This document shows positions 1-64,000 of a stretch of DNA of 64,000 nt, one piece after another (within the stretch, counting starts at the first letter, position 1; every line of letters starts with the position of its first letter). The translations under genes were made by a program, and so were the position numbers. This stretch comes from an uncultured Veillonellaceae bacterium. GTDB lineage: Bacteria; Bacillota; Negativicutes; Veillonellales; Dialisteraceae. The DNA is taken from contig CATVYJ010000005.1 in the NCBI GenBank assembly GCA_958348245.1, forward strand, positions 13,625-77,624, in the 5' to 3' direction. Below the pieces are notes generated by a model. That model did not search any database. It was given only the letters and a program-made list of their open reading frames with translations, and had not been told where the DNA came from.

Positions 1-332
1 CGAGATCGTCCCGCCAGTACTCTGCGGCGTCGGTTACTTCGTCCGCCAGTTCGCCGTCTTTGTAGATGCGGTAGCGGGGGATGTCGTGCCGGAGGTCCGC
101 TGCGGGCGCGGCGAGGCGCGGCACGGGGGAGCCCGCTTCGGTCACGTCGAGCACGGGGCAGGGCTTCCGGTTCCGCTGGGTAAAGAGAAGGAAATCAAAG
201 GCGAGGGTTTTCGGCAGGACGGCCAGATTGGCCTGAGCGTAGCCGGCGCACATGCCGCTGGTCTGGCCGGTGATTTCGCCGGTGCGGATGCGGGCGCGCA
301 CGTCCGCGGGCGAGGCAGCTGCGAGGTCCATG
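1..332 (-). CDS. DUF1445 / YcsI-like protein (putative hydro-lyase, D-glutamate cyclase-like). The start codon is inside the window (ATG at 330-332) and the gene runs off the window edge.
   Basis: Minus-strand translation MDLAAASPADVRARIRTGEITGQTSGMCAGYAQANLAVLPKTLAFDFLLFTQRNRKPCPVLDVTEAGSPVP... The SD aaaggagcaaattcc lies upstream. It is the last gene of the pxp/acc operon. This ORF is not in the track and was translated by hand. Confidence 0.55.
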
Positions 333-345
333 GAATTTGCTCCTT

Positions 346-1701
346 TCAGGTGTTTAGAATGGCTTCGAGGTGGTCTTCGAGGTCGCTGGTGTGCATATCG
401 CCCCGTCGAAAGACGGGGGTCTGGAGAATTTTTTTCTGCAGGGTGATATTGGTAAGCACCCCTTCGATCTTGAAATCGGAGAGGGCTTTTTCCATTTTTT
501 CGATGGCTTCGTCCCGCGTGGGGGCCCACACGATGAGCTTGGCGATCATGGAGTCGTAGAAGGGCGTGATGACGCAGCCCCGGTACATGGCGCTGTCTAC
601 GCGGATACCCCGGCCGAAGGGCGGCGTGTACCGCGTGAGGGTCCCCGGGCAGGGCATGAAATTATGCAGCGGGTCTTCCGCATTGATGCGGCATTCGATG
701 GCCCAGCCGTTCATGCGGATGTCCTGCTGGGTCCAGGGAAGTTTCTCTCCTGCGGCGACGGTGATCTGTGCTTTCACGAGGTCCACGCCGGTGACCATCT
801 CCGTCACGGGGTGTTCCACTTGGATGCGGGTGTTCATTTCCATGAAATAGAACTGCCCGTCGTCGGTGACGATAAATTCCACCGTGCCCGCGCCGCTGTA
901 GTCCACGGCTTTCGCGGCGAGGACGGCCGCTTCACCCATGCGTTTCCGGAGCGCGGGAGTCATGATGGGCGATGGGGATTCCTCGATGACTTTCTGGTGG
1001 CGCCGCTGGGTGGAGCAGTCGCGCTCGCCCAGGTAGACTACATCGCCGTAGTTGTCCGCCATAATCTGGATTTCCACGTGGCGCGACCGGGGGAGGTATT
1101 TCTCGAGGTACACCCCGGCGTTGCCGAAGGAGCGCTCCGCTTCCATGCTGGCCTGCCGGAGAGCCCGGGTGAGCTCGTCCGCGTCTTCTACGACGCGCAT
1201 GCCCTTGCCGCCTCCGCCGGCGGTGGCCTTGATGAGCACGGGGTAGTCGATGGCGTCGGCGGTGCGGCGCGCTTCCTCTTCGTCGCGGATGACGTCTTCC
1301 GTGCCGGGCACGACGGGGACGCCGGCGTGCATCATGGTGGCGCGGGCCATGGCTTTGTCGCCCATGCGGCGGATGGCTTCGCCGGACGCGCCGATGAAGG
1401 CGATACCGTAGTTGGCGCACACGTCGGCGAAGTCCGCGCTTTCCGAGAGGAAGCCGTAGCCGGGATGGATGGCATCCGCCTCGCACGCCCGGGCGGTCTC
1501 GATGAGGCGGGCCATGTCGAGGTAGCTCCGCTTCGCCTGCGAGGGGCCGATGCAGTATGCTTCGTCCGCGAGGCGCACGGGGAGGGAGTCCCGGTCCGCT
1601 TCGGAATAGACCGCGATGGCGGCGACGCCCATTTCGTGGCACGCGCGGATGATACGAGCCGCGATTTCGCCGCGGTTCGCGATGAGGATTTTTCTGAACA
1701 T
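346..1701 (-). CDS. accC: biotin carboxylase (acetyl-CoA carboxylase biotin carboxylase subunit family)
   Basis: 451-aa ORF MFRKILIANRGEIAARIIRACHEMGVAAIAVYSEADRDSLPV... with the ATP-grasp biotin carboxylase signature (GGGGKGMRVV, EMNTRIQVEHPVTE). Confidence 0.9.
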   Translation of the reverse strand: MFRKILIANRGEIAARIIRACHEMGVAAIAVYSEADRDSLPVRLADEAYCIGPSQAKRSYLDMARLIETARACEADAIHPGYGFLSESADFADVCANYGIAFIGASGEAIRRMGDKAMARATMMHAGVPVVPGTEDVIRDEEEARRTADAIDYPVLIKATAGGGGKGMRVVEDADELTRALRQASMEAERSFGNAGVYLEKYLPRSRHVEIQIMADNYGDVVYLGERDCSTQRRHQKVIEESPSPIMTPALRKRMGEAAVLAAKAVDYSGAGTVEFIVTDDGQFYFMEMNTRIQVEHPVTEMVTGVDLVKAQITVAAGEKLPWTQQDIRMNGWAIECRINAEDPLHNFMPCPGTLTRYTPPFGRGIRVDSAMYRGCVITPFYDSMIAKLIVWAPTRDEAIEKMEKALSDFKIEGVLTNITLQKKILQTPVFRRGDMHTSDLEDHLEAILNT

Positions 1702-1713
1702 GGTCCCACCTCC

Positions 1714-2163
1714 TCAGCTGGCGGCGGGGCTCTTTTTCACGCGGAAGAGGGGCTGGCCGAATTCCACGAAGTCCCCGTCTTTCACGAGGATGTCCGTGAT
1801 GTCTCCTTCCACTTCGGCTTCCACTTCGGAGAAAATTTTCATCGCTTCGAGGACGCACACCACGGAGCTGGGCGTGACGTGGGAGCCGGGCTTCACGAAG
1901 GGCGGGGCTTTCGGGTCGGGCGCGCTGTAGAAGGTGCCCACCATGGGGGCGGTGATGTCCACGGTCTGCGCGGATTCGGCCGGCGTGGGAGCGGGAGCGG
2001 CGGCTGCGGGCGCTGCCGGAGCGGGCGGCACGGCAGCCGGGGCGGAGAGGACCGCGGGGGCCGCGCCCTTCTCGAGGACCACGTGCCCGTCGGAGTAGGA
2101 CAGGTCAATTTTTGTGAGCGGCGAAGCTTCGAGGAGTTTCATCAGTTCTTTGATTTCATTCAG
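1714..2163 (-). CDS. accB: biotin carboxyl carrier protein (BCCP). Probable TTG start after the SD ggaggg; the track ORF extends to 2208.
   Basis: C-terminal biotinyl domain with the EAMKI/EAMKIFSEVEAE motif (biotin-attachment lysine context). N-terminus ...LSLNEIKELMKLLEAS as in BCCPs. The stretch between is Ala/Pro-rich linker. Confidence 0.8.
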   Translation of the reverse strand: MNEIKELMKLLEASPLTKIDLSYSDGHVVLEKGAAPAVLSAPAAVPPAPAAPAAAAPAPTPAESAQTVDITAPMVGTFYSAPDPKAPPFVKPGSHVTPSSVVCVLEAMKIFSEVEAEVEGDITDILVKDGDFVEFGQPLFRVKKSPAAS

Positions 2164-2185
2164 GGACAGCAAGTCAATCCCTCCT

Positions 2186-3184
2186 TTATAACATGCCTGC
2201 CACGGCAATTTTCACATTTTCCATGCACTGCTCCATGTCGAGGTAGAGCCGCTCCCCTTCTTCCTGGCTGATGAGGCGGAAGTAGAGGCGGTCCCCCGGC
2301 TTGAGCTGCGCCGCGCGGGCCGTATCCACGAGGGAGACCTGCGCGATGACCGGATAGCCTGCGGTGGTCTGGTGGTCCGCCATGAGGACGATGGGCTGGC
2401 CGTTCGGGGGGACCTGCACGGTGCCGAGGGGCGACGCTTCGGAGATCATCTCGAGGGGCTCCTTCAGGGCGAGCTTCGGCCCGGCGAGGCGGTAGCCCAT
2501 GCGGTCGGACTGGGTGGTGACGCGGAAGTCGGAATTGAAGAAATCGTACCGCGCCTGCTCGGTGAAGGCGTCGTACTGGAGGCCGGCCATGACGCGGAGA
2601 GGCTTGTGCAGGCGCTCCGCCGTGATGTGGCCCGGGCCGACGTGCCAGCGGGCCTGCTTGAAGGAGTGGGCCCCGCCGGAGAGCAGGTTGAACATCATCT
2701 TCTGCCCGTATTCGCCGGGCTCTCTCGTGGGGAGCACGTCTCCCTTTTCGAGGGCGCGCCCTTCCCAACCGCCAAAGCCGCCCCGGAGCGAGGTACTGCG
2801 GCTCCCCATGACGGGGGCGATGTCGTAGCCGCCGGATACGGCGAGGTAGGCCCGGCAGCCCAGGCGGCACGAGCCGAAGCGGAGGATGGCCCCCGCCTTC
2901 ACCGCCACAGGGCGGCGCATGGGCACGGCCTGCCCGTCGATGATGGGGGCGAAGTCCCCGCCGGTGATGGCGATGAGCGTGTCCGAGGTAAATTCGATGG
3001 TGGGTCCCGTGAGGTTGATCTCGAGAGCCGCTTCGTATTCGTCGTTGCCGGCGAGGATATTCGCCAGCCGGAGAGAGTAGACGTCCATCGCGCCGGAAGG
3101 GATGACGCCGATTTTCTGCCAGCCGTACCGGCCGCCGTCCTGCACGGTGGTCATGAGGCCGGGGCGTATGATGTGGAGGCTCAT
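2186..3184 (-). CDS. pxpC: 5-oxoprolinase subunit C (KipA / allophanate hydrolase subunit 2 family)
   Basis: Internal start MSLHIIRPGLMTTVQDGGRYGWQKIGVIPSGAMD... (typical PxpC N-terminus). The start ATGA-overlaps the pxpB stop. The upstream part of the 466-aa track ORF is Arg/Pro-rich junk. Confidence 0.85.
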   Translation of the reverse strand: MSLHIIRPGLMTTVQDGGRYGWQKIGVIPSGAMDVYSLRLANILAGNDEYEAALEINLTGPTIEFTSDTLIAITGGDFAPIIDGQAVPMRRPVAVKAGAILRFGSCRLGCRAYLAVSGGYDIAPVMGSRSTSLRGGFGGWEGRALEKGDVLPTREPGEYGQKMMFNLLSGGAHSFKQARWHVGPGHITAERLHKPLRVMAGLQYDAFTEQARYDFFNSDFRVTTQSDRMGYRLAGPKLALKEPLEMISEASPLGTVQVPPNGQPIVLMADHQTTAGYPVIAQVSLVDTARAAQLKPGDRLYFRLISQEEGERLYLDMEQCMENVKIAVAGML

Positions 3185-3906
3185 GGCTGTCCCTTCCTTT
3201 CTGCGAGGTATTCCTCTTCGGAAATGGCGTGGAATTTCACCAGGTCGCCCGCGTGGAGGAGGCTCGGGTCCGGATCGCTGGGACGGAAGAGCTCCACCGG
3301 GGTGCGGCCGATGAGCTGCCAGCCGCCGGGGGTGGAGATGGGATAGCCCCCGGTCTGGCAGCCGGCGATGCCGATGCTCCGCGCGGGGATGGACGTGCGG
3401 GGTGTCTGGCGGCGCGGCGCGGCGATGCGCGGGTCCATGCCGCCCATGTAGGGAAATCCCGGACAGAAGCCGATCATGTACACGAGGTACTGCGGCGCGG
3501 TGTGGAGGCGGATCACGTCGCCCACGGTGAGATGATTGTACTCCGCTACGAAGCCGATGTCCGGGCCGTACTCGCCGCCGTAGCATACGGGGATGTCCAC
3601 CACCCGGGGCGGCGTGGTCTCTCCCGCGCCCGCGGAGGGGATGGCCTCCTCCGTGAGGCGGTCCGACACGAGCTGGAAGGCGGATTTCCCCGAGCGGCCC
3701 CCGCGCTGCTTCACCGTGAAGGGATTGTAGTACACGGCGAGGCTCGTGTAGGAAATGACCGTCTCCACGAGACCGGGGAAGGGATGGGCGTCCAGCTCAT
3801 CCGCGAGGGCTTTTACCGCGTGGTGCACTTCGGGGCTGATGGCGTCGCCGAAGCGGACGAGGAGGCCCGCTTCTCCCAGCGGCAGAATGGTATAGTCGTG
3901 TTTCAC
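3181..3906 (-). CDS. pxpB: 5-oxoprolinase subunit B (KipI / allophanate hydrolase subunit 1 family)
   Basis: 241 aa, MKHDYTILPLGEAGLLVRFGD... with the cyclophilin-like AHS1 domain pattern. Confidence 0.85.
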   Translation of the reverse strand: MKHDYTILPLGEAGLLVRFGDAISPEVHHAVKALADELDAHPFPGLVETVISYTSLAVYYNPFTVKQRGGRSGKSAFQLVSDRLTEEAIPSAGAGETTPPRVVDIPVCYGGEYGPDIGFVAEYNHLTVGDVIRLHTAPQYLVYMIGFCPGFPYMGGMDPRIAAPRRQTPRTSIPARSIGIAGCQTGGYPISTPGGWQLIGRTPVELFRPSDPDPSLLHAGDLVKFHAISEEEYLAERKGQP

Positions 3907-3919
3907 GGGCGTCCCTCCT

Positions 3920-5107
3920 TTACATGAAGAGCTTCGGGAGCTGTTTCATCAGGGTGAGGCCGCCCATGTAGGCGGTCATGGCCACCACCACCGCGCCGAA
4001 GGCGGTCATCCAGAGCGGGTGTTTGTAGTCGCCCACGATGGATTTCTTGTGCGCCGCCACGAGCATCACGAGGAGCGTGATGGGGAGGATGAGGCCGTTC
4101 AGCGTGCCGACGACGATGAGGGTCTTTACCGGCTGGCCGACCACGGCGAAGACGAAGGTGGAGAAAATGATGAAGGCGATGACGAACCAGCGGTAATTCG
4201 CGTCGATCCATTTGTTGAACGTGCGGATGAAGGAAACGGAGGTGTACGCCGCGCCCACCACGGAGGAGATGGCCGCCGCCCACATGACGACGCCGAAGAC
4301 TTTATAGCCCGCGTTGCCCGCGGCGAGACGGAAGACGGACGCCGGAGGATTTGCGCTGTCCAGAGCGAGCCCCGCGCTCACCACGCCGAGGGTGGCGAGG
4401 AAGAGGAGCACGCGCATCACGCCCGTGAGGCACACGCCGGTGACGGCGGAGCGGGAAATTTCCGGCAGGGATTCTTTGCCGGTGATACCCGCGTCGATGA
4501 GGCGGTGTCCGCCGGAGAAGGTGATGTAGCCGCCTACGGTGCCGCCCACGATGGTGACGATGGTCATGGGGTCAATGGTATCGGGGATGATGGTTTTCTC
4601 GATGGCTTCTCCCACGGGCGGCGCGGAGGAAATGGCCACGTAGAGCGTGAGGGCGATCATGACGAAGCCCGCGCCCTGAGTGAATTTATCCATGAGTCGG
4701 CCCGCTTCCTTCACGATGAAGATGGAAATGGCGATGACCGCGCTGATGACCGCGCCGGTCACATTGTCCAGGCCGAAGAGCACATTGAAGCCCATGCCCG
4801 CGCCGGCGATGTTGCCGATATTGAAAGCCAGACCGCCCATGACGATGAGCAGCGCCACGAGGTAGCCCAGTCCGGGGAGGACCATATTCGCCACATCCTG
4901 CCCGCGCTTGCCGGAAATGCCGATGACGCGCCACACGTTGAGCTGCGCCCCGATGTCGAGGATGATGGTGGTGAGGATGACGAAGCCGAAGCTCGCCCGG
5001 AGCTGCTCCGTGAAGACCGTGGTCTGCGTGAGGAAGCCCGGCCCGATGGACGATGTGGCCATGAGAAACGCCGCGCCCAGAAGGACGCTCCAGTCAAATT
5101 TTTTCAT
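3920..5107 (-). CDS. NRAMP-family-like membrane protein (YcsG-like) encoded inside the pxp operon
   Basis: Internal start MKKFDWSVLLGAAFLMATSSIGPGFLTQTT... It is polytopic with a GPGFL motif. The position between pxpA and pxpB matches B. subtilis ycsG. The long upstream extension of the track ORF is rejected. Confidence 0.7.
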   Translation of the reverse strand: MKKFDWSVLLGAAFLMATSSIGPGFLTQTTVFTEQLRASFGFVILTTIILDIGAQLNVWRVIGISGKRGQDVANMVLPGLGYLVALLIVMGGLAFNIGNIAGAGMGFNVLFGLDNVTGAVISAVIAISIFIVKEAGRLMDKFTQGAGFVMIALTLYVAISSAPPVGEAIEKTIIPDTIDPMTIVTIVGGTVGGYITFSGGHRLIDAGITGKESLPEISRSAVTGVCLTGVMRVLLFLATLGVVSAGLALDSANPPASVFRLAAGNAGYKVFGVVMWAAAISSVVGAAYTSVSFIRTFNKWIDANYRWFVIAFIIFSTFVFAVVGQPVKTLIVVGTLNGLILPITLLVMLVAAHKKSIVGDYKHPLWMTAFGAVVVAMTAYMGGLTLMKQLPKLFM

Positions 5108-5154
5108 GGGAAATTCCCCCTCTCTTTTTTGAAATGGTTTGTATGTCAATTCCC

Positions 5155-5919
5155 TTACCGGTCGATAAAGGAAACGATTTCGATGCCTTCTTCCGTGAGG
5201 CGCTCCCGAATGCGGCGGGCGAAGGCGAGCGCTTTCGGGCTGTCCCCGTGAATGCACACCGTGTCCGCCCGGACGGGGATGACTGCGCCCGAGAGAGCCG
5301 TCACCGTGCCGCGCTCCACCATGTCCAGCACCTGCTCGATGGCCGCGTCGTCGTCGGTGATCATCGCCCCGGGCTGCGTGCGCGGCGTGAGCGACCCGTC
5401 GTCCTGATATGTGCGGTCCGCGAAAACTTCGCTCGCCGATGCGAGCCCGATGGCGTCCGCCGCTTCGATGAGGCAGCTCCCTGCAAGGCCGTAGAGGACG
5501 AGCGACGGGTCCTCGTCGTACACTGCGCGGGCGATGGCGTCGGCGAGCGCCCGGTCCTTCGCGGCCATGTTGTACAGCGCGCCGTGAGGCTTCACGTGCT
5601 GGAGCCGGCCTCCCTCCGCGCGGACGAAGGCGGCGAGCGCGCCTACCTGGTAGAGCACGAGGTCGTACGCCTCCTCGGGCTTCGTGGGAATCGTGCGCCG
5701 GCCGAAGCCCGCCAGATCCATCAGCCCCGGATGGGCCCCGACAGCCGCGCCGCGCTCCATGGCGAGCCGCACCGTGCGGTGCATTACGAAGGGGTCGCCC
5801 CCGTGCATGCCGCACGCCACATTCGCCGAGCTCACATATTTCAATACTTCGCTGTCATTGCCGATGGTGTACGCCCCGAAGCTCTCGCCGAGATCGCTGT
5901 TCAGATCGATTCGTTTCAT
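5155..5919 (-). CDS. pxpA: 5-oxoprolinase subunit A (LamB/YcsF family)
   Basis: 254 aa, [43 protein letters not shown]... This is the canonical LamB/YcsF N-terminus. Confidence 0.9.
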
Positions 5920-6324
5920 ACGGTCCTCCTGTACGAAAAAAGCCGCTCCCCGTGAGGAAGCGGCGTCTCTGCCGAAACGGAAAACGCCGGGGATGGGTCC
6001 GCGGCGTCTCTGCTCATTGTGAAATTGGAAACAGAAAGACGCCGCATGCCATGCACACAGCGCCTTTGCTTTTGGGAAGTAAATTTATGTACCGTATTAT
6101 ACGGGAGGGCCTGCGCCAGTGTCAACGGCGGGGGCCGGCACCGCCGGTATCCGCAGGCGGCCGGTTTTACAGTCGCTGGAGGCCGCTGCGGGAGAAATCC
6201 AGTTCATAGATACAGATAGAGGAGGGATTCCTCTTTATGGTAAAGAGAATACGGCAGGGCAGCGGGCGCGGCTATGGGGATTTCCTATGACGAATATAGC
6301 CGTCCGGTATGAAAAGGCCGGGCA

Positions 6325-6333
6325 TGCTATAAT
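6325..6333 (+). promoter_or_regulatory. extended -10 element (TGcTATAAT) upstream of nfo
   Basis: tgctataat lies about 25 nt upstream of the nfo SD ggagg. No clear -35. Confidence 0.35.
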
Positions 6334-6358
6334 GGGAAAAACGAAAACGGAGGCAAAT

Positions 6359-7195
6359 ATGTTTATCATCGGCTGTCATCTGTCTGTCTCGAAGGGGTAT
6401 CTCGCCATGGGGAAAGAGGCGACCGCGATCGGGGCGAATACGTTTCAGTTTTTCCCGCGCAATCCCCGGGGCGGCGCGTCGAAGCCGCTGGATGCGGACG
6501 ACGTGGAGGGGCTGCGCGCGTGGATGGAGGCGCATCATTTCGGGCCCATTCTCTGCCATGGGGCGTACACCATGAACGGCGCGGCGGCGAAGGAGGAGAC
6601 GCGGGACTTCGCGTTCCGCGCCATCCGGGAGGATCTGGCGAAGGCGGGCCGGCTGCCCCGGTGCCTCTATAATTTCCATCCCGGCGCGCATGTCAAGCAG
6701 GGCGCGGAGGCGGTCATCCCGCGCATCGCGGACATGGTGAATCAGGCCATGGATCAGGACCCCATCCCGCAGTACGTGCTCCTCGAGACCATGGCGGGCA
6801 AGGGGACGGAAGTGGGCCGCACCTTTGAAGAACTGGCGGCTATCATCGACCGGGTGGAGCGGAAAGACCGCATCGGCGTGTGCCTCGACACGTGCCACGT
6901 GTACGACGCGGGCTACGATATCGCAGGCGATCTGGACGGCGTGCTCCGCGCCTTCGACGCGATCATCGGCCTCGACCGCCTCCACGCGGTGCATCTCAAT
7001 GACGACAAGAATCCCCTCGGCAGCCACAAGGACCGGCACGAAAAAATCGGGAAGGGCACCCTCGGTACGGAAGCCCTGGCGCGCGTCATCAATCATCCCG
7101 CACTCCGGGACCTGCCCTTCTATCTGGAAACGCCGAACGAACTCCCGGGCTACGCCGCGGAAATCGCCCTTCTGAAGTCTTTGCGGAAGGAATGA
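6359..7195 (+). CDS. nfo: endonuclease IV (AP endonuclease, TIM barrel)
   Basis: Internal ATG after the SD ggagg. MFIIGCHLSVSKGY...HGAYTMN...ETMAGKGTEVGRTFEEL...CLDTCHVYDAGYDI...HLNDDKNPLGSHKDRHEKIG matches Nfo motifs. Confidence 0.9.
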   Translation: MFIIGCHLSVSKGYLAMGKEATAIGANTFQFFPRNPRGGASKPLDADDVEGLRAWMEAHHFGPILCHGAYTMNGAAAKEETRDFAFRAIREDLAKAGRLPRCLYNFHPGAHVKQGAEAVIPRIADMVNQAMDQDPIPQYVLLETMAGKGTEVGRTFEELAAIIDRVERKDRIGVCLDTCHVYDAGYDIAGDLDGVLRAFDAIIGLDRLHAVHLNDDKNPLGSHKDRHEKIGKGTLGTEALARVINHPALRDLPFYLETPNELPGYAAEIALLKSLRKE

Positions 7196-7307
7196 AGGAA
7201 AGAAATCGAAGAAGCGGCCGCCGGCCCCGCGCCTTGCAAAACCGGGCGGCTGTGGTAAAATAGAATTACATAAGATATATGGATGCTCTCCAAGGGGCAA
7301 AAGAAAA

Positions 7308-7335
7308 GACGGGTGGCACCCCGTCTTTTCTTTTG
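7308..7335 (+). terminator. intrinsic terminator (GACGGGtggcaCCCGTC + U-tract) after nfo. It is part of mini-cassette 1.
   Basis: Perfect 6-bp GC-rich stem followed by ttttcttttg. Confidence 0.6.
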
Positions 7336-7768
7336 ATTTTCAATTCCTGTGCCTGTGTTCAAACCAGAATTTAAAAATAATGGCGATACATTGCACAAGA
7401 ATCGGGGCAATCAAAGAGCCCCAAACCACTAGATATATGGATTGCTCCTCCAAGAAGCTCACCTCCTTTCATAAATGCCGGAGGTATGTCCTCATTGTAG
7501 CACATCTGTGCGGAAGTGCGGCGCAGTTCGGATAATTCTTGTGGATTTATGGAAAATAAATTTTATTTCAGAAATGTGTCTTGCATAATTTGCAGCACGG
7601 AATCGCTGTGGTAAAATAAAAACATTACCTAAGGTATGCTTCTCCGGAGGCGAAGAAGAGACGGACGATGTCCGTTTTTTCTTTTGGCCTCATTTGAGAA
7701 AATCGAGGACTGCGGTATAATACAGATATCGAAATACCATGATTGCTTCCAAGAGGCAAACGGAAAGA

Positions 7769-7792
7769 GACGGGCAGTACCCGTCTTTTTTC
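7769..7792 (+). terminator. intrinsic terminator (GACGGGcagtaCCCGTC + UUUUUU). It is part of mini-cassette 3.
   Basis: Same stem as at 7308 but a different loop, followed by tttttt. Confidence 0.6.
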
Positions 7793-7887
7793 GTGCAGTG
7801 CGGCGGATTTTCCCCGGCGGGCGGAGCGTGTATAATGCATATAAGAAAGAAAAACAAGCGGAGCGCGCGGCGCGGAAGGGAGCAGGG

Positions 7888-9027
7888 ATGAGATTCATAC
7901 ATACGGCGGACTGGCATCTGGGAAAACTTTTTTATGGACAGTACCTCACGGAGGAGCAGGAGTGGGTGCTGCGGGAGCGGTTCCTGCCTCTTGTGGACGA
8001 CGTGCGGCCCGACGTGATTCTCCTCGCGGGCGACGTGTACGACCGGTCCGTGCCGCCCGCGGAGGCGGTGGATCTCTTCGACGAGATGATTTCGGAAATC
8101 GTGGGCGTGCGGCACATCCCCTTCCTCGTCATCAGCGGCAATCACGACAGCAGCGGGCGGCTGTCTTTCGGGAGCCGGCTCCTCGCGGCGGAAGGGCTCT
8201 ACATGTGCGGAGACCTCACGCGCACCGTGCGGCCCGTCATCCTGTCCGATGCGTACGGCGACGTGGCCTTCGCGCCCATGCCCTACGCGGAGACGGCGGA
8301 CGTGCGCCGCGCGCTGGGCGACGAGACGATTCACGACCACGAAGCGGCGATGCGGGCGCTCTCGGAGCACCTTCTCGCGGCGATTCCCGCAGGCGTGCGG
8401 CGCATCGCCGCGGCCCACGATTTCATCGCCGGCGGCGCGCCGAGCGACAGCGAGCGGCCCCTCTCCATCGGCGGCGCGGACGTGATCTCCGCGGACATCT
8501 TCGCCCCTTACCACTACACGGCGCTGGGCCACCTCCACGGGCCGCAGAAGGCGGGCGGCTCGGAGATCATCCGCTACAGCGGCAGCCTCATGAAATATTC
8601 CTTCGGCGAAGCGCGCCAGAAAAAAGGCGTCGTCGTGGGCGACATGGACGGGCAGGGCCGCGTGACCACCGCGTTTTACCCCCTCGAGCCGCGGCGGGAC
8701 GTGCGGGTCGTCTCCGGCACGTTCGACGAACTCATGACGCGGCAGGACGACGCGCCGGACGATTTCCTCATGGCGGACCTCACGGACGAAGGGCCCGTCA
8801 TCGACGCCATGGCGCGGCTCCGGCAGAAATACCCCCACGTGATGGCGCTCCGCACGCATCTCGCCATCCGGGAAGACAGCGGCGCGCGGGCCGGCGTGCG
8901 GGAACAGGTGGATATGATGGACATGATGGAGACATTTTCCGAAGAATTTCAGGGGCGGCCCCTCACGGACGAAGAGCGGGCCTTCCTGAACAGCGTCCGG
9001 CAGGACATGAAGGAGGCGGAAGCATGA
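7888..9027 (+). CDS. sbcD: exonuclease SbcCD, nuclease subunit D (Mre11 family)
   Basis: MRFIHTADWHLGKLFYGQ...VILLAGDVYDR...ISGNHDS phosphoesterase motifs. Start after ggaagggagcaggg. Confidence 0.9.
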   Translation: MRFIHTADWHLGKLFYGQYLTEEQEWVLRERFLPLVDDVRPDVILLAGDVYDRSVPPAEAVDLFDEMISEIVGVRHIPFLVISGNHDSSGRLSFGSRLLAAEGLYMCGDLTRTVRPVILSDAYGDVAFAPMPYAETADVRRALGDETIHDHEAAMRALSEHLLAAIPAGVRRIAAAHDFIAGGAPSDSERPLSIGGADVISADIFAPYHYTALGHLHGPQKAGGSEIIRYSGSLMKYSFGEARQKKGVVVGDMDGQGRVTTAFYPLEPRRDVRVVSGTFDELMTRQDDAPDDFLMADLTDEGPVIDAMARLRQKYPHVMALRTHLAIREDSGARAGVREQVDMMDMMETFSEEFQGRPLTDEERAFLNSVRQDMKEAEA

Positions 9028-17515: not shown

Positions 17516-18778
17516 ATGGGTTTGATGAATATTATCGACGAATTGAAATGGCGCGGCGCGGTGAATCAGCAGACGGACGAGGAGGGGCTGTACGAGCTGG
17601 CGGGCTCGCAGGCGATTTCTCTCTACTGCGGCATCGATCCCACGGGGGACAGTATGCACATCGGGCATCTCATTCCCTTCATGATTCTGAAGCGGTTCCA
17701 GATGGCGGGGCATCATCCGTACATCGTCATCGGCGGCGGCACGGGGGCGATCGGCGATCCGTCGGGGCGCAAGACGGAGCGGGTGCTCCAGTCGGCGGAG
17801 CAGGTGCGGCACAATGCGGAGTGCCTCACGGCGCAGATGCAGAAGCTCTTCGGCGGGGACGGCACGTTTTCCATCGTGAATAATTACGACTGGCTGTCGA
17901 AGATTTCTCTGCTGGATTTCCTCCGGGACTACGGCAAGCTGTTCAGCGTGAACGCCATGCTGGCGAAGGACGTGGTGGCGTCGCGGCTGGAGACGGGGAT
18001 TTCCTTCACGGAGTTTTCGTACCAGATTCTCCAGTCGATCGACTATTACCAGCTGTACAAGACGTATCACATCCAGCTGCAGATCGGCGGGGCGGACCAG
18101 TGGGGCAATATCACGAACGGCATCGAGATGATGCGGAAGAAGGAGGGCATCACCGGCGTGTACGGCCTGACGATTCCGCTCATGCTGAAGGCGGACGGCA
18201 CGAAGTTCGGCAAGACCGCAGGCGGCGCGGTGTGGCTGGACCCGAAGAAGACGTCGCCGTATGAGTTCTACCAGTTCTGGTTCAATCAGGACGACCGGGA
18301 TGTGGTGAAGTATCTGAAGTATTTCACGTTCCTTTCTCACGAGGAGATCGACGCGCTGGATGCGGAGACGAAGGCGCATCCGGAGCACCGGGAGGCGCAG
18401 CGGCGTCTCGCGGAGGAGGTGACGCGCTTTGTGCACGGCGAGGAAGGACTCGCGGAGGCGGCGCGCGTGACGAAGGCGCTCTTTACGGGGGACGTGGCGG
18501 ATCTGTCCGGCGCGGAGATCGAGGGGGCGTTCCGCAATACGGCGGGCGGCGTGATTTCCGCCGCGCCCATGAATATCGTGGAGGCGCTCATCGAGGGCGG
18601 CGTGGAGACGTCGAAGCGGCAGGCCCGGGAGGATGTGAAGAACGGCGCGATCCGCGTGAACGGCGAGGCGGTGCGCGACACGGAGGCGGAGATCGCCGCG
18701 CATCCGCATACGGATGGAAAGTATGTCATCGTCCGCAAGGGCAAGAAGAAGTATTTCCTGCTGGAAGTGAAGGCGTAA
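17516..18778 (+). CDS. tyrS: tyrosine--tRNA ligase (true start may be the ATG at 17525, MNIIDELKWRG)
   Basis: HIGH motif (YCGIDPTGDSMHIGHL), KMSKS-like KFGKTAGGAVWL, C-terminal S4 domain. Confidence 0.9.
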   Translation: MGLMNIIDELKWRGAVNQQTDEEGLYELAGSQAISLYCGIDPTGDSMHIGHLIPFMILKRFQMAGHHPYIVIGGGTGAIGDPSGRKTERVLQSAEQVRHNAECLTAQMQKLFGGDGTFSIVNNYDWLSKISLLDFLRDYGKLFSVNAMLAKDVVASRLETGISFTEFSYQILQSIDYYQLYKTYHIQLQIGGADQWGNITNGIEMMRKKEGITGVYGLTIPLMLKADGTKFGKTAGGAVWLDPKKTSPYEFYQFWFNQDDRDVVKYLKYFTFLSHEEIDALDAETKAHPEHREAQRRLAEEVTRFVHGEEGLAEAARVTKALFTGDVADLSGAEIEGAFRNTAGGVISAAPMNIVEALIEGGVETSKRQAREDVKNGAIRVNGEAVRDTEAEIAAHPHTDGKYVIVRKGKKKYFLLEVKA

Positions 18779-18788
18779 GGAGGCGGCC

Positions 18789-19163
18789 ATGGAGTTTCGT
18801 TTCGATCATAACAATTACAATGTGCTGGATCTGGCAAAGAGCATCGCTTTTTACGAAGAGGCGCTGGGTCTCCGCGAGACGGGGCGCATCGAGGGGCCGG
18901 ACGGGGCGTTTCTCATCGTGTACATGGGGGACGGCGCGTCGAAGCAGCGGCTGGAGCTGACCTGGCTGCGGGACCGGAAGGAGCCGTACAATCTGGGGGA
19001 CAATGAGTTCCATCTGGCGTTTTCCACGCCGGACATGGCGGCGGCGCACGCGCTGCACGAGAAGATGGGCTGCATCTGCTATGAAAATCCGGAGATGGGC
19101 ATTTATTTCATCAGCGACCCCGACGGGTACTGGGTGGAAATCATCCCGGAAAAGGGCGAATGA
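18789..19163 (+). CDS. VOC-family / glyoxalase I-like protein
   Basis: 124 aa, MEFRFDHNNYNVLDLAKSIAFYEEALGL...HLAFSTPDMAAAHALHEKMGCICYENPEMGIYFISDPDGYWVEIIP. Confidence 0.75.
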   Translation: MEFRFDHNNYNVLDLAKSIAFYEEALGLRETGRIEGPDGAFLIVYMGDGASKQRLELTWLRDRKEPYNLGDNEFHLAFSTPDMAAAHALHEKMGCICYENPEMGIYFISDPDGYWVEIIPEKGE

Positions 19164-19852
19164 ATCCGCAGTGGGAGCGGACGGCCCGCGTCGTGGGGGA
19201 AGCGGGGGTCGCGCGGCTCGCGCAGGCGTCCGCGGCGGTCTTCGGCATCGGCGGGGTCGGCTCGTACGCGGCGGAGGCGCTGGTCCGCGCGGGGGTGGGG
19301 CGGCTCTGCTTCATCGACGCGGACACGGTGGAGCTGTCCAACCTGAACCGCCAGCTCGTGGCGGAGCGGGGGACGCTCGGCCGGGCGAAGGCGGAGGTCA
19401 TGGCGGAGCGCGCCGCCCGGGTGAATCCGGCCTGCGAGGCGCTGGCTTTCGTGCGCCGCTACGCGCCGGGGGATGAGGCGTTTCTCGCTTCGCTCGGCGT
19501 GGATTTCGTCATCGACGCCATCGACGACGTGCCGGCGAAGGTGTCGCTCGCGGCGGCGTGCGCGCGCCTTGCCGTGCCGGAGGCGGCGTCCATGGGGACG
19601 GGAAACCGGCTGCATCCGGAGATGCTGGCGGTGGCGGATATTTATGAGACGTCGGCGGACCCGCTCGCGCGGCGCATGCGGTGGGAGCTCCGCGCGGCGG
19701 GAGTGGCGCGCCTGACGGCGGTGTATTCGAAGGAGACGCCCGTGAAGACCGGCGCGGGCGCGGTGGGTTCGGTGTCGTTCGTGCCGCCCGCGGCGGGGAT
19801 GATTCTCGCGGGCATTGCCGTGCGGACGCTTCTCGGGGAGGAAACGCGATGA
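19160..19852 (+). CDS. tcdA: tRNA threonylcarbamoyladenosine dehydratase (ThiF/MoeB E1-like)
   Basis: GIGGVGSYAAEALVRAGVGRLCFIDADTVELSNLNRQ Rossmann/E1 motif, 230 aa. Confidence 0.8.
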   Translation: MNPQWERTARVVGEAGVARLAQASAAVFGIGGVGSYAAEALVRAGVGRLCFIDADTVELSNLNRQLVAERGTLGRAKAEVMAERAARVNPACEALAFVRRYAPGDEAFLASLGVDFVIDAIDDVPAKVSLAAACARLAVPEAASMGTGNRLHPEMLAVADIYETSADPLARRMRWELRAAGVARLTAVYSKETPVKTGAGAVGSVSFVPPAAGMILAGIAVRTLLGEETR

Positions 19853-20463
19853 GGTATGCGCTGCGCCATATGGAATGGATCACGCTCACGGTGGACGGCC
19901 GGCCGCACTACGGCTACGACCAGGAGTGGTACCCCGACCGGTGGCAGAAGCTCGCCGGGTGCGGGCCCACCACGGGCGCGGCGATTGCGGCGTATCTCGA
20001 GGCGGGGCAGCTCGGCCTCCGGGTGGCCACGCGGGAGGAGGCGGAGGCGAAGATGCTCGCCTTCTGGCCGTACGCCACGCCGCGCATGCACGGGCTGTAC
20101 AAGACGCGCTGGCTCATGGAGGGGCTTTCGGCGTATCTGGCGGACCACCGCCTCGCGGGGCGCGCGGAGATGATGCACATCCCGCTCCTGCGCCCGCTCC
20201 GTCCGTCCATGGACGCGCTGGGGCGGTTCATCGCGGAGGGGCTCGCGGCGGACGCGCCGCTGGGCTTTCTCTGCCTGCACAACGGCGGCAACGACGCGCT
20301 CTACAGCTGGCACTGGATGCCTTTCACCGCGCTGGCGCGGGAGGGAGACCGCTGGACGGGGACGGTGCTCGACGAAGGGCGGCAGATCGACTTCGACCTC
20401 GGGGCGTGGCTCGCGGCGAGCCGCTTCGGAGGGGGCTTCGTGCGCATCGCCGCAGGGACGTAA
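19849..20463 (+). CDS. hypothetical protein (Trp-rich, 204 aa) translationally coupled to tcdA (ATGA overlap)
   Basis: MRYALRHMEWITLTVDGRPHYGYDQEWYPDRWQKLAGCGPTTGAAIAAYLEAG... No family recognised. The upstream part of the track ORF is excluded. Confidence 0.45.
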   Translation: MRYALRHMEWITLTVDGRPHYGYDQEWYPDRWQKLAGCGPTTGAAIAAYLEAGQLGLRVATREEAEAKMLAFWPYATPRMHGLYKTRWLMEGLSAYLADHRLAGRAEMMHIPLLRPLRPSMDALGRFIAEGLAADAPLGFLCLHNGGNDALYSWHWMPFTALAREGDRWTGTVLDEGRQIDFDLGAWLAASRFGGGFVRIAAGT

Positions 20464-20480
20464 ACGGAAAAATAAAAAAG

Positions 20481-20507
20481 GAGCGCCGGGAGACCGGCGC
20501 TCTTTTG
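20481..20507 (+). terminator. intrinsic terminator
   Basis: gagcgccgg gaga ccggcgctc tttt. Confidence 0.6.
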
Positions 20508-20555
20508 TGATACAATGAAGAAAAATCCGGGCATGGCCCGCAAAGGAGGGATTGT

Positions 20556-21032
20556 ATGAAACAACTGACGGCGCTCGCGCTGGCGGCGTGCCTCGTGCCG
20601 GCCGCGGCGGGGGCGGTGAGCTCGCAGGAGCTGGCGGATACGGCGAAGTACCGCCCGATTTACATGAGCGAGGCGGGCGTGGTGTACGCGGATCTGGCGA
20701 GCATCAAGACGGGCGACCCCGTGGAAGGGCAGCTCCCGCTCATCCAGGCGGACATTTACATGGAGCAGTATCAGGCAGACCCCACGTACGAGAGCATCAC
20801 CGGCGAAGGGCTGGTGACGAATATTTTCGCGTACCACACGAAGCTCCTCGCGGTGCACCGCATGAACGACCGGGACGGCCTCCTCACGTACTACATTGAC
20901 AACCGGCTCTTCGGCATCTTCACGCCCGGAGGCCGGGCGGCGGACGTACCGCCCCAGGCGGGCGAGGCCCAGTCCTTCGCGCTCACGAATGAAGCGCAGG
21001 ACATCTATCTCAATCTCTACCGCTGCCTCTGA
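20556..21032 (+). CDS. secreted hypothetical protein (signal peptide MKQLTALALAACLVPAAAGA)
   Basis: 158 aa with an N-terminal signal peptide. No family recognised. Confidence 0.5.
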   Translation: MKQLTALALAACLVPAAAGAVSSQELADTAKYRPIYMSEAGVVYADLASIKTGDPVEGQLPLIQADIYMEQYQADPTYESITGEGLVTNIFAYHTKLLAVHRMNDRDGLLTYYIDNRLFGIFTPGGRAADVPPQAGEAQSFALTNEAQDIYLNLYRCL

Positions 21033-21158
21033 GCGCGGCGCAGATCCCCGGCGCGTCCGGGGATTTCGCGCGTCTGGACATGACAGGGGAAATATGATAC
21101 AGTAGGCTCAAAGCACTACGTGCGGCAACTGAATGAAAAGGCATCGATGGAGAAGCAT

Positions 21159-22229
21159 ATGAGACTCAGCATAGCAGGCGGCTGCGGCGATTTCGGGCGC
21201 AGCTGTTTTTTTGTATCTGGAAATCAGCACGCATACATTGTGGACTGCGGCGCGTCCACGGACGGCATGAACCGCGTGCCGGATCTCACCGCGGAGGAGC
21301 TCCGCAGCGCGGAATACCTTTTTCTCACCCATTCTCACCGGGACCACACGGGCGCGGTGGAGTGGGCGGAGGAGTCGGGCTTTCACGGGCAGATGATGAT
21401 GTCCGCCCAGACGTACCGGCAGCTCTCGTACAAGCCGAAGACGGCGGTCATCCTGGATTCGACGGCGCCCGAGGTGGAGCTGCTGCCGGATTTCTCTCTC
21501 CGGTGGGGCCGGACGGGCCACTGCTGCGGCGCGGTGTGGTACGCCATCACCTGCGAGGGGCGGACGGCATTCTTCTCCGGGGACTACCGCGAGGGCGACC
21601 CCTTCTACCGGAATGACCCCGTGCGGGATCTGGCGGCGGATATCGCCGTCATCGACGCGGCGTATCCCACGGACGACACGGGCGGGGCCATGCGGGAGGA
21701 ATTCCTCGCGCGGGCGCTCGCCATGGCGGAGGCGGGGCCGCTCATCCTGCCCGTGCCCCATTTCGGGCGGGGGCTGTCCATGGCGGCGGCGCTCTATGAA
21801 AAGACGGGCGGGGCGCTTCCCATGGCGATGGACGCGCGGCTTCTCCGGGAGTGGCGCACCTTTGCCCGGCGGAAGTATTTCGTCAATCCTTCCGTGTGGG
21901 ATGTGCCCGTGGAGGCGTTTCAGCCCTGGGACGGGGTGCACATCGACGGGCGGGGCGTCTATTTCCTCACGGACGCGCAGCTTTCCCGCGCGGAGAGCCG
22001 GCAGCTCGCGGACCGCGCGCCCGAGGCGCAGATCCTTCTCTCGGGGAGCCTGCACGGCTACGGCCGCGCGAAGGAGTACGTTGCGGCGGGCCGGGCGGAG
22101 CAGGCGCTCTGGCCGAACCACATGACGTACGGGGAGATGCGGGCCCTCGCCGGGGCCAACCGCTTCGCGCAGGTGGTGCCGTATCACGACCCGCGCCGCG
22201 CGCCGGACGCCTACATTTACGAATTCTAA
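21159..22229 (+). CDS. MBL-fold metallo-hydrolase
   Basis: HSHRDHTG (HxHxDH) motif. Start chosen after the SD ggagaag (the track ORF begins at 21120). Confidence 0.7.
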   Translation: MRLSIAGGCGDFGRSCFFVSGNQHAYIVDCGASTDGMNRVPDLTAEELRSAEYLFLTHSHRDHTGAVEWAEESGFHGQMMMSAQTYRQLSYKPKTAVILDSTAPEVELLPDFSLRWGRTGHCCGAVWYAITCEGRTAFFSGDYREGDPFYRNDPVRDLAADIAVIDAAYPTDDTGGAMREEFLARALAMAEAGPLILPVPHFGRGLSMAAALYEKTGGALPMAMDARLLREWRTFARRKYFVNPSVWDVPVEAFQPWDGVHIDGRGVYFLTDAQLSRAESRQLADRAPEAQILLSGSLHGYGRAKEYVAAGRAEQALWPNHMTYGEMRALAGANRFAQVVPYHDPRRAPDAYIYEF

Positions 22230-22376
22230 GAGCTTAGAGAAAAAGTGCTTCGCCGGTAATAGATTTTTTCTGTACAGGTCTGGCCGGCGGCGGCGATTCT
22301 CCCGAAGCGGGGAGCGCCGCCGCTGTGTTATAATACAGTAAGAAAGCAGTGACCAATCCGGAAAGGGGTGTCTCGA

Positions 22377-22823
22377 ATGATCAGTTACAAAAAAATTCTC
22401 GTTCCTTACGACGGCTCGGAACACGCGAAGAAAGCGCTGCAGCAGGCGGTGGATCTCGCGCAGGCCGGAAGCGGCGAGCTGGTCATCGCCAGCGTGTGCA
22501 ATATCGTGTCGGTGATGAGCAATTTCGACCAGGTGTCCATCGCGGAGGGGTGCCTCACGACGCAGCTGTCGCAGGACCTGGAGAAACAGTGCCGGGAAGA
22601 TCTGGCGGAAGCAGAAAAAGTGGTGCCGGAGGGCGTGAAGTACGAGACCCGCTTTGAAGTGGGCTCCCCCGGACCGGTGCTGCTGCAGCTGGCGGACGAG
22701 CTGGGCTGCGATCTCGTGGTGATGGGCAGCCGCGGCCTCGGACCGCTCAAAGGCATCTTCATGGGGTCCGTTTCGAGCTATCTCGTAAGCCGCGCGAAAT
22801 GTCCGGTATTGATCGTGAAATAA
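22377..22823 (+). CDS. universal stress protein (UspA family)
   Basis: MISYKKILVPYDGSEHAKKALQQAVDLA...VVMGSRGLGPLKGIFMGSVSSYLVSRAKCPVLIVK. Confidence 0.85.
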   Translation: MISYKKILVPYDGSEHAKKALQQAVDLAQAGSGELVIASVCNIVSVMSNFDQVSIAEGCLTTQLSQDLEKQCREDLAEAEKVVPEGVKYETRFEVGSPGPVLLQLADELGCDLVVMGSRGLGPLKGIFMGSVSSYLVSRAKCPVLIVK

Positions 22824-22890
22824 GGAAAGGGGCCGCTTTGCGGCCTTTCTTTTTTGGCGGAACCGTTCCGGCGGAGAAAGGGGGCAGACT

Positions 22891-24234
22891 GTGAATTCGC
22901 ACTGGCAGTGGCTGAAAGGCGAGCTGGACGCGTGGACGGCGGAGGGCATCCTCTCGGAGGAAGCGGCGGAGGCGATCCGCGCGCGGTGCGGCCGCATGAG
23001 GGCATTTTCCTGGACGGGGCCGCTCGCGCTGTGCGCCGCGGCGTGTCTGGCCGCGGGGGCGGTCTTCACCGCCGCGGGCCTGTGGGGCGCGCTCTCGCAG
23101 GATCAGCGCTTCGTCCTCGCCATGGGGCCGCTCGTCGCGTCGCTTCTCGCGGCGGCGCTGTTCCTCCTCGGGGAGGGCGCGTTCGCCCGGCCGGCCCGGC
23201 GCGGGGAGGACGGCGCGGTGTCCCCGGCGCGGCAGGGATTTCCCCTGTGGCTCCGGGAGAGCGCGGGGGTCTTTCACGGCGCGGCGGCGACGGCCGCGGT
23301 ATGGATGGTGCACGATTCCTACATGGTGGACAGCGACAGCTCGGCGCTCTTCGCGGTGCTGGCGCTCTGCCTGGTGGTGATGCTGTACCTGCTCCGCTCG
23401 GCGGGGCTGGGGATGATCGCCGCGGCGGATGCGGCGTACGCGGCGTGGATCTGCCCGGCGGGCGGCTGGGTGGACGGCGCGGCGTGGGTGCTTCTCGCGG
23501 CGGCGTTCCCGTTCCTTTTCTTCCTCATCCGGGAGCGGCGGGAGCGGGGCGGCATCGCCTTTGCCTGGGGATGGATCGCGGCGGTGCTGGCGCTCACCTT
23601 CTTCACCGCGTCGTCGGCCCTGTGGCAGGCGGTCTTCTTCGCTATCGCGGCGTCGCTCACATGGCTCGCGGGATCGGCGCTCCGGGACTTCGGCTGGGTG
23701 GGCGCGGCGTTCCGCTTCTTCGGGGGCGCGGCGGTCTTTGCGGCGCTTCTGGCGGCGTCGTTCGGCTCGTCCTGGCGCGGCGCGGACGGCGGGGCGCTCC
23801 TGTGGGTGCTGCTTCTCCTCTTCCTCGCGGCGGACGGGGCGCTTCTCCTGAAAGCGGCGGCCCGCCGGGAGTGGCTCAGCACGGCGGCGGGGCTCACGCC
23901 CTTCGTGATGGCCGCGGGGGCGCTCCTTGCGCTGTGGGACGCGAGCGGCGTCTCCTCGGCGGTGCTCGTGTCGTGCTTCACGGCTTTCCTCGCGGCGGCG
24001 GTTATCGCCCGGGGATACCAGACGGACCGGGAGTGGCAGATGGGCGCGGGCCTGCTGATCCTCCTCGCCGGCGGGGGCGTGCGCCTCGTGGATTCGGCGC
24101 TCACCTTCGGGCAGCGGGGCGCGTTCTTCCTGACGGCGGGCGTGGTGGCGGCAGTGCTCTGCGCGCTCCTGCGTACGCCCGGGAAGCGGGGGAAGCGCCG
24201 GGACGCAGAGGAAGGAGGCGGCGGCGATGCGTAG
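22891..24234 (+). CDS. polytopic membrane protein (DUF2157-like)
   Basis: 447 aa with a hydrophobic Ala/Leu-rich multi-TM profile. Its 3' end overlaps the next gene. Confidence 0.5.
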   Translation: MNSHWQWLKGELDAWTAEGILSEEAAEAIRARCGRMRAFSWTGPLALCAAACLAAGAVFTAAGLWGALSQDQRFVLAMGPLVASLLAAALFLLGEGAFARPARRGEDGAVSPARQGFPLWLRESAGVFHGAAATAAVWMVHDSYMVDSDSSALFAVLALCLVVMLYLLRSAGLGMIAAADAAYAAWICPAGGWVDGAAWVLLAAAFPFLFFLIRERRERGGIAFAWGWIAAVLALTFFTASSALWQAVFFAIAASLTWLAGSALRDFGWVGAAFRFFGGAAVFAALLAASFGSSWRGADGGALLWVLLLLFLAADGALLLKAAARREWLSTAAGLTPFVMAAGALLALWDASGVSSAVLVSCFTAFLAAAVIARGYQTDREWQMGAGLLILLAGGGVRLVDSALTFGQRGAFFLTAGVVAAVLCALLRTPGKRGKRRDAEEGGGGDA

Positions 24235-24886
24235 GAAATGGGTATGGATCTTTTTCCTTCTCGCCGCGGCGGCGGAAATCTGCCTCCTCGTGTGGGTGCG
24301 CGGGGAGTACCGCACGGTCCTCGCGGAAGGGAAGACTTACGTCACGCCTGTGACGGTCAATTTTAACGAAAATTTCTACGAAAAGAATTACATCCCGCTT
24401 CATGTGCCCGTCGATAAGGCCCAGTGGAACAGCCAGGCCGCGCCGGCGGAAGGGGAAGAGGTGTACCTCGCCGTCGCGGGCGGAAAGAATCAGGAGATGC
24501 AGGTGCTCCGGGCGCAGCTCGAGCCGCCGCAGGGCGACTGGATCCTCGTGCGGGCCAAGCGCCTCGACGGCGACGTGCTCCATTTCGATTTCCCCGCGGA
24601 CCGGCTGTATATGAACGCTGCGGACATCCGCAAGATCTCCATCACGGAGCTCGCCGAGCGCGTGCAGGTGAAAAATCCCGACACGGGCCGGGTGGAGACG
24701 CGCATGAAGAACGCGCTCACGGCGAAGCTCCGCGTGAAGGACGGGCGCGTGGTCATTGAAGACCTGCTGGTGAACGGCAGTCCCGCCACCGCGGCGTACG
24801 CCACTGTGGGGCAGAATGCGGACGTGAAGTACGCCGCCAGCGGGAAGGAAAAAGACGAAGTGCTGCCCATGGGAAGAGAGACCTGA
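24227..24886 (+). CDS. GDYXXLXY-domain protein (membrane-anchored partner of DUF2157 proteins)
   Basis: N-terminal TM segment MRRKWVWIFFLLAAAAEICLLVW, then ...PQGDWILVRAKRLDGDVLHFDFPADRLYMNA. Confidence 0.45.
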   Translation: MRRKWVWIFFLLAAAAEICLLVWVRGEYRTVLAEGKTYVTPVTVNFNENFYEKNYIPLHVPVDKAQWNSQAAPAEGEEVYLAVAGGKNQEMQVLRAQLEPPQGDWILVRAKRLDGDVLHFDFPADRLYMNAADIRKISITELAERVQVKNPDTGRVETRMKNALTAKLRVKDGRVVIEDLLVNGSPATAAYATVGQNADVKYAASGKEKDEVLPMGRET

Positions 24887-24915
24887 CGGGCCTTTGCGAA
24901 AGGCAGGGACGATCC

Positions 24916-25383
24916 ATGTACATCATCTGTATGAGACACGGCGCGGCGGAGCCGGAGAGCGAGACGGTCGCCAACCGGGACCGCCGGCTCACCGACAAGG
25001 GCGTGCGCGGCGCGGGGCGCACGGCGGACATCCTGCGCCATTTCCTCAAGGGAAACCGCCTCACCATTTACACCAGCCCGTACCGCCGGACAAAGCAGAC
25101 CGCGGAGATCGCGGCGGACATCTGCGGCGGCTCCGTGCAGGCGGCGGAAGAGCTGCTCCAGAGCGCGTGGGGCCCCATCGCGGCGCACTGCCTGGCCGGC
25201 GGCGGGCCCATCCTCCTCGTGGGGCATCAGCCCTTTCTCCAGAGCTATCTCATGACCGTTGCCGGCGCGGCCCTCAAATTTGCCCCCGCCGCGGCGGCCG
25301 TGGTGGACTACGATCCGGAATGGCGGCAGGGAAAACTGATCGGCTATATCTCGCCGGACCTGAAAAAACTCCGGAAACGCTGA
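24916..25383 (+). CDS. histidine phosphatase family protein (SixA-like phosphohistidine phosphatase)
   Basis: MYIICMRHGAAEPES...RLTDKG... RHG catalytic motif. 155 aa. Confidence 0.7.
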   Translation: MYIICMRHGAAEPESETVANRDRRLTDKGVRGAGRTADILRHFLKGNRLTIYTSPYRRTKQTAEIAADICGGSVQAAEELLQSAWGPIAAHCLAGGGPILLVGHQPFLQSYLMTVAGAALKFAPAAAAVVDYDPEWRQGKLIGYISPDLKKLRKR

Positions 25384-25429
25384 CAGGGGCGGCCCGCGGG
25401 CTGCCTCTTTTTTTCAGAAAGGAATCTCC

Positions 25430-26239
25430 ATGAAACAACTTCTCACCATCGCCGGCTCCGATCCCACCGGCGGCGCGGGCATCCAGGCGGACCTGAAAAC
25501 CTTCGCCGCCCTCGGGACGTACGGCATGAGCTGTATCTGCGCCGTCGTGGCGGAAAATACCACCCGCGTCACCGCCGTGCAGAATATCACCCCCGACATG
25601 GTCACGGCCCAGCTTACGGACGTATACGACGACATCCCGCCGGACGCGGTGAAGACGGGGATGCTCTCCACGCCGGCCATCGTCCGCGCCGTGGCGGATT
25701 TCCTCCGCGCCCGCCGGGGGCCGCCCGTCGTGGTGGACCCGGTTATGGTGGCCACCTCGGGGGGCCTGCTTCTCGAGCCGGAAGCGGTGGACATTTACAA
25801 AGAAGCGCTCTTTCCCGAAGCGGCGCTCATCACGCCGAACATCCCCGAAGCGGAGGTGCTCACGGGCATGACCATCCGCAATGCGGACGACATGGCCCGC
25901 GCGGCGGAGGCGCTCCTCTCGTACGGCTGCGGGGCGGCGCTCGTCAAGGGCGGGCACCGCGTGGAGGACGCGCTGGACGTGCTCGCCGACGGCAGAGGCG
26001 TCCACACCTTCCGGGGGCGGCGCGTGGACACGAAGAACACCCACGGCACGGGCTGCACCCTTTCGAGCGCCCTTGCGGTCTTCCTCGCCCGGGGGCTTGC
26101 CCTCGAAGACGCGGTGGCCGCGGCGAAATCCTATCTCACGGGCGCGCTGGAGAGCGCGGCGAAAGGCTCCGTGGGGAAGGGCAGCGGCCCCGTGGACCAC
26201 TTCTGGTTCTACGGCAAACGGTGGGGCGTGATGGAATGA
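25430..26239 (+). CDS. thiD: hydroxymethylpyrimidine/phosphomethylpyrimidine kinase
   Basis: MKQLLTIAGSDPTGGAGIQADLKTF...DPVMVATSGG...THGTGCTLSSALA. Confidence 0.85.
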   Translation: MKQLLTIAGSDPTGGAGIQADLKTFAALGTYGMSCICAVVAENTTRVTAVQNITPDMVTAQLTDVYDDIPPDAVKTGMLSTPAIVRAVADFLRARRGPPVVVDPVMVATSGGLLLEPEAVDIYKEALFPEAALITPNIPEAEVLTGMTIRNADDMARAAEALLSYGCGAALVKGGHRVEDALDVLADGRGVHTFRGRRVDTKNTHGTGCTLSSALAVFLARGLALEDAVAAAKSYLTGALESAAKGSVGKGSGPVDHFWFYGKRWGVME

Positions 26240-26823
26240 ACCATTTCTTCGCCTACATGGCGCGCCTCAAGTACATCCGCCGGTGGGGCCTCATGCGGAA
26301 CACCGTCCCCGAAAACGACGCGGAGCACACCCTGCAGACCGCGATGATCGCCCACGGCCTCGCGCTCATCCGGCGGGAAATCTTCCGCGAGCCCTGCGAT
26401 CCTGACCGGTGCGCCGTGCTCGCCCTTTACCACGACGCGAGCGAAGTCTTCACAGGCGATCTGCCCACGCCCGTGAAATATTTCAGCGGCGCGCTCCGCG
26501 GCCAGTACGGGGAAATCGAGCGCATGGCGCGGCAGCGGCTCCTCGCGACGCTCCCCGAGGCGCTGCGCCCGGCGTACCGCCCCTTCGTGGAGGACATGGA
26601 GAGCGATCCCCTCTGGCCGCTCGTCAAGGCGGCGGACACCCTCTCGGCGTATCTCAAGTGCCGGGAAGAACAGCAGGCGGGCAATCCCGAATTTGACGAA
26701 GCGGCGCGCAGCACCGAAGACAAACTGCGCGGCCTCGGCCTGAAAGAAGTGGACTGGTTCCTCGCGCACTTCGCGGGGAGCTTCGCCCTCACCCTCGACG
26801 AAATGAACCGCCAGTCCGAATAA
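26236..26823 (+). CDS. HD-domain 5'-deoxynucleotidase (YfbR-like)
   Basis: MNHFFAYMARLKYIRRWGLMRNTVPENDAEHTLQTAMIAHGLA...YHDASEVFTGDLPTP. Confidence 0.75.
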   Translation: MNHFFAYMARLKYIRRWGLMRNTVPENDAEHTLQTAMIAHGLALIRREIFREPCDPDRCAVLALYHDASEVFTGDLPTPVKYFSGALRGQYGEIERMARQRLLATLPEALRPAYRPFVEDMESDPLWPLVKAADTLSAYLKCREEQQAGNPEFDEAARSTEDKLRGLGLKEVDWFLAHFAGSFALTLDEMNRQSE

Positions 26824-26997
26824 AGCGCCGGCCCCTCCGCGGGCCGGTTTTTGCGTGCGGGGCCATAAAAAATCCGCGTCTCCGCCGGCGGGGGCGTCCG
26901 GGCGGGCCTCCTCCCGCTCTTCCGGTGGCCGCCCGGAAAAATTTTCTATATAATAAAAAGAAAAGCCCCGCGAATGGGGAGAAAAGAGGTGCGGACC

Positions 26998-27648
26998 ATG
27001 AAAAAAATCTGGCTGGCGGCGGCGCTCGCCGCGGCGGTGCTCTGCGGGGGCGCGGCGGAAGCGGCGCAGCCCGGTCTGATGGACGGCGCGGCGCAGATCG
27101 AGACGGCGGCGCCGCAGATTCTCACGGATTTCGACGCGAAGATTCCCGTGTGGCGGGGCGGCACGGCGCTCCAGCGGGCGCGGGTGAACGCCGCCGTCGA
27201 AGCGGAGACGGCGCGCTTCACCGCGCGTCTCACAAACCTGCGCAAAAACGGCGAGGTGTCCGGCTGGCTGAGCTGGCAGGCGGGGCGCGCGGACGCGGAC
27301 CTCGTGAGCCTGGTGCTCTTCGAGTCGGTGTATTTCAAGGGCGCGGCCCATCCGTCCACCACGGTGGTGGGCCTAACGTTCGATGCGAAGGGCGAGCCGG
27401 TCACGCGGGAGGACGCCATCGCCCGGGCGGTGCCGCAGACGGCGGAGGAGATCAACGCCGCCATTGAGCAGCAGGGAGAGGCGCGGGATCTCATGCTCTT
27501 CCGGCCGGAGTGGCGCGAGGTGCAGGGCTGGCCGCAGGAATTCTACGTCGGCGCGGACGGCCGTCTGTATTTCATCTTCCAGCAGTATGCCATCGCGCCG
27601 TACGCGGCGGGATGGATCGCCATCGATGCGGGGCCGTGGACGGCGTGA
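26998..27648 (+). CDS. secreted protein with DUF3298/DUF4163-like (RsiV-type) fold
   Basis: Signal peptide MKKIWLAAALAAAVLCGGAAEA, ...FESVYFKGAAHP...QQYAIAPYAAGWIAI. Confidence 0.5.
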   Translation: MKKIWLAAALAAAVLCGGAAEAAQPGLMDGAAQIETAAPQILTDFDAKIPVWRGGTALQRARVNAAVEAETARFTARLTNLRKNGEVSGWLSWQAGRADADLVSLVLFESVYFKGAAHPSTTVVGLTFDAKGEPVTREDAIARAVPQTAEEINAAIEQQGEARDLMLFRPEWREVQGWPQEFYVGADGRLYFIFQQYAIAPYAAGWIAIDAGPWTA

Positions 27649-27663
27649 CGCGCACATAAAAAA

Positions 27664-27698
27664 GACCTGTCTCCTTTTTCGGGAGGCAGGTTTTTATT
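27664..27698. terminator. bidirectional intrinsic terminator between the convergent genes
   Basis: acctgtctcc tttttcg ggaggcaggt tttt. Confidence 0.55.
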
Positions 27699-27705
27699 TG
27701 GTATT

Positions 27706-28329
27706 TCACAGGAAGAGGAGGCCCGCGGCGATGAAGGTGAGGATGCCGCCTTCCACGCGGCTCATGATGAGCGAGAACTTTTTGATGCCCAGGATGCGGT
27801 CCCGGATTTTTCCCGCGCAGAACGCCACGAGGGAGAAGCAGCAGAAGGCCTGTACGGCGAAGGTCGCGCCGAGCACGGCGAGCTGGGCCGACGGGGAGAG
27901 GCCGGCGGCGGGGTCCACGAACTGCGGCAGGAGCGCGAGGAAGAAGAGGAGCACCTTCGGATTGAGGGCGTTCATGATGAGGCCCCGCCGGTAGAGCGCG
28001 CCTTTATTGTACGCGTCTTCCGCGCCGGGGAGCGCCAGCGGCTCGGGCTTCGCGCGGAATGCGCCCCACGCGAGGTAGAGGAGGTACGCAGCGCCGAGAT
28101 AGGTGAGCACGTGGAACGCGGTGGGCGAGCTCTGGATGAAGGCGGCCACGCCGATGACCACGAGGGCCGTGTGGAAGAGGGGGCCCGTGGCGAGGCCCGC
28201 CGCGAGGGTCACACCCTGCCTCGTGCCGGAGCGGAGGCTCTTCGCGAGGAGGTACATGATGTCCGGCCCGGGCATGAAGGTGAGAAGGATCGCCGCCGCC
28301 GTGAAGGAGAGCCAGTCGATGGGATTCAT
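27706..28329 (-). CDS. LysE/RhtB-family amino-acid exporter
   Basis: MNPIDWLSFTAAAILLTFMPGPDIMYLLAKSLRSGTRQG... Start taken at the internal ATG (28329). Confidence 0.8.
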   Translation of the reverse strand: MNPIDWLSFTAAAILLTFMPGPDIMYLLAKSLRSGTRQGVTLAAGLATGPLFHTALVVIGVAAFIQSSPTAFHVLTYLGAAYLLYLAWGAFRAKPEPLALPGAEDAYNKGALYRRGLIMNALNPKVLLFFLALLPQFVDPAAGLSPSAQLAVLGATFAVQAFCCFSLVAFCAGKIRDRILGIKKFSLIMSRVEGGILTFIAAGLLFL

Positions 28330-28805
28330 TCCGCCGCCTGCCAGTTCTTGCACACGTCCACCCAGCCGAGGGACTTCGAGGTTGTTTCCAGTTCGGGGAG
28401 GGAGAGGCGCACCGCGCTGTGGTCCGTGCCCGCCGCGGGGTAGACCGTCTCGAAGCGCCGGAGCGACACGTCGAGGTAGACCGGCACGCCGTCCGGCAGG
28501 CAGAAGGGACACACCCCGCCCGGGCGGTGGCCGATGTATTTCTCGCAGTCCGCGCCGGGAATCATCTTCGCCTTCGTGTGGAAGGTCTCCTTGAATTTGT
28601 GATTGTCGATTTTCGCGTCGCCCGCGGTGACGATGATGAGCGGCGCGTCGCCCGCGAGGAAGGACATGGTCTTGGCGATGTGCGCTTCCTCACAGCCGAG
28701 GGCGCGGGCGGCGAGCGCCACCGTGGCGGACGATTCGGAGAGGTCGATCACCCGGTCTTCGAGACCGAGGGACGCGAAATAGGATTTGACAGCTTCAAAC
28801 GACAT
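28326..28805 (-). CDS. YbaK/ProX-type aminoacyl-tRNA deacylase (Cys-tRNA(Pro) deacylase-like)
   Basis: MSFEAVKSYFASLGLEDRVIDLSESSATVALAARALGCEEAHIAKTMSFLAGDAPLIIVTAGDAKIDNHKFKE... Confidence 0.75.
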   Translation of the reverse strand: MSFEAVKSYFASLGLEDRVIDLSESSATVALAARALGCEEAHIAKTMSFLAGDAPLIIVTAGDAKIDNHKFKETFHTKAKMIPGADCEKYIGHRPGGVCPFCLPDGVPVYLDVSLRRFETVYPAAGTDHSAVRLSLPELETTSKSLGWVDVCKNWQAAE

Positions 28806-28948
28806 GACGATACGCTCCTTCTTATTTTTATGCGTAAATCCAGTATAGCATCTCCGCCGGGGCCGCTTCAAGACGGATATACAAAACGGGCGCGCCGTGT
28901 TATGGTAAAGGAGAACCCCTGTGTTTTCTGAGCAAAGGAGGCATTTCC

Positions 28949-29332
28949 ATGGAAATCATTCATTCTGACCACGCGCCGGCCGCTCTCGGCCCGTATTCGC
29001 AGGCCATCCGCACGGGCGGCCTCGTCTTCTGCTCGGGCCAGCTCGGTCTCGACCCTGCCACGGGCAAGCTCGCTGGCGCGACCGTAGAGGAGCAGGCGGA
29101 GCAGGCCTGCCGCAACGTGGAGGCTGTACTCATCGCCGCGGGCCTCTCGCTGAACGACGTGGTGAAGACCACGTGCTTCCTCGCGGACATGGGCGATTTC
29201 GCGGCGTTTAACGCGGTGTATGCGAAATATTTCGTGAGCAAGCCCGCGCGGAGCTGCTTCGCCGTGAAGGCGCTGCCCTCGGGCGGCCTCTGCGAGATCG
29301 AAGCGGTGGCGGCCGTGCCGCTGGACGACTGA
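28949..29332 (+). CDS. ridA: RidA/YjgF-family reactive-intermediate deaminase
   Basis: MEIIHSDHAPAALGPYSQAIRTGGLVFCSGQLGLDPATGKL...KTTCFLADMGDFAAFNAVYAKYF. Confidence 0.9.
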   Translation: MEIIHSDHAPAALGPYSQAIRTGGLVFCSGQLGLDPATGKLAGATVEEQAEQACRNVEAVLIAAGLSLNDVVKTTCFLADMGDFAAFNAVYAKYFVSKPARSCFAVKALPSGGLCEIEAVAAVPLDD

Positions 29333-29343
29333 GGAGGCGCGCC

Positions 29344-29919
29344 ATGACAATGACGGAACTGGCCCTCGCCTGCCGCACGTACCGGCGCTTCACGCAGGAC
29401 GAGGTGCCGCAGGAGCTGCTGGCCATGATGGTGGAGAACGCCCGCATTTCGAACAGCGCCATGAACCAGCAGCCGCTGCGCTACGTGGTGGTGCGCGAGC
29501 CGGAGCTGGTGGCGGCCATGCAGCCGCTGCTCCACTGGGCGGCGAAGCTCCCGAAGGAGATCGGCACGCCGAAGGAAGGCGAGCAGCCTACGGCCTTCAT
29601 CGTGGTCTGCACGGAAGGGCGCGACACGCCGTACACGGGCGTGGACATGGGCATCGCCGTGCGCACCATGACGCTCACTGCCTGCGAGGGCGGCGTGGGG
29701 AGCTGCATCATGGGCGCGGTGGAATTTCCGAAGGTGGCGGAGCTCCTGGAAATCCCCGCGGAGTGGCGGCCCCGCCTCGTGCTCTCGCTGGGCTACCCGG
29801 ACCACGCGAGCGTCGTCACGGACCTGCCGGAGAGCGGGAAGACGGACTACTACGTCAACGAAGACCGGGACTACTTCGTCCCGAAACGGAGCCAGGAGGA
29901 TATTGTCCTCTGGCGGTGA
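29344..29919 (+). CDS. nitroreductase-family protein
   Basis: 191 aa, ...RRFTQDEVPQELLAMMVENARISNSAMNQQPLRYVVV... Confidence 0.7.
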   Translation: MTMTELALACRTYRRFTQDEVPQELLAMMVENARISNSAMNQQPLRYVVVREPELVAAMQPLLHWAAKLPKEIGTPKEGEQPTAFIVVCTEGRDTPYTGVDMGIAVRTMTLTACEGGVGSCIMGAVEFPKVAELLEIPAEWRPRLVLSLGYPDHASVVTDLPESGKTDYYVNEDRDYFVPKRSQEDIVLWR

Positions 29920-29929
29920 ATCGTACAGG

Positions 29930-29953
29930 AAAGCGGCCGCGCGCCGCTTTTTC
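29930..29953 (+). terminator. intrinsic terminator
   Basis: aaagcggccgcgcgccgcttttt. Confidence 0.55.
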
Positions 29954-30039
29954 TGTTTCTAATAAAAAAATAATCGGAAAATCCGCCGCGCCTCTCTTGC
30001 CAGCGGAAAATTTTTCTGCTATCATTACTCATGTTGTAT

Positions 30040-30115
30040 TCCTGAATAGCTCAGTTGGTAGAGCAATCGGCTGTTAACCGATCGGTCGTAGGTTCGAGTC
30101 CTACTTCAGGAGCCA
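30040..30115 (+). tRNA. tRNA-Asn (anticodon GTT)
   Basis: tcctgaatagctcagttggtagagcaatcggctGTTaaccgatcggtcgtaggttcgagtcctacttcaggagcca cloverleaf with a 7-bp acceptor stem and CCA end. Confidence 0.9.
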
Positions 30116-30116
30116 T

Positions 30117-30191
30117 GGCCTGTTCGTCAAGTGGTTAAGACACCGCCCTTTCACGGCGGGTTCGGGGGTTCGAATCCCCCACAGGTCACCA
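30117..30191 (+). tRNA. tRNA-Glu (anticodon TTC)
   Basis: ggcctgttcgtcaagtggttaagacaccgcccttTCacggcgggttcgggggttcgaatcccccacaggtcacca. Confidence 0.85.
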
Positions 30192-30200
30192 TTTTTTTAT

Positions 30201-30276
30201 GGGCGATTAGCTCAGCTGGGAGAGCGCCTGCCTTACAAGCAGGATGTCAGCAGTTCGATCCTGTTATCGCCCACCA
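30201..30276 (+). tRNA. tRNA-Val (anticodon TAC)
   Basis: gggcgattagctcagctgggagagcgcctgcctTACaagcaggatgtcagcagttcgatcctgttatcgcccacca. Confidence 0.9.
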
Positions 30277-30285
30277 CGGGAAGAA

Positions 30286-30320
30286 AGCAGTCTGCCGCGT
30301 CATGCCGGACTGCTTTTTTT
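30286..30320 (+). terminator. intrinsic terminator after the tRNA cluster
   Basis: agcagtc tgccgcgtcatgccg gactgc ttttttt. Confidence 0.55.
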
Positions 30321-30331
30321 CGTGCGGAAAA

Positions 30332-30360
30332 CCCGCCTCCTTTTCGAGGCGGGCTTTTAT
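30332..30360. terminator. second hairpin/U-tract, likely also the bidirectional terminator for the convergent tetR gene
   Basis: cccgcctc cttttc gaggcggg cttttat. Confidence 0.5.
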
Positions 30361-30953
30361 TTTGCCTTTCCTTTCTGCAGGGACGCGAGGCCGCCCAGCT
30401 TGAAGCGGAAGATCAGGTCCTGCATGGCGTACCACCGGTCGTTCTGCTCCCACCCGAGAGCGGTATTCACGGCGAAGCTTCCCTGCAGGAGGAAGCGGAA
30501 AAGAATCTCCGCCTCGGGCCGGGACAGGGAGGCGGTGCGCATGATGACGGGCACCATGGAGTCTTTCGCCATGTCGTACAGGAAGGACAGGATGGGGCCG
30601 GGGAGGTCCGGGTCGAGGAGGAGCGCCCGGTATTTCGGTGACTCCGCCGCGCGCTGGCAGAGGGGGAGAAAGCTGTCCTCCGTGAGGCGGCCCGCCTCGG
30701 CGGTCTGCCGCAGCCGGGCGAAAAAATGGGCGCTCGTTTCCTCCTGAATCTGGAACGCGTCCATCAGCACGTCGGTGAGCACTTCGTCCAGATTGGCGTA
30801 GTGCAGGTAGAAGGTGGCGCGGGCGATGTCCGCCTTCCGGCACAGGAGCGTCACCGACAGGCGGCGCCAGCCGCCCTTGGCGACGAGTTCGAGGAAGGCG
30901 TCCTTGATGGCGGCGCGCGTGTACTGCGTCCGCCGGCTGCTTCGTTCGGTCAT
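30357..30953 (-). CDS. TetR/AcrR-family transcriptional regulator
   Basis: MTERSSRRTQYTRAAIKDAFLELVAKGGWRRLSVTLLCRKADIARATFYLHYANLDEVL. Internal start; divergent from the deacetylase operon. Confidence 0.85.
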   Translation of the reverse strand: MTERSSRRTQYTRAAIKDAFLELVAKGGWRRLSVTLLCRKADIARATFYLHYANLDEVLTDVLMDAFQIQEETSAHFFARLRQTAEAGRLTEDSFLPLCQRAAESPKYRALLLDPDLPGPILSFLYDMAKDSMVPVIMRTASLSRPEAEILFRFLLQGSFAVNTALGWEQNDRWYAMQDLIFRFKLGGLASLQKGKAK

Positions 30954-31098
30954 GGGGAGCTCCTTTCGTGGACAAAAATGAAAAGCTGTATGAAAAATAG
31001 ACAGATCCCGCGGGCTGTACTTGGCCCCGGCCGGCATTTCTCTATAATGATTATAGACAAGGTGTCCAGAAAAAGGAAAGAAAAGAAAGGAGACTCTC

Positions 31099-32229
31099 AT
31101 GACGGAAACAAAACCGACCGGCCTAATGTACAGCGAGGAATTCAACGAGCACAACCCCTGCGCGGGGGCGCTGCTTTTCCCCGCGGCGTACAACAAATGG
31201 CTCGAGCAGGACGATTACTACGACAATCCGAAGCGCCTGCGCCCTACGTACCGTCTTCTCGTGCGGAGCGGCCTTGCGGCGCGGCTCGCGCCCATCGCGC
31301 CGCGCATGGCCTCGGAGGAGGAGCTGCTCTATTTCCATACGCCGGCCTATCTGGAAAAACTGAAAACGCTCAGCGAAGGAGCGGGCGGCTCCGCCGGTCC
31401 CTGCGCGTGGGTGGGCCACGGCTCGTACGACGTCATCCGTCTCGCCGTGGGCGGCGACCTCGAGGCGGTAGACGCGGTCATGCGGGGCGACGTGCGGAAC
31501 GCTTTCTGCCTCCAGCGGCCGCCGGGCGCGCACGCCTGCCGGGACGAAGGATTCGGCTTCTGCATCGTGAACTGCTTCAACATCATGGCGGAGTACGCCC
31601 GCCGGAAGTACGGCCTCCGGCGCATCCTCATCGTGGATTTCGACAACCATTACAAGATGGGCGTGCAGCAGGCGTGGTACGGCAGCCCGGAGGTGCTCTA
31701 CGCGGAAATCCATCAGACGGGACTCTCGGCCATCAATTCGCCCCACGACGTGGACGCGCTCCACGTGGGCGAAGGGGCGGGCCGCGGGTACAACGTGCCC
31801 ATCCCCATGACCGCCGGCGCGGGGGACAAGGCGTATCTCAAAGCTTTCCGGGAAATCATCGAGCCCATCGCCGACCAGTACCGGCCCGAGCTGGTGCTCC
31901 TCGTGGCGGGCTACGCGTCGAACATCTGCGACCCGCTCTGCCGGCAGCAGCTCACCGCCGAAGGCTACCGGGCGCTCACGGGCATCGTCATGGGCATCGC
32001 CGAGCGCCACTGCGAAGGCCGCCTCGTGGCCGTCATGGAAGGCGGGCAGGGCGTGTACATGCCCTTCTGCGTGCTCCGCACTCTCGAGGCGCTCTCCGGC
32101 GAGACCACGGAGGTGGACGACCCCATCGAGGCGTTCATCGACCCCGTACACGGCAACGACGTCACCGTCGATCAGGAGCGCCGCATCGAAGAGGCGAAGC
32201 GCATCCAGAGCGCGTTCTGGAAATTGTGA
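31099..32229 (+). CDS. histone deacetylase-family protein (AcuC / acetylpolyamine amidohydrolase-like)
   Basis: 376 aa, ...FCLQRPPGAHACRDEGFGFCIVN...ILIVDFDNHYKMG...GYNVPIPM... arginase/deacetylase fold motifs. Confidence 0.75.
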   Translation: MTETKPTGLMYSEEFNEHNPCAGALLFPAAYNKWLEQDDYYDNPKRLRPTYRLLVRSGLAARLAPIAPRMASEEELLYFHTPAYLEKLKTLSEGAGGSAGPCAWVGHGSYDVIRLAVGGDLEAVDAVMRGDVRNAFCLQRPPGAHACRDEGFGFCIVNCFNIMAEYARRKYGLRRILIVDFDNHYKMGVQQAWYGSPEVLYAEIHQTGLSAINSPHDVDALHVGEGAGRGYNVPIPMTAGAGDKAYLKAFREIIEPIADQYRPELVLLVAGYASNICDPLCRQQLTAEGYRALTGIVMGIAERHCEGRLVAVMEGGQGVYMPFCVLRTLEALSGETTEVDDPIEAFIDPVHGNDVTVDQERRIEEAKRIQSAFWKL

Positions 32230-32247
32230 CATACAGGAGGTCTGTCT

Positions 32248-33054
32248 ATGAAGATTCAGCTCATTCGCAATGCAATGATCAAAATCACCTGCGGCGGCGT
32301 CACCTTCCTCGTGGACCCGTGGCTCGCGGAGAAGGGAAGCATGGGCACCTTCCGCCAGCTCCGGGCAGCGGGTATGGATTTCAGCCCCGCCGTCGAAGAG
32401 CAGTGGGACATCCCCATGCCCATGTGCGCCCTGCCGCTCCAGCGGGAGACCGTCCTCGCCGGCGTGGACGCATACATCGTGACGCACCTTCACCCGGACC
32501 ATGTGGACATGCTGCTTGACGGCACCGTGGGCGCGCCTCTCGACCACAGCGTGCCTCTCTTCGTGCAGAGCGCGGACGACGGCGCGGTCTTCACGAAGTC
32601 CGGTTTCACCGATGTGCGTGTCCTCTCGGAGGGAGGAACCGATTTCGGCGGCGTGCGCCTCACGAAGACGCCCGGACGCCACGGTACGGAGACGCCCTGC
32701 GGCCCGTCGTGCGGCTTCCTCCTCGAAGCGCCGGGCGAGCCCGTCCTCTACGCCGCGGGCGACACCATCTGGTACGACGGCGTGGCGGAGACCCTCGCGG
32801 CGCATCGGCCCGGCGTGATCGTCCTCAATGCGTGCGCCGCGCGGCTGGAAGGGTACGGCCGCCTCATCATGGACGGACGCGACGTGGGCGAAGTGCGCCG
32901 CGCCGCTCCGGACGCGGACATCGCGGTGGTGCACATGGACACGGTGGCCCACGCGTGCCTCACCCGCCAGTCCCTGCGGCTCTATCTCGACGCGCACGGC
33001 CTCGGCGATGTGCGCATGCCCGCCGACGGGGAGACGCTCGCCTTCACGAAGTGA
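32248..33054 (+). CDS. MBL-fold metallo-hydrolase
   Basis: THLHPDHVDML (HxHxDH), 268 aa. Confidence 0.7.
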   Translation: MKIQLIRNAMIKITCGGVTFLVDPWLAEKGSMGTFRQLRAAGMDFSPAVEEQWDIPMPMCALPLQRETVLAGVDAYIVTHLHPDHVDMLLDGTVGAPLDHSVPLFVQSADDGAVFTKSGFTDVRVLSEGGTDFGGVRLTKTPGRHGTETPCGPSCGFLLEAPGEPVLYAAGDTIWYDGVAETLAAHRPGVIVLNACAARLEGYGRLIMDGRDVGEVRRAAPDADIAVVHMDTVAHACLTRQSLRLYLDAHGLGDVRMPADGETLAFTK

Positions 33055-33291
33055 GGGCGCGGATGCCGGAGCGTTTCATTTGACGGGGCGCCGCAATTCC
33101 GCTATAATCGGGATGTAAAATTTGAGTGGACTTTTCCGGATTTCCCGTCATCTTTTTGCCACACAGCGATGTGAACGCTGTGTGGCTTTTTTGTACCCCC
33201 GATGCGGAAAGGCCGGAGGAAGGAGGCTATCCATGAAAGACAGGAAAGGGGCGGGCCGCCCCGTGCGAAAGAAAGGAGGGAGAGGGGACGC

Positions 33292-34656
33292 ATGACCTCT
33301 GCCAATAAGATGGCGGCTGCGCCCATGGGCCGCCTCCTCTGCGGGATGTCCGCGCCGCCGCTGCTCTCCATGGGCCTGCAGTATTCCTACAATCTGGTGG
33401 ACAGCGCCTTCGTGGCGCAGCTCGGGGAGAACGCGCTCGCGGCGGTGTCCCTGTCCTTTCCCATCACGACGCTCATGAACGCGGCGTCCATCTGGATCGG
33501 CGTGGGCGTGAACGTCGTGATTGCCGGGTATCTCGGCCGGAGGGAGCCGGAGCGGGCCGATGCGGCGGTCACGCACGGGCTGATTCTGGCGCTTCTCGTG
33601 GGCGCGCTCCTCAATGCGCTTTCTCTCTGGATCATGGAGCCGTATTTCCGCGCCTTCACCGGCAATGCGGACATCTGCGCGCTGGGCGTGGCCTACATGG
33701 GAATCTGCTCCTTCATGCAGATCCCGAACATGGTGCATATCGCCATCCAGAAAATGATCCAGGCCACGGGAAATATGGTGGGCCCCATGTGGTTCCAGCT
33801 CGCGGGCGTGGCGGTCAATTTCGTGCTGAACCCGCTCCTGATCTTCGGGCTGTGCGGATTCCCCGCCATGGGCATCTGCGGCTCGGCCGTGGCGACGGTG
33901 ACAGGTTACGCGGTGTCCACGGTCTTCGCGCTGGCCATGCTCCTCGGGACGAGGCAGGACGTGCGCGTGAAGGTCCGGGGCTTCCGCGTGGAGCCGCAGA
34001 TGATCAGGCGCATCTTCGCGCTGGGCCTGCCGTCCTTCCTCATGAACGCCCTCAGCTCGTTCATGGTGACCCTCGCGAACGGCTTCCTCGTCTCTTACTC
34101 CGATACGGCGGTGGCCTTCTTCGGCGCGTATTTCAAAGTGCAGCAGCTCATCGTCATGACGGTGAACGGCCTGATCCAGGGCGTCCTGCCGGTGATGAGC
34201 TTCAACCACGGCGCGGGGGACCGGGCGCGCCTCCGCAGCGCCTTCTGCTGGGGCACCGCGCTGGTCACGGCCATGATGGCGCTGGGGACGGCGGCGGTGG
34301 AGCTTTTCCCGGCGGAAATCCTCCGCGCCTTCGACGCGTCGGATGCGATGCTTGCCTTCGGGGTGCCCGCCATGCGGATCATGGCGGCGAGCTACCTCTT
34401 CTGCGGCTTTTCCACGATGATCGCCACCTATTTCCAGGCGGTGGGCCGGGTGGGGGCCAGCATGGGCATCCAGCTGTGCCGGCAGCTGCTCTTCCTCGCG
34501 CCCGTCATGTGGGGACTGGAGCGGTGGCTCCATCTGGACGGCGTCTGGCTCGCTTTCCCCGCGGCGGAAGCCGCCGCCCTGGCCGCGGCCCTTGCCCTGA
34601 TGGCGCGGCGTCATGAAAACGTCCCGGCCTGCACGGGCCGGAAGGAGGAACGATGA
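33292..34656 (+). CDS. MATE-family efflux transporter
   Basis: Start after aaaggagggagagggg. Typical MATE 12-TM pattern. Tandem with the next paralog. Confidence 0.8.
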   Translation: MTSANKMAAAPMGRLLCGMSAPPLLSMGLQYSYNLVDSAFVAQLGENALAAVSLSFPITTLMNAASIWIGVGVNVVIAGYLGRREPERADAAVTHGLILALLVGALLNALSLWIMEPYFRAFTGNADICALGVAYMGICSFMQIPNMVHIAIQKMIQATGNMVGPMWFQLAGVAVNFVLNPLLIFGLCGFPAMGICGSAVATVTGYAVSTVFALAMLLGTRQDVRVKVRGFRVEPQMIRRIFALGLPSFLMNALSSFMVTLANGFLVSYSDTAVAFFGAYFKVQQLIVMTVNGLIQGVLPVMSFNHGAGDRARLRSAFCWGTALVTAMMALGTAAVELFPAEILRAFDASDAMLAFGVPAMRIMAASYLFCGFSTMIATYFQAVGRVGASMGIQLCRQLLFLAPVMWGLERWLHLDGVWLAFPAAEAAALAAALALMARRHENVPACTGRKEER

Positions 34657-36029
34657 AAAACGATACCTTTATGAAAGAAAAGCCGGTACTGCCGCTCCTT
34701 CTCTCGATGTCGCTTCCCATGGTCCTGTCCATGATGGTCAACTCCCTCTACAACATCGTGGACAGCTTCTTCGTGGCGCAGATCAGCGAGGACGCCATGA
34801 CCGCGCTGTCGCTGGTCTTCCCCGTGCAGAATTTCATCAACGCCGCGGCGATCGGCTTCGGCGTGGGGATCAATGCGGTCACTGCCTTTTATCTGGGCGC
34901 GGGGGAGGTAGACAAGGCGGACCGCGCGGCCTCGCAGGGGCTCCTCCTGTCCTTACTCCACAGCGCGGTGCTGACCGTCGTCTGCATCGCCGTCATGCCC
35001 ACATTCCTGCGTCTCTTCACCTCCTCGGAGAATGTGGCGGCGCTCGGCTTCCGCTACTCGGTCGTCGCTTTCGCCTTCACGGGCATCATCATCACGGGTC
35101 TGACCTTCGAGAAACTCTTTCAGGCGGTGGGGCGCATGAAACTCACCATGGCGAGCCTCATGTGCGGTTGCGCGGCGAATATCGTCCTTGACCCCGTGCT
35201 CATCTTCGGCTGGGGCCCCTTCCCGGCCATGGGCATCGAAGGGGCGGCGCTGGCCACGGGCATCGGGCAGGTCCTGACGCTTGCCATTTACCTTTTCGTC
35301 TACCGGACGCAGCCCATCCGCGTGCACATCCGCCGGAGTTACATGACTCTCGACCAGCCGATGGCGCTCAAACTGTACTCCATCGGCATCCCCGCCACGC
35401 TGAACCTCGCCCTGCCGTCGCTCCTCGTGTCCGCGCTCAACGCGCTCCTTTCGGCCTACTCCGAAGTGTATGTTCTGGTGCTCGGCATCTATTACAAACT
35501 GCAGACCTTCATCTATCTCCCGGCGAATGGCATCGTGCAGGGCATGCGCCCCCTCGTCGGCTACAACTACGGCGCGGGCGAATCCCGGCGGGTCGATCAG
35601 ATCTACCGCATCGCCCTCTGCATGAGCGGCGCCATCATGGCCGTGGGCACCGTGCTCTGCCTGATTTTCCCGGAGACGCTGATGGGACTTTTCACCCATA
35701 CGGACGAGGCCATCCGGGCCGGGGAGACCGCCCTCCGGATCATCAGCGCAGGCTTCCTCGTCTCCGCCGTCTCCGTCACCGCCTCCGGCGCGCTGGAAGG
35801 GCTGGGCAAAGGCGGCCCCTCCCTCCTCATCTCGCTCTGCCGGTACGTGCTCGTCATCCTCCCCGCGGCGGTCCTGCTGAGCCGCCTCTTCGGCGCCGTC
35901 GGCGTCTGGCACGCCTTCTGGGTCTCCGAAGCCGTCACCGCCGTCCTCGCCGCCCTCATCTACCGCCGCGCCTCCGCCCGGCATCCTGACTCTGTCCGCT
36001 CCCTCCGCCCCGCCCTGCGGCAGCGCTGA
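34653..36029 (+). CDS. MATE-family efflux transporter (paralog)
   Basis: MKNDTFMKEKPVLPLLLSMSLPMVLSMMVNSLYNIVDSFFVAQISEDAMTALSLVFPVQNFINAAAIGFGVG... Confidence 0.8.
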   Translation: MKNDTFMKEKPVLPLLLSMSLPMVLSMMVNSLYNIVDSFFVAQISEDAMTALSLVFPVQNFINAAAIGFGVGINAVTAFYLGAGEVDKADRAASQGLLLSLLHSAVLTVVCIAVMPTFLRLFTSSENVAALGFRYSVVAFAFTGIIITGLTFEKLFQAVGRMKLTMASLMCGCAANIVLDPVLIFGWGPFPAMGIEGAALATGIGQVLTLAIYLFVYRTQPIRVHIRRSYMTLDQPMALKLYSIGIPATLNLALPSLLVSALNALLSAYSEVYVLVLGIYYKLQTFIYLPANGIVQGMRPLVGYNYGAGESRRVDQIYRIALCMSGAIMAVGTVLCLIFPETLMGLFTHTDEAIRAGETALRIISAGFLVSAVSVTASGALEGLGKGGPSLLISLCRYVLVILPAAVLLSRLFGAVGVWHAFWVSEAVTAVLAALIYRRASARHPDSVRSLRPALRQR

Positions 36030-36245
36030 ATCCAAACGGATGCAGGTCCGCTTCCTCACGAGAAAGAACAATCCCATAAGGGGGCCGCGAAGCGGCGACA
36101 CAAAAATTTCCCGCGCCGCCTGCACAGAAAGTTTTTCCACGTATGTGGGTCCGCACCCCTATGAGAAAGTTCATTGGCCTCGCAGATGCGTCCGCACCGA
36201 CAGCTCCGGGCGCGGAGCTATCCCCTGCGCCCTCGAAGAGAGCGC

Positions 36246-36292
36246 AAAAAAATCCCGCAGGAAAGGATGAATTCCTTCCCGCGGGATTTTTT
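36246..36292. terminator. bidirectional terminator (A7-hairpin-U7)
   Basis: aaaaaaatcccgcaggaaaggatgaattccttcccgcgggatttttt. Confidence 0.6.
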
Positions 36293-36981
36293 CATGCGAT
36301 CTCGTAGACCACCGTCACCTGCGCGGTGATCTCCTGCTTATCCGGCGAGAGCGTCGTGCCCGGCGCGGCGTCGGCGGCCATGTTCATGACGGACCGGCCG
36401 TAGGGCGCGGCGGAGACGGACTGGGTGGAGACGGCGAGCACGCCCGTCACGGTGCAGCGGAGGCTCCCCGCGATGGCGTCCGCCTTGGCCTCTGCGTCTT
36501 TCGCGGCGGCGCGGAGCGCCCGGTCTTTGTACGCTTCCTCATCGGAGAGAGAGAAGATGACCGATCCGATGCGGCTCGCCCCCGCTTGGAGCGCCGCGTC
36601 GGAGACGTCTCCCGTGCGGGCGAGGTCTTTCACTTCCACTTTCAGGGAGTTCTGCACGCGGTAGGCGGCGGTTTTCATTTCCCCTTTCGGGTCGTATTCG
36701 GGATAGAGTGCGTAGTTTGCCGTGGAGAGTCCGTCGCTGGACGCGCCGGCGGCGATGACGGCATTGTACACGCGGGCGGAGATGTCCGCATTGTCCCGCG
36801 CGGCCCGGGCGGCGGTGTCCGATTTCGTTTCGATCACCACGTAGAGCGTGGCCGTGTCTGCGGCGGCGGTGACGTTTCCCGTGCCGGTGACGGTGAGGGT
36901 GCGCGGGTCGGCCGCGTATCCGGAAAGGCTGCCCGCCAGGACGAGTCCCGCGGTCAGAAGGGCGATGGCTGTGCGTTTCAT
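36292..36981 (-). CDS. SIMPL-domain (DUF541, BP26/OMP28-like) periplasmic protein
   Basis: Internal start MKRTAIALLTAGLVLAGSLSGYAADPRTLTVTGTGNV... after gaggagg. Confidence 0.7.
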   Translation of the reverse strand: MKRTAIALLTAGLVLAGSLSGYAADPRTLTVTGTGNVTAAADTATLYVVIETKSDTAARAARDNADISARVYNAVIAAGASSDGLSTANYALYPEYDPKGEMKTAAYRVQNSLKVEVKDLARTGDVSDAALQAGASRIGSVIFSLSDEEAYKDRALRAAAKDAEAKADAIAGSLRCTVTGVLAVSTQSVSAAPYGRSVMNMAADAAPGTTLSPDKQEITAQVTVVYEIA

Positions 36982-36991
36982 GGGAGCCTCC

Positions 36992-37696
36992 TCAGAGCAA
37001 TTCATAGGTGACGGTGAGCTGGGCGGAGACGGTCTGCGCGCCCGCTTCCACAGGGGTGACGGCGGAGCCGGCGGAGGAAGCCTTCGCGAGGAAGACCGCA
37101 TCCCGGCGCAGGACCGGCGGCGTATAGCCCGTCTCGGTGACGGTGAGCGCCGGGCCGAGGGAGAGACAGAGTGTGTCCGCGAGGGCCTGGGCCTGCCGGC
37201 GCGCGTCTTCTGCGGCGGCGGCGTAGGCCCGCAGGCGGTAGGGCGCGCCGTCTGCGGTCTGGAACTGGAGCGAGTCGATGCGGTCCGCGCCGTGTTCCGC
37301 GGCGGCGTCGATGAGGAATCCCGTGAGCGACAGGTAGGGCACGCGCACCTTCATCTGGTTCACCGCGCGGTAGCCCCGGAGGAGGGACGTGCCTTTCTTC
37401 TGGTCGTACACGTAGATGGGATTCACTGTATAGTTTTCCGTGGTGAGCTGGTCCATGCGGGCGCCCGCGGCGAGGAGCGCCTCCCGGAGGGCCCGGGTGC
37501 GGCGGGCGTTCTGCGCGGCCGCTTCCTGCTGGGTGTCCGCGGTGGTCTCCACGTAGGCGGAGAAGGACGCGGAGCCCGCTTCGGCGGCGATGCGCCCCGT
37601 GCCGGTGACGGTCACTGTGCGCGGCGCGGCGGAGGCGGTGAGGCCCGCTCCCGCGAGAAGCGCCGCCGCCATGATGAGCGTGGTGAGTGGTTTCAT
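36992..37696 (-). CDS. SIMPL-domain periplasmic protein (paralog)
   Basis: MKPLTTLIMAAALLAGAGLTASAAPRTVTVTGTGRIAAEA...QLTVTYELL. Confidence 0.7.
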   Translation of the reverse strand: MKPLTTLIMAAALLAGAGLTASAAPRTVTVTGTGRIAAEAGSASFSAYVETTADTQQEAAAQNARRTRALREALLAAGARMDQLTTENYTVNPIYVYDQKKGTSLLRGYRAVNQMKVRVPYLSLTGFLIDAAAEHGADRIDSLQFQTADGAPYRLRAYAAAAEDARRQAQALADTLCLSLGPALTVTETGYTPPVLRRDAVFLAKASSAGSAVTPVEAGAQTVSAQLTVTYELL

Positions 37697-37952
37697 GATG
37701 CTTTCCTTTCTGCACTGGGCAAATCGGCGGAGTCGCCGTTTCCTTCATTGTATGATTAGTAATAATAACCTGTCAACGGGCGGCGCCTTTCCCTTTTGGC
37801 ATGGAAGGGGCGGGGGCGGCGTCCGGCGCATGGAGGAAATTTTTCCCCGCGGTCCCGGGCGGGCGCGGCGTGCCTTTTTGCCCTGCGATGTGATAAGATA
37901 TAGCTGTATAAGCATGGCATCGGTTCAGTGCAGAGAGGGAGGAGTGTTTCCT

Positions 37953-40900
37953 GTGTCCGATATCAGACGTGTATATGTACGGAAAAAAGAAGGATTCCGG
38001 CAGGAAGAGGAGCGGCTCGCGGCAGAGCTCGCCGAATTTCTGGGAGACCGCATCCGGGGGGCGGCCATCTACCACCGCTACGATGTGGAGGGACTCGACG
38101 CGGAGGAATACGAGAAGGCGCGCATCACGGTCTTCTCCGAACCGCCGGTGGACGAGACGGAAGAGACCCTGCCCGCAGGCGACATGGTGCTCGCCGTGGA
38201 ATTCCTGCCCGGCCAGTACGATCAGCGCGCGGATTCGGCGGAGCAGTGCCTCGCCATTCTCACCGGCAAGGACGGCATCCATGTGCGGTGCGCCCTCGTG
38301 TACGCCCTGACGGGAACGTTTGCGGAAGGCGACCGGGAAGCGGTGCTGAAATTCCTCGTAAACCCCGTGGAATCCCGCGAAGCGTCGCTCGCGCCGGCGG
38401 AGACGCTGGACCTGCCCTATGAAGAGCCGCAGGCCGTCCCTGTCGTCGAAGGCTTCCGCTCCATGGATGAAGCGGCGCTCCGGGGCCTCATGAGCGGCAT
38501 GGGCCTTGCCATGAGCTATGACGATCTGGCGTTCATCCAGGCCCACTACCGGGACGAGGAACGGCGCGATCCCACCGTGACAGAGATCCGCGTATTCGAC
38601 ACGTACTGGTCGGATCACTGCCGCCACACCACCTTCGGTACGGCGCTCTCGTCCGTCACCGTGGACGAAGGGCGCTATGCGAAGCCCATCGAGGCGGCGC
38701 TCGCCGATTACCGCGCGGCGCGGGACGATCTCTACGGCGCGGACACGAAGCGCCCGGTGACGCTCATGGACATGGCTACCGCCGCGGTGAAAGCCCTCCG
38801 CAAAGAAGGCAGGCTCCAGGAAATGGACCAGTCCGATGAAATCAACGCGTGCACCATCAAGGTGAAGGTGGATACGGACCACGGCGAAGAAGACTGGCTG
38901 CTCCTCTTCAAAAATGAAACGCACAACCATCCCACGGAGATCGAACCGTTCGGCGGCGCGGCGACCTGCCTCGGCGGCTGCATCCGCGACCCTCTCTCCG
39001 GCCGGGCCTATGTGTATCAGGCCATGCGCGTCACCGGCGCGGGCGATCCCCGCACGCCCCTTGCGGAGACGCTGCCGGGCAAGCTCCCTCAGCGGACGCT
39101 TACGGTGACGGCCGCAAAGGGCTACAGCTCCTACGGCAACCAGATCGGCCTGGCCACGGGCGAAGTGACCGAATACTATCATCCGGGCTTCGTGGCCAAG
39201 CGCATGGAAATCGGCGCGGTGGTCGCGGCGGCCCCGCAGGAAAATGTGGTGCGCCTCACTCCGCAGCCGGGCGACGTGGTCATCATGGTGGGCGGCGCGA
39301 CGGGCCGCGACGGCATGGGCGGCGCGACGGGCTCCTCGAAGGAGCTCAATACGGAGTCCATCGAGACCTGCGGCGCGGAAGTGCAGAAGGGCAACCCGCT
39401 CACGGAGCGCAAGATCCAGTGCCTCTTCCGCCGGGGCGAAGCGACCCGCCTCATCAAGCGGAGCAACGACTTCGGCGCGGGCGGCGTATCCGTCGCGGTG
39501 GGCGAGCTCACCGACGGCGTGGATATCGACCTGGACACGCTCCCGAAGAAATACGAAGGGCTCGACGGGACGGAGCTTGCCATTTCCGAATCGCAGGAAC
39601 GGATGGCCGTGGTGGTGGCCGCGAAGGACGCGGACGAATTTATCCGTTATGCCGCAGAGGAAAATCTCGAAGCCACCGTGGTGGCCCGCGTGACCGACAA
39701 GGGCCGCCTCACCATGCGCTGGCGGGGGGATGTCATCGTGGACATCAGCCGGGCCTTCCTCGACACGAACGGCGTCACCCAGACGAAGGAAGCGGAGATC
39801 GCCGCGCCGGCGGAGACCGATCCCTTTGCGCTTCCCGCCGTGTCCTCCGTGAAGGACAAATGGCTCGGCGAGATGGGTGCGCTCAATAACGCCTCCGAAC
39901 AGGGGCTGGGCGAGCGCTTCGACGGCACCATCGGCGCGGCCACGGTGCTCATGCCCTACGGCGGCCATTACCAGAAGACCCCCGCGGACGGCATGGCGGC
40001 GAAACTCCCCGTGCGGAAGGGCGAGACCGACACGGCGAGCTTCATGACCCACGGGTACGATCCGGACCTCGCGGTGTGGAGCCCCTTCCACGGCGCGGCC
40101 TGCGCGGTGCTCCTCTCGGCGGCGCGCCTGACCGCCCTCGGCGCGGACTGGCGGAAGGCCTATCTCACGCTGCAGGAATATTTTGAAAAACTCACCGACC
40201 GGAAGAGCTGGGGCAAGCCCGCGGCGGCGCTCCTCGGGGCGTTCGCCATGCAGCGCCGCCTCGGCCTCGGCGCCATCGGCGGCAAGGACTCCATGAGCGG
40301 CACCTTCAACGATCTTCACGTGCCGCCGACCCTCGTATCCTTCGCGGTCGCGCCGGGCCGGGCGTCCGAAGCGGTGAGCCAGGAATGGAAAGAGGCGGGG
40401 CACGCGCTGGTGCTCTTCGACGTACCGCACGACGAGGCGGGCATGCCCGATACGGACGTCTTTGCGGCGCACGGCGATTTTCTCTATCAGGAAGTCCGGG
40501 CCGGCCATATCGCGGCCATGAAGGCCGTGGGCCGCGGCGGCATCGCGGTCACCGCGGCGAAGATGGCCTTCGGCAACGGCATCGGCGCGGCCTTCAACGA
40601 CGCACTCGCCCCGGCGGAATATTTCCGGCTCCGCTATGGCGCGCTCCTCGTGGAGACGACGCAGGAGCTCGCGGCGGAATACGCGAAGCGGGACCACGTG
40701 ACGGTCATCGCGCGGCTCGGCGGCACGGACATGGCGCTCGGCGGCGAAACGGTCTCCGTGGCGGACCTCCTCGCCGCGTCGGAAAAGACGCTCGACCCGA
40801 TCTTCCCGCTCCGCGCGGCGGATCTTCCCGGCGAAGTGCCGGCGCTGCCGAAGTACGCCGGCGCGCAGGTGGCCTATCACGGCGCGGCCGCCGCGCGGCC

Positions 40901-41696
40901 CCGGGTCTTCATCCCGGTCATGCCCGGCACAAACTGCGAAGTGGACAGCGCCCGCGCCTTTGAACGGGCCGGGGCGGACGCGGATATTTTCATCGTGCGC
41001 AACCGCGACCAGGCGGAGCTGAAAGCCTCCGTGGAAGCCATGGCGGCGCGCATCCGGGAGGCGCAGATCGTCATGTTCCCGGGCGGCTTCTCCGCCGGGG
41101 ACGAACCGGACGGCAGCGGCAAATTCATCGCCGCCCTCTTCCGGAATCCGCTCCTCGAACACGCCCTGGGCGACCTCCTCAATAACCGGGACGGCCTCGT
41201 GCTCGGCATCTGCAACGGCTTCCAGGCGCTCATCAAGCTCGGCCTCGTGCCCTACGGCGAATTCAAGCCGCTCACGGGCGGCGCGCCGACCCTCACCTTC
41301 AATACCATCGGCCGCCATCTCTCGCGGTACGTCACCACCCGCGTGGTGTCCACGAAATCCCCGTGGCTTGCGCTCTGTAAAGAAGGCGACCTCCACAGCA
41401 TCGCCATCAGCCACGGCGAAGGGCGCTTCATCGCCTCCGACGAGCAGATCCGCGCCTGGGCGGCGAACGGTCAGATCGCCACGCAGTACACCGACTTCGA
41501 AGGCCGCCCGACCTACGACAGCCGGTACAATCCGAACGGCTCCGCCTGGGCCGTCGAGGGCATCACCAGCCCGGACGGCCGCGTGCTGGGCAAGATGGGC
41601 CACAGCGAACGGTACGGCGCGAATATCGCAAAGAACATCGACGGCGAAAAATACCAGCCGCTCTTCGCGGCGGGCGTCGCCTATTTCAGGGGGTGA
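37953..41696 (+). CDS. purL: phosphoribosylformylglycinamidine synthase, single-chain large type (PurL with C-terminal glutaminase domain). Probable GTG start.
   Basis: VSDIRRVYVRKKEGFRQEEE... N-terminus as in long-form FGAM synthases. GICNGFQALIKLG glutamine amidotransferase cysteine at the C-terminus. An alternative ATG lies at about 37915. Confidence 0.85.
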   Translation: MSDIRRVYVRKKEGFRQEEERLAAELAEFLGDRIRGAAIYHRYDVEGLDAEEYEKARITVFSEPPVDETEETLPAGDMVLAVEFLPGQYDQRADSAEQCLAILTGKDGIHVRCALVYALTGTFAEGDREAVLKFLVNPVESREASLAPAETLDLPYEEPQAVPVVEGFRSMDEAALRGLMSGMGLAMSYDDLAFIQAHYRDEERRDPTVTEIRVFDTYWSDHCRHTTFGTALSSVTVDEGRYAKPIEAALADYRAARDDLYGADTKRPVTLMDMATAAVKALRKEGRLQEMDQSDEINACTIKVKVDTDHGEEDWLLLFKNETHNHPTEIEPFGGAATCLGGCIRDPLSGRAYVYQAMRVTGAGDPRTPLAETLPGKLPQRTLTVTAAKGYSSYGNQIGLATGEVTEYYHPGFVAKRMEIGAVVAAAPQENVVRLTPQPGDVVIMVGGATGRDGMGGATGSSKELNTESIETCGAEVQKGNPLTERKIQCLFRRGEATRLIKRSNDFGAGGVSVAVGELTDGVDIDLDTLPKKYEGLDGTELAISESQERMAVVVAAKDADEFIRYAAEENLEATVVARVTDKGRLTMRWRGDVIVDISRAFLDTNGVTQTKEAEIAAPAETDPFALPAVSSVKDKWLGEMGALNNASEQGLGERFDGTIGAATVLMPYGGHYQKTPADGMAAKLPVRKGETDTASFMTHGYDPDLAVWSPFHGAACAVLLSAARLTALGADWRKAYLTLQEYFEKLTDRKSWGKPAAALLGAFAMQRRLGLGAIGGKDSMSGTFNDLHVPPTLVSFAVAPGRASEAVSQEWKEAGHALVLFDVPHDEAGMPDTDVFAAHGDFLYQEVRAGHIAAMKAVGRGGIAVTAAKMAFGNGIGAAFNDALAPAEYFRLRYGALLVETTQELAAEYAKRDHVTVIARLGGTDMALGGETVSVADLLAASEKTLDPIFPLRAADLPGEVPALPKYAGAQVAYHGAAAARPRVFIPVMPGTNCEVDSARAFERAGADADIFIVRNRDQAELKASVEAMAARIREAQIVMFPGGFSAGDEPDGSGKFIAALFRNPLLEHALGDLLNNRDGLVLGICNGFQALIKLGLVPYGEFKPLTGGAPTLTFNTIGRHLSRYVTTRVVSTKSPWLALCKEGDLHSIAISHGEGRFIASDEQIRAWAANGQIATQYTDFEGRPTYDSRYNPNGSAWAVEGITSPDGRVLGKMGHSERYGANIAKNIDGEKYQPLFAAGVAYFRG

Positions 41697-41702
41697 TTTC
41701 CA

Positions 41703-41957
41703 ATGAAGACCATCGATTACACCACGCACGGCACGTGCTCCCGGGCCATCCACATCGAGCTCGACGGGAACACCATTCATAAAGTGGCTTTCGACGGGGG
41801 CTGCCCGGGCAATACGCAGGGCATCTGCCATCTCGTGGAGGGGATGGACGCGGACGAAGTGATCCGCCGCCTGAAAGGCATCCCCTGCCGGGGCAAGACC
41901 ACGTCCTGCCCGGACCAGCTGGCCCGCGCGCTGGAAGAAGCGAAGCAGCAGGGCTGA
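41703..41957 (+). CDS. TSCPD-domain small protein
   Basis: 84 aa, ...GKTTSCPDQLARALEEA contains the eponymous TSCPD motif plus GGCPGNTQGICH. Confidence 0.6.
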   Translation: MKTIDYTTHGTCSRAIHIELDGNTIHKVAFDGGCPGNTQGICHLVEGMDADEVIRRLKGIPCRGKTTSCPDQLARALEEAKQQG

Positions 41958-42016
41958 ATCCAGATCAGGGAGGCAGACGGAATCCGTCTGTCTCTTTTCC
42001 GTGAAAGGAGAGCGGC

Positions 42017-42739
42017 ATGCTCAAAGGAAAACGAATCATCATCTGCGACATGGACGGCACGCTCATCGATTCGCTCGGCGTGTGGGACTCGGTGGACGCG
42101 GCCCTCATCGAAGCGCTGGGCGGCGCGGTTTCGCGGGCAGACGTGGGGCCGCAGCGGGAGCGCCTGCTCCGCGCGCTCCGGGCGGAGAAGAATCCCTACC
42201 TCGCCTACTGCCGCGAGCTGGGGCGGCTCTGCGGCTCGGCGCTGGCGGCGGAGGAAATCCTCGCCCTCCGAGACCGCATCGCCGGGAGAAAGCTCACCTG
42301 CGAGGTGCGCTATAAGCCCGGCGCGGCAGAAGCGGCGCGGTATCTGAAAGGGAAAGGCTTCGTCCTGGGCATCGCCACCACCACCCGCCGGCGCAACATG
42401 GAGATCTACCGCCTGCATAATGAGAATCTCCGCGCGGCGCTTCCCATCGACGACTGGTTTTCCTTCGTCTATACGAGAGAGGACGTGGCGGCCATCAAGC
42501 CGGACCCGGAAGTGCATGAAAAAGTCCTGGCCGGCCTCGGCGCGCGGCCGGAGGACTGCTTCATCATGGAAGACTCCCTCTCGGGCGTGCTCGCCGCGAA
42601 GAACGCCCGCATCGACTGCGCGGCGCTCTACGACAGCTACTCCGAGGGCGACTGGCCGGAGATCGTGCACACCGCGCCGTACCATTTCCCCGGCTGGGAG
42701 GCGTTCCTCGCCGCGGCGCAGGACGAACTGGGCGAATAG
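42017..42739 (+). CDS. HAD-IA family hydrolase (phosphatase / beta-phosphoglucomutase-like)
   Basis: MLKGKRIIICDMDGTLIDS (DxDGT motif). Confidence 0.75.
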   Translation: MLKGKRIIICDMDGTLIDSLGVWDSVDAALIEALGGAVSRADVGPQRERLLRALRAEKNPYLAYCRELGRLCGSALAAEEILALRDRIAGRKLTCEVRYKPGAAEAARYLKGKGFVLGIATTTRRRNMEIYRLHNENLRAALPIDDWFSFVYTREDVAAIKPDPEVHEKVLAGLGARPEDCFIMEDSLSGVLAAKNARIDCAALYDSYSEGDWPEIVHTAPYHFPGWEAFLAAAQDELGE

Positions 42740-42789
42740 CATACAAAAAGAAATCCGCAGGGATTGTTCCCTGCGGATTTTTTGCATGT

Positions 42790-43824
42790 TTATTTTTTAT
42801 GCGTCGGAAGGACGGCGGCAAGGGCATCCACCGCCGCTTCTTCCGTGGCCCAGCTTGTGGCGAAGCGCACCACCTGATCGTCTCCGTGAGGCTCCCAGTA
42901 TTCATACCGGGCGTGTTTCCCGATTTCCTCCGCTTCTTCTTTCGTGAGGATGACGAATTGCTGGTTTGTGGGAGAGTCAATGTAGAGCGGATAGCCCCGG
43001 TCGAGGAAGAGCTGCTTCAGCTTCATGGCCATGGCGACGGCGTGGCGGCTGATGGAGAAGTACAGATCGTCCGTGAAGAGCGCGTCGAACTGCACGCCCA
43101 GGAGGCGTCCTTTCGCGAGGAGCGCCCCGTGCTGTTTCACGTGGGTGAAGAAATGGGCCGGCGCGCCGTGCGGGAAGACCACCGCTTCGCCGCAGAGCGC
43201 GCCCACCTTCGTGCCGCCGATGTAGAAGACGTCGCAGAGCGCGGCCAGCTCGGGGAGCGTCACGTCGCACGCGGGGCTCGCGAGGCCGTAGCCGAGGCGC
43301 GCCCCGTCGATATAGAGGGGCAGGCCGTAGCGGTGCGCCGCATCGGAGAGGGCGCGGAGCTCGTCCTTCGTATAGAGCGTGCCGTATTCCGTGGGATAGG
43401 AAATGTACACCATCCCCGGGAAGACCATCGCTTCGTGGTTCGGGTCCGCGTAGTACGCGGCGAGATAGGCTTCGAGCTCGGCCGCGTCCAGTTTGCCTTC
43501 ATGCGCGGGGAGGGCGAGCACCTTGTGCCCGCTGTGCTCGATGGCGCCCGCCTCGTGCACGGCGATGTGCCCGGTGGCGCACGCAATGGCCCCTTCGTAG
43601 GAGCGGAGATACGCCGAGATGACGGTCTCATTTGTCTGGGTCCCGCCGGAAATGAAGAAGACGTCGCCGTCCGGGCAGCCCGCCGCGGCGAGGATTTTCT
43701 CCTTCGCCCGCTGCGTGTACGGGTCCGCGCCGTAGCCGGAGAGAGACTCCCGGTTCGTTTCCGCCAGATGACGGAGCACCGCTTCGTGCGCCCCTTCGCC
43801 GTAGTCGTTCACAAAGAAAAGCAT
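42790..43824 (-). CDS. ltaE: low-specificity L-threonine aldolase (PLP-dependent)
   Basis: MLFFVNDYGEGAHEAVLRHLAETN...ISGGTQTNETVISAYL...YIGGTKVGA. Confidence 0.8.
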   Translation of the reverse strand: MLFFVNDYGEGAHEAVLRHLAETNRESLSGYGADPYTQRAKEKILAAAGCPDGDVFFISGGTQTNETVISAYLRSYEGAIACATGHIAVHEAGAIEHSGHKVLALPAHEGKLDAAELEAYLAAYYADPNHEAMVFPGMVYISYPTEYGTLYTKDELRALSDAAHRYGLPLYIDGARLGYGLASPACDVTLPELAALCDVFYIGGTKVGALCGEAVVFPHGAPAHFFTHVKQHGALLAKGRLLGVQFDALFTDDLYFSISRHAVAMAMKLKQLFLDRGYPLYIDSPTNQQFVILTKEEAEEIGKHARYEYWEPHGDDQVVRFATSWATEEAAVDALAAVLPTHKK

Positions 43825-44000
43825 GAGGATTCCTTCTTTCTGATCCAGTTTTTTCCCATTATAGCAGAAAGCGCCCGCTTCCAGAAGACGACGGGATGGA
43901 ATGTGAATGCGGATAAAATGTCAACATTGACAATTCGGCGGAGTTGTTATATTCTTGCAGATGTAAACCAGTATAAATTTTCTTAGAGACAATCGAGGCG

Positions 44001-44579
44001 GTGCATATGATACAGGCGGCAGGACAGGCGCGGACCCGCACGCGGGACATGGTGCTCTTCGGACTGTTTACGGCGCTCACCGCGGTGGGGGCGTTCATCC
44101 GGGTGCCCGTGCCGGTGTGCCCCTTCACGCTGCAGCTGCTCTTCACCACGCTCGCCGGGCTCGTTCTGGGCAGCCGGCGCGGCGCGGCGGCGGTGGCGCT
44201 CTATGTGGCGCTGGGGCTTCTCGGCGTGCCTGTCTTCACCGAAGGAGGCGGGCCGGGCTACATCTTCCAGCCCACCTTCGGCTATCTGGCGGGATTTGTC
44301 GGCGGGGCGTGGCTCACGGGGAAGATCCGCGAAGGCGCGGAGGGGATGCCGTCGCTTTCGCGTCTGCTCTTCGCCGATTTCGCGGGCCTGGCCGTGGTGT
44401 ATCTCTGCGGCATGGCCTACGTGTACGTTCTCTCGAATTATTATCTGGGCACGCCCATCGGCGTCTGGCCGGTGATTCTCTACTGCTTCCTCCTCGCCGT
44501 GCCCGGGGATATCTGCCTGTGCGTGCTCGCGGCGCTTCTCGCGCGGCGGCTCTTCCGGGCGGAAGGCATCCTGCATTGA
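44001..44579 (+). CDS. bioY: biotin transporter BioY (the start may be a downstream in-frame ATG)
   Basis: ...DMVLFGLFTALTAVGAFIRVPVPVCPFTLQLLFTTLAGLVLGSRRGAAAVALYVALGLLGVPVF... Confidence 0.8.
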   Translation: MHMIQAAGQARTRTRDMVLFGLFTALTAVGAFIRVPVPVCPFTLQLLFTTLAGLVLGSRRGAAAVALYVALGLLGVPVFTEGGGPGYIFQPTFGYLAGFVGGAWLTGKIREGAEGMPSLSRLLFADFAGLAVVYLCGMAYVYVLSNYYLGTPIGVWPVILYCFLLAVPGDICLCVLAALLARRLFRAEGILH

Positions 44580-44637
44580 AAGGGGCGCTCCGGCGGGCGC
44601 TCTTTTTCATAGAACAACAAAGAAAGAAGGAATGACC

Positions 44638-45306
44638 ATGGGGAAAGGATTATTCATCACCGGCACCGATACGGACATCGGCAAGACCTACGTGACGGCG
44701 CTGCTCGTGAAGACGCTCCGCAGCGCGGGGTACGACGTGGGCTATTACAAGGCGGCCATCAGCGGGGCGGACTCCGTCGCGGAAAGCGACGCGGGCTTTG
44801 TAAACCGCTTCGCGCATATCGGCGAGCCGGAGGACATGCTCCTCTCGTATCTGTATAAAAACGCCGTGTCGCCCCATCTGGCGGCGCGCATCGAAGGGCA
44901 TCCCGTGGAGAAGGACGTGATTCTCGCGGGATGGCAGCGCGCGGCGGCGAAATATCCCTACGTCACCATGGAGGGGAGCGGCGGCATCTGCTGCCCCATC
45001 CGGCACGACGAGACCGCCGTGTACTACCTGGAGGATATCATCCGCTGGCTGCGCCTGCCCGTGCTCATCGTGGCCGACGCGGGCCTGGGCACCATCAATC
45101 ACGTGGCGCTGACCGCGTTTTATATGAAAGAGCGCGGCCTCACCGCGAAGGGCGTCCTCCTCAATAACTGGAAGGGCGGCCTCATGGAAGAAGACAATGT
45201 GAACATGATCGAGGAAATGACGGGCCTCCCCGTGCTGGCGAAAATCCGCCGGGGCGACACGGCGCTCGACGCGGACCCGGCGCTCCTGGCGTCGCTTTAC
45301 GAATGA
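44638..45306 (+). CDS. bioD: dethiobiotin synthetase
   Basis: MGKGLFITGTDTDIGKTYVTALL (P-loop), 223 aa. The start is the second ATG, after agaaagaagg. Confidence 0.85.
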   Translation: MGKGLFITGTDTDIGKTYVTALLVKTLRSAGYDVGYYKAAISGADSVAESDAGFVNRFAHIGEPEDMLLSYLYKNAVSPHLAARIEGHPVEKDVILAGWQRAAAKYPYVTMEGSGGICCPIRHDETAVYYLEDIIRWLRLPVLIVADAGLGTINHVALTAFYMKERGLTAKGVLLNNWKGGLMEEDNVNMIEEMTGLPVLAKIRRGDTALDADPALLASLYE

Positions 45307-45316
45307 GGAGGACAGC

Positions 45317-46687
45317 ATGGACGAAAAACAGACCTGGCCGGAGATCGACTGGGAAAAAGAGGATGAGAAATATATCTGGCACCCGGCGCAGCAGATGAAG
45401 GACGCGGAAGTCTTTCCGCCGGTGGTGATCGACCACGCGGAGGGGCTCTACCTGTACGACACGAAAGGGAAAGCCTATCTCGACATCATCAGCTCCTGGT
45501 GGTGCAATCTCCTCGGCCACTGCAACCCGGAGATCAACGAAGCCGTCAAGAAGCAGGTGGACGAGCTGGAGCACGTGATCTTCACGAATTTCTCCCACCG
45601 GCCCGCCATCGAGCTCTGCCGCGAGCTCGCGCCGCTCCTGCCGGAAGGGCTGTGCCGGTTCAGCTTCCACGACAACGGGTCTTCCGCGGTGGAAGCGGCC
45701 CTGAAGATGGCCTTCCAGTACCATTACCAGACGGGCCATCCCGAGCGGCAGCGCTTCATGTGCCTCGCCGACTCCTACCACGGCGAGACCATCGGCGCGC
45801 TCTCCGTGGGCGGCATGGACATGTACGCGAAGATTTATCAGCCCATGATGATGCACAACATCCATTTCGACGGGCTCGACTGCTTCCGCTGCCCCTACGG
45901 GAAGACCCGCGATACCTGCGCGTGCGAATGCTTCGAGAGCGCGGAGCAGGCCTTTGAGACATACGGGAAGCAGACCGCCGCGGTCATCGTGGAACCCATC
46001 CTGCAGGGCGCGGCGGGCATGCGCATCTATCCCGCGGAGTACCTCAGGAAACTCAGGAAGCTCTGCGACGCATACGGCGTCCTCCTGATCGACGACGAGA
46101 TCGCCGCGGGCTTCGGCCGCACGGGGAAACTCTTCGCCATCGAACACGCCGGCATCAGCCCGGACATTCTCTGCACCTCCAAAGGGCTCACCGGCGGATA
46201 CCTCCCCATGTCCATCACCATCACTACGGACAGGATTTACAACGCCTTCTACGACGACTACGGCACGCACAAAGCCTTCGTGCACAGCCATACCTACGCG
46301 GGCAATCCCATCGGCTGCGCCGCGGCGCTCGCCGTGCTGCGCATCCTGAAGCGCGACCATATCCTCGAGAAAGCCGCCGAAGTGGGCGTCTATCTCCATG
46401 AGGAGCTGGAGAAGGCCCTCGGCGGCCATCCGAATATGGGCGAGATCCGGCACATCGGCCTCATCAACGCCATGGAGCTCGTGGAAGACCGGAAGACGAA
46501 GAAGCCTTTTGATCCGAAGCGGCGCATCGGCTGGCAGATTTTCCGCCGCGCCATGGCCCGGGGCCTCGTGCTCCGTCCCATGGGGGATGTGATCTATTTC
46601 AACCCGCCTCTCACGCTCGATAAGGAAACGGCGAAGAAGGCGGTGGACCTCTGCCGGGAATCGGTGGAGGATGTGCTCGGAAAGTAA
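45317..46687 (+). CDS. bioA: adenosylmethionine-8-amino-7-oxononanoate aminotransferase
   Basis: 456 aa class-III aminotransferase, ...LLIDDEIAAGFGRTGKLFA... Confidence 0.85.
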   Translation: MDEKQTWPEIDWEKEDEKYIWHPAQQMKDAEVFPPVVIDHAEGLYLYDTKGKAYLDIISSWWCNLLGHCNPEINEAVKKQVDELEHVIFTNFSHRPAIELCRELAPLLPEGLCRFSFHDNGSSAVEAALKMAFQYHYQTGHPERQRFMCLADSYHGETIGALSVGGMDMYAKIYQPMMMHNIHFDGLDCFRCPYGKTRDTCACECFESAEQAFETYGKQTAAVIVEPILQGAAGMRIYPAEYLRKLRKLCDAYGVLLIDDEIAAGFGRTGKLFAIEHAGISPDILCTSKGLTGGYLPMSITITTDRIYNAFYDDYGTHKAFVHSHTYAGNPIGCAAALAVLRILKRDHILEKAAEVGVYLHEELEKALGGHPNMGEIRHIGLINAMELVEDRKTKKPFDPKRRIGWQIFRRAMARGLVLRPMGDVIYFNPPLTLDKETAKKAVDLCRESVEDVLGK

Positions 46688-46964
46688 TACGACCCTCTGT
46701 AAATGAGACAGCGGCATCAGTCAAGGCCGCTGTCTTTTATTACACCTGGACAATTTTTTCTAAATTCTTTTATAAACACAGAATAAATCATATAAAGAAA
46801 GAGAAAAACATCGACAGACAAGGCCCCTGGGAAAGAAGAAGGGGCCGTTTTTACGGCCCAATTCATAAATACGAGATTATGGGATAAGGCAGAGAAGGGC
46901 ATGATTCGGAAAGGGATATAAAATAAATCTGGCAGAAGACAACAGCCATACATAGTCTTATGCA

Positions 46965-46993
46965 TTGACAGGTAAAGCCGCCTCCCGTACAAT
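46965..46993 (+). promoter_or_regulatory. sigma70 promoter TTGACA-N17-TACAAT driving cassette 1
   Basis: ttgaca ggtaaagccgcctcccg tacaat gaaaac, in an AT-rich 0.5-kb intergenic region. Confidence 0.65.
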
Positions 46994-47030
46994 GAAAACG
47001 TGGTTATTGAGATTACGAAACTCAATCATC

Positions 47031-47070
47031 ATGTATTCTATGGTCAAAAAGGAGGATAGCAGATAAGACC
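47031..47070 (+). promoter_or_regulatory. conserved leader hairpin motif (copy 1) in the roughly 190-nt 5'UTR of cassette 1
   Basis: gtATTCTatGGTCaaAAAGGAGGatagcagataaGACCg. See the copies at 50211 and 58877. Confidence 0.4.
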
Positions 47071-47193
47071 GAAATTTGTAAGTAGTTATAAACTGCATGA
47101 TTTATGATATTGATAGAAAATGACGAGTAATGATTTATAATCATGTAGACTTATAACGAATGTACAAACTCAGTTAGAGGAGGATTTGTTATT

Positions 47194-48357
47194 ATGATGG
47201 ACACTCTGGCTCAGAACAGCCATCTGTTTGATGAACTGTTTCAGGGCGTATACGGCGTCGCGGACATCGGCATCCTGTCCATGTTCGTCATCGGCTTTAT
47301 CCTGATGTTCCTCGCCGTCAGATACGACTATGAACCGATGCTGCTCTTCCCGATGGGCGTCGGCTGTATTCTGGCCAACATCCCCGGTCACTATGCCGTA
47401 CTGCAGGAACCGGGCGCGGAAGGCTTCCTTTTCGTTCTCTACAAAGCAGGCATTGCCAATGAACTTTTCCCGGTCATGATCTTTATCGCCATCGGCGCGA
47501 TGTGCGAATTCAGCCCGCTTATGAGAAAACCCTACGTGATGTTCTTCGCGGCGGCTGCGCAGTTCGGTATCTTCATGACGGCGTTCCTCGCGGCGCTGGT
47601 AGGCTTCCCCTTCAACCAGGCGGCCTCCATCGGCATCATCGGCGCGGCTGACGGCCCGACCACCATTTTCGTCGCTTCCCGTTATGCGCAGGAAATGCTC
47701 GGACCGTTGTCCGTAGCGGCGTACTGCTACATGTCCCTCGTACCGGTCATCCAGCCCCCGATCATCAAGCTGCTCACCACGAAGAAAGAACGCCAGATCC
47801 GCATGCCCTTCACCGGCGACACCCCGGTATCTGACCGCGCTCTCTTCATTTTCCCGCTGATGATCGTCATGGTCGCCGGCATCGTGGCTCCCATGTCCGT
47901 ACCGCTCATCGGCGCCCTCATGTTCGGCAACCTGCTGAAAGTGTCCGGCTGCACGGATCAGCTCGCGAACTGCGCGAAGGATGACCTGTCCAACCTCGTC
48001 ACCCTGTTCCTCGGTCTGGTCGTAGGCTCCACCATGACGGCGGAAAACTTCCTGACCTTCGACGTGTTCAAGATCCTCTGCCTCGGCGCGGTGGCCTTCG
48101 TATTCGATACGGCAGGCGGCGTCCTCTTCGCAAAGATCCTGAACCTCTTCCTCGCGAAGAAGATCAACCCCATGATCGGCGCGTGCGGCATCTCCGCATT
48201 CCCCATGTCCGGCCGTGTTATCGCTAAAATGGCGCTGAAAGACGATCCCACGAACTTCATCGTGCAGGATGCCATCGGCGTCAACGTAGCCGGCCAGATC
48301 GCATCCGTCGTCGCAGGCGGTCTCGTTGTCTGCATGATTCCGATGCTGTCCAAGTAA
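47194..48357 (+). CDS. Na+-translocating decarboxylase beta subunit (OadB/GcdB/MmdB family), paralog A1
   Basis: 387 aa, ...AASIGIIGAADGPTTIFVASRYA...LVPVIQPPIIKLLTTKKERQIRM...FGNLLKVSG...KINPMIGACGISAFPMSGRV... These are the hallmark OadB motifs (compare AAAIGIIGGADGPTAIY, LIQPPIMKALTT..ERKIRM, INPLIGSAGVSAVPMAARV). Confidence 0.8.
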   Translation: MMDTLAQNSHLFDELFQGVYGVADIGILSMFVIGFILMFLAVRYDYEPMLLFPMGVGCILANIPGHYAVLQEPGAEGFLFVLYKAGIANELFPVMIFIAIGAMCEFSPLMRKPYVMFFAAAAQFGIFMTAFLAALVGFPFNQAASIGIIGAADGPTTIFVASRYAQEMLGPLSVAAYCYMSLVPVIQPPIIKLLTTKKERQIRMPFTGDTPVSDRALFIFPLMIVMVAGIVAPMSVPLIGALMFGNLLKVSGCTDQLANCAKDDLSNLVTLFLGLVVGSTMTAENFLTFDVFKILCLGAVAFVFDTAGGVLFAKILNLFLAKKINPMIGACGISAFPMSGRVIAKMALKDDPTNFIVQDAIGVNVAGQIASVVAGGLVVCMIPMLSK

Positions 48358-48372
48358 GGAGGCCTTTCATAC

Positions 48373-48492
48373 ATGGAACCGACAAGTGCAGCTCTTTTCC
48401 AGATGGTGGTCTGCGTACCGCTCATGTTCGTCGTCATCGGCATTTTCGTTCTGCTCACCAAGGGCCTGACGAAACTGTTCCCGGCGAAATAA
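48373..48492 (+). CDS. 39-aa single-TM peptide, OadG (gamma subunit) N-terminal-anchor-like. It is below the ORF-track size cutoff.
   Basis: MEPTSAALFQMVVCVPLMFVVIGIFVLLTKGLTKLFPAK, SD aaggagg 10 nt upstream. Compare the OadG N-terminus ...[41 protein letters not shown]. Confidence 0.6.
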   Translation: MEPTSAALFQMVVCVPLMFVVIGIFVLLTKGLTKLFPAK

Positions 48493-48630
48493 TCCGGCTG
48501 GAATTCTGAAACATTCGGAATGAGGGGGGCCCTCGAAAGCCTTCCGCGTCCCTCAAGGCGCGCTCCCGCCTTTCTTCCGGGAAAGCGCGGGAACACACCT
48601 CTTTTACCTGAAAAGGCGGTGTAAATCCCA
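48493..48630 (+). promoter_or_regulatory. conserved structured intercistronic spacer (nested hairpins + U-rich tail) between the mini-peptide gene and the Dcu gene. It is a candidate attenuator or RNA-processing site.
   Basis: gaggggggccctc, then cgcgcuCCCGccuuucuuCCGGGaaagcgcg, then acacaccucuuuuacc. It is about 95% identical to 51665-51804, more than the flanking coding DNA. Confidence 0.45.
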
Positions 48631-49941
48631 ATGGATATTTCGACTCCCGCTCTTGCCTCCATCATCGTACTGGTGGCAATCGTCGTATTCTCCTGCTTCC
48701 GCGATATCAACGTAGGTATCCTCGGCACGGCAGGGGGCCTTCTGGTCGGCATGATGTTTGCCGGCATGAAAATCAGCGAAGTCTACAAAGGCTGGCCGCT
48801 GTCCCTGTTCATGATCCTCGTGGGCGTTACGTTCATGTTCTCCGCCGCGCAGGTGAACGGCACCATGGAGAAATTCTCCGCGGTGTGCGTCCGTCTCGCC
48901 AAGGGCAACGTGGCTCTCATCCCGATCATTCTCTTCGTTCTCGTGACCTTCATCACCACCATCGGCCCCGGCAACATTGCCTCCACGGCCCTGATGGCTC
49001 CCATGTGCATGGCCATTGCAGGCCGCATCGGCCTCTCCCCGTTCTGCATGACGCTGCTCGTCGTCGGCGCGGCAAACGGCGCGGCCCTGTCTCCTTTCGC
49101 TCCGACCGGCATCATCTCCAACGGCCTCATCGCCCAGTGGGCGCCCCAGGTGGGCATCCCCACGGAGGAACTGTCCGGCATCGCCTGGAAGATTCACTGG
49201 AACTCTGAAATCGTACAGAGCGTCGTCAACTTCGGCGGCTTCTTCCTCACCGGCGGCCTCGCCTGGATGAGCAAGGCCAAGAGCGGCGGCGCGGACTTCG
49301 ACATCGACTCCATCGCTCCGAAGCCGGAACCCTTCGACTGGAAACAGAAGTACACCCTCTTCACGATGCTCGTCCTCGTGTGCGGCGTCATTTTCTTCAA
49401 ACTCGACGTAGGCATGCTCGCCTTCTGCATCGGCACCACCTTCATCCTCTTCAACATCGCGGATGACGGCGAAGCCGTGAAGAAAATGCCCTGGGGCGTC
49501 ATCGTCATGGTCTGCGGCATGTCCGTCCTGATCAACGTCATGGATAAGGCGGGCGGCCTGAACGCCCTCGTCGACATGATCGCCGTCGTATCCAACGGCA
49601 CGACCATCACCGGCGTCGTAGGCTTCATCGCGGGCCTGCTCTCCGCATACTCCAGCTCCTCCGGCGTCATCATGCCCATGTTCCTCAGCATGGTGCCGGG
49701 GCTCCTTGAAGCGGTGAATACCGTCGATGCGGACCACGCGGTCCGTCTGGCATCCGCCATCGACATCGGCGCTCACCTCGTCGATACGTCCCCGCTGTCC
49801 ACGCTGGGCGCGCTGTGCATCGCCAACGCGGTCACCGAAGACAAGGGCATTCTCTTCCGCAATCTGCTCCTGTGGGGGCTCTCCATGTCCGTCGTAGGCG
49901 GCGTCGTCTGCTACGTGGCCTTCGGTCTGCTCGGCCTGTAA
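48631..49941 (+). CDS. Dcu-family (DcuA/DcuB-like) anaerobic C4-dicarboxylate transporter, paralog B1
   Basis: 436 aa polytopic. It matches the DcuA/B N-terminal pattern (IIVLVAIVVFSCFRD.NVGILGTAGGLLVG versus DcuA VELIIVLLAIFLGARLGGIGIGFAGGLGV), a central ...TIGPGNIAS...LSPFAPTG, and the C-terminus. Confidence 0.6.
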   Translation: MDISTPALASIIVLVAIVVFSCFRDINVGILGTAGGLLVGMMFAGMKISEVYKGWPLSLFMILVGVTFMFSAAQVNGTMEKFSAVCVRLAKGNVALIPIILFVLVTFITTIGPGNIASTALMAPMCMAIAGRIGLSPFCMTLLVVGAANGAALSPFAPTGIISNGLIAQWAPQVGIPTEELSGIAWKIHWNSEIVQSVVNFGGFFLTGGLAWMSKAKSGGADFDIDSIAPKPEPFDWKQKYTLFTMLVLVCGVIFFKLDVGMLAFCIGTTFILFNIADDGEAVKKMPWGVIVMVCGMSVLINVMDKAGGLNALVDMIAVVSNGTTITGVVGFIAGLLSAYSSSSGVIMPMFLSMVPGLLEAVNTVDADHAVRLASAIDIGAHLVDTSPLSTLGALCIANAVTEDKGILFRNLLLWGLSMSVVGGVVCYVAFGLLGL

Positions 49942-49983
49942 GGCTGTCAACCGGACGCGGAAGAAAACAGACAGATGACAGAA

Positions 49984-50020
49984 AACTGGAAACGTACTTC
50001 GTGTCGTTTCCAGTTTTTTT
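49984..50020 (+). terminator. intrinsic terminator of cassette 1
   Basis: aactggaaacg tacttcgtgt cgtttccagtt ttttt. Confidence 0.7.
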
Positions 50021-50146
50021 GTGCGTAAAATAGACAGTGCAAATGATAACAAATCGTATATAAATCCGTCATTTCTCTATCCACGGAAACAACCATTTGT
50101 CAAATCGCATTTCTAAACCGGCCGGAGCGGGGGAAATCCCCTCTGA

Positions 50147-50175
50147 TTGACACCCAAAATGGCAAATCTTACAAT
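50147..50175 (+). promoter_or_regulatory. sigma70 promoter TTGACA-N17-TACAAT driving cassette 2
   Basis: ttgaca cccaaaatggcaaatct tacaat gaaacc. Confidence 0.6.
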
Positions 50176-50210
50176 GAAACCGTACTTATGGGCCACCAGA
50201 CCCGGCGTAC

Positions 50211-50250
50211 GCATTCTATGGTCGAAAAGGAGGGCAGCAGACAAGACCGA
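50211..50250 (+). promoter_or_regulatory. conserved leader hairpin motif (copy 2)
   Basis: gcATTCTatGGTCgaAAAGGAGGgcagcagacaaGACCg. Confidence 0.4.
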
Positions 50251-50371
50251 CAATGGCTGCGCGTTATAAACGCGTCTTTTATGAAGTCGATAGAATTACG
50301 GAAATGTCCTTCATGAAGACGAGAGAAAAATAACGGCGCGCAATATTTTCCTAAGAGGAGGAATTTTTAAC

Positions 50372-51532
50372 ATGGACACTCTGGCTCAGAACAGCGGTCT
50401 GTTTGACGAGCTTTTCCAGGGCATTTACGGACTGGCAGATGTGGGCATCCTCGCGATGTTCGTCGTCGGCTTCATCCTCATGTTCCTCGCCGTCAGATAC
50501 GACTATGAACCGATGCTGCTCTTCCCGATGGGCATCGGCTGCGTTCTTGCAAACATTCCCGGACACTACGCAGTGCTCCAGGATCCCGGAAGCGAAGGCT
50601 TCCTGTACGTTCTCTACAAAGCGGGTATCGCAAACGAACTTTTCCCGGTCATGATCTTTATCGCCATTGGTGCAATGTGCGAATTTGACCCGCTTATGAG
50701 AAAGCCGTTCGTCATGCTCTTCGCAGCAGCGGCTCAGTTCGGTATCTTCATGACTGCGTTCCTCGCGACGCTCCTCGGCTTCCCCTTCAACCAGGCGGCA
50801 GCCATCGGCATCATCGGCGCAGCTGACGGCCCGACCACGATCTTCGTCGCTTCCCGCTATGCGCAGGAAATGCTTGGACCGTTGTCCGTAGCGGCGTACT
50901 GCTACATGTCCCTCGTACCGGTTATTCAGCCTCCGATCATCAAACTGCTCACCACCAAACATGAACGCAAGATCCGTATGCCGTTCACCGGTGAAGCTCC
51001 GGTTTCTGATCGCGCACTCTTCATTTTCCCGCTGATGATCGTCATGGTCGCCGGCGTTGTAGCTCCTATTTCCGTACCGCTCATCGGCGCTCTCATGTTC
51101 GGCAACCTGCTGAAGGTATCCGGCTGCACCGACGACCTGGCAGACTGCGCGAAGGATGACCTGTCCAACCTCGTCACCCTGTTCCTCGGCCTGGTCGTAG
51201 GCTCCACCATGACGGCGGAAAACTTCCTGACCTTCGACGTATTCAAGATCCTCTGCCTCGGCGCGGTCGCATTCGTATTCGATACCGCCGGCGGCGTCAT
51301 CTTCGCGAAGATCGTCAATCTGTTCCTGACCAAGAAGATCAACCCGATGATCGGCGCATGCGGCATCTCCGCATTCCCGATGTCCGGCCGTGTTATCGCC
51401 AAGATGGCGCTGAAAGAAGATCCGACGAACTTCATCGTCCAGGATGCTATCGGCGTCAACGTAGCTGGTCAGATCGCCTCCGTTGTTGCCGGCGGCCTCG
51501 TGCTCTGCATGATCCCGCTGCTGTCTAAATAA
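50372..51532 (+). CDS. Na+-translocating decarboxylase beta subunit (OadB family), paralog A2
   Basis: 386 aa. About 85% identical to A1. From about residue 100 it is identical to A3 in protein and, over more than 600 bp, in DNA. Confidence 0.8.
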   Translation: MDTLAQNSGLFDELFQGIYGLADVGILAMFVVGFILMFLAVRYDYEPMLLFPMGIGCVLANIPGHYAVLQDPGSEGFLYVLYKAGIANELFPVMIFIAIGAMCEFDPLMRKPFVMLFAAAAQFGIFMTAFLATLLGFPFNQAAAIGIIGAADGPTTIFVASRYAQEMLGPLSVAAYCYMSLVPVIQPPIIKLLTTKHERKIRMPFTGEAPVSDRALFIFPLMIVMVAGVVAPISVPLIGALMFGNLLKVSGCTDDLADCAKDDLSNLVTLFLGLVVGSTMTAENFLTFDVFKILCLGAVAFVFDTAGGVIFAKIVNLFLTKKINPMIGACGISAFPMSGRVIAKMALKEDPTNFIVQDAIGVNVAGQIASVVAGGLVLCMIPLLSK

Positions 51533-51544
51533 GGAGGTCTTAGT

Positions 51545-51664
51545 ATGAATCCTGTAAGTGCAGCTCTTTTCCAGATGGTGGTCTGCGTACCGCTCATGTT
51601 CGTCGTTATCGGCGTTTTCGTTCTGCTCACCAAGGGCCTGACGAAAATGTTCCCGGCGAAATAA
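51545..51664 (+). CDS. 39-aa OadG-anchor-like mini-peptide (copy 2)
   Basis: MNPVSAALFQMVVCVPLMFVVIGVFVLLTKGLTKMFPAK, SD aaggagg. Confidence 0.6.
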   Translation: MNPVSAALFQMVVCVPLMFVVIGVFVLLTKGLTKMFPAK

Positions 51665-51804
51665 TCTGGCTGGAATTCTGAAACATTCGGAATGAGGGGG
51701 GCCCTCGAAAGCCTCCCGCGTCCCTCAAGGCGCGCTCCCGCGCTTTCTCACGGGAAGGCGCGGGAACACACCTCTTTTTACCTGAAAAGGTGGTGTAAAT
51801 CCCA

Positions 51805-53118
51805 ATGGATATTTCGACCCCGGCACTTGCCTCCATCATCGTACTGGTGGCAATCGTCCTGTTCTCCTGCTTCCGGGATATCAACGTAGGTATCCTCGGC
51901 ACCGCAGGCGGTCTGATTGTCGGCATGGTATTCTCCGGCATGAAGATCAATGAAGTCTACAAAGGCTGGCCGCTGTCCCTGTTCATGATCCTCGTCGGCG
52001 TAACGTTCATGTTCTCCGCCGCACAGGTTAACGGCACGATGGAGAAATTCTCCGCGATCTGCGTACGTCTTGCGAAAGCAAACATCCGCCTGATTCCGTT
52101 CATTCTGTTCTTCCTCGTGACCTTCATCACGACCATCGGCCCCGGCAACATCGCAACCACCGCTCTGATGGCTCCGATGTGCATGGCCATTGCAGGCCGT
52201 ATCGGCCTCTCCCCGTTCTGCATGACGCTGCTCGTAGTCGGCGCGGCAAACGGCGCGGCCTTCTCTCCTTTCGCTCCGACCGGCATCATTTCCAACGGCA
52301 TCATCGCCAGCTGGGCTCCGCAGGTCGGCATTCCTCAGGAAGCTCTTTCCGGTCTCGGCTGGAAGATTCACTGGAACTCTGAAATCGCTCAGGGCGTCGT
52401 CAACTTCGGCGGCTTCTTCCTGACCGGCGGCCTTGCCTGGATGGGCAAAGCCAAAGGCGGCGCGGACTTCGACATCGATTCCATCGCTCCGAAGCCGGAC
52501 GCATTTGACTGGAAGCAGAAGTACACCCTCTTCACGATGGTCGTACTGGTTGTAGGCGTTATCGCCTTCCACCTGGACGTAGGCATGCTTTCCTTCGTTA
52601 TCGGCACGACCTACATCCTCTTCAACATTGCTGACGACGGCGAAGCCGTAAAGAAAATGCCCTGGGGCGTCATCGTCATGGTCTGCGGTATGTCTGTCCT
52701 GATCAACGTCATGGATAAGGCAGGCGGCCTGAACGCTCTCATCGACATGATCGCCATCGTGTCCAACGGCACGACCATCAACGGCGTGGTCGGCTTCATC
52801 GCAGGTCTGATTTCCGCATACTCCAGCTCCTCCGGCGTTGTCATGCCGATGTTCCTGAACATGGTTCCCGGCCTGCTGCAGGCTGTGGGCACCTTTGATG
52901 CAGATCATGCGGTTCGTCTCGCATCCTCCATCAATATCGGCGCTCACCTCGTAGATACCTCCCCGCTGTCCACCCTCGGCGCGCTCTGCATTGCAAACGC
53001 GGCTGTAGACGACAAGGCGAAGGGCGTACTCTTCCGGAACCTCCTGTTCTGGGGTCTGTCCATGTCCGTCGTAGGCGCAGTGGTCTGCTACGTATTCTTC
53101 GGTCTGCTCGGCCTGTAA
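51805..53118 (+). CDS. Dcu-family C4-dicarboxylate transporter, paralog B2
   Basis: 437 aa, MDISTPALASIIVLVAIVLFSCFRDINVGILGTAGGLIVG... About 95% identical to B4, with 100% DNA-identical tracts. Confidence 0.6.
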   Translation: MDISTPALASIIVLVAIVLFSCFRDINVGILGTAGGLIVGMVFSGMKINEVYKGWPLSLFMILVGVTFMFSAAQVNGTMEKFSAICVRLAKANIRLIPFILFFLVTFITTIGPGNIATTALMAPMCMAIAGRIGLSPFCMTLLVVGAANGAAFSPFAPTGIISNGIIASWAPQVGIPQEALSGLGWKIHWNSEIAQGVVNFGGFFLTGGLAWMGKAKGGADFDIDSIAPKPDAFDWKQKYTLFTMVVLVVGVIAFHLDVGMLSFVIGTTYILFNIADDGEAVKKMPWGVIVMVCGMSVLINVMDKAGGLNALIDMIAIVSNGTTINGVVGFIAGLISAYSSSSGVVMPMFLNMVPGLLQAVGTFDADHAVRLASSINIGAHLVDTSPLSTLGALCIANAAVDDKAKGVLFRNLLFWGLSMSVVGAVVCYVFFGLLGL

Positions 53119-53142
53119 TCCTTTACAGCGCAGGCAGCTGAT

Positions 53143-53180
53143 AAAAAACACAGCTTTCTTCGGAAGGCTGTGTTTTTTTG
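53143..53180 (+). terminator. intrinsic terminator of cassette 2
   Basis: aaaaaacacagctttcttcggaaggctgtgtttttttg. Confidence 0.7.
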
Positions 53181-53194
53181 CGCGCCCGCGGCAA

Positions 53195-53460
53195 AGCGCG
53201 GCCCGGCATACAGAGAACAGAAAAGAAACGGACGGCGCGGGAAACGGAGGATGGAAAAGGAGAAAACGGAGACGGGAGAGGGCGGAGGCAGCCGGAAGCG
53301 GGGAGGAACGGAAACGAGGCGGGAAGCGCGGAGACCGGGAAAGGCGGAGGGCCCGCGCTTCCGCCCGGCGCTTCGATGAGGGCCGCGGACAAGGGGGCGG
53401 AGAACGGGTGTGCGGCCCTTCCGCGGCGGACGTCCGCAGAAGAGCGGGCAGGGAGAATAT
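53195..53460 (+). repeat. roughly 260-nt strongly purine-skewed (GA-rich) low-complexity tract
   Basis: acagagaacagaaaagaaacggacggcgcgggaaacggaggatggaaaaggagaaaacggagacgggagagggcggaggcagccggaagcggggaggaacggaaacgaggcgggaagcgcggagaccgggaaaggcggaggg... Almost no pyrimidines on the + strand. Confidence 0.6.
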
Positions 53461-53566
53461 AAATAAAAACTTTCGGAAAATACAAATAAAAAGAAAAAGA
53501 GAGCGCATCCGGAACGGCTATTAAAGAAATCTATAAGAGGACATGTCAAAATTCTTTCAAAATGAA

Positions 53567-53595
53567 TTGACTGTATAGACGGGCTTTGCTATGAT
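53567..53595 (+). promoter_or_regulatory. sigma70 promoter TTGACT-N17-TATGAT for the solitary Dcu gene B3
   Basis: ttgact gtatagacgggctttgc tatgat. Confidence 0.55.
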
Positions 53596-53774
53596 AGGCG
53601 GGCAATGCCCAAAACCGGCCAGTGTACCGTATGATACACACCGGAAAAGAAGACGGGCGAGCGGCGCAGTTTACAGATCTCATTCCTATTTTTCTTCCGC
53701 GCGCTCCCGCCTCGGGCAGGCAGCCGGTTCAGGCAGGGGACATCCCCGCCATTTCTCACGACGGACTCCGCATG

Positions 53775-53800
53775 GGCGGGCCCGCTTTCTTTTCAAGGTG
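53775..53800 (+). promoter_or_regulatory. hairpin + U-tract (attenuator-like) just upstream of the B3 RBS
   Basis: catgggcgggcccgctttcttttcaagg, then ggtggtgtaaag RBS. Confidence 0.4.
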
Positions 53801-53813
53801 GTGTAAAGTTTTA

Positions 53814-55127
53814 ATGGAAATTTCAACCCCGGCTCTTGCCTCCATCATCGTACTGGTGGCAATCGTCCTGTTTTCCTGCTTCCGGGATATCAACGTAGGT
53901 ATCCTCGGCACGGCAGGCGGTCTGCTGGTGGGCATGCTCTTCTCGGGCATGAAAATCAGCGAAGTCTACGAGGGCTGGCCTCTCAGCCTCTTCATGATCC
54001 TCGTGGGCGTGACGTTCATGTTCTCCTGCGCGCAGGTGAACGGCACCATGGAAAAATTCTCCGCGGTGTGCGTCCGTCTGGCCAAGGCGAATGTGGCGCT
54101 CATTCCGATCATCATGTTCCTGCTGACCACGTTCATCGTGACCATCGGCCCCGGCAACATTGCGGGCACGGCGCTCCTCGCGCCGGTCGCCATGGCGATC
54201 GCCGGCCGTATCGGCCTCTCCCCGTTCTGCATGACGCTGCTCGTGGTCGGCGCGGCAAACGGCGCGGCTTTCTCTCCTTTCGCACCGACGGGCATCATCT
54301 CCAACGGCATCATCGCCGGCTGGGCTCCGCAGGTAGGCATTCCGGCGGATCAGCTGGACAGCCTGGCCTGGAAAGTGCATTTCAACTCTGAAATCGCGCA
54401 GGGCATCGTCAACTTCGGCGGCTTCTTCCTCACGGGCGGCGCGGCATGGATGATGCGCGCCCGCAAAGACGCGAGCTTCGACATCGACTCCATCGCTCCG
54501 AAGCCGGGCGCTTTCGACTGGAAGCAGAAGTACACCCTTCTCACCATGGTCGTTCTCGTGGTGGGCGTCATTTTCTTCAAACTTGACGTAGGCATGCTCT
54601 CCTTCATCATCGGCACCACCTACATTCTCTTCAACATCGCCGACGACGGCGAAGCCGTGAAGAAAATGCCCTGGGGCGTCATCGTCATGGTCTGCGGTAT
54701 GTCTGTCCTGATCAACGTCATGGACCAGGCGGGCGGCCTGAACGCGCTCGTCCAGATGATCGCCGTCGTATCGAACGACACCACCGTGACCGGCGTGGTG
54801 GGCTTCATCTCCGGCCTCATCTCCGCGTACTCCAGCTCCTCCGGCGTCGTCATGCCCATGTTCCTCAACATGGTGCCCGGCCTGCTCGAAGCAGTGGGCA
54901 CGGTGGACGCGGACCATGCGATCCGTCTCGCTTCTTCCATCAACATCGGCTCCCACCTGGTGGATACGTCTCCGCTGTCCACGCTGGGCGCGCTCTGCAT
55001 CGCGAACGCCGCTGTAGACGACAAGGCGAAGGGCATCCTCTTCCGGAATCTGCTCTTCTGGGGCCTCTCCATGTCCATCGTGGGCGGCTTCGTGTGCTAC
55101 GTCGCATTCGGCCTGCTCGGCCTCTGA
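53814..55127 (+). CDS. Dcu-family C4-dicarboxylate transporter, paralog B3 (solitary, with no OadB partner)
   Basis: 437 aa, MEISTPALASIIVLVAIVLFSCFRDINVGILGTAGGLLVG... Internal start; the upstream part of the 501-aa track ORF is leader. Confidence 0.6.
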   Translation: MEISTPALASIIVLVAIVLFSCFRDINVGILGTAGGLLVGMLFSGMKISEVYEGWPLSLFMILVGVTFMFSCAQVNGTMEKFSAVCVRLAKANVALIPIIMFLLTTFIVTIGPGNIAGTALLAPVAMAIAGRIGLSPFCMTLLVVGAANGAAFSPFAPTGIISNGIIAGWAPQVGIPADQLDSLAWKVHFNSEIAQGIVNFGGFFLTGGAAWMMRARKDASFDIDSIAPKPGAFDWKQKYTLLTMVVLVVGVIFFKLDVGMLSFIIGTTYILFNIADDGEAVKKMPWGVIVMVCGMSVLINVMDQAGGLNALVQMIAVVSNDTTVTGVVGFISGLISAYSSSSGVVMPMFLNMVPGLLEAVGTVDADHAIRLASSINIGSHLVDTSPLSTLGALCIANAAVDDKAKGILFRNLLFWGLSMSIVGGFVCYVAFGLLGL

Positions 55128-55156
55128 TATCCATGTATAGTGCCTGAACCGCACGC

Positions 55157-55185
55157 AACCGCAGCCATGCCGGCTGCGGTTTTTG
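55157..55185 (+). terminator. intrinsic terminator after B3
   Basis: aaccgcagcc atgcc ggctgcggtt tttg. Confidence 0.65.
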
Positions 55186-55354
55186 CGTGCGCGGGAAAAG
55201 CGGGCGGCGCGGTATAATAGAGAAAAAGGCGGACGGGCCGGCCCCGGAAGCCTTCGGGCGGGCGTTCGCGGGCATGACCGGGAACGTCCGCGCCATGGAA
55301 GCGCGCGGGCGGGATTTTCCTGCGGGCCGCGGGCGGCATCGGGAGGGAAGAGGG

Positions 55355-55846
55355 ATGACGGTGGAAATCATTCCCGGCTGGGAACGGCCGGACGACGTGC
55401 GGGCGCTTTTTGCGGAGTATACGGCGCTGCTCGTTCGCGGGGACCCGGCGTTTGCCGGCTATCTGGAATTGCAGAAGTACGACGACGAGCTGAAACATCT
55501 GCGCCGGAAATACGGACCGCCCGCGGGGCGTCTCTATGCGGCGTATGCGGACGGCGCACCCGCCGGATGCGCCGCCCTGAAGCCGATCGACGGCGCATCG
55601 TGCGAATTGAAGCGGCTCTATGTGCGGCCTGCGTACCGCGGAAACCGTCTCGGCCGCCTTCTCGTGGAGCGGATTCTCGAGGACGCCCGGACCATCGGGT
55701 ATGCGGCGGTCTATCTGGATACGCTTCCCTTCCTGCGGGACGCGATCCGCCTGTACCGGCAGTGCGGATTCCGGGACGTCCCCAAATGGAACGACAGCCC
55801 CATGGAGGCGGCTCTTTATATGAAACTGGATTTGGAGGATATATAA
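55355..55846 (+). CDS. GNAT-family N-acetyltransferase
   Basis: MTVEIIPGWERPDDV...ELKRLYVRPAYRGNRLGRLLVERILEDARTIGYAAVYLDT (acetyl-CoA binding Q/RxxGxG/A motif). Confidence 0.75.
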   Translation: MTVEIIPGWERPDDVRALFAEYTALLVRGDPAFAGYLELQKYDDELKHLRRKYGPPAGRLYAAYADGAPAGCAALKPIDGASCELKRLYVRPAYRGNRLGRLLVERILEDARTIGYAAVYLDTLPFLRDAIRLYRQCGFRDVPKWNDSPMEAALYMKLDLEDI

Positions 55847-55898
55847 ATAAGAAAAAATAGAGAAACCGCCGGAGCGGCGGAGGAAGGAGGGGCAGACG

Positions 55899-56573
55899 AT
55901 GGAAGCCTTTGCGGCGGGCGGGAAAACCGTGACGCTCTATCCGGCGGATGCGGCGGACGCGCCGGTGCTGGTCCTGCCCGTGTACGATGGAGACGGGGCG
56001 GACGTGGCGCAGGCCCTCGCCGGGCGGCAGGCTCCGCCGGCGCATCTCGCCGTGATCGGCGGCCTCGACTGGGGCGGGGACATGACGCCCTGGCCGTGCC
56101 CGCCGCTCTCGAGATATGACGCGCCCTGTACGGGCGGGGCGGACCGTTGTCTCGCCGGGCTGACGGAGCGCATCCTTCCCGAAGCGGAGCGCCGCATGGG
56201 CGCGCGGCCCTGCTGGCGGGGGATCGCGGGGTATTCGCTGGCGGGGCTCTTCGCGCTCTACGCGCTGTACCGGACGGACGTCTTTTCCCGCGCGGCATCC
56301 GTGTCGGGCTCGCTCTGGTTTCCCCGCTTTCTGGAATACGCGGAGACGCATGCCATGGCTGCAAAGCCTTCGCGGGTCTATTTCTCGCTGGGCGGACGGG
56401 AAGCGCGCACGCGCCATCCCCTGATGAAGACGGTGCAGGCGCGGACGGAGGCCGTGGAGCGCCTCTTCCGTGCGCGCGGGGCGGAGACGGTTTTTGTGCA
56501 GAACCGGGGCGGCCATTTCACCGATCCCGCGGGGCGCACGGCGGCGGGCATCGACTGGCTGCTGCGCGGGTAG
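55899..56573 (+). CDS. alpha/beta-hydrolase esterase (putative-esterase family)
   Basis: ...WRGIAGYSLAGLFALYA (GxSxG nucleophile elbow), 224 aa. Confidence 0.6.
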   Translation: MEAFAAGGKTVTLYPADAADAPVLVLPVYDGDGADVAQALAGRQAPPAHLAVIGGLDWGGDMTPWPCPPLSRYDAPCTGGADRCLAGLTERILPEAERRMGARPCWRGIAGYSLAGLFALYALYRTDVFSRAASVSGSLWFPRFLEYAETHAMAAKPSRVYFSLGGREARTRHPLMKTVQARTEAVERLFRARGAETVFVQNRGGHFTDPAGRTAAGIDWLLRG

Positions 56574-56753
56574 CATTGGAGCGGGAGGAAACGGGAACGG
56601 AAGAGCCTTGCCGGAGGAGGCGGAGACCTTTGCGGGTTTCCGCTTTTTGCATGCGCGTTCCGCATTGTACGGCGGCGGGGCGGTGTGATATAATGCACGG
56701 CGTCTCTGTCTTGAAGAGACGGTATATATAAGTAGACAGAAAGAGGGGACGCA

Positions 56754-57695
56754 ATGATTCGGAATATTCCTGTACCGGCGGCGGGGGTCATGCTCGGGCT
56801 GGCCGCGCTGGGGCATCTGCTGGCGCCGTACGGCCTGCCGCTCAAATATCTCTGCGGCGTGTGCGCGCTGTTTCTGGGGCTGCTTCTGCTGGCCCGCGCG
56901 GCGCGCTATCCGCGGGCGCTTCTGCAGGATCTGAACGGCAGCTCCGTCCTGGGGAGCGTGGCCGCCACGTTTTTCATGGCGTGGGTGCAGCTCGCAGCCT
57001 ATGCCGCGCCGTTTGCGCCGGGCGCGGGGCATGCGCTGTGGCTGGCTGCGGCGGCGGGCCATACGGCGCTCATGGGATGGTTTACGGCGCGCTATCTGCG
57101 CAGGCCCGCGCTGCGCGACGTGTTTCCCACCTATTTCATCGCCTACGTGGGGCTCATCGCGGCGTCGGTCACCGCGCCGGCTTTTGGCGAAGAGGCGCTG
57201 GGCGCGTGGATTTTCCGCTTCGGGTTCGCGGCGTATGTGGCGCTCTTCGTGCTCGTCACCGTGCGCTATCTGAAAGAGAGGGACATCCCCGAGCCGGCGC
57301 GGCCTCTCTTCTGCATTTACGCCGCGCCCATGAGCCTGTCGCTCGCGGGGTATCTCGCGTGCATGCCGGAGAAATCGACGGAGGCGGTGCTGCTCATGGC
57401 GGGGCTCGCGCAGATTTTCTACGCGGTGGTGATCGTCCGCCTGCCCGGCCTGCTCCGCCTGCCTTTCTATCCGAGCTATGCGGCCTTTACCTTTCCCTGC
57501 GTGATTTCCGCGGCGGCGCTCCGGCAGGCGCTGATGCATCTGGACGGCGCGGGCGTGGCGGTGCCGGCGGCGTATCATCTGCTGGCGGAAGCGGAAACGG
57601 CGGTGGCCGCGGCGGTCGTCTTCTATGTGTTCGCCCGGTACCTGCATTTCCTGTTCCGCCGCGCTCCGGCGCGGGCCGCTGAGGGGGCGGCGTAA
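56754..57695 (+). CDS. TDT-family transporter (TehA/Mae1-like C4-dicarboxylate / tellurite-resistance transporter)
   Basis: 313 aa, 10-TM profile, MIRNIPVPAAGVMLGLAALGHLLAPYG... typical of TehA/TDT proteins. Confidence 0.6.
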   Translation: MIRNIPVPAAGVMLGLAALGHLLAPYGLPLKYLCGVCALFLGLLLLARAARYPRALLQDLNGSSVLGSVAATFFMAWVQLAAYAAPFAPGAGHALWLAAAAGHTALMGWFTARYLRRPALRDVFPTYFIAYVGLIAASVTAPAFGEEALGAWIFRFGFAAYVALFVLVTVRYLKERDIPEPARPLFCIYAAPMSLSLAGYLACMPEKSTEAVLLMAGLAQIFYAVVIVRLPGLLRLPFYPSYAAFTFPCVISAAALRQALMHLDGAGVAVPAAYHLLAEAETAVAAAVVFYVFARYLHFLFRRAPARAAEGAA

Positions 57696-57700
57696 ACATT

Positions 57701-57754
57701 CCCAAATAAAAAAGAACGGACGCGTGACGGCGTATCCGTTCTTTTTTATTTGGG
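57701..57754. terminator. bidirectional terminator (near-perfect palindrome with A/T-runs on both sides)
   Basis: cccaaataaaaaagaacggacgcgtgacggcgtatccgttcttttttatttggg. Confidence 0.7.
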
Positions 57755-57758
57755 ACGT

Positions 57759-58598
57759 TTATTTTTCTTTCGGCAGGGCCGCTGTCTGCGCGGCGTCCGT
57801 GCCCTCTTCGGAGGACGGTTCCGCTTCGGCTGCGGGGACCGCGCCGCTTTCTCCGGCGTCTGCTGCCGGCGCTTCCGCGGCTTCGCCGGTCTCCGGCGCT
57901 TGTGCTGCGGCTTCATTCACCGGTTCCGCCTCATGGGCCGCCGGATGGGCGGTCGGTTTTTCCGTGTCCTCTGCGGCGGCGTCCTTCGCTTCTTCCGCGG
58001 CGAGCGCGGCGGCTTCCGCCTTCTTCGCGCGGTTGCGGTTCTTCTTCTGCTCCGCGCCGCTGATGTAATGGAACGCGTGCTTCAGCACTTCATTCTGGGA
58101 GACGCGGATGCGTCCGGGCACGCGCTTTTCAAATTCTTCCCAGAATTCGTCCGACGCTTTCATGAGCACCCGGGAGACCTTGTCCGTGCCGGGCATATTG
58201 TATACGAGCGACCAGATGTCCCGCTTGTCCAGATTGCCGTACATGCGGTACGTGTGCCGGTAGGAGATCGCCTTGATGGGCTCCACCTTGAAATGGAAGG
58301 CCCCGTCCATGGCGCTGTAGGGGATGGCCATTTTCCGTGTGCGGAAGAGCGACGCCTTGATGATGACCAGCTCTTTCGCGTGGAGTTCGTATGTGGTGCG
58401 GGTGAGCGTCATGCTCAGGAGGAAGAGCAGGAGCAGCGCTTCCGTGAGAATGTCCAGCCACGGCATCTGATGATTGTTGTAGATATACCGCACCGTCATC
58501 ATCACATACCCCAGGAGGCAGATGCCCAGCGTGCCGTAGACGTACATGTACGTGCGGTGCACTTCGGAGCGTTCCGTTACGATTTTTTCTTCCTTCAT
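57759..58598 (-). CDS. hypothetical membrane protein with an acidic Ala/Glu-rich low-complexity C-terminal tail
   Basis: 279 aa, MKEEKIVTERSEVHRTYMYVYGTLGICLLGYVMMTVRYIY...; tail ...AEEAKDAAAEDTEKPTAHPAAHEAEPVNEAAAQAPETGEAAEAPAADAGE... Confidence 0.5.
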   Translation of the reverse strand: MKEEKIVTERSEVHRTYMYVYGTLGICLLGYVMMTVRYIYNNHQMPWLDILTEALLLLFLLSMTLTRTTYELHAKELVIIKASLFRTRKMAIPYSAMDGAFHFKVEPIKAISYRHTYRMYGNLDKRDIWSLVYNMPGTDKVSRVLMKASDEFWEEFEKRVPGRIRVSQNEVLKHAFHYISGAEQKKNRNRAKKAEAAALAAEEAKDAAAEDTEKPTAHPAAHEAEPVNEAAAQAPETGEAAEAPAADAGESGAVPAAEAEPSSEEGTDAAQTAALPKEK

Positions 58599-58806
58599 AG
58601 AGACTCCTTTGATTCGCAGAATATACGGGAAATATACAGACCTATTTTACACCAAAACCATGAATAAATCATAACAAAATGAGCAATAAAAAATGTAACA
58701 GAAAATCTACAGAATAAAACGATCAAGTTACTGTAAGATAAAATATAAACTGGAGCGTTAGAGAAAAAAGAGACATGCAATATTATCTAAACAAAAATAT
58801 TTCATA

Positions 58807-58835
58807 TTGACGAAGAAAAGTTTAGCGATTAGAAT
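58807..58835 (+). promoter_or_regulatory. sigma70 promoter TTGACG-N17-TAGAAT driving cassette 4
   Basis: ttgacg aagaaaagtttagcgat tagaat, in an AT-rich 0.4-kb intergenic region. Confidence 0.6.
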
Positions 58836-58876
58836 CGAGGCATGACAGGGTGTACGGACCCCGTACGCCCCGCCGC

Positions 58877-58916
58877 ATTCTCAGCCGGAAAGGAGGACAG
58901 TGGGTCAGGCTGGAAT
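58877..58916 (+). promoter_or_regulatory. conserved leader hairpin motif (copy 3, with compensatory stem change)
   Basis: gcATTCTcAGCCggAAAGGAGGacagtgggtcaGGCTgg. The stem AGCC/GGCT replaces GGTC/GACC of copies 1 and 2. Confidence 0.4.
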
Positions 58917-59033
58917 TTCATCCCGGGCGCTCCGGCGGAACCCATCAATCCAAAACTTGCAAAATCACAAATCCTGTTTCCGCAGGGGAAGAGGGGATGA
59001 AAGAAATATCTTTCTTCATAAGGAGGACTTATC

Positions 59034-60194
59034 ATGGATATGTTGGCACAGAATAGCCAGCTGTTTGACGAGCTTTTCCAGGGCGTGTACGGACTGGCCG
59101 ACGTCGGCGTGCTGTCGATGTTTGTCGTAGGCTTCATCCTCATGTTCCTCGCCGTCAAATACGATTATGAACCGGTCCTGCTGTTCCCGATGGGCATCGG
59201 ATGCATTCTTGCAAACATCCCGGGCCATTACGCAGTACTCCAGGATCCCGGAAGCGAAGGCTTCCTGTATGTGCTTTATCAGGCGGGTGTCGCAAACGAA
59301 CTTTTCCCGGTCATGATTTTTATCGCCATTGGTGCAATGTGCGAATTTGACCCGCTGATGAGAAAGCCTTTCGTCATGCTCTTCGCAGCAGCCGCTCAGT
59401 TTGGTATCTTCATGACCGCGTTCCTCGCGACGCTCCTCGGCTTCCCCTTCAACCAGGCGGCGGCTATCGGCATCATCGGCGCGGCTGACGGCCCGACCAC
59501 GATCTTCGTCGCTTCCCGCTATGCGCAGGAAATGCTTGGACCGTTGTCCGTAGCGGCGTACTGCTACATGTCCCTCGTACCGGTTATTCAGCCTCCGATC
59601 ATCAAACTGCTCACCACCAAACATGAACGCAAGATCCGTATGCCGTTCACCGGTGAAGCTCCGGTTTCTGATCGCGCACTCTTCATTTTCCCGCTGATGA
59701 TCGTCATGGTCGCCGGCGTTGTAGCTCCTATTTCCGTACCGCTCATCGGCGCTCTCATGTTCGGCAACCTGCTGAAGGTATCCGGCTGCACCGACGACCT
59801 GGCAGACTGCGCGAAGGATGACCTGTCCAACCTCGTCACCCTGTTCCTCGGCCTGGTCGTAGGCTCCACCATGACGGCGGAAAACTTCCTGACCTTCGAC
59901 GTATTCAAGATCCTCTGCCTCGGCGCGGTCGCATTCGTATTCGATACCGCCGGCGGCGTCATCTTCGCGAAGATCGTCAATCTGTTCCTGACCAAGAAGA
60001 TCAACCCGATGATCGGCGCATGCGGCATCTCCGCATTCCCGATGTCCGGCCGTGTTATCGCCAAGATGGCGCTGAAAGAAGATCCGACGAACTTCATCGT
60101 CCAGGATGCTATCGGCGTCAACGTAGCTGGTCAGATCGCATCGGTCGTTGCAGGCGGCCTCGTCCTCTGCATGATCCCGATGCTTATGCAGTGA
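59034..60194 (+). CDS. Na+-translocating decarboxylase beta subunit (OadB family), paralog A3
   Basis: 386 aa, MDMLAQNSQLFDELFQGVYGLADVGVLSMFVVGFILMFLAVKYDYEP... The 3' two-thirds are identical to A2. Confidence 0.8.
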   Translation: MDMLAQNSQLFDELFQGVYGLADVGVLSMFVVGFILMFLAVKYDYEPVLLFPMGIGCILANIPGHYAVLQDPGSEGFLYVLYQAGVANELFPVMIFIAIGAMCEFDPLMRKPFVMLFAAAAQFGIFMTAFLATLLGFPFNQAAAIGIIGAADGPTTIFVASRYAQEMLGPLSVAAYCYMSLVPVIQPPIIKLLTTKHERKIRMPFTGEAPVSDRALFIFPLMIVMVAGVVAPISVPLIGALMFGNLLKVSGCTDDLADCAKDDLSNLVTLFLGLVVGSTMTAENFLTFDVFKILCLGAVAFVFDTAGGVIFAKIVNLFLTKKINPMIGACGISAFPMSGRVIAKMALKEDPTNFIVQDAIGVNVAGQIASVVAGGLVLCMIPMLMQ

Positions 60195-60209
60195 TTGGAG
60201 GGATAAGTT

Positions 60210-60329
60210 ATGAATCCAGTAGCAGCATCCCTTTTCCAGATGGTGGTATGCGTACCGCTGATGTTCCTGGTCATCCTCATTTTCGTGGGTCTCACGAAGC
60301 TCCTCACGAAGATGTTCCCCGCAGAATAA
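60210..60329 (+). CDS. 39-aa OadG-anchor-like mini-peptide (copy 3)
   Basis: MNPVAASLFQMVVCVPLMFLVILIFVGLTKLLTKMFPAE, SD ggaggg. Confidence 0.6.
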   Translation: MNPVAASLFQMVVCVPLMFLVILIFVGLTKLLTKMFPAE

Positions 60330-60424
60330 TTCTGCCCGATCCTTTATTTTCCACATAAAGGCGTGCCCCCGTATCCGCGAGGGTGCGGGGACCCACCTCT
60401 TCCATGCAAAGGTGGTGTAAACCA

Positions 60425-61738
60425 ATGGATATTTCGACCCCGGCTCTTGCCTCCATCATCGTACTGGTGGCAATCGTCCTGTTCTCCTGCTTCCGGGACT
60501 GCAACGTAGGTATTCTCGGCACGGCAGGGGGCCTTCTGGTCGGCATGGTCTTCGCAGGCATGAAGATCAGCGCTGTCTACAAAGGCTGGCCGCTGTCTCT
60601 GTTCATGATCCTCGTCGGCGTAACGTTCATGTTCTCCGCCGCACAGGTCAACGGCACGATGGAAAAATTCTCGGCTGTGTGCGTACGTCTTGCGAAAGCA
60701 AACATTCGCCTGATTCCGTTCATTCTGTTCTTCCTCGTGACCTTCATTACGACCATCGGCCCCGGCAACATCGCTTCCACCGCTCTGATGGCTCCGATGT
60801 GCATGGCTATCGCTGGCCGTATCGGCCTCTCCCCGTTCTGCATGACGCTGCTCGTAGTCGGCGCGGCAAACGGCGCGGCCTTCTCTCCTTTCGCTCCGAC
60901 CGGCATCATTTCCAACGGCATCATCGCCAGCTGGGCTCCGCAGGTCGGCATTCCTCAGGAAGCTCTTTCCGGTCTCGGCTGGAAGATTCACTGGAACTCT
61001 GAAATCGCTCAGGGCGTCGTCAACTTCGGCGGCTTCTTCCTCACCGGCGGCCTTGCCTGGATGGCAAAGGCCAAAGGCGGCGCGGACTTCGACATCGATT
61101 CCATCGCTCCGAAGCCGGAACCCTTCGACTGGAAGCAGAAATACACCCTGCTCTCCATGGTCGTCCTGGTAGTAGGCGTTATTTTCTTCAAACTCGACGT
61201 AGGCATGCTCTCCTTCTGCATCGGCACCACGTACATCCTCTTCAACATTGCGGATGACGGCGATGCAGTGAAGAAAATGCCCTGGGGCGTCATCACCATG
61301 GTCTGCGGTATGTCTGTCCTGATCAACGTCATGGACGAGGCAGGCGGCCTGAACGCTCTCGTTGATATGATCGCTGTCGTTTCCAACGGCACGACCGTCA
61401 ACGGCGTGGTCGGCTTCATCGCAGGTCTGATTTCCGCATACTCCAGCTCCTCCGGCGTTGTCATGCCGATGTTCCTGAACATGGTTCCCGGCCTGCTGCA
61501 GGCTGTGGGCACCTTTGATGCAGATCATGCGGTTCGTCTCGCATCCTCCATCAATATCGGCGCTCACCTCGTAGATACCTCCCCGCTGTCCACCCTCGGC
61601 GCGCTCTGCATTGCAAACGCGGCTGTAGACGACAAGGCGAAGGGCGTCCTCTTCAGAAACCTCCTCTTCTGGGGCCTGTCCATGTCCATTGTCGGCGCAG
61701 TGGTCTGCTATGTCTTCTTCGGTCTCCTCGGACTGTAA
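60425..61738 (+). CDS. Dcu-family C4-dicarboxylate transporter, paralog B4
   Basis: 437 aa, MDISTPALASIIVLVAIVLFSCFRDCNVGILGTAGGLLVG... Internal start after aaaggtggtgtaaacca. Confidence 0.6.
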   Translation: MDISTPALASIIVLVAIVLFSCFRDCNVGILGTAGGLLVGMVFAGMKISAVYKGWPLSLFMILVGVTFMFSAAQVNGTMEKFSAVCVRLAKANIRLIPFILFFLVTFITTIGPGNIASTALMAPMCMAIAGRIGLSPFCMTLLVVGAANGAAFSPFAPTGIISNGIIASWAPQVGIPQEALSGLGWKIHWNSEIAQGVVNFGGFFLTGGLAWMAKAKGGADFDIDSIAPKPEPFDWKQKYTLLSMVVLVVGVIFFKLDVGMLSFCIGTTYILFNIADDGDAVKKMPWGVITMVCGMSVLINVMDEAGGLNALVDMIAVVSNGTTVNGVVGFIAGLISAYSSSSGVVMPMFLNMVPGLLQAVGTFDADHAVRLASSINIGAHLVDTSPLSTLGALCIANAAVDDKAKGVLFRNLLFWGLSMSIVGAVVCYVFFGLLGL

Positions 61739-61783
61739 GATAGAACGCGGCAGTGTCGGAAGCGCAGGCTTCTGAATGCGCGG

Positions 61784-61820
61784 AAAACCGTGATTGTCTT
61801 TTGACAGTCACGGTTTTTTT
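61784..61820 (+). terminator. intrinsic terminator of cassette 4
   Basis: aaaaccgtgattgtcttttgacagtcacggttttttt. Confidence 0.7.
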
Positions 61821-61890
61821 GTGCGCGGAAAACGGGCGCGGCGGCGGTGCGCCCGCGTGCGGGGCAATAAAAAAAGACCGGAGCGTCCGG

Positions 61891-63000
61891 TCATTTTTCA
61901 TGCGGCCCGCCGCCGCGCTGCTGCGCCTCCCGCAGATAGTCGAAGAGCGTCTTGCGCATGGCGCTGCCGTCGGGGCGGTCGTCCGCGTCGTGGATGTCCG
62001 AGAGCGTCTGGATGGCGGCGAGGCGCTCCGCTACGGCGCGGCGGAAATGTTCGCGGATAAAGGCGAGCGCGTACGGCGCGTGGAGCGATTCATTTTTCCG
62101 GCGGAGCGGCACGAAAATGGGCAGCCGGTCCGGGAGGATCTCCAGCTCCAGCGGGAAGGACGGCCCGCGGTCGCCGTCCACATTCGTCCACAGCTCTTCG
62201 CCGTTCGTGAGGGAAATGCGCGCTTTCTTCACGTTGATGACCGAGAGGAGCTCCGTCCCCATCTGCAGCCCCGCGAGAAGCATCGGCCCCTGCCGCAGGA
62301 GGCGGAGCCAGTCCAGATCGCGGAAGAGCGCCAGCTTGATGACGCCCTTATTGCGGTCTTCCGGCGGGAGAAGATTGCGGAAGCTGCCCGCCGAGTCCGT
62401 GAGCATGGCCGCCATGAGAGGAGACGCCATGCGGATGGACGCGCCGCCGTCCGTCTCGATGAGGAAACGGTACGATTTCTGCCGGGGCAGCGCCTGCAGC
62501 CCCTTCATGAAATAGGCGAGCGAGCCGAAGAGCGTCTTCTCCTTGATGGATACCTGGCTCACCGCCTCCGGGATGAGGCCCGCCGCGACGATATTGATGA
62601 AGTAGCGTCCGTTTACCCGGCCCACGTCGATCTTCGTTTCCTCCGCCGTCTCCAGCATGCGGATGGCCCCGCGGGGCGAGCGGGGAATGTGCAGCGCCCG
62701 CGCGAGGTCGTTCACCGTGCCGAAGGGGATGAACGCGAAGACCGACGGGCTCTCCACCTGCATCATGCCGTTGATGACTTCGTTGATGGTGCCGTCGCCG
62801 CCCATACAGACGATATTGTAATGCCGCTCGGCGGCGCTCTTCGCGAAATCAGAGGCGTCGCCCGCCTTTTCCGTCTCCCGCGTGATCACATGGGCGTAGC
62901 GCCTGGCCAGCACCTCCTGCAGCAGCGGCAGATACCGCGGCGCCCGTTCCCGGCCCGACGTGGGATTGATGATGATGACCGCAGTGTCCGTCTGGTTCAC
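61891..63000 (-). CDS. diacylglycerol-kinase-family lipid kinase (DagK/YegS-like), GTG start
   Basis: VNQTDTAVIIINPTSGRE...NIVCMGGDGTINEV. The start follows gaggagg. Confidence 0.75.
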   Translation of the reverse strand: MNQTDTAVIIINPTSGRERAPRYLPLLQEVLARRYAHVITRETEKAGDASDFAKSAAERHYNIVCMGGDGTINEVINGMMQVESPSVFAFIPFGTVNDLARALHIPRSPRGAIRMLETAEETKIDVGRVNGRYFINIVAAGLIPEAVSQVSIKEKTLFGSLAYFMKGLQALPRQKSYRFLIETDGGASIRMASPLMAAMLTDSAGSFRNLLPPEDRNKGVIKLALFRDLDWLRLLRQGPMLLAGLQMGTELLSVINVKKARISLTNGEELWTNVDGDRGPSFPLELEILPDRLPIFVPLRRKNESLHAPYALAFIREHFRRAVAERLAAIQTLSDIHDADDRPDGSAMRKTLFDYLREAQQRGGGPHEK

Positions 63001-63189
63001 GGCGTCCTCCTCGCAGCAAAATCCGTAAATACATATTTTTTTATTATAACATGGGACAGGGACGGAAGAAACGGCGCGCCGCCATTTTCCTCCGCCCGGC
63101 CGGAACGGCGCGTTTTCATAGGAAAACGGCACCGGAAGGCGGGGAAGCTATAGAAAATGAGCATGCATGCCAAATCCGGGGAGAACGGC

Positions 63190-63218
63190 TTGACAAGGAA
63201 ATGACGCCGCGATAGAAT
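63190..63218 (+). promoter_or_regulatory. sigma70 promoter TTGACA-N17-TAGAAT for the T-box leader / ABC transporter
   Basis: ttgaca aggaaatgacgccgcga tagaat. Confidence 0.55.
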
Positions 63219-63566
63219 AAGCACATCAACCAATACCAAAAACGTACAAATGCAATGAACGAGATAAACGGAAGCTGACAAGCCTCTGCAGAGAGCCGAT
63301 GACAGGTGCAAATCGGCGTGGCCCGGCGGACAGACATCACTCGCGAGCACTTTTTCTGAATGGAGTAGGAAAAGGCGGAACGTTCCCGTTACGAACAGAG
63401 CCCAAGTACAATGTAGGGTGGTACCGCGCACAGCGCCCCTATCTTCAGCAGAAGCTGAGGGTAGGATTTTTTAGTATCACCGGTACGGCGGCTTCCGAGT
63501 AAGAAATCAGGGTGGTACCGCGCACAGCGCCTCTGTCTCCGCAAAAGGAGGCGGGGCGTTTTTTTG
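63219..63566 (+). ncRNA. T-box riboswitch leader with a duplicated T-box/terminator module
   Basis: Two copies of the canonical T-box sequence AGGGTGGTACCGCG (63414-63427 and about 63509-63522). Each is followed by a GC hairpin + U-run (…gagggtaggatttttt and cgcctc…gaggcggggcgttttttt). An AGAGA box lies upstream. Confidence 0.65.
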
Positions 63567-63629
63567 TACGGGTTGGCAGAAATTTCAGCAGGGCTGAAGA
63601 GTGGCATTTGCAGAAAGAGGGCAAAGACT

Positions 63630-64000: not shown

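Follow-up and report, generated by a model that had tools for sequence, protein, structure and literature searches.

A seven-gene operon joining Pxp-type 5-oxoprolinase genes to biotin carboxylase and biotin carboxyl carrier protein

Why should an operon of the 5-oxoprolinase (pxp) type contain genes for biotin carboxylase (BC) and for biotin carboxyl carrier protein (BCCP)? This question is raised by the left end of the window, that is, the whole 64-kb stretch of DNA analysed here. The mechanism of canonical PxpABC is assumed to be phosphorylation of the substrate by PxpBC, with no participation of biotin. The earlier note on this DNA stated flatly that PxpABC does not use biotin, which is an assumption and not a demonstrated fact; the use of ATP by PxpBC is likewise described as 'assumed' (PMC13274462). 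A Pfam domain search detected no ATP-binding domain in the PxpA, PxpB or PxpC proteins of the window.

Gene content and layout

The minus strand carries all seven genes that the earlier note had listed, with the stated order pxpA - ycsG - pxpB - pxpC - accB - accC - DUF1445, and independent gene calls on identical metagenome contigs give the same seven products. The first gene, pxpA (5919-5155), encodes a 254-aa protein of the LamB/YcsF family, presumed to be the hydrolase or lactamase subunit (PF03746, 342 bits; NF003814, 375 bits against a cutoff of 226). It is followed by ycsG (5107-3920; 395 aa; PF01566, 69 bits), which encodes an NRAMP-like transporter of the pxpT/mumT type. The canonical NRAMP motifs are DPGN and MPH, and at their positions YcsG carries the conserved sequences GPGF and VGGY. 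The substrate of ycsG-type transporters is disputed in the literature, Mn2+ versus 5-oxoproline, and 5-oxoproline use in C. glutamicum needs a ycsG homologue. The next two genes, pxpB (3906-3181; 241 aa, GTG start; PF02682, 230 bits; TIGR00370, 217 bits against a cutoff of 146) and pxpC (3184-2186; 332 aa; PF02626, 317 bits; TIGR00724, 312 bits), belong to families that Pfam presently names carboxyltransferase subdomains C/D and A/B, respectively.

The biotin genes come next. AccB (2172-1714; 152 aa, TTG start) is an accB-type BCCP with an EAMK biotinylation motif, and AccC (1701-346; 451 aa) is an accC-type BC of the ATP-grasp kind with three BC domains, whose motifs GGGGKGM and EMNTRIQVEH can be read directly in the sequence. 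The last gene encodes a putative hydro-lyase, DUF1445 (PF07286, 'D-Glu_cyclase'), and runs off the left window edge, so that only the first 110 of its 262 codons (331-1) are included (NF003969, 140 bits on the fragment). The full-length protein on the identical metagenome contigs (262 aa) scores 233 bits against PF07286, and among proteins of solved structure it is related to 3DB9 and 2PIF, both of the UPF0317 family.

These genes form a single operon, as the earlier note had claimed, and are tightly packed behind a consensus promoter. This promoter-like site (6125-6096, minus strand; TTGACA - 18 nt - TATAAT) matches the sigma-70 consensus at 12 of 12 positions and is the sole full match within 1-6600. 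Overlapping or touching codons throughout, as the earlier note had it, were not found: the sole overlap is between pxpB and pxpC (4 nt, ATGA), and a Shine-Dalgarno sequence is present in every one of the remaining spacers, which measure 47, 13, 13, 12 and 14 nt. At both ends the unit extends beyond 1-5919, with the promoter upstream and the last gene crossing the window edge.

Recurrence in other genomes and on plasmids

Co-occurrence of the gene set across genomes, a point raised by the earlier note, is found in other Negativicutes, in Domibacillus and Paenibacillus and on plasmids; given this recurrence in different families and on plasmids, the arrangement is more than a coincidence. Pectinatus, Megamonas and Selenomonas have all seven genes, and rearranged versions of the module are present in Domibacillus and Paenibacillus. 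The block pxpB-pxpC-accB-accC stays contiguous while pxpA, ycsG and DUF1445 shift position around it. This contiguity was seen in the window, in loci L030, L006, L086, L089, L090, L091, L098 and L102, in two Domibacillus loci (L052 and L058), in Pectinatus haikarae, in an 85% relative with different flanks and in Selenomonas, the sole exception being Paenibacillus L060, where pxpA lies between pxpC and accB.

The module is also mobile. An IS-flanked 6.3-kb version with all seven genes, at least 98.5% identical between copies, is carried by 13 plasmids of Lactiplantibacillus/Levilactobacillus, and a small, mobilizable L. brevis plasmid (30.5 kb) encodes a biotin-protein ligase and BioY in addition. 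For two of the Lactobacillaceae plasmids the gene tables were examined, and they contain no accA/accD, other classical carboxyltransferase or other carboxyl-acceptor enzyme, which leaves PxpB/PxpC as the only carboxyltransferase-like partners for the plasmid-encoded BC and BCCP. A Klebsiella IncFIB plasmid carries a fused form with five genes, identified by Pfam as NRAMP, PxpA, DUF1445, a CT_C_D+CT_A_B fusion and a BC+BCCP fusion. In addition, two Sporomusa clusters encode PxpA, PxpB, PxpC, BCCP, DUF969, DUF979 and BC, one of the two also including a pyroglutamyl peptidase, and on a short Pelosinus contig the genes for the membrane proteins and BC occur together with one resembling pyroglutamyl peptidase.

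Operons of this type are already on record, as the Acinetobacter 'mum' operon and on Lactobacillus and Klebsiella plasmids, and the architecture is therefore not new. The A. baumannii mumTLUHC operon ('manganese and urea metabolism') unites the same seven domains in a single operon (Juttukonda et al. 2016, PMC5050338; domain annotations in PMC2848557), namely NRAMP-like, LamB/YcsF, DUF1445, PxpB-like, PxpC-like, BC and BCCP, a layout verified with Pfam on the Klebsiella plasmid. The gene order differs from that of the window, and in A. baumannii PxpB and PxpC are fused (MumH), as are BC and BCCP (MumC, from another BC lineage at 46% identity), whereas all four are separate genes in the window. 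The published labels of urea carboxylase, allophanate hydrolase and Mn importer come from genetic work and older annotation rather than from enzymology. The order pxpA-ycsG-pxpB-pxpC is in turn shared with PxpABC operons such as that of B. subtilis (Niehaus et al. 2017); other Pxp operons are pxpTABC of C. glutamicum and pxpAGBC of C. difficile. Unlike the window operon, these canonical operons lack BC, BCCP and DUF1445.

A possible biotin-coupled 5-oxoprolinase

The reading that we prefer, with a probability of roughly 45%, is that the seven genes encode a self-contained, biotin-coupled system of the Pxp (5-oxoprolinase) type. Its firmest part is that BC and BCCP probably work together with PxpBC: since they travel with pxpB-pxpC as a unit, they would be tied functionally to Pxp and not be bystander acetyl-CoA carboxylase genes. 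The combined domain set is that of urea carboxylase/amidolyase (K. lactis 3VA7, 5I8I; TIGR02712), with BC, carboxyltransferase subdomains A-D and BCCP, and in this sense the split urea-carboxylase-type architecture proposed in the earlier note stands; the enzyme is one polypeptide in the order BC, A/B, C/D, BCCP, whereas the window has separate genes. Urea carboxylase transfers the carboxyl group from carboxybiotin to an amide nitrogen, and hydrolysis by a separate activity follows, a scheme to which the one proposed here can be likened.

We infer the chemistry as follows. AccC would carboxylate the AccB-bound biotin with ATP and bicarbonate, and carboxybiotinyl-AccB would dock on PxpB-PxpC, which is homologous, in split form, to the carboxyltransferase domain of urea carboxylase. 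PxpB-PxpC would then move the carboxyl group onto the amide nitrogen of its lactam substrate, for which 5-oxoproline is the likeliest candidate, after which PxpA would hydrolyse the activated ring and CO2 would leave the N-carboxy product. The net reaction, lactam + ATP + 2 H2O -> amino acid + ADP + Pi, would have the stoichiometry of ATP-dependent 5-oxoprolinase. The NRAMP-like protein may import the substrate or a metal cofactor, and the DUF1445 hydro-lyase may act on a related glutamate or 5-oxoproline species, possibly the D-form. N-carboxylation itself is a tentative proposal, with somewhat less than even odds, while 5-oxoproline or a close lactam is on balance the probable substrate. The context points to 5-oxoproline over urea: PxpA and PxpB score above the cutoffs of the NCBIfam Pxp models, TIGR00370 being the PxpB equivalog, a pyroglutamyl peptidase occurs in related clusters, and DUF1445 is assigned to the D-glutamate cyclase family. 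PxpC reaches 263 bits against the PxpC equivalog NF045499, below the cutoff of 500, and is labelled 'biotin-dependent carboxyltransferase family protein'.

A precedent for contact between BCCP and a PxpC-type protein comes from mycobacteria. MSMEG_0435, a stand-alone PxpC homologue, binds BCCP-biotin 'positioned to participate in a carboxylation reaction' (PMC13012033), and in MSMEG_0435-0436 the biotin is held in a pocket matching the urea-carboxylase active site. There, however, the BCCP belongs to an acyl-CoA carboxylase, the effect is inhibitory, and descriptions of these proteins mention neither PxpA nor DUF1445 nor a dedicated BC/BCCP. MSMEG_0435 is also the most distant solved relative of the window PxpC (129 bits, after E. 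coli YbgK at 199 and K. lactis urea carboxylase at 150).

Other readings of the biotin genes

The same mycobacterial proteins are the model for a different, unlikely reading, according to which PxpABC is a self-sufficient, biotin-independent 5-oxoprolinase and its link to BC/BCCP is regulatory or indirect. In the regulatory version, PxpBC would sequester BCCP-biotin and so tune biotin-dependent carboxylation to glutamate or nitrogen status, much as MSMEG_0435-0436 acts on the mycobacterial LCC complex, where propionyl-CoA carboxylase activity falls on binding. PxpABC of E. coli, B. subtilis and C. glutamicum functions without operon-encoded BC/BCCP, which also counts against our preferred reading. 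The same holds for the 19 DUF1445 loci with at least 6 kb on both sides, among which pxpB/C is present in 18 and accC in 2. Also against the preferred reading, L097, L133, L160 and a B. badius plasmid have close relatives of PxpC (46-51% identity) but no accBC, so that BC/BCCP in cis is optional, and no sequence feature was found in PxpC that separates accBC-linked from unlinked clusters. Against this reading, a regulator of acetyl-CoA carboxylase would need no BC and BCCP of its own on a small mobilizable plasmid with BioY and biotin ligase. Moreover, the four genes are contiguous with the one exception given above, pairwise fused in Proteobacteria and all fused in urea carboxylase, a pattern typical of the subunits of one enzyme.

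Somewhat more doubtful is a split urea carboxylase/amidolyase, in which BC/BCCP and PxpBC would carboxylate urea or another small amide, with PxpA or DUF1445 as the hydrolase for the product. Beyond the shared domain set, it is favoured by the reading of the mum operon as urea-acting and by the Klebsiella mum-like operon, which adjoins what is left of a urea-carboxylase-type cluster, namely a truncated BC/biotinyl protein and a DUF1989 gene. Nevertheless, growth of A. baumannii on urea is affected by loss of mumC (BC-BCCP) but not of mumH (PxpB-PxpC fusion), which is also a poor fit to a simple obligate partnership of BC/BCCP with PxpBC, and the 'allophanate hydrolase' label of MumH stems solely from an old family misannotation. 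The operon of the window lacks the amidase-type allophanate hydrolase that partners urea carboxylase; residues that matter for urea carboxylation are reported to be missing from Kip/Pxp-type proteins, and this activity was not seen with MSMEG_0435-0436. The PxpB equivalog match, the closer relation of PxpC to YbgK than to urea carboxylase and the Sporomusa variant with pyroglutamyl peptidase also speak against it.

It is improbable that accB-accC are housekeeping acetyl-CoA carboxylase (ACC) subunits placed in the pxp operon by chance, perhaps as the sole copy in Selenomonadaceae and with no functional tie to Pxp. Both proteins do exceed the NCBIfam equivalog cutoffs for genuine ACC subunits (AccB, TIGR00531, 136.5 bits against 115; AccC, TIGR00514, 690 against 626.5), a point that also weighs against our preferred reading, and with 549 bits on the urea-carboxylase model AccC is ACC-type by HMM score, contrary to the urea-carboxylase clade considered in the earlier note. 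The multi-subunit biotin enzyme distinct from ACC that the note proposed finds support in the co-inheritance of BC/BCCP with pxpB-pxpC. The 64-kb window holds no second accBC, and the AccC homologues inspected in Selenomonadaceae and Sporomusa are all pxp-linked, so that the pair may serve both functions, which again tells against the preferred reading. On the other hand, no fab or accA/accD genes lie within 10 kb, and on the identical contigs a convergent MacB/FtsX pair is found 3' of DUF1445 instead of the fab or acc genes that, for the earlier note, would have made the arrangement coincidental if this accBC were also the only copy in the genome. In a tree, the window AccC falls in a clade of exclusively pxp-linked AccCs (93% bootstrap), apart from AccCs of spoIIIA-accBC-nusB housekeeping contexts. 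BCs of several lineages occur in pxp modules, and the other linked BCs lie outside this clade (identity to the window AccC of 51% for plasmid BCs and 46% for fused BCs). The linkage survives rearrangement across families, the pair and its Pxp partners are plasmid-borne in Lactobacillaceae and Klebsiella, and in L. pentosus BC+BCCP is reported as an extra copy beside pxpB/pxpC (PMC12427679). Free-standing accB-accC pairs of Firmicutes likewise adjoin non-ACC carboxyl-acceptor enzymes: a propionyl-CoA-carboxylase-type cluster at L010, as judged by the lengths and N-terminal sequences of its ORFs, and at L180 a pyruvate carboxylase made of two subunits, both, unlike PxpBC, with a classical carboxyltransferase fold and a known substrate.

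Finally, the earlier suggestion that the pair is the source of carboxybiotin for the three OadB-type membrane decarboxylase subunits of the window, which contains no other biotinyl protein, is very improbable, since OadB-type pumps take carboxybiotin from substrate decarboxylation and an ATP-driven BC feeding them would create a futile cycle, and since the OadB genes lie at least 41 kb away on the other strand in separate pairs with MatC-like genes and are absent from the related modules examined in other genomes and plasmids.

As to expression, the window operon lacks the MumR regulator of the mum system and has a putative promoter-proximal terminator instead. The pxpA leader (about 170 nt) is strongly structured (folding energy -70.3 kcal/mol, z = -4.76), was matched to no Rfam family and contains a terminator-like hairpin with a U-run (5964-5942, minus strand) directly 5' of the ribosome-binding site for pxpA. 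In L030, L086, L089 and L090, too, the cluster is preceded by a hairpin and U-run close to the promoter.

The seven-gene operon and its relatives

The operon is a unit of exactly seven genes. The order given in the earlier note was confirmed on the minus strand (1-5919) with Pfam and NCBIfam, and independent gene calls on identical metagenome contigs give the same seven products. The first gene, pxpA (5919-5155, 254 aa), encodes a LamB/YcsF protein reaching 375 bits with the PxpA model (cutoff 226), and is followed by the NRAMP-like ycsG (5107-3920, 395 aa; PF01566, 69 bits), pxpB (3906-3181, 241 aa; CT_C_D, 217 bits with the PxpB equivalog, cutoff 146) and a pxpC-like gene (3184-2186, 332 aa; CT_A_B, TIGR00724, 312 bits). 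The biotin part consists of accB (2172-1714, 152 aa; BCCP equivalog TIGR00531, 136.5 bits, cutoff 115.2), which has an EAMK motif, and accC (1701-346, 451 aa; TIGR00514, 690 bits, cutoff 626.5), in whose product the GGGGKGM and EMNTRIQVEH motifs both read intact. The last gene encodes a DUF1445 hydro-lyase (331-1), the first 110 aa of which lie in the window (NF003969, 140 bits on this fragment); on the identical metagenome contigs the complete protein has 262 aa and matches PF07286 ('D-Glu_cyclase', formerly DUF1445). The PxpABC family set is therefore complete, with PxpC passing only the broader '5-oxoprolinase/urea amidolyase family' model and staying below the threshold of the strict equivalog NF045499 (263 bits against a cutoff of 500). 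Stop and start codons had been described as overlapping or touching throughout; this holds for pxpB/pxpC alone (ATGA), the genes being otherwise tightly packed, with spacers of 47, 13, 13, 12 and 14 nt that each contain an RBS. A convergent MacB/FtsX ABC transporter gene lies 3' of DUF1445, and beyond it are genes for alkaline phosphatase, OmpH and Spore_YtfJ.

The co-occurrence of this gene order across genomes, proposed earlier as a check, was borne out. A genome scan with AccC found the identical order in a 'Candidatus Megamonas' MAG, whose individual proteins are 60-84% identical to those of the window, and the first six genes, ordered as in the window, in an Acidaminococcaceae MAG until the contig ends. 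Two Domibacillus species carry pxpB-pxpC-accB-accC-DUF1445 and then pxpA-ycsG, and one Paenibacillus carries pxpB-pxpC-pxpA-accB-accC. In a protein search, also with AccC, the nearest relatives were metagenome proteins (82-90% identity), followed by those of Megamonas funiformis (77-79%), Pectinatus species (69-71%), Selenomonas ruminantium (66%) and Sporomusa (65%). From these hits the window was assigned to the Selenomonadaceae. In Pectinatus haikarae, a complete genome, the transporter gene comes first (Nramp-PxpA-PxpB-PxpC-BCCP-BC-DUF1445), and a Selenomonas contig has PxpB-PxpC-BCCP-BC-DUF1445. A relative of 85% identity keeps the gene order of the window within quite different flanks; directly 5' of its pxpA lies a gene for a 398-aa RuBisCO large-subunit-like protein (L174/L175, 4137-5333), which is not there in the window. 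A metagenome scan with a DUF1445 alignment added further linked clusters, that is, pxp clusters with accB/accC alongside, in which the order is unchanged (L086, L089) or rearranged (L090, L091, L098, L102). In nearly all linked clusters pxpB-pxpC-accB-accC are contiguous and the other three genes mobile, the sole exception being the Paenibacillus locus (L060), with pxpA inserted between pxpC and accB.

The biotin part is optional in this family. Among 19 metagenome DUF1445 loci with at least 6 kb on both sides, pxpB/C were present in 18, pxpA in 15, a ycsG-like gene in five and accC in two, so that DUF1445 and PxpBC(A) form the broad core, to which BC/BCCP is a minority add-on. PxpC proteins 46-51% identical to that of the window occur without accBC at L097, L133 and L160 and on a Bacillus badius plasmid. 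High-GC metagenome loci (L104, L106, L126, L132, L148, L151, L154) carry a further variant of the DUF1445-Pxp core, with DUF1445, pxpB and pxpC in this order and pxpA about 1.4 kb further on; in L148 the interval holds a class-III aminotransferase gene (Pfam), and BC/BCCP are absent from these clusters.

Modules of the same kind are also found on plasmids. A tblastn search with PxpC identified an IS-flanked module (pxpB, pxpC-like, BCCP, BC, hydro-lyase, PxpA, NRAMP) on the mobilizable 50-kb Lactiplantibacillus plantarum plasmid pLPBLS41_3. This 6.3-kb module occurs with at least 98.5% identity on 13 Lactiplantibacillus/Levilactobacillus plasmids, in 10 of them complete. On the mobilizable 30.5-kb L. 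brevis plasmid pUCCLB556_C it is accompanied by genes for a BioY biotin transporter and a biotin-protein ligase (L176, 19906-21462); asnB lies near the module on both this and the L. plantarum plasmid. DUF1445 homologues were detected on 93 Klebsiella plasmids, and the layout, read on one of them (IncFIB), is GntR, NRAMP, PxpA, DUF1445, a 527-aa CT_C_D+CT_A_B fusion and a 581-aa BC+biotinyl fusion. Beside this cluster are a DUF1989 gene and a BC/biotinyl gene, the latter abutting IS1 (L169, 1832-4112); DUF1989 is a family which we take to be linked to urea carboxylase, and the segment looks like what is left of a genuine urea- or guanidine-carboxylase cluster adjoining the Pxp-type one.

The Klebsiella layout is that of the Acinetobacter baumannii mumTLUHC operon (PMC2848557, PMC5050338), with which the window operon shares the NRAMP-like, LamB/YcsF, DUF1445, PxpB/PxpC-like and BC/BCCP components within one operon. 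They differ in that mumTLUHC has the MumR regulator and the fused proteins MumH (PxpB-PxpC) and MumC (BC-BCCP), whereas in the window no regulator gene is adjacent and all genes are separate. The operon is hence an unfused member of the mum/Pxp-BC type, and mum-like clusters have been listed in 88 SEED genomes (PMC5050338). The split urea-carboxylase-type architecture proposed in the earlier note stands as a complete, divided domain set, since BC, carboxyltransferase subdomains A-D and BCCP of urea carboxylase/amidolyase are all present as four separate proteins; it is an architecture already known and probably not that of a urea enzyme. Taken together, synteny, gene fusions and mobile modules provide good support for a partnership of BC/BCCP with PxpBC, and in the comparative evidence the seven genes behave as one mobile functional unit, whose chemistry and substrate we infer below.

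Chemistry and substrate of the module

The overall reading that we prefer, with a probability of roughly 0.45, is a biotin-coupled lactam opening by AccC/AccB, PxpBC and PxpA. AccC would carboxylate biotinyl-AccB, PxpB-PxpC would pass the carboxyl on to the nitrogen of the lactam, and PxpA would hydrolyse the activated ring with loss of CO2, so that the net reaction would match that of ATP-dependent 5-oxoprolinases. BC/BCCP can serve no purpose unless an enzyme accepts the carboxyl group, and the gene tables of pUCCLB556_C and pLPBLS41_3, which PLSDB marks as incomplete, list no classical carboxyltransferase; PxpB/PxpC are thus the only acceptor candidates in the plasmid modules. The Pfam families of both proteins bear the names of urea carboxylase carboxyltransferase subdomains. 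Moreover, a 2026 cryo-EM study has described MSMEG_0435-0436, the PxpC/PxpB homologues of mycobacteria, in complex with the BCCP domains of an acyl-CoA carboxylase, with biotin 'positioned to participate in a carboxylation reaction' (PMC13012033).

Three observations weigh against biotin coupling: accBC beside pxpBC is optional, no PxpC sequence signature was found that separates linked from unlinked clusters, and the A. baumannii finding on mumH is at odds with an obligate pairing of BC/BCCP and PxpBC. An insertion of about 20 residues in PxpC (residues ~150-195) was considered as a marker of biotin linkage and rejected, as it is present in linked and unlinked Firmicute-type clusters and missing from the linked plasmid and Klebsiella forms. 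It is conceivable, albeit unlikely, that PxpABC is biotin-independent and that its tie to BCCP is regulatory; the mycobacterial complex lowered propionyl-CoA carboxylase activity (PMC13012033). A wider proposal, which we regard as doubtful, is that all Pxp '5-oxoprolinases' are biotin-dependent lactam carboxylase-hydrolases in which BC, and not PxpBC, spends the ATP, the canonical pxpABC of E. coli and B. subtilis borrowing housekeeping AccB/AccC. Were this so, it would explain the missing ATP-binding domain in PxpA, PxpB and PxpC, the BCCP-biotin in the pocket of the mycobacterial PxpC homologue, and the gain and loss of BC/BCCP beside closely related pxpBC. ATP use by PxpBC has been described as assumed (PMC13274462), and no paper proposing a biotin-dependent 5-oxoprolinase or lactam carboxylase was found in the searchable literature, mostly of the non-subscription kind.

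That the operon encodes a carboxylase for urea or small amides, the role claimed for Mum, appears quite improbable. In that system MumC has been named urea carboxylase, MumH allophanate hydrolase and MumT manganese importer, and growth of A. baumannii on urea requires mumC and none of mumH, mumL and mumU (PMC5050338), so that the genetics agree only partly with the published enzyme names. The 'allophanate hydrolase' label of the MumH/PxpBC-type family has been regarded as an old misannotation, and Kip-type proteins have been reported without several residues for urea carboxylation. No gene for an allophanate hydrolase of the amidase signature family lies in the operon or up to 10 kb away, which argues against a urea enzyme, and urea carboxylase activity was not detected for MSMEG_0435-0436 (PMC13012033). 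Partial scores with TIGR02712 were 549 bits for AccC, 202 for PxpC, 34 for PxpB and 25 for AccB, the whole-protein cutoff being 1304. Among the solved relatives of PxpC, E. coli YbgK is closer than urea carboxylase (150 bits with 3VA7, as an overall alignment score only).

Several lines instead point to 5-oxoproline or a close lactam as the probable substrate. PxpA and PxpB pass the Pxp models, PxpC is nearest to YbgK among solved relatives, allophanate hydrolase is absent, a pyroglutamyl peptidase gene occurs in a Sporomusa cluster, and DUF1445 is named after mammalian D-glutamate cyclase, an enzyme that also has DUF4392 and whose activity was assigned to neither domain in the published study consulted. 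In addition, the presence of ycsG/pxpT within the operon is, like the Sporomusa peptidase gene, a context that supports ATP-dependent conversion of 5-oxo-L-proline to L-glutamate. Canonical pxpABC, with ycsG/pxpT, is needed by B. subtilis and C. glutamicum to use 5-oxoproline. Two Sporomusa clusters consist of PxpB-PxpC and then PxpA-PxpB-PxpC-BCCP-DUF969-DUF979-BC-MCP (L173, 1381-10897; L178, 1-8799), DUF969/DUF979 being membrane proteins and MCP chemoreceptor-like; they lack DUF1445 and NRAMP, and it is the L173 cluster that is extended by the peptidase gene. In the one cluster compared, the PxpB/PxpC pair preceding BCCP is the closer to that of the window (51-52% vs 37-42% identity). A short Pelosinus contig (L041) carries genes for DUF969/DUF979-like membrane proteins, BC, a chemoreceptor-like and a pyroglutamyl-peptidase-like protein.

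The role of YcsG is disputed between 5-oxoproline uptake and Mn2+ import. Canonical NRAMP metal-ligand motifs are DPGN and MPH; in their place, GPGF and VGGY are invariant in the window protein (3920-5107) and 17 homologues of the YcsG/PxpT/MumT type in related loci, including those of L167 and of the Klebsiella plasmid L169 (MumT-like), which fits a non-metal substrate. As judged from the motifs, this seems hard to reconcile with the published Mn2+-importer assignment and manganese phenotypes. No PDB relative of the NRAMP-like YcsG was found by phmmer.

Annotation pipelines label the module piecemeal as '5-oxoprolinase subunits', 'acetyl-CoA carboxylase subunits', 'NRAMP metal transporter' and 'putative hydro-lyase', and one experimental paper names the Acinetobacter counterpart urea carboxylase plus allophanate hydrolase; the labels are mutually contradictory. 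If the inferred chemistry is true, lactams would be a new substrate class for biotin-dependent carboxylases, and the way in which Pxp-type 5-oxoprolinases tie ring opening to ATP hydrolysis would have a concrete explanation open to testing; if it is wrong, the finding is another copy of a catalogued operon. The value of the operon lies in a clean comparative case that places the biotin part with the Pxp enzyme, which makes the ATP-coupling mechanism of a widespread family directly testable. Since the module is carried by Selenomonadaceae of the gut and rumen, by plasmids of food lactobacilli and by replicons of Klebsiella and Acinetobacter that have been linked to metal limitation in the host, its true substrate matters for the turnover of pyroglutamate and D-glutamate in the gut and in fermented foods.

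Affiliation of AccC and AccB

A coincidental neighbourhood, or a solely housekeeping role of accBC, is very unlikely. One result leans towards such a role: AccB and AccC both reach the acetyl-CoA carboxylase equivalog thresholds. AccC scores as accC-type rather than urea-carboxylase-type (690 vs 549 bits). The arrangement would have been put down to coincidence had accBC been the only copy in the genome and had fab/acc genes lain just past the window edge; no accA/accD or fab genes are present in the 64-kb window or up to 10 kb past its edge. No second accB/accC was found by tblastn within the window, which says little at that window size. Every Negativicutes AccC homologue whose context was looked up is pxp-linked, and the three Bacilli loci with neighbours inspected show a housekeeping context of the spoIIIA-accBC-nusB kind. 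Raw identity was discarded as a means of telling specialised from housekeeping AccC, both being 56-67% identical to the window protein; the two are set apart only in the bootstrapped tree, where the Bacilli housekeeping pairs lie outside the clade of the window.

The AccC phylogeny suggested earlier was run by neighbour-joining with 100 bootstraps, not by maximum likelihood, and recovered a clade (93% bootstrap) of the window, L030, L086, L006, L089, L087, L090 and L091, distinct from the AccCs of Bacillaceae, Paenibacillaceae and cyanobacteria. The pxp genes adjoin accC in seven of these eight members, the eighth (L087) being a short contig with accC and DUF1445 only. The window AccC thus belongs to a pxp-linked clade of its own, and by HMM score not to the urea-carboxylase type that had been one of the two outcomes envisaged. 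Shared use with acetyl-CoA carboxylase in Selenomonadaceae is possible, given that this neighbour-joining tree lacks Negativicutes housekeeping AccC. Linked BCs outside the window clade were found in Domibacillus, in L102 with Pelosinus and in Paenibacillus L060, while the plasmid and fused BCs are 51% and 46% identical to the window AccC, respectively. The presence of several BC lineages beside pxpBC fits a functional need for 'a BC/BCCP' better than a single historical accident.

OadB genes, leader and other window features

A role of BC/BCCP as carboxybiotin donor for the OadB paralogs, which are beta subunits of the Na+-decarboxylase type, is scarcely credible, as these genes form three separate paralogous pairs with MatC_N/CitMHS dicarboxylate-carrier genes (47194-49941, 50372-53118, 59034-61738) and no OadB is found in related modules of other genomes or plasmids. 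Hence, of the earlier interpretation, the dedicated Pxp-associated biotin module and the split urea-carboxylase-like set are retained, and the OadB link is dropped along with, probably, the urea enzyme. Next to the OadB pairs, genes for an alpha or gamma subunit or a biotin carrier were not seen, and a fourth carrier gene of the MatC_N/CitMHS kind stands alone (53622-55127). A BioD-like gene (AAA_26) and a BioA-like class-III aminotransferase gene at 44632-46687 immediately precede the first OadB gene; they are probable biotin-synthesis genes, in a window rich in biotin-dependent functions.

The operon is preceded by a perfect sigma-70 consensus promoter (TTGACA-18-TATAAT; 6125-6096, minus) and a leader of about 170 nt (5920-6125 region, minus) that is strongly structured (z = -4.76) and has no family match in Rfam. 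A terminator-like hairpin (5964-5942, minus) lies immediately 5' of the pxpA RBS, and the leader holds two copies of the direct repeat GCAGAGACGCCGC together with a segment complementary to both, which may allow alternative pairings. A promoter-proximal hairpin with a U-run is also present 5' of the first pxp-cluster gene in L030, L086, L089 and L090, whose clusters are without a regulator gene. From these features, the leader of the window operon is a candidate attenuator. The shared leader motif GGCRAWGRNGC was rejected as a protein- or ligand-binding site, since it reflects the pairing of an A-tract with the terminator U-tract.

A palindrome near GTTCCGAAATTCGGAAC occurs in one or two copies 5' of the pxp genes in L052, L058, L097, L098, L100, L133 and L166. 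Its hosts are Bacilli clusters and several low-to-mid-GC metagenome loci, and it is absent from the lineage of the window; on the B. badius plasmid an IclR-family regulator gene adjoins the pxp genes. The palindrome is probably a KipR-type operator. Elsewhere in the window, three tandem tRNA genes are located at 30040-30273.

Follow-up and report, generated by a model that had tools for sequence, protein, structure and literature searches.

A 64,000-nucleotide stretch of DNA (the window) from an uncultured high-GC Veillonellales gut bacterium carries three separately transcribed cassettes, each made up of an OAD_beta gene, a gene for a 39-aa peptide and a carrier gene, plus one lone carrier. 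Judging from family profiles and gene order, each cassette probably encodes the membrane part of a biotin-dependent acyl-CoA decarboxylase that pumps Na+, along with a carrier for the substrate, that is, the distal block of the succinate-to-propionate route, detached and kept in three copies. The cassette and lone-carrier reading frames lie where the initial annotation had placed them, and the TDT carrier that it named among them belongs to the TDT/SLAC1 family according to a Pfam scan. The genes are the following:

346-1701, minus strand: biotin carboxylase (Pfam)
1714-2208, minus strand: AccB-type BCCP (Pfam)
44001-46687, plus strand: bioY-bioD-bioA, for the uptake and synthesis of biotin, immediately 5' of cassette 1
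47194-48357, plus strand: B1, MmdB-like, Na+-translocating decarboxylase beta subunit, 387 aa (Pfam OAD_beta, TIGR01109, residue mapping)
48373-48492, plus strand: s1, single-helix 39-aa peptide, NF040909-like, conserved small partner of beta (profile and alignment)
48631-49941, plus strand: T1, MatC_N/CitMHS dicarboxylate carrier, 436 aa (Pfam and homologues)
50372-51532, plus strand: B2, beta subunit, 386 aa (Pfam OAD_beta, TIGR01109)
51545-51664, plus strand: s2, 39-aa peptide
51805-53118, plus strand: T2, MatC_N/CitMHS carrier, 437 aa (Pfam)
53814-55127, plus strand: T3, solitary MatC_N/CitMHS carrier, 437 aa (Pfam)
56754-57695: TDT/SLAC1-family protein (Pfam scan)
57759-58598, minus strand: u, 279 aa, no family match (26% identity to an operon gene)
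59034-60194, plus strand: B4, beta subunit of cassette 3, 386 aa (Pfam OAD_beta, TIGR01109)
60210-60329, plus strand: s4, 39-aa peptide of cassette 3
60425-61738, plus strand: T4, MatC_N/CitMHS carrier of cassette 3 (Pfam and homologues)

The three large proteins that open the cassettes are OAD_beta members, as had been proposed. They score 457-458 bits against Pfam OAD_beta (PF03977; cut-off 31.6) and about 381 bits against TIGR01109 (cut-off 190.6), far above the curated cut-offs, and the beta matches the Salmonella OAD chain 6IVA_A, from the OAD beta-gamma structure (PMC7274780), with 283 bits. Which residues serve Na+ binding and the fold of a functional decarboxylase beta is known for Salmonella OadB (PMC7274780). 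The Na+-site and fold residues Glu40, Asp203, Tyr229, Asn373, Gly377, Ser382, Asn412 and Ser419 are present in B1 and invariant in 54 related betas, and together with Arg389 they are all retained in the cassette beta. The positions of Arg304 and Asn311, both essential in Salmonella OadB and located on the cytoplasmic face of its structure (PMC7274780), vary among betas; B1 has Gln and Asp there, and operon MmdB likewise lacks Arg304. The cassette betas form a long branch of their own, separate from operon-embedded MmdB, and the named homologues closest to them (70-72%) bear a GcdB annotation, in Dialister, Acidaminococcus and Phascolarctobacterium. As part of the whole explanation favoured here, sequence comparison makes it fairly likely that the cassette betas are MmdB-type carboxybiotin decarboxylases and Na+ pumps.

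The label of OadG anchor given to the 39-aa peptides is weakly supported. Each peptide has one N-terminal membrane helix and adjoins beta, but none of the three matches Pfam OAD_gamma (PF04277), and against NF040909, the NCBIfam 'OadG-related small transporter subunit', two of them score 20.3 and 18.3 bits (cut-off 25), the third being unmatched. Within the peptide family, 13 of 23 members match NF040909 (best E 1.3e-6), and hhalign of the family against OadG aligned only the FFPEP motif, with a probability of 6%. The hydrophobic core, a P-x-M-F-x-V-I motif and the F-P-A end are all invariant in the alignment (n=23), and the peptide gene begins 10-15 nt after the beta gene without exception; s1 has an AAGGAGG ribosome-binding site of its own. 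The peptide stops at residue 39, the C-terminal alpha-binding segment being missing, and those of the window lack the acidic tail present in most operon-linked peptides. Complete operons encode a separate 'D' protein that has no helix and matches positions 40-107 of the 112 of the MmdD model. The 39-aa peptide probably corresponds to the membrane anchor of an MmdD/OadG that has been split in two.

The carriers are not of the Dcu type suggested by the initial annotation. All four score 97-106 bits against MatC_N (PF07158; cut-off 23) and 51-65 bits against CitMHS (PF03600; cut-off 31.9), whereas none matches DcuA_DcuB (PF03605) or DcuC (PF03606) at E <= 0.01. The T4 start is placed by homology at ATG 60425, with the ORF readable from GTG 60383. 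A carrier about 100% identical to T1 is found on a 1.93-Mb contig. Homologues are named 'SLC13 family permease' (NCBI) and 'Dicarboxylate carrier MatC' and are present in the dicarboxylate-to-propionate fermenters Propionivibrio dicarboxylicus, Phascolarctobacterium, Sporomusa malonica and Cutibacterium; the PDB gave no solved structure for a relative, and no characterised protein close to the carriers came to light. In Phascolarctobacterium faecium, the carrier gene directly after the beta of the succinate-pathway cluster shows high expression when the organism is grown together with a succinate producer, and it was already proposed as a succinate importer (PMC7568257). By analogy, and again as part of the whole explanation, we expect the cassette carriers to take up succinate or a close dicarboxylate.

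Every unit had been credited with its own promoter, a leader of about 190 nt and a terminator, and this proved correct: the exact TTGACA-17-TACAAT occurs at cassettes 1 and 2, with variants at cassette 3 and T3, and leaders of about 190-215 nt are set by these sigma-70-like sites. The stem of the leader hairpin covaries (GGTC/GACC versus AGCC/GGCT). The signals, all on the plus strand, are the following:

46965-46993, plus strand: cassette 1 promoter-like site, TTGACA-17-TACAAT, 11 of 12 consensus positions matched
47041-47071, plus strand: cassette 1 leader hairpin, conserved, covarying stem, loop holding AAAAGGAGG
49986-50020, plus strand: cassette 1 intrinsic terminator, hairpin and T-run
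50147-50175, plus strand: cassette 2 promoter-like site, TTGACA-17-TACAAT
50219-50249, plus strand: cassette 2 leader hairpin, conserved
53149-53179, plus strand: cassette 2 intrinsic terminator, hairpin and T-run
53567-53595, plus strand: T3 promoter-like site, TTGACT-17-TATGAT
55158-55184, plus strand: T3 intrinsic terminator, hairpin and T-run
58807-58835, plus strand: cassette 3 promoter-like site, TTGACG-17-TAGAAT
58882-58912, plus strand: cassette 3 leader hairpin, conserved, covarying stem
61784-61820, plus strand: cassette 3 intrinsic terminator, hairpin and T-run

The reported absence of alpha and biotin-carrier subunits nearby was confirmed. Pfam scans of nearly all large ORFs of the 64-kb window found neither an alpha of the PF01039 or OadA type nor a biotin carrier of the Mmd/Gcd type, and Sporomusa MmdA, MmdC and MmdD, used as tblastn queries, found none there. 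Tblastn and Pfam gave no CoA-transferase, B12 mutase, MeaB, epimerase, mmdA, mmdD or mmdC in the window. Nor do the roughly 6 kb past the right end of the window contain an alpha or an Mmd/Gcd-type biotin carrier. The only biotin proteins of the window are the AccB-type BCCP and the biotin carboxylase, adjoined by a PxpC-like gene, in agreement with the earlier description of accBC as the sole such pair. Both bioD and bioA score above the NCBIfam equivalog cut-offs.

The beta-peptide-carrier block also forms, in the same gene order, the 3' end of the operon in about 25 Negativicutes loci (Sporomusa, Thermosinus, Phascolarctobacterium). Complete operons, such as that of Sporomusa malonica, read CoA-transferase–mutase–MeaB–epimerase–mmdA–mmdD–mmdC–mmdB–peptide–carrier(s) (T-M-m-G-E-A-D-C-B-s-X), and most loci with the block tie it to mutase, epimerase and MmdA, that is, the succinate route. 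The protein u is a distant homologue (26% identity) of an unnamed gene 3' of the carriers in complete operons. The claim that beta is always co-encoded with alpha fails in Negativicutes: alpha-less beta and peptide pairs or arrays also occur in Dialister and Acidaminococcus, and on a Selenomonadaceae contig the situation is reversed, mmdA–small ORF–mmdC being present and beta missing. An Acidaminococcales MAG has, directly after B-s-X, the series CoA_transf_3, divergent carboxyltransferase (56% to MmdA), CoA_transf_3 and DcuC. A full succinate-to-propionate cluster has been reported for representative Dialister genomes (PMC11441152). The arrangement had been regarded as undescribed, but beta-carrier adjacency was already known from P. 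faecium (PMC7568257); it is for alpha-less, multiplied, separately promoted cassettes that the literature searched gave no description. This form is the unusual part, the triad itself being no orphan invention.

In comparison with the Negativicutes succinate-to-propionate operon (P. faecium, S. malonica; related to Veillonella parvula mmdADECB), the window shows the same last three gene types in the same order, its beta and carrier being about 68-70% to their homologues. Unlike in that operon, its block is detached from any CoA-transferase, mutase, epimerase, mmdA, mmdD or mmdC gene and occurs in three copies with a promoter and terminator each, plus an extra carrier, with tail-less peptides and betas of a separate clade. 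In Klebsiella, citS-oadGAB couples a Na+ carrier and a Na+-pumping decarboxylase in one operon. The window resembles the Klebsiella/Salmonella system in having a carboxylate carrier beside the anchor and beta of a Na+-pumping decarboxylase, a Na+ circuit, and in its homologous beta with conserved Na+ sites; it differs in the lack of an alpha gene, in an anchor of only 39 aa with no alpha-binding tail, in a MatC/CitMHS rather than 2-HCT carrier and in a proposed substrate route via CoA esters. The Dialister arrays (DASS carrier–42-aa OAD_gamma-like peptide–beta, 374 aa) are likewise alpha-less, tandem and from Veillonellales, but they put the carrier first, their carrier is of the Na_sulph_symp/DASS family, their beta is 43% identical to B1 and their peptide, unlike those of the window, matches Pfam OAD_gamma; beside them lies a B1-like beta383 paired with a 38-40-aa peptide. 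The glutaconyl-CoA decarboxylase of Acidaminococcus fermentans, whose gcdA lies in a different operon from gcdDCB, is a precedent in Negativicutes for a beta encoded apart from alpha; its substrate is glutaconyl-CoA. An Acidaminococcus beta (71% to B1) stands alone with a 52-aa peptide and, in contrast to the window, this pair has no carrier and is not multiplied.

The paralogues are 85-97% identical and in tandem, as would be expected of redundant decaying duplicates or of an assembly artefact. Nevertheless, this reading is extremely improbable and effectively refuted: the three-cassette layout recurs across several independent assemblies and sister species, all cassette reading frames are intact, and promoter, ribosome-binding sites and terminator are kept per unit. 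Purifying selection acts on all paralogues (dN/dS 0.08-0.21, with dS reaching 0.6) and every copy has its orthologue in sister MAGs, copy by copy, which indicates that each copy is maintained. The degree of identity fits dosage better than distinct substrates.

According to the explanation we favour, the carrier would import succinate, or a dicarboxylate close to it, from outside the cell, probably together with Na+; CoA-transferase, B12 mutase, epimerase and MmdA encoded elsewhere would convert it to methylmalonyl-CoA and charge the biotin of MmdC with CO2; and the beta/peptide complex would decarboxylate carboxybiotin and pump Na+ out, the gradient funding uptake and ATP synthesis. Several copies may then provide dosage and/or separate regulation of two membrane steps limiting a very low-energy lifestyle. 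The initial annotation had offered a module for import and Na+ export borrowing biotinylated partners encoded elsewhere, or a new function for the betas, and the operon 3'-end block and the retained Na+-site residues favour the former. The family scores of beta and carrier and the biotin genes directly upstream of cassette 1 point the same way. Against it stand the lack of alpha, delta or Mmd-type biotin carrier in 64 kb plus about 6 kb, the long branch of the cassette betas with Gln/Asp in B1, the missing acidic tail, and the close similarity of the paralogues (85-97%).

The same machinery might instead serve another substrate (malonate, glutarate/glutaconate, or oxaloacetate formed out of malate, fumarate or aspartate), in which case an alpha, GcdA-like or of another kind, would be encoded elsewhere. 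MatC is named for a malonate carrier, the closest named betas are annotated GcdB and the B-s-X of the Acidaminococcales MAG has a different soluble partner set; however, the great majority of loci tie the block to mutase, epimerase and MmdA and the P. faecium expression data favour succinate (PMC7568257), so that we regard this possibility as unlikely. Less likely still is that beta, peptide and carrier function autonomously, independent of alpha and of any biotin protein; beta might then be, for instance, a Na+ channel or exchanger, or else an accessory part of the carrier. Such a role would suit the occurrence of alpha-less cassettes in two unrelated gene orders and carrier families (B-s-MatC and the Dialister DASS–42-aa peptide–beta374), the NCBIfam name 'small transporter subunit' and the separate beta clade with its changes at the Arg304 and Asn311 positions, but it sits poorly with the invariance of all residues for Na+ binding and the decarboxylase beta fold, with the orthologous block inside complete mmd operons and with the adjoining biotin genes. 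We know of no precedent for a biotin-independent OadB.

The cassettes pose a question of assembly, as one soluble alpha/biotin-carrier set would serve several betas whose anchor peptide lacks a tail for binding alpha. The peptide (39-53 aa) merits annotation as a subunit; judging from the consecutive locus tags RS04470 and RS04475, at least one reference genome, that of P. faecium, seems to leave it unannotated. Succinate plays a key part in cross-feeding and host signalling in the gut, few taxa remove it and carriage of mmdA does not predict which (PMC11441152). Because they pair uptake with Na+ extrusion, the cassettes offer a specific candidate, and one that can be counted, for the determinant that is missing, and their detached, triplicated layout may mark bacteria living on external succinate. 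More speculatively, beta, mini-peptide and carrier could form one physical and regulatory unit with a local Na+ circuit, in which pumped Na+ re-enters with succinate, and the alpha-less cassettes, not the mmdA pathway, could decide the use of extracellular succinate. If so, their possession and copy number would set the ability of a gut bacterium to live on extracellular succinate, which would account for the consumption of succinate by Dialister and Phascolarctobacterium but not by many other bacteria with mmdA (PMC11441152).

An ORF check of the window found the beta, peptide and carrier reading frames of the three cassettes where the initial annotation had placed them. The three 386–387-aa proteins (B1, B2 and B4) scored 457–458 bits against Pfam OAD_beta and ~381 bits against TIGR01109, far above the curated cut-offs, and the solved Salmonella OadB (6IVA_A) was alignable to them with 283 bits, confirming the proposed OadB-like family. 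The Dcu-type assignment of the carriers, on the other hand, had to be abandoned. None of the four 436–437-aa proteins (T1, T2 and T4 of the cassettes and the solitary T3) matched any Dcu family, and all of them matched MatC_N (97–106 bits) and CitMHS (51–65 bits) in Pfam. The cassettes are thus physically as described, but their carrier belongs to a family of another name, for which a PDB sequence search returned no related solved structures.

Each of the three 39-aa ORFs (s1, s2 and s4) has its own AAGGAGG ribosome-binding site. The peptides have no Pfam match, and two of them reached 20.3 and 18.3 bits against NCBIfam NF040909 ("OadG-related small transporter subunit"), under its cut-off of 25. 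Identity among the window paralogues is 91–97% for the beta subunit, 74–90% for the peptide and 85–95% for the carrier. The solitary T3 is preceded by a GC-rich spacer of 695 nt (53119–53813), in which tblastn found no remnant of a degraded beta or peptide gene; read from an in-frame GTG at 53622, this carrier would be 501 aa long, and a 498-aa version is called in some assemblies.

Each unit was also expected to carry its own promoter and terminator, and four sites of each kind were recovered.

Expression signals and a revised start in the cassette region (window coordinates)
46965–46993, 50147–50175, 53567–53595, 58807–58835: promoter-like sites, 10–11 of 12 consensus positions
47041–47071, 50219–50249, 58882–58912: second (covarying) leader hairpin
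49986–50020, 53149–53179, 55158–55184, 61784–61820: intrinsic terminators, clean hairpin and T-run
60425: ATG, homologous start of carrier T4 (not GTG 60383)

A short 5' hairpin followed by a second one is common to the three cassette leaders and to those of sister MAGs. In the second one, the stem covaries (GGTC/GACC versus AGCC/GGCT) and the loop is an invariant GAAAGGAGG, which lies ~130 nt 5' of the actual ribosome-binding site. Rfam, run on the whole window at gathering thresholds and on 46.6–62 kb at E <= 1, recovered no known RNA family in the leaders and matched only three tRNAs outside them. We take this hairpin to resemble the STAB-SD mRNA stabiliser of the Bacillus thuringiensis cryIIIA leader; by that analogy, the element would suit genes that must be expressed very strongly.

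Sporomusa malonica and Thermosinus carboxydivorans have carriers ~70% identical to those of the window, encoded in the final part of a long operon. It starts with a succinyl-CoA/propionate-type CoA-transferase (AcetylCoA_hydro), the large and B12 subunits of methylmalonyl-CoA mutase, MeaB and epimerase, continues with MmdA (Carboxyl_trans), a 90-aa OAD_gamma-like protein and a 133-aa biotin carrier whose top NCBIfam hit is MmdC, and ends with OAD_beta, a 51–53-aa peptide, one or two MatC-type carriers, CoA_transf_3 and an unnamed 181-aa protein. We surveyed one genome per species with a carrier profile scan and searched all fetched loci by tblastn with the Sporomusa proteins. The order mmdA, (mmdD), mmdC, beta, small peptide and one to three carriers was found in ~25 loci from Sporomusaceae, Acidaminococcales (including several Phascolarctobacterium), other Negativicutes MAGs and one Geobacteraceae-labelled MAG. 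A Cutibacterium locus showed the related order alpha, biotin carrier, beta and carrier, with no match for the small peptide. The gene order of the cassettes is therefore conserved in relatives, a check proposed in the initial annotation, and beta, peptide and carrier are the conserved distal block of a succinate-to-propionate pathway cluster. For P. faecium, a published account already places an "SLC13/DASS family transporter" gene immediately after beta in the succinate-pathway cluster; its expression is high when the organism is co-cultured with succinate-producing Bacteroides, and its product probably takes up succinate (PMC7568257). Because the consecutive locus tags in that report leave no space for an annotated peptide between beta and carrier, the small peptide seems to have been overlooked there.

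In the window, the same block stands alone. Nearly all large ORFs were scanned with Pfam, and the Sporomusa MmdA, MmdC and MmdD sequences were used in tblastn; neither search found a carboxyltransferase alpha, OadA or Mmd/Gcd-type biotin carrier in it, bearing out the claimed absence of alpha and carrier subunits nearby. The biotin proteins of the window are limited to an AccB-type BCCP and a biotin carboxylase, next to a PxpC-like gene at 0.3–3.6 kb. Nor was an alpha gene hidden just past the right end of the window, where ~6 kb, read from a contig of another assembly, contained two periplasmic-binding-protein genes.

Other features of the window
346–3586, minus strand: PxpC-like 5-oxoprolinase/urea-amidolyase-family protein, AccB-type BCCP and biotin carboxylase, grouped
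12035–15715: YadA-type trimeric autotransporter adhesin, 1226 aa
30040–30273: cluster of three tRNA genes
44001–46687: bioY, bioD and bioA, directly upstream of cassette 1, with their own terminator at 46707–46740
57759–58598, minus strand: 279-aa protein "u", without Pfam or NCBIfam match

The PxpC-like group is followed by a long Nramp-like membrane protein (3920–5815). The biotin supply genes, of which bioD and bioA exceeded NCBIfam equivalog cut-offs, adjoin the biotin-dependent pump subunits. Protein "u" shows distant similarity (26%) to the product of the unnamed ~181-aa gene after the carriers of complete operons, and the cassettes of L005 and L012–L014 have a homologue beside them too; it may be a conserved unknown partner of the cassettes. 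The YadA-type adhesin fits a diderm Negativicutes host. The closest named carrier records (94% identity) come from "uncultured Veillonellaceae" and "Veillonellales bacterium" MAGs, and we take the host to be an uncultured, high-GC member of the Veillonellales (Negativicutes). GC3 of the cassette genes (0.74–0.86) is close to that of host genes (~0.85), and recent horizontal acquisition on GC grounds was rejected; the low regional GC is a consequence of AT-rich spacers.

Stand-alone blocks, which have neither an alpha nor a biotin carrier within 10 kb and are often in tandem, were found in the window, in sister MAGs (L012–L014) and in a second organism (L005–L007), whose three tandem cassettes lie in a different neighbourhood, behind ATP synthase and a LysR gene. 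Two further loci (L016 and L017) have the same cassette type, in tandem in L017, with flanking DNA too short to exclude a nearby alpha. Four Acidaminococcales MAG loci have the block without alpha upstream. In a neighbour-joining tree, the betas of the window-type stand-alone cassettes and those of Acidaminococcales formed two clades apart from operon-embedded MmdB, while the L057 beta, also without alpha upstream, clustered with operon betas. Each of the three window betas paired with its own sister-MAG orthologue; the three-copy layout is therefore older than those species. Between-copy dN/dS was 0.08–0.21 at dS of 0.17–0.62, and proteins identical to those of the window were found on many gut-metagenome contigs of up to 1.93 Mb. 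All copies are thus maintained in working form, and a pseudogene or assembly artefact was rejected.

Separation of beta from alpha took other forms as well. A Dialister genome (L090 1–11287) and a related 1.7-Mb contig (L089 1–17558) carry tandem arrays, also alpha-less, of a DASS carrier (Na_sulph_symp), a 42-aa peptide matching OAD_gamma and a 374-aa beta that is 43% identical to B1 and keeps all key residues. These arrays adjoin a pair made up of a B1-like beta383 and a 38–40-aa peptide, which gives in all 4–5 beta genes in 21 kb and no alpha or biotin carrier. In Acidaminococcus, a beta 71% identical to B1 stands alone with a 52-aa peptide. A Selenomonadaceae contig (L102 3–1757) is the mirror image of the window: mmdA, a 104-aa ORF and a biotin-carrier gene are there, and the genes after them are unrelated and include no beta. 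Finally, one of the four Acidaminococcales loci (L077 8557–17093) has beta, peptide, MatC carrier and CoA_transf_3, then, ~1.6 kb downstream of the carrier, a divergent carboxyltransferase (56% to MmdA), another CoA_transf_3 and a DcuC-like carrier, which suggests that in that organism the same block of membrane proteins works for another dicarboxylate pathway. Based on these four parallels, beta is often encoded apart from alpha in Negativicutes. Cassettes that join beta and a mini-anchor to a dicarboxylate carrier have come about in two versions, and this speaks for a genuine link in function.

We mapped the betas onto Salmonella OadB, with residue roles from the structure paper (PMC7274780). 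All 54 related betas share Glu40, Asp203, Tyr229, Asn315, Asn373, Gly377, Ser382, Arg389 and Asn412 without exception, and Ser419 is kept in every stand-alone beta, being Thr in two operon-linked ones; judged by these residues, the Na+ sites of the cassette betas are intact. At the Arg304 position, 28 of 32 operon MmdB have Asn and the stand-alone clade varies, with Gln in B1; at the Asn311 position, 28/32 operon MmdB again have Asn, but Asp takes its place in B1 and in 9 of the 15 stand-alone betas. These are modest changes near the presumed carboxybiotin side.

The core P-x-M-F-x-V-I…F…T…L…F-P is invariant in the 23 members of the peptide family, 13 of which match NF040909. A small-peptide profile gave no OadG match against the PDB, and its hhalign alignment to the OadG chain of 6IVA, of low probability, is confined to the F-F-P-E-P motif that follows the helix. 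The D protein of complete operons lacks a membrane helix, aligns to positions 40–107 of the 112-position MmdD model and begins with a lysine run, and the peptide there usually has an acidic tail, as in S. malonica.

Anchor pieces in the Sporomusa malonica locus (L008)
7690–7962: MmdD-like protein without membrane helix, lysine-rich start
9713–9874: small peptide after beta, strongly acidic tail

We infer that the delta/gamma anchor was split, in this clade, into a helix peptide and a soluble piece; in S. malonica, the two may dock by charge. The window peptides end right after F-P-A-K/E, without the acidic tail, which is a reason against full confidence in the usual recruitment of alpha.

On balance, we consider it fairly probable that the cassettes are the membrane half of a succinate-to-propionate system. 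The carrier would bring in succinate or a closely related dicarboxylate, probably together with Na+; soluble enzymes from genes at other loci would produce methylmalonyl-CoA and carboxylate the biotin carrier; and the beta/peptide complex would decarboxylate carboxybiotin and expel Na+. Family assignments, conserved residues, synteny and selection come directly from the searches; the substrate, the ion coupling, the existence of partners elsewhere in the genome and the reason for three copies are what we infer. That the same machinery handles another substrate is rather unlikely; the L077 locus points that way, and the ~25 complete operons point to succinate. A new, biotin-independent role is more doubtful still: the recurrence of alpha-less cassettes with two carrier families speaks for it, and the invariant residues speak for an ordinary pump. 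Decay or artefact deserves little credit given the purifying selection and the identical proteins on many metagenome contigs. As for the partners, a GC-biased DNA pattern for the MmdA motif GADQVxAWP, run on metagenome contigs, returned mostly environmental high-GC homologues, with no MmdA of the same organism among the matches listed. The best candidate, the mmdA-bearing contig L102, was set aside, since a homologue search assigned it to Selenomonadaceae (Mitsuokella/Selenomonas) and not to the organism of the window.

The logic of a Na+ pump decarboxylase with a carrier is already known, as is the succinate-pathway cluster with a trailing carrier. In the classical analogue, citS-oadGAB, the Na+ gradient of the pump drives Na+-citrate uptake. 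Our searches of a literature library for "OadG-related" peptides, OadB orphans and Dialister beta subunits found no description of alpha-less cassettes, and neither their multiplication under separate promoters, the second version in Dialister nor the overlooked peptide was found described in the searchable literature. The arrangement matters because a gut bacterium's consumption of external succinate cannot be predicted from mmdA, or even from the complete pathway (PMC11441152). For the missing trait in gut succinate consumption, the cassettes offer a candidate that can be tested.

Follow-up and report, generated by a model that had tools for sequence, protein, structure and literature searches.

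Three paralogous cassettes in the analyzed window, a 64-kb stretch of DNA from an uncultured Veillonellales bacterium (Negativicutes), are each preceded by a leader in which a short hairpin (P2) presents a strong SD-like sequence, AAAGGAGG, in its loop, far upstream of the SD that serves the first gene. A further hairpin (P1) lies at or close to the predicted 5' end, and where the leader is of the copy 1 or copy 2 type, P2 is followed by a long hairpin (P3). We tentatively interpret this arrangement as a 5' mRNA stabilizer of the STAB-SD (SD-mimic) type, in which a 30S subunit would dock at the upstream site without initiating, assisted by a 5' end that is blocked. This is the reading that we prefer, with a confidence that stays somewhat below even.

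Each cassette consists of oadB, a small ORF and matC. The three oadB genes (OAD_beta; copy 1 at 47194-48357 on the + strand, copy 2 at 50372-51532, copy 3 at 59034-60194) encode proteins that are ~91% identical to one another, and the closest OadB match in a genome scan showed 98% identity and belongs to a Veillonellaceae MAG. The matC genes encode dicarboxylate carriers of the MatC/CitMHS type and are located at 48631-49941, 51805-53118 and 60383-61738 in cassettes 1, 2 and 3, respectively; a fourth carrier gene stands alone near 53814-55127. Between oadB and matC lies a 39-codon hydrophobic ORF, MEPTSAALFQMVVCVPLMFVVIGIFVLLTKGLTKLFPAK (48373-48492, 51545-51664 and 60210-60329), which is kept in every cassette and in all related operons at a length of 38-43 aa. 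It has no Pfam match and may represent an OadG-like small subunit. The cassette is present three times within positions 47194-63153 of the window and at least three times in tandem at locus L161, in both cases without an adjoining carboxyltransferase or biotin-carrier gene, and at locus L164 a family III CoA-transferase gene is the first gene of the oadB-matC operon. Directly 5' of cassette 1 (44632-46687) are a dethiobiotin-synthetase-like gene (AAA_26, bioD-like) and a class III aminotransferase gene (bioA-like), so that biotin synthesis genes are found beside genes for subunits of a biotin-dependent decarboxylase. Elsewhere in the window, a cluster of three tRNA genes occupies 30040-30273.

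The original prediction placed a strong promoter about 190 nt upstream of each oadB, and near-consensus promoters were indeed located in all three copies, on the + strand like all leader features described below. Copies 1 and 2 share TTGACA-17-TACAAT (46965-46993, with 11 of 12 consensus matches, and 50147-50175), whereas copy 3 has TTGACG-17-TAGAAT (58807-58835). Transcription starts, predicted from the sigma-70-type promoter consensus, fall at ~47000, ~50182 and ~58842, which gives leaders of 195, 191 and 193 nt. The true SD of copy 1, AGAGGAGGA, occupies 47176-47184 upstream of the oadB start codon at 47194 (the feature as a whole spans 47176-47196), and that of copy 3, AAGGAGG, has its GGAGG at 59022-59026 and the start codon at 59034 (feature 59019-59036). 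In the window copies the true SD lies ~150 nt 3' of the SD-like sequence in P2, hereafter the decoy SD. The folding energies of the whole leaders are ordinary, with z-scores of -0.6 to -1.5. Upstream of copy 2, ~30-55 bp 5' of the -35 box, the sequence CCATTTGTCAAATCGCATTTCTAAACC (50093-50119) was noticed, which is conserved 5' of the copy 2-type promoters of loci L001 and L002 and could be a transcription-factor site.

Direct reading of the DNA confirmed a hairpin with an SD-like loop in all three oadB leaders. Together with the bases that precede it, the hairpin reads GTATTCTA-TGGTC-AAAAAGGAGGATAGCAGATAA-GACCG in copy 1 (47033-47071), GCATTCTA-TGGTC-GAAAAGGAGGGCAGCAGACAA-GACCG in copy 2 (50211-50249) and GCATTCT-CAGCC-GGAAAGGAGGACAGTGGGTCA-GGCTG in copy 3 (58875-58912). 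In copy 1 the linker GUAUUCUA (47033-47040) precedes P2 (47041-47071), whose stem is formed by UGGUC (47041-47045) and GACCG (47067-47071), with the decoy SD AAAGGAGG at 47048-47055. P2 of copy 2 (50219-50249) has the same stem, UGGUC/GACCG, and its decoy SD at 50226-50233, and P2 of copy 3 (58882-58912) carries the compensatory variant CAGCC/GGCUG with the decoy SD at 58889-58896. The loop is 21 nt long, purine-rich and contains AAAGGAGG in all three window copies. The spacer from AAAGGAGG to the 3' arm of the stem, originally given as 14 nt, measures only 11 nt, and the stem, put at 4-5 bp, reaches 5 bp with the outer U.G or C-G pair included. Compared to copies 1 and 2, the stem of copy 3 differs at pair 1 (U.G to C-G), pair 2 (G-C to A-U) and pair 4 (U-A to C-G). 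The last two of these changes alter both sides and keep the pairing, as expected of the compensatory change that had been proposed for this copy.

For comparison, genomes and metagenomes were each scanned once for OadB, which yielded 160 loci. The metagenome part added only three close loci, which indicates that the clade is rare and that the power to detect covariation is low. The leaders of 21 homologous oadB-small ORF-matC operons, down to 76% OadB identity, were analyzed. According to the covariance model described below, a recognizable P2 motif occurs only at an OadB identity of at least 88%. The loci that bear it are L001 and L002 (two copies each), L003, and L081 and L082 (two each, one shared), and the motif is represented by 11 distinct sequences. 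Four other close leaders, L004a, L004b, L005 and L015, have quite different sequences in the same layout, i.e. a promoter, a 5' hairpin and a short hairpin around a GGAG-rich run. A protein search and contig look-ups located the same operon at 76-84% OadB identity in L161, L164, L165, L168 and L170. The leaders of these more distant operons are unalignable to those of the window, and each has a strong SD-like purine run without a start codon; beyond the clade of at least 88% OadB identity, conservation is limited to this run. OadB homologues of ~70% identity are mostly encoded 3' of a biotin-carrier gene, as in classical methylmalonyl-/glutaconyl-CoA decarboxylase operons, and have no such leader.

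A covariance model of P2 was built from ten hairpins, and every position of the 64-kb window was scored with it. Exactly three sites were found, with E-values of 3e-13 to 3e-8, and the next match had an E-value of 0.1. The alignment of homologous leaders that had been suggested as a check showed structure-preserving double changes in two of the five P2 pairs and a single-side change in one pair, while the stem is 100% paired across the 11 distinct alignable sequences; in slid controls, pairing falls to 0-53%. The covariation is real but thin, reflecting perhaps two events. In leaders beyond the alignable ones, other stems are found around similar loops (UGGCC/GGCCG, AGCCC/GGGCU, GCAC/GUGC, GACCG/CGGUC, GUCG/CGAC and AACU/AGUU), and the 21 homologous leaders contain at least seven different stem sequences around an SD-like loop. 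In local folds the SD-like core is unpaired in a hairpin loop in 14 of the 21 leaders, compared to 4.9 expected from shuffled flanks. The complete pairing, the covarying pairs and the different stems of the distant leaders sustain the earlier claim of a functional RNA structure and argue that P2 is under selection as RNA.

P1 extends from the predicted +1 in copy 1 (47000-47032). In copy 2 the 5'-terminal hairpin (50182-50210) is unrelated in sequence to that of copy 1, and in copy 3 it is GC-rich (58848-58870, -17.5 kcal/mol) and begins 6 nt past the predicted 5' end. All 15 close leaders have a hairpin 0-6 nt from the predicted 5' end; the sequences of these hairpins are unrelated, with no conserved nucleotides across the 15 leaders. 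P3 is ~90 nt long and encloses most of the AU-rich remainder of the leader. It lies 3' of P2 in eight leaders, which belong to the copy 1 or copy 2 type (group A/B). It is a long imperfect hairpin with the base GUUAUAA/UUAUAAC in copy 1 (47077-47164) and a long hairpin at approximately 50254-50344 in copy 2. In these eight leaders 18 of 31 predicted pairs survive a double change in at least one sequence, both the outer and the inner helices covary, and the base GUUAUAA/UUAUAAC is invariant. A terminator-like hairpin (50259-50275) lies within the 5' arm of P3 in copy 2, where it competes with the P3 base; neither copy 1 nor copy 3 has it, and it is not a conserved feature of the eight group A/B leaders.

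The decoy SD was then compared with the 3' end of 16S rRNA. The window contains no 16S gene and a canonical anti-SD was assumed, with which the AGGAGG-type true SDs of the window genes agree. All 21 leaders have an upstream site with a duplex energy of -11.5 to -16.8 kcal/mol. In 20 of them its predicted binding strength equals or exceeds that of the true SD, and in the remaining one the two are near equal. The true SDs are also strong (-11 to -13 kcal/mol). Most of the 15 close leaders have just two strong anti-SD sites, the P2 loop and the true SD. In the 15 leaders whose promoter is clear, the decoy keeps a fixed position, +38 to +49 relative to the predicted 5' end. Among the more distant leaders, 71-199 nt separate it from the ATG. 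For most leaders dinucleotide shuffles yield a site of that strength in 0-10% of trials; for the weakest ones, L005, L015 and L004b, shuffles match it in 20-40%. Neither an ATG, GTG or TTG 5-12 nt 3' of the decoy SD nor a conserved ORF after it is present in the 15 close leaders. Variants of the site, among them AAAGGGGG and AAGGGGAG, still pair with CCUCCUUU through G.U pairs. Since complementarity to the 16S 3' end is all that survives in the distant leaders, the comparison indicates that the ribosomal anti-SD is the partner that explains the conservation. Within the window, a scan of intergenic GGAGG sequences located no other clear startless site of the AAAGGAGG type, except for an ambiguous one on the minus strand at ~7466, and a window-wide scan for anti-SD complementarity was uninformative, with hundreds of matches in GC-rich coding sequence.

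The leaders thus possess both determinants of an SD-mimic 5' stabilizer, a hairpin at the 5' end and a strong SD that lacks a start codon, and in addition a hairpin that buries the spacer, and it is on this basis that they are read as such elements. From these observed features we infer that a 30S subunit would pair through its 16S 3' end with the P2 loop and stay there without initiating, that the docked subunit would block 5'-to-3' decay by RNase J, and that the half-life of the message would increase. An exoribonuclease of the RNase J type, acting in the 5'-3' direction, is expected in Bacillota. P1 would hinder attack that depends on the 5' end and P3 would take away single-stranded endonuclease targets, and the outcome would be a long-lived oadB-small ORF-matC transcript. 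Perhaps the three-hairpin 5' UTR also aids ribosome loading. Of the cis-regulatory options that were initially offered for these leaders, a decoy ribosome-binding site fits best, whereas the riboswitch lost ground for lack of an Rfam match and a conserved aptamer. Constitutive stabilization is a simpler reading than the proposed control of the operon by the leader. Two features speak against a stabilizer: the P3 base is invariant without an evident reason, and the accessibility of the decoy is uneven, with unpaired probabilities of 0.07-0.93 predicted in full-leader ensembles.

An established element of this kind is the STAB-SD of cry3A, with the sequence GAAAGGAGG. Like the site in the oadB leaders, it is an SD-like sequence in a 5' UTR that is complementary to the 16S 3' end and does not direct initiation. 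In Bacillus thuringiensis cry3A it is located >100 nt 5' of the start codon, where the 30S subunit that it binds halts RNase J1 (Agaisse & Lereclus 1996; Mathy et al. 2007; reviewed in PMC4113751). In contrast to cry3A, the SD-like run of the oadB leaders usually lies in the loop of a short covarying hairpin and is flanked by a 5'-terminal hairpin and a long 3' hairpin; moreover, the host is an uncultured Veillonellales bacterium (Negativicutes), and the stabilizing role of its leaders is predicted from sequence. STAB-SD-like motifs have also been reported in the 5' UTRs of Listeria monocytogenes inlA, inlC and uhpT, where, as in the oadB leaders, the SD mimic is found just 3' of the transcription start and far 5' of the initiation site; the accessible part of that article describes no hairpin presentation, and organisms and genes are unrelated to those studied here (PMC5449094). 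Further 5' stabilizers, the polypurine sequence of phage SP82 and the leaders of B. subtilis aprE, ermC and gsiB, appear in the reference list of PMC3997798 (Hue et al. 1995; Hambraeus et al. 2002; Sharp & Bechhofer 2003). They rely on a 5' stem-loop or a purine-rich ribosome-binding sequence and stabilize without translation. The 21-nt polypurine tract of the P2 loop resembles the SP82-type stabilizers. In aprE and gsiB, however, the stabilizing site is the gene's own ribosome-binding site, whereas the oadB decoy is a separate site ~150 nt from the start.

The principle of SD-mimic stabilizers is already known, while the element itself is absent from Rfam, and literature searches turned up no description of such a leader for Veillonella or Negativicutes. 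If the stabilizer reading is true, SD-mimic 5' stabilizers reach from Bacillus and Listeria to gut diderm Firmicutes (Negativicutes) and would have a modular design, in which a capped 5' hairpin is combined with a decoy SD that a hairpin displays and with an AU-rich spacer that is buried. This design might find use as an expression part in Veillonella-type hosts. For annotators it would mean that an SD in the loop of a conserved, covarying hairpin 5' of transporter genes is not necessarily the mark of a riboswitch. A long-standing question is not opened by the finding.

Two further observations that speak against the stabilizer are those on which the most durable alternative draws. The linker GYAUUCUA and the loop positions after the SD (..GCAGAAAA) are conserved in the close clade, beyond what 30S docking obviously needs and past the SD core, and within the 64-kb window the motif is limited to these operons, to which a general stabilizer need not be restricted. 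Conservation past the core and confinement to one operon type, as for a regulon signal, both in the window with its three paralogous cassettes and elsewhere, would suit a P2 loop that is the target of a trans-acting regulator, either a C/U-rich sRNA or a protein that binds GGA loops (CsrA-like), by which the cassettes would be turned up or down together. A precedent is the B. subtilis sRNA RoxS, which reportedly acts at a 5' end and blocks 5'-3' exonucleolytic mRNA decay (PMC5419742). The survival of nothing but 16S 3'-end complementarity in the distant leaders points instead to the ribosome as partner, and we regard a trans-acting regulator as unlikely.

The same holds for the protein version of this alternative. 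A GGA in a hairpin loop combined with a second GGA in the true SD resembles the targets of CsrA, and like CsrA/RsmA hairpins the oadB leaders have a GGA in the loop of a short hairpin and another in the true SD. This combination is present in all three window copies, but it is unavoidable for any SD-like sequence, and the size of the loop is atypical. The 21-nt loops are far longer than the ~6-8 nt of typical CsrA hairpins, and the conserved part is the full 16S-complementary AAAGGAGG. In Firmicutes, CsrA is generally associated with flagellar genes, which are not known from Veillonellaceae, and this would also argue against it.

The decoy might instead serve as a standby or loading site that captures a 30S subunit on the nascent leader and raises translation or its coupling to transcription, with decay not being the main effect. 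A strong SD in a purine-rich unstructured loop without a start codon would be suited to this purpose, and the true SD is predicted to be partly structured in several leaders, with unpaired probabilities of 0.03-0.26 in L081a, L081b, L004a, L168 and others. However, the decoy lies ~150 nt from the start codon with the stable 90-nt P3 in between, a long way for a subunit to slide or be handed over. Moreover, the true SDs are strong in their own right, and such a site leaves the 5'-terminal hairpin unexplained. We consider this function quite doubtful.

Less probable again is a combined arrangement, in which P1-P2-P3 would form a clade-specific regulatory RNA of Veillonellales and modulated occupancy of the decoy, by the 30S subunit versus an sRNA or protein, would co-regulate the oadB-matC cassettes according to the supply of Na+ or dicarboxylate. 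If true, this improbable scheme would be a mechanism of a new kind, in which operons are controlled through a ribosome decoy.

A riboswitch, with P1, linker and P2 as an aptamer for Na+, dicarboxylate or biotin and P3 as the expression platform, was suggested by the setting. A Na+-pumping decarboxylase subunit together with a dicarboxylate carrier is a context typical of ion or metabolite riboswitches, the leader is long, structured and conserved in length, and the terminator-like hairpin of copy 2 competes with the base of P3. The leaders do not support this idea in other respects. Their conserved core is the SD-like purine run only, P1 is without conserved nucleotides, no multi-helix junction is present, and the terminator-like element is missing from copies 1 and 3 and unconserved in the eight group A/B leaders. 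Searches of Rfam 15 found no leader match at the gathering score (window and 13 loci) or at E<=10 (12 kb; isolated leader), and no conserved aptamer was seen beyond the clade of at least 88% OadB identity. An anti-SD element able to sequester the true SD is lacking as well: CCUCC does not occur in the copy 1 leader by direct reading, and the consensus fold contains no alternative pairing with the true SD. The likeness to the Na+ riboswitch (DUF1646 motif) and the Li+ riboswitch (nhaA-I motif) consists only in the context of a gene for a Na+-translocating membrane protein; in contrast to these riboswitches, the oadB leaders show neither Rfam similarity nor a conserved aptamer core. A riboswitch is thus very improbable. 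Equally hard to credit is an element without current function, with leader similarity inherited from recent cassette duplication and an incidental hairpin, because, despite the paralogy of the cassettes (~91% OadB identity), the narrow alignable clade and the perhaps two covariation events, P1 and P3 have diverged nearly fully between copies 1 and 2 with pairing kept while the P2 region is ~90% identical, and unalignable leaders at 76-84% OadB identity still have a strong SD-like site, often in a hairpin loop.

Several other candidates were rejected or set aside. The only recurrent ATG, located 5' of the decoy at ~+40, opens a short frame through P2 in group A/B leaders, but this putative leader peptide has no SD, its frame is missing from copy 3 and L003, and the differences between copies alter the amino acid. 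An attenuator was discarded as the terminator-like hairpin occurs in copy 2 alone. In the minimum-energy fold of copy 1 the P2 loop pairs with the spacer that belongs to the true ribosome-binding site, an interaction that the copy 2 sequence, inspected by eye, does not support. The decoy SD could form an 8-bp duplex with CACCUCUUUU, located 5' of matC, but a comparison by hand showed that the local hairpin of this element with the matC SD is longer. A DNA operator with an inverted repeat was dismissed by reasoning: conservation would be expected of operator half-sites, but those found here, with 21 nt between them, covary.

Beyond these operons, homologues of ~70-75% OadB identity from other gut bacteria, which are without matC, share another conserved motif in their leaders, UUUCCUGCGUAUGGCACAGGGGUAGGAAA, with a strong intrinsic terminator after it. 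The motif lies roughly 100-200 nt 5' of the oadB homologue and was found at L166 (2800-2900), L084, L087, L088, L091, L092, L094, L097-L105, L167 and L169. It corresponds to no Rfam family, with only weak, terminator-driven matches, and looks like an undescribed attenuator or riboswitch candidate for genes of Na+-decarboxylase beta subunits.

Two observations concern the carrier genes of the window. A very purine-rich stretch of ~250 nt with repeats of the GGA/GGAG type (53200-53460) lies between the carrier gene of copy 2 and the promoter that serves the fourth carrier gene. In addition, a conserved, GC-rich and structured spacer is located 5' of each matC-like gene (48492-48630, 51665-51804, ~53690-53813 and 60330-60425). 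In three of the four copies a hairpin at its 3' end pairs ACACCUC(U)UUU, which mimics the 16S 3' end, with the matC SD AAAAGGYGGUGU, and in the fourth copy the pairing with the SD is weaker. This hairpin suggests translational repression or coupling of the carrier gene.

Follow-up and report, generated by a model that had tools for sequence, protein, structure and literature searches.

A stretch of 64,000 nucleotides from an uncultured Veillonellaceae bacterium (GCA_958348245.1 CATVYJ010000005.1:13625-77624; the whole of it is here called the window) carries three genes for OadB-type beta subunits, each followed by an open reading frame (ORF) of only 120 nucleotides. Are these ORFs real genes and, if so, what might a 39-residue peptide do beside a beta subunit? 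In the Na+-translocating decarboxylases, the gamma or delta subunit is usually described as both the membrane anchor and the recruiter of the catalytic head. An earlier note on this DNA had taken the peptides for gamma stubs, able to bind beta and unable to recruit alpha, and had read the absence of an alpha gene as a hint that these beta subunits work in a non-canonical complex. Judged from sequence, all three ORFs are real genes under selection, and each encodes a single-pass membrane peptide linked to OadB. With a probability of about two in three, we propose that this peptide sits on beta as an anchor-only subunit of a methylmalonyl-CoA-type Na+ pump, is co-translated with OadB and stabilises it, in a cassette that couples the pump to the uptake of a dicarboxylate, probably succinate.

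Three small genes behind three OadB paralogues

The OadB paralogues are encoded on the plus strand at 47194-48357 (387 aa), 50372-51532 (386 aa) and 59034-60194 (386 aa). All three match PF03977 (E ~1e-137; 5e-137 for the first) and TIGR01109 (~381 bits; 380 bits for the first), and they are homologous to chain A of 6IVA (E 4.5e-83); the nearest named matches of OadB1 come from Dialister, Acidaminococcus and Phascolarctobacterium at 70-72% identity. On the same strand follow the 39-codon ORFs, namely copy 1 at 48373-48492, which encodes the single-helix peptide MEPTSAALFQMVVCVPLMFVVIGIFVLLTKGLTKLFPAK, copy 2 at 51545-51664, a recent duplicate of copy 1, and copy 3 at 60210-60329, a divergent paralogue. 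The consensus of the three peptides is MxPxxAxLFQMVVCVPLMFxVIxxFVxLTKxLTKxFPA(K/E), and a tryptic peptide of the product is MEPTSAALFQMVVCVPLMFVVIGIFVLLTK. In all three copies the mini-ORF starts 12-15 nt beyond the OadB stop codon, with an AGGAGG or GGAGGG box 7-10 nt 5' of its ATG; in copy 1 this AGGAGG box (48357-48362) overlaps the stop codon of OadB1. Stop-codon read-through from OadB into the peptide, for which the frames agree in each window copy, was considered and rejected, since at a related locus (L006) the two are out of frame.

The earlier note was accurate as to the position of the ORFs, the peptides they encode, their strong Shine-Dalgarno sequences and the OadB gene upstream of each. 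The downstream genes, which it had called Dcu, are carriers of the MatC_N/CitMHS family, encoded on the plus strand at 48631-49941 (a dicarboxylate carrier, probably for succinate), 51805-53118 and 60383-61738. The ORFs were unannotated only in the gene track from which that note was made: NCBI, ENA, JGI and Logan gene calls include the same 39-aa proteins, as 'hypothetical protein' wherever a name exists, and a protein identical to copy 1 is called as a gene on ~30 public contigs.

It had further been argued that the peptides are better conserved than DNA drift requires. Copies 1 and 2 are nearly identical in DNA (dS 0.07; six nonsynonymous and two synonymous differences), so that this pair offers no independent evidence, and the argument is carried by copy 3, which differs from the other two at a dS of 0.67-0.78 with a dN/dS of 0.20-0.32. 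Comparison with orthologous loci (Nei-Gojobori, 12 copies) gave a dN/dS of 0.05-0.3 at a dS of 0.7-2, with 0.10-0.18 for copy 1; the frame is therefore under purifying selection and coding, and the amino-acid-level conservation that the earlier note had named as its test extends to related genomes.

Homologues were sought with the 39-aa peptide plus one upstream codon as query. A profile of the three window copies turned up 26 clusters of proteins of 39 aa among public gene calls. Six loci were found in 185,579 species genomes, some of them in metagenome-assembled genomes (MAGs) that carry the label Veillonellales or Veillonellaceae, the rest in two further MAG bins; five of the six show OadB, peptide and MatC in this order, and the sixth leaves its contig shortly after the peptide gene. 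Among 1.84 billion representative proteins, HMMER returned 19 matches at E <=1e-3, nearly all of 39-50 aa, the longer ones being miscalled tails or fusions. A scripted survey then covered 112 peptide genes at 100 loci, ~90 of which came from look-ups and a metagenome scan, with 46 distinct peptides; OadB lies directly upstream of the peptide gene in 106 of 106 informative cases. Together with the 26 clusters and the low dN/dS, this linkage makes a pattern far beyond chance.

The wider family consists of single-helix peptides of 39-57 aa. Residues P16, F19, F25, T29 and L32 are invariant in the HMMER family; the regular expression used to collect loci itself demanded P16, F19, F25 and T29, and the HMMER matches, which are independent of it, give the same invariant positions. 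Along the helix, conservation shows a sharp maximum at 100 degrees per residue, which points to a single conserved helix face. A hydrophobic stretch (residues 7-29) precedes K30, K34 and K39, and the Lys-rich C-terminus is accordingly predicted, by the positive-inside rule only, to lie in the cytoplasm, with the N-terminus outside.

Between each peptide gene and its MatC gene lies a GC-rich, structured intergenic RNA (48493-48630, 51665-51804 and 60330-60400, plus strand; folding z -2.2, -4.6 and -2.5). Having no clean T-run, it is not a classic terminator, and it may set the ratio of OadB and peptide to MatC expression or stabilise the mRNA. These hairpins would suit a regulatory leader peptide, the product of which is functionless and the translation of which controls the structured RNA and thereby MatC expression. 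Against such a role, selection acts at the amino-acid level amid many synonymous changes, the invariant residues all fall on one helix face, and the family persists where neither MatC nor a hairpin follows; we find it scarcely credible.

Each cassette is also preceded by a leader of ~200 nt (about 46965-47193, 50147-50371 and 58807-59033). A sigma-70-like promoter, TTGACA-17-TACAAT, can be recognised on the plus strand at 46965-46993 for cassette 1, with equivalent promoter-like sites, TTGACA-17-TA(C/G)AAT, at 50147-50175 and 58807-58835 for cassettes 2 and 3, all of them consensus matches only. Common to the three leaders is a conserved, Shine-Dalgarno-like AAAGGAGG block, which precedes the actual ribosome-binding site by ~100-150 nt and is, from the alignment alone, apparently flanked by complementary bases. 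An Rfam search of the window returned only three tRNAs, clustered at 30040-30273 on the plus strand, and no riboswitch or other family in the cassette leaders.

The carriers invite a different assignment, in which the peptide would serve the MatC-type carrier as a small subunit or link OadB with MatC. MatC follows within 700 nt (<=700 nt) of the peptide gene in 75 of 84 informative cases, and the nearest curated family, NF040909, is named for a 'small transporter subunit'. However, nine of the 84 have no MatC downstream, set against the invariable OadB upstream; the extra MatC-type carrier of the window (53622-55127, plus strand, likely start ~53812) has neither an OadB nor a peptide gene of its own; and many operons hold two or three MatC copies per peptide. 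Loci with OadB and peptide and without MatC are L011-L013, L014, L084 and L100. An assignment to MatC is in our judgement quite improbable, and we return to the peptide as a partner of beta.

Likeness to the anchor of OadG

A partner of beta of this size has a structural precedent. In the cryo-EM structure of the Salmonella beta3-gamma3 complex, the ordered part of gamma is confined to residues 2-43, which contact beta at T4, T6 and T10, and the C-terminal tail of gamma points into the cytoplasm (PMC7274780). Deletion of gamma residues 61-84 leaves beta binding intact, and alpha no longer co-purifies (PMC7274780). With the ordered segment on beta and the tail dispensable, a 39-aa, helix-only peptide would be enough, in principle, for beta binding.

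The earlier note had likened the peptide to the N-terminal part of OadG, and in size, predicted topology and F-P motif the comparison is apt. Like OadG (PF04277, TIGR01195; 6IVA/6IWW chain B), the peptide has one N-terminal helix, a C-terminus predicted to be cytoplasmic and a juxtamembrane basic residue followed by F-P; at ~40 residues it is about as long as the OadG part ordered on beta, and its gene, too, adjoins the beta gene. The linker and the alpha-binding domain are missing, as had been stated: only two residues follow the F-P motif of the peptide, with neither the Ala/Pro linker nor the alpha-binding amphipathic helix of OadG. It differs also in gene order, following the beta gene whereas OadG precedes it, and in having a conserved ALP-x-MF motif in place of the GMG-x-V of OadG.

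Homology in sequence, by contrast, found no support. PF04277 gave no match at E up to 10 in 20 members of the peptide family, no TIGRFAM match was obtained, a Pfam scan of these 20 returned only chance-level matches to unrelated membrane families, and a PDB sequence search with the peptide profile retrieved nothing. Alignment to OadG-type N-termini, which had been proposed as a check, fared no better: hhalign of the family against Salmonella OadG (a reference sequence identical to 6IVA chain B) and Dialister anchors gave probabilities of 2-3%, and the peptide-family HMM scored -2.9 bits on Salmonella OadG 1-47 and 1.3 and -2.6 bits on the Dialister anchors, within the range of shuffled controls (1000 shuffles each). 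With no similarity above these controls, the resemblance to OadG rests on architecture and context.

Profile libraries provide some fainter signals. The best and most consistent match of the family is to NF040909, 'OadG-related small transporter subunit', which resembles it in size (37 model positions against 39 aa) and single-helix design. The match spans model positions 9-37 of 37 and appears below threshold in 15 of 20 close members and in several distant ones (E 3e-4 to 1e-2); all peptide scores fall below the curated cut-off of 25, the best being 20.3 bits (E 3.4e-4). Weak matches, consistent in register, were also obtained to the N-terminal parts of OadG (PRK03814, positions 4-44 of 86, best E 0.04-0.13) and of MmdD (positions 7-43 of 112, E about 0.1), and no peptide matches the MmdE model (NF047904). 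The peptide and the OadG anchor may share a common descent. Our search of the literature on OadG-related small subunits and MmdE brought up nothing directly relevant. MmdD and MmdE of Veillonella parvula (NF047902, NF047904) are comparable as small accessory subunits of the same kind of enzyme system; MmdD, however, unites anchor and soluble part in one chain, and here the two are mostly separate proteins.

A parallel arrangement was observed in Dialister sp. CP181256.1 (L100, 1-7834), where tandem cassettes combine a DASS carrier, a 42-aa peptide and a 374-aa classical OadB; two full units are present, and a third OadB is represented by its end at the locus edge. As in the window, OadB paralogues and a dicarboxylate carrier have genes for short helix-only peptides next to them. 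The Dialister peptides differ in matching PF04277 and the MmdD N-terminus (E 1e-10), in preceding an OadB only 44% identical to that of the window, in following a DASS rather than a MatC carrier and in bearing no detectable similarity to the window family. Anchor-only subunits associated with transporter cassettes therefore arose more than once.

Complete operons and detached cassettes

Where the surveyed sequence reaches far enough upstream, the missing catalytic partners often come into view. An MmdA-type carboxyltransferase is encoded upstream in 34 of 68 informative cases and a biotin carrier in 36 of 68, and about half of the loci with sufficient upstream sequence are full methylmalonyl-CoA decarboxylase operons. 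Their order is MmdA, a small protein of 86-120 aa, a Biotin_lipoyl carrier, OadB and the peptide, followed in most by one to three MatC genes and in some by a family-III CoA-transferase. Such operons occur in L014, L033-L080 (an abundant human-gut type), L081, L084 and L093; the carboxyltransferase of L033 scores 931 bits on the mmdA model TIGR01117. Beta and peptide genes form a constant pair in a distinct OadB subtype of 383-389 aa, full-operon members of which are 68-71% identical to the window OadB.

The surroundings of the module vary. Relatives with 83-84% identical OadB have three OadB-peptide-MatC cassettes behind a gene for a LysR-type regulator. In related loci MatC homologues sit between the mmd genes and the family-III CoA-transferase, a type of gene often found after MatC (for example L010 2874-4094), with best NCBIfam matches of oxalate, succinate and glutarate type, all sub-threshold; in one public gene call (P0050, 80 aa) the peptide is continuous with the N-terminus of a family-III CoA-transferase. 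At L015 (1-6302), cobalamin biosynthesis and transport genes lie directly upstream of an OadB-peptide-MatC unit, a placement that fits the B12-dependent methylmalonyl-CoA mutase pathway.

What became of the alpha-binding part can be seen in the full operons. In every one but L084, the small protein (86-105 aa; L033 7867-8172, L093 3242-3508, L081 7934-8251 and similar) has no N-terminal membrane helix. Its sub-threshold matches cover only C-terminal positions of the OadG models (PF04277 30-75 of 76, TIGR01195 30-82 of 84), positions 40-108 of 112 of MmdD and 17-53 of 57 of MmdE; the separate 86-120-aa proteins of related operons match MmdE (NF047904) at E 2e-3 to 2e-17. With the peptide matching the N-terminal and the small protein the C-terminal model positions, helix and alpha-binding part are usually separate products, which fits an anchor-only peptide. 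L084 encodes a 120-aa delta-like protein with a membrane helix of its own, and the peptide as well, so that the peptide is not always the sole anchor.

Most of the soluble delta/epsilon-like proteins, that of L014 excepted, begin with MGF(F/L)(G/D)(L/S)LFG and a run of Lys. Full-operon peptides usually have acidic tails (EED up to EEEEDED), and those of the window and their closest relatives, in detached cassettes, end FPA(K/E/Q) with no acidic tail. Other cassette-type peptides have a very short tail at most (for example KDND), and the tail of the L084 peptide (…FPEKDA) is no more acidic than these. The pairing of an acidic tail with a Lys-run protein suggests an electrostatic tether, or else the Lys-rich start may be a membrane-binding amphipathic segment.

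These observations bear on the alpha-less, non-canonical membrane complex of the earlier note, for instance a stand-alone Na+/H+ conductance or a modulator of MatC. Given the frequency of MmdA and biotin carrier genes beside homologous peptides, its central argument is weak, because an alpha gene missing in cis does not show that the complex is alpha-less. The idea nevertheless draws on several facts. Neither alpha nor a biotin carrier is within reach in any of ~30 informative detached beta-peptide(-MatC) cassettes, of the window clade and of distant relatives alike; the window peptides are without the acidic tail seen beside polybasic soluble delta-like proteins, and the correlation of tail-less peptides with detached cassettes leaves some room for a beta untethered from alpha. 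The beta genes number three in the window, and their products carry a substitution at the position of N311, a residue essential in Salmonella OAD: all three have Asp there (D263 in copy 1), as against Asn in eight aligned relatives, none from the window's own clade.

The residues of the Na+ site and those critical for the fold are kept. In Salmonella numbering, the window OadBs retain E40, D203, Y229, N373, G377, S382, N412 and S419, so that the Na+-site residues D203, S382 and N412 are intact along with E40. R258 and R304 are absent from the whole 383-389-aa subtype, full-operon members included; the classical-type 374-aa OadB of Dialister retains both, and N311 too. The lack of R304, like the Asp at N311, weighs against the reading we prefer. 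The same subtype and peptide family occur in complete mmdA-mmdC operons, and the only known substrate of the OadB family is carboxybiotin, as is well established (PMC7274780).

Nor is the window itself silent on biotin. Immediately upstream of cassette 1 lie plus-strand genes for biotin uptake and synthesis, BioY, BioD and BioA (44001-46687), so that biotin supply genes adjoin those of a pump expected to consume carboxybiotin. No MmdA or MmdC homologue is found within the 64-kb window, and in an MmdA profile search no match came from the window's genome contig among the best 120 of ~8000. The sole biotinyl protein of the window (1714-2208, minus strand) sits in a minus-strand cluster (346-5919) with a biotin carboxylase (346-1701), CT_A_B (2186-3586), CT_C_D (3181-3906), an ORF with an Nramp-like region in its C-terminal half (3920-5815) and LamB/YcsF (5155-5919); the Nramp-like ORF overlaps that of LamB/YcsF, which makes its boundaries provisional. 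This cluster looks like a PxpABC/KipI-KipA-type enzyme, which assigns the biotinyl protein to a different, ATP-dependent system. Base composition varies along the window: G+C drops abruptly between 8-12 kb (0.68-0.70) and 12-14 kb (0.52), and the OadB/MatC cassettes, at 0.53-0.60, lie under the mean of 0.62.

Dialister offers an analogy for where alpha may be. Representative genomes of that genus are reported to contain a canonical succinate-to-propionate cluster (PMC11441152), and the one examined here (L100) has extra beta cassettes; by this analogy alpha is probably encoded elsewhere in the genome of the window's organism. Taking these points together, we regard an alpha-less complex as unlikely. 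A more elaborate idea, doubtful as it is, would treat the detached cassettes as interchangeable membrane modules (OadB trimer, peptide and MatC succinate carrier) that share one soluble head of MmdA, MmdC and the delta-like protein rather than staying tethered to it, the peptide replacing a split or lost gamma/delta tether.

A proposed anchor separated from its head

Our preferred reading, a beta-bound anchor in a methylmalonyl-CoA-type pump, starts from what was directly observed: coding ORFs, strict OadB linkage, helical periodicity and homologues in complete operons. On this reading, the mini-ORF would be translated, probably by coupling to the adjoining upstream OadB gene. The conserved face of the helix (P16, F19, V21/I22, F25, T29, L32 and F36-P37) would pack on the peptide's own OadB-type beta subunit, and the peptide would anchor and stabilise beta, a task that falls to the N-terminal helix of OadG or MmdD in the classical Na+-translocating decarboxylases. 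This OadB subtype would be part of the methylmalonyl-CoA decarboxylase systems that Negativicutes-like bacteria of the gut possess, and most of these operons would make the alpha-binding part of gamma/delta as a separate soluble protein. In the window, the beta-peptide pair would have acquired a MatC-type dicarboxylate carrier gene, probably one for succinate, and the resulting cassette would have multiplied to three, each with a putative promoter; genes for the carboxyltransferase, the biotin carrier and the soluble delta/epsilon-like protein presumably lie elsewhere in the genome.

Some of this was known already, namely OadG-related small subunits (NF040909) and anchor-only, MmdD-like peptides that match Pfam. 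What appears to lie outside current models is threefold: this family of peptides, the strictness with which it pairs with a distinct OadB subtype, and the split delta subunit with amplified beta-peptide-carrier cassettes. In a beta subtype widespread among Negativicutes-like bacteria of the gut, then, anchoring and head recruitment are usually encoded separately, and the membrane part of ~40 aa is missed by current Pfam and NCBIfam models. The pair can separate from the enzyme, join the gene for a dicarboxylate carrier and be amplified. In practical terms, the family should improve small-protein annotation, and it offers a defined target for structural work on the assembly of methylmalonyl-CoA decarboxylase.

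The most useful lead concerns succinate. A 2024 study found that the presence of mmdA is no predictor of extracellular succinate consumption by gut bacteria, few mmdA-positive genera of which consume external succinate (PMC11441152). The OadB-peptide-MatC cassettes are a candidate, and testable, basis for this capacity. If they are indeed interchangeable modules that share one soluble head, their amplification would raise the capacity for extracellular succinate uptake and decarboxylation, and could explain why few mmdA-positive gut genera use external succinate.

Follow-up and report, generated by a model that had tools for sequence, protein, structure and literature searches.

A clade-specific structured mRNA segment that may mask the ribosome site of MatC-like carrier genes in gut Veillonellales

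Local structure at ribosome-binding sites sets differing translation rates within operons (PMC5318159). The intercistronic element analysed here is like the SD-sequestering hairpins of that work in several respects: the SD of an internal cistron is predicted to be paired by an upstream arm, there is no ligand pocket, and the operon encodes membrane proteins that are likely needed in set ratios. It differs from them in that the masking hairpin is joined, by a 0-nt linker, to a second and independently covarying hairpin, and in that the motif is conserved across a clade within a gap of ~100-140 nt whose remainder varies freely. RNA thermometers of the ROSE and fourU types are also similar, with 5' hairpins of which the last occludes the SD imperfectly, a U-run, a bulged G and moderate stability. 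In our element, however, the partner of the four U is an A-run and not AGGA, and the setting is intercistronic, in a gut anaerobe and away from heat-shock or virulence genes, such that the likeness is architectural only. A search of the whole window against Rfam 15 at gathering scores, and of 46.7-61.9 kb at E <= 10, gave no match on any spacer or leader, apart from one nearby chance-level hit to anti-hemB in the leader of a fourth carrier gene (B3), whose 22 bits fall short of the gathering score of 49.5.

Riboswitch platforms of the SD-sequestrator type share with the element an anti-SD:SD helix and a possible competing anti-anti-SD strand. Unlike riboswitches, it has no Rfam match and no conserved aptamer: the loop and stem of its first core hairpin vary freely, and the only invariant single-strand candidates are the anti-SD arm, the SD and a GC-rich flank. 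Hairpins that stabilise or process transcripts between cistrons are also known, for instance in cggR-gapA of B. subtilis and in puf of Rhodobacter. Our element is likewise stable, lies between cistrons and probably does not terminate transcription, and differential stability of the two segments is possible; a conserved SD complement, however, is not a feature of those hairpins. Finally, intrinsic terminators and attenuators combine a GC-rich stem with a nearby U-run on the sense strand, as this element does.

The window (the whole stretch of 64,000 nucleotides that was analysed, with a G+C content of 62%) contains three paralogous cassettes in this region, numbered 1, 2 and 4 (c1, c2 and c4). 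Each consists, in order, of a gene for a Na+-pump decarboxylase beta subunit (oadB; Pfam OAD_beta, 4.7e-137), a gene for a 39-aa peptide, a spacer, and a gene for a 436-437-aa carrier of the MatC_N/CitMHS family. The peptide weakly matches NCBIfam NF040909 OadG_rel_small (20.3 bits; cut-off 25), which weakly suggests an OadG-related small subunit. The carrier genes had been labelled Dcu, a name that we replace by matC since they encode MatC_N/CitMHS-family proteins and no DcuA/B/C protein; NCBI names the relatives "SLC13 family permease". The fourth carrier gene, B3 (53814-55127), is solitary and has its own promoter. Among the matches listed, the closest relatives are uncultured gut Veillonellales. 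The spacer coordinates given in the original prediction for c1 and c2 are correct, and both spacers lie between the 39-aa reading frame and the gene for the 436/437-aa transporter.

47194-49941: cassette 1
50372-53118: cassette 2
59034-61738: cassette 4
48373-48492, plus strand: c1 gene for the 39-aa single-helix peptide, upstream of the spacer (from the reading-frame list; present in all relatives)
48493-48630, plus strand: c1 spacer
48631-49941, plus strand: c1 gene for the MatC_N/CitMHS-family dicarboxylate carrier (Pfam PF07158, 3e-30; PF03600, 1e-17)
49986-50020, plus strand: canonical intrinsic terminator after c1 matC, a stem followed immediately by U7, with equivalents after the other three matC genes
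51665-51804, plus strand: c2 spacer
60330-60424, plus strand: c4 spacer, with the matC start codon at 60425

Strong sigma-70-like promoters (TTGACA-17-TACAAT) were found only upstream of each oadB and of B3, and canonical terminators only 3' of the carrier genes (all four matC genes). The matC genes of c1, c2 and c4 have no strong promoter of their own. On this layout, each oadB-peptide-matC cassette is probably a single transcript that runs from the oadB promoter to the terminator behind matC. A promoter-like CTGACG-16-AATAAT occurs at 48466-48493 and at 51638-51665, with only 9 of 12 consensus positions; it falls within the constrained C-terminus and stop codon of the peptide gene and is degraded in two related variants (L003 and L012) and in c4. 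A small open reading frame inside the c1 spacer (48520-48624, 34 aa) was rejected as a gene, since neither c2 nor the relatives conserve it.

The spacer had been singled out because it appeared more conserved than the genes around it, at about 95% against about 85% identity between c1 and c2. We measured 94% for the spacers and 86-88% for the flanking genes, so the figures are sound for this pair. The excess, however, is not specific to the spacer. It is concentrated in one tract:

48388-48562, plus strand: high-identity tract between c1 and c2 (97.1%), spanning codons 6-39 of the peptide gene and the 5' spacer half, delimited by sliding identity and site counts

This tract has 5 differences in 175 nt (P = 3e-6 against a background of 13%). 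Elsewhere the two cassettes are 88% identical in the first core hairpin (P2, below), 95% in the second (P3) and 90% over the first 30 nt of matC. Nor does the pattern extend to other pairs: in 15 further paralogue or orthologue pairs, identity is 77-92% for the genes but 54-73% for the spacers, and it falls to 22-59% in the 5' spacer half. The tract has the hallmark of gene conversion, a contiguous excess of identity that crosses functional boundaries and includes synonymous sites. Cassettes c2 and c4, whose spacers are only 54% identical, in turn have exact runs of 656, 250 and 227 nt in common within oadB and matC, and metagenomes differ in which of two spacer types precedes an identical MatC protein (L026/L028 as against L027/L029). 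Together with the divergence in the 15 pairs, these observations indicate that the locus is a recombination mosaic. Judged from these sequence comparisons, the c1-c2 spacer identity is best read as a recent gene-conversion tract between paralogous cassettes and not as the result of selection. The argument from conservation to function thus fails as originally made, since the identity comes from a conversion tract that takes in coding sequence and the non-conserved half of the spacer. Between c1 and c2, the structure-bearing part is in fact the less conserved half. For scans of this kind, high identity between paralogous non-coding segments of a multi-copy locus can be a footprint of gene conversion and need not signal function.

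We compared about 14 distinct spacer variants from gut Veillonellales, drawn from two Veillonellales MAGs, at least 10 metagenome contigs and further contigs retrieved by exact-protein look-up; the scan of genome contigs gave at least four loci, and 13 sequences entered the core alignment. Common to all variants is a 3' core of ~75 nt with two hairpins, P2 and P3, and the RNAalifold consensus on the 13-sequence alignment consists of exactly these two. Reading 5' to 3', one or more variable P1 hairpins come first, then a GC-rich flank (AAGGCGCGC or a like sequence), P2 (CCC(C)...(G)GGG) and, with no linker, P3, which runs ACACACCUCUYUU, loop, AAAAGGUGGUGUAA; the AUG lies 5-8 nt downstream. The strings quoted in the original prediction (cgcgctcccg...cgggaaagcgcg, acacacctctttt(t)acc and aaaggYggtgta) are all present in the spacers.

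48500-48554, plus strand: P1 region of c1, lineage-variable hairpins AUUCUGAA/UUCGGAAU and GGGGGGC/GCCUUCC, from folds
48555-48563, plus strand: c1 AAGGCGCGC, an SD-like ("pseudo-SD") flank of P2 on the side away from the anti-SD arm, which it faces with C against A at every other position
48564-48592, plus strand: P2 of c1, GC-rich, UCCCGCC...GGCGGGA, from the RNAalifold consensus
48593-48622, plus strand: P3 of c1, formed by the anti-SD arm ACACACCUCUUUU at 48593-48605 and, at 48611-48622, AAAAGGCGGUGU with the matC SD in it
51736-51765, plus strand: P2 of c2, 13 contiguous pairs, one of them between a G that c1 lacks and the C left bulged in c1
51766-51796, plus strand: P3 of c2, the anti-SD:SD hairpin, from folds
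60341-60361, plus strand: P1 of c4, CCUUUAU...AUAAAGG, which resembles P3 of the related variant L014
60367-60390, plus strand: P2 of c4, CCCCGUAUCC-GCGA-GGGUGCGGGG, aligned to and covarying with P2 of c1 and c2
60392-60417, plus strand: P3 of c4, CCCACCUCUU...AAAGGUGGUG, with an SD unpaired probability of 0.02 and an opening cost not above that of shuffles

The whole spacers fold more stably than dinucleotide shuffles, with z of -2.9 to -3.2 for c1, -4.4 to -4.6 for c2 and -2.0 to -2.4 for c4, and z ranges from -2.4 to -5.0 in 13 of 16 spacers of relatives with at least 75% MatC identity. The covariance model R1 found the element at 48553-48636 (74 bits), 51725-51810 (83 bits) and 60356-60430 (70 bits). 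Its matches lie exclusively upstream of matC genes, three in the window and 23 in related loci, and no other match at E < 0.1 was obtained over the 64 kb. The element is thus specific to matC upstream regions, and we rejected a dispersed repeat of the REP or MITE type, with no copies at unrelated loci and the best other matches in the window at E > 0.1. R1 scored 56-90 bits on the plus strand and at most 22 bits on the minus strand; given also the G-U pairs in P2, this indicates a structure of the sense transcript and not of the DNA.

The gene order itself is old. A beta subunit followed by a small peptide and MatC is also found in Sporomusa, in Thermosinus and in one further relative (L023), there inside a full decarboxylase operon with carboxyltransferase, OadG-like subunit, biotin carrier, beta subunit, peptide, MatC, in some cases a second MatC, and a type-III CoA-transferase. 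Spacer lengths between peptide gene and matC span 18 to 212 nt among relatives. Only those whose MatC is at least about 75-77% identical have the P2/P3 core, which is degenerate at the limit of this range (L015, L017 and L020). Relatives at 70-74% identity have gaps of 18-26 nt with an ordinary GGAGG SD and no element, which indicates that the element is dispensable for the gene pair. The spacers of Sporomusa, Thermosinus and L022-L024 are unrelated or very short and thus add no covariation. On this distribution, the sequences indicate that the element is a clade-specific addition.

The 5' part of the spacer shows little constancy. P1 keeps its sequence only among c1, c2 and the near-identical metagenomic variant L005. 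The letters of the first hairpin that had been proposed, GAGGG/CCCUC (gaggggggccctc), are present, but its pairing is broken by a C-to-A change in L005, a change that the alternative pairing GGGGGGC/GCCUYCC withstands. P1 of c4 is possibly a duplicated anti-SD/SD unit, to judge from its likeness to P3 of L014.

P2 is the best supported helix by covariation, which the original prediction had named as a check across genomes. Compensatory changes were found in 7 of its 9 consensus pairs (CG/UA, GC/UA, CG/GC, GC/CG/AU and others), and anti-SD:SD complementarity was seen in all 13 core variants. Overall, 97% of the alignment cells of P2 are paired, none of 500 shuffles reached the observed covariation score, and pairing fell to 41-52% when the 3' partners were slid as a control. 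The c4 hairpin had been described as shorter and different; the c4 spacer is indeed shorter, but its CCCCGUAUCC...GGGUGCGGGG aligns with the hairpin of c1 and c2. P2 has no conserved loop or bulge, and its interior and loops vary freely. For this reason a ligand site appears unlikely, and P2 more probably acts as a fold insulator, a stacking platform or an mRNA-stabilising hairpin that keeps the anti-SD arm free for P3, on which it abuts and could stack. Dual hairpins like ANTAR or guanidine-II motifs, suggested by ACGG in the P2 loop of c2 and L004, were rejected, the loop being GCGA, GUUGGG or UGAAAGA elsewhere.

P3 begins directly behind P2, and its 5' arm ACACACCUCUUUU is complementary to the SD region AAAAGGYGGUGU: ACACACCU pairs with AGGU(G)GUGU, and the U-run with the A-run. 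Its consensus comprises eight pairs, to which the pairing of U-run and A-run adds an extension, and 95% of cells are paired across the 13 variants. The anti-SD arm is as invariant as the SD itself, whereas the adjoining P2 interior and P3 loop are variable. No double-sided change was seen in the 13-sequence alignment, as the invariance of the SD side leaves no room for one. Divergent arms nonetheless still cover the SD (CCUUUC:GAAAGG in L031, ACCUUU:AAAGGU in L021 and CACUUUU:AAAGGUG in L015), and on direct reading the lengths of the U-run and the A-run roughly track each other among variants. The predicted probability that the SD is unpaired is 0.00 for c1 and 0.00-0.21 for matC across the clade, compared with 0.15-0.77 for nine other genes of the window; that of the AUG is ~0.7 in c1, c2 and c4. 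Opening the SD costs 9.5 kcal/mol in c1 and 3-10 kcal/mol overall, and in 9 of 13 core variants the cost of 7-9.5 kcal/mol lies in the top 2-13% of shuffles. The dinucleotide-shuffled C/U-rich upstream sequence, however, already reaches a mean of 4.6-6.5 kcal/mol, and the native cost is no better than that of shuffles in c4, L021, L031, L015, L017 and B3. This control weakens the argument from masking energy, which is unexceptional. Since P3 shows no covariation and shuffles mask nearly as well, the case for this hairpin rests on the conserved complementarity and on the alternative arms.

An element analogous to the spacers had also been reported in front of B3. We found a degenerate remnant there, for which R1 gives only 13 bits (E = 0.5) and the fold has z = +0.16:

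53699-53803, plus strand: B3 leader, a degenerate derivative in which GCGCGCUCCCGCC (identical to the c1 5' arm) lies ~60 nt from GGGCGGG

In this leader, CCCGCUUUCUUUUC pairs weakly with AAGGUGGUG, 3' of GGGCGGG.

We propose, with moderate confidence, that the spacer core is a clade-specific structured mRNA segment that acts as an SD-masking translational throttle on the MatC-like gene. The 3' end of 16S rRNA in Firmicutes is CACCUCCUUU, which the anti-SD arm, CACCUC-UUU, resembles. The P3 arm may hence be an intramolecular mimic of the 16S 3' end that is paired with the matC SD. While P3 holds the SD, the start codon would be left single-stranded, and P3 would compete with the 30S subunit for the SD and so lower or gate initiation on matC. 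The carrier transcript would read through from the oadB promoter, with control exerted at translation. A cost of 3-10 kcal/mol should lower 30S binding without abolishing it, which is why we favour a throttle and only possibly a gate. On these models, masking probably reduces matC translation.

The hairpin and U-tract had originally been read as a terminator-like attenuator, that is, as a partial and possibly regulated intrinsic terminator that cuts read-through into matC. The ingredients are there, a GC-rich stem (P2, 9-13 bp) and a U4-5 run, and in L012, alone among the variants, P2 is prolonged by 7 perfect pairs right up to UCUCUUUAU, in a terminator-like manner. Hairpin-driven release, however, needs a U-run close to the stem, and a gap of 8-10 nt, too wide for such release, separates the run from the stable stem in 12 of 13 variants. 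The run itself (48602-48605 in c1) is only 3-5 U, interrupted by C, and is paired to the A-run and SD in every predicted fold, being itself part of the 5' arm of the SD-masking hairpin. A tract of at least about 5 U in 8, starting 0-2 nt past the stem, is seen in the true terminators of the locus and in none of the c1, c2 and c4 spacers. A terminator scan made no call in the c1, c2 or c4 spacer; its single call near B3 (53774-53787) is a minimal 5-bp stem with only three G-C pairs. All four carrier genes are followed by textbook terminators, a stem with U5-7 directly abutting, which indicates that this organism uses the standard geometry. Read-through is moreover needed for carrier expression, since matC of c1, c2 and c4 lacks the strong promoter that the solitary B3 has, and efficient termination in the spacer would silence these three genes. 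We therefore regard termination as highly improbable; the view that the spacer carries a cis-acting RNA structure placed to affect the carrier gene relative to oadB stands, but the terminator mechanism is not supported. An element of mRNA processing or stability deserves more weight, although we still consider it rather unlikely as the main function. Here P1 and P2 would mark an endonucleolytic site and protect segment ends, at the 3' end of the oadB-peptide part, the 5' end of the matC part or both, such that the halves of the operon reach different levels and P3 is secondary. Several stable intercistronic hairpins without terminator features, whose sequence varies while their structure is kept, would fit this, as would a P2 in which covariation goes along with a lack of any conserved loop or bulge. 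A transporter gene annotated as SLC13 in Phascolarctobacterium faecium, which immediately follows a beta-subunit gene, had 1136 against 157 TPM, and 3053 against 16, so transporter mRNA far exceeded that of the beta gene, albeit at low read counts (PMC7568257). By analogy, this strong uncoupling of adjacent genes points to control at the mRNA level there and would count against a translational throttle here; the locus, however, comes from another order and only possibly carries the element. The spacers contain no recognisable cleavage-site motif, and processing leaves unexplained why the most invariant non-coding stretch should be the exact complement of the SD. It is nevertheless compatible with a translational throttle, and both could operate.

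Masking could also be conditional, with the anti-SD arm pairing either with the real SD (OFF) or with the flank AAGGCGYGC beyond P2 (ON), and a factor, temperature or pH would then decide the balance, for instance through protonated A+.C wobbles where C stands opposite A. Of the seven flank positions, five are complementary to the arm in 11-12 of the 13 variants, and the remaining two or so are C opposite A in 10-12 of 13; in L012, which has U at both of these positions, the minimum-energy fold flips to the extended helix. When the SD is constrained to be unpaired, folding of c1, c2, c4, L014 and L030 yields this helix as the next-best structure, and the moderate stability of P3 (3-10 kcal/mol) is like that of tunable elements. 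As written, however, the extended helix is very weak, its G-C pairs standing singly between 1x1 mismatches; L031 does not retain it, and the variants are all related by descent and so amount to effectively one observation. There are no conserved unpaired nucleotides for a ligand pocket, the P2 loops are free to vary, and the Rfam riboswitch, thermometer and leader families gave no match at E <= 10. The flank may simply be a relic of a duplicated anti-SD/SD unit, given the likeness of c4 P1 to L014 P3. We consider a switch improbable, and its explicit three-strand form a long shot, in which pseudo-SD (AAGGCGYGC), anti-SD (ACACACCUC) and SD (AAAGGUGGUG) would exchange partners and acid pH, through A+.C wobbles, or a factor would turn the carrier ON. 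The SD-like loop of a conserved hairpin in the oadB leader could likewise act as a decoy for the anti-SD arm. We give similarly little credence to the absence of any dedicated function, by which the spacer would be GC-rich filler that folds by virtue of its composition while cassette similarity hitch-hikes on gene conversion. Conversion does account for the c1-c2 identity, SD masking is only modestly above shuffles, and relatives with spacers of 18-26 nt do without the element. Filler would not, however, be expected to show compensation in 7 of 9 P2 pairs among variants that are unalignable in their 5' halves, an anti-SD arm that is invariant between variable neighbours, or fold z of -2.4 to -5.0 in 13 of 16 spacers of relatives with at least 75% MatC identity.

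The P2/P3 motif is new in that it is restricted to one lineage and absent from Rfam, while the class to which it would belong, cis-acting mRNA structures that limit translation, is a familiar one. If the translational throttle is real, gut Veillonellales would set the amount of a dicarboxylate carrier, probably for succinate, per sodium-pump beta subunit at the level of translation. The motif is small, computationally recognisable and absent from Rfam, and would thus help to annotate uncultured genomes. It would also constitute a compact natural module for masking a ribosome site.

The cassette at window 47194-49941 and its paralogues, which amount to three and a half copies in 15 kb, were compared in gene content with the related loci L018, L019 and L023. 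They contain only a beta subunit gene (oadB), a gene for a 39-aa OadG-related peptide and a gene for a MatC-type carrier (matC). The cassettes lack the carboxyltransferase and biotin-carrier genes, both of which precede the equivalents in Sporomusa, Thermosinus and L023.

Three runs of sequence are exactly identical between cassettes 2 and 4: 656 nt (window 50822-51477 and 59484-60139), 227 nt (52195-52421 and 60815-61041) and 250 nt (52778-53027 and 61398-61647). All of these fall within oadB and matC, whereas the spacers between peptide gene and matC, as well as the leaders, differ strongly between the two cassettes. This pattern indicates that the paralogous cassettes are still undergoing gene conversion with one another. 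The same MatC protein (P0010) was also found behind two spacer types in different metagenomes (L026/L028 versus L027/L029, position 3393-3500 in each locus). Since an identical carrier follows either type, the spacer is a recombination boundary between cassette modules.

Several further elements were identified in the window:

47042-47070, 50220-50248 and 58883-58911: small hairpins in the oadB 5'UTRs
53641-53664: corresponding hairpin in the leader of B3, the solitary fourth carrier gene
50259-50275: terminator-like site in the leader of cassette 2
53190-53460: purine-rich, GGA/GGC-repetitive stretch of ~270 nt, located after the terminator of cassette 2 and before the promoter of B3
63246-63443 and 63510-63560: T-box leader (Rfam, 86.3 bits, E = 4e-19) and tandem repeat of its box and hairpin
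45317-46687: class-III aminotransferase gene (BioA-like), directly upstream of cassette 1

A 5'UTR of ~200 nt lies downstream of every oadB promoter. The small leader hairpin is also present at loci L001-L004, L011-L015, L017 and L031, and its stem covaries (GGUC/GACC, AGCC/GGCU, GGCC/GGCC and GCCC/GGGC). Its loop exposes a Shine-Dalgarno-like RRAAGGRGG with no start codon downstream, and longer hairpins follow it. An Rfam search returned no match for this hairpin. It may act as a stabiliser resembling STAB-SD, bind a protein or belong to an attenuator. No obvious ORF was found in the purine-rich stretch.

The T-box leader was absent from the default scan because its score is slightly lower than the Rfam gathering score of 93. 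The GGGUGGUACCGCG box and its terminator-like hairpin are repeated in tandem (63416-63428 and 63510-63522), and the gene downstream, starting at 63631, looks by eye like a putative lipoprotein or substrate-binding protein.

At locus L026 (1-1590), the ORF preceding the BioA-like gene matches the CbiA/AAA_26 families (BioD-like). Together, the BioA-like and BioD-like neighbours suggest that biotin-synthesis genes adjoin the gene for a subunit of a biotin-dependent decarboxylase pump.
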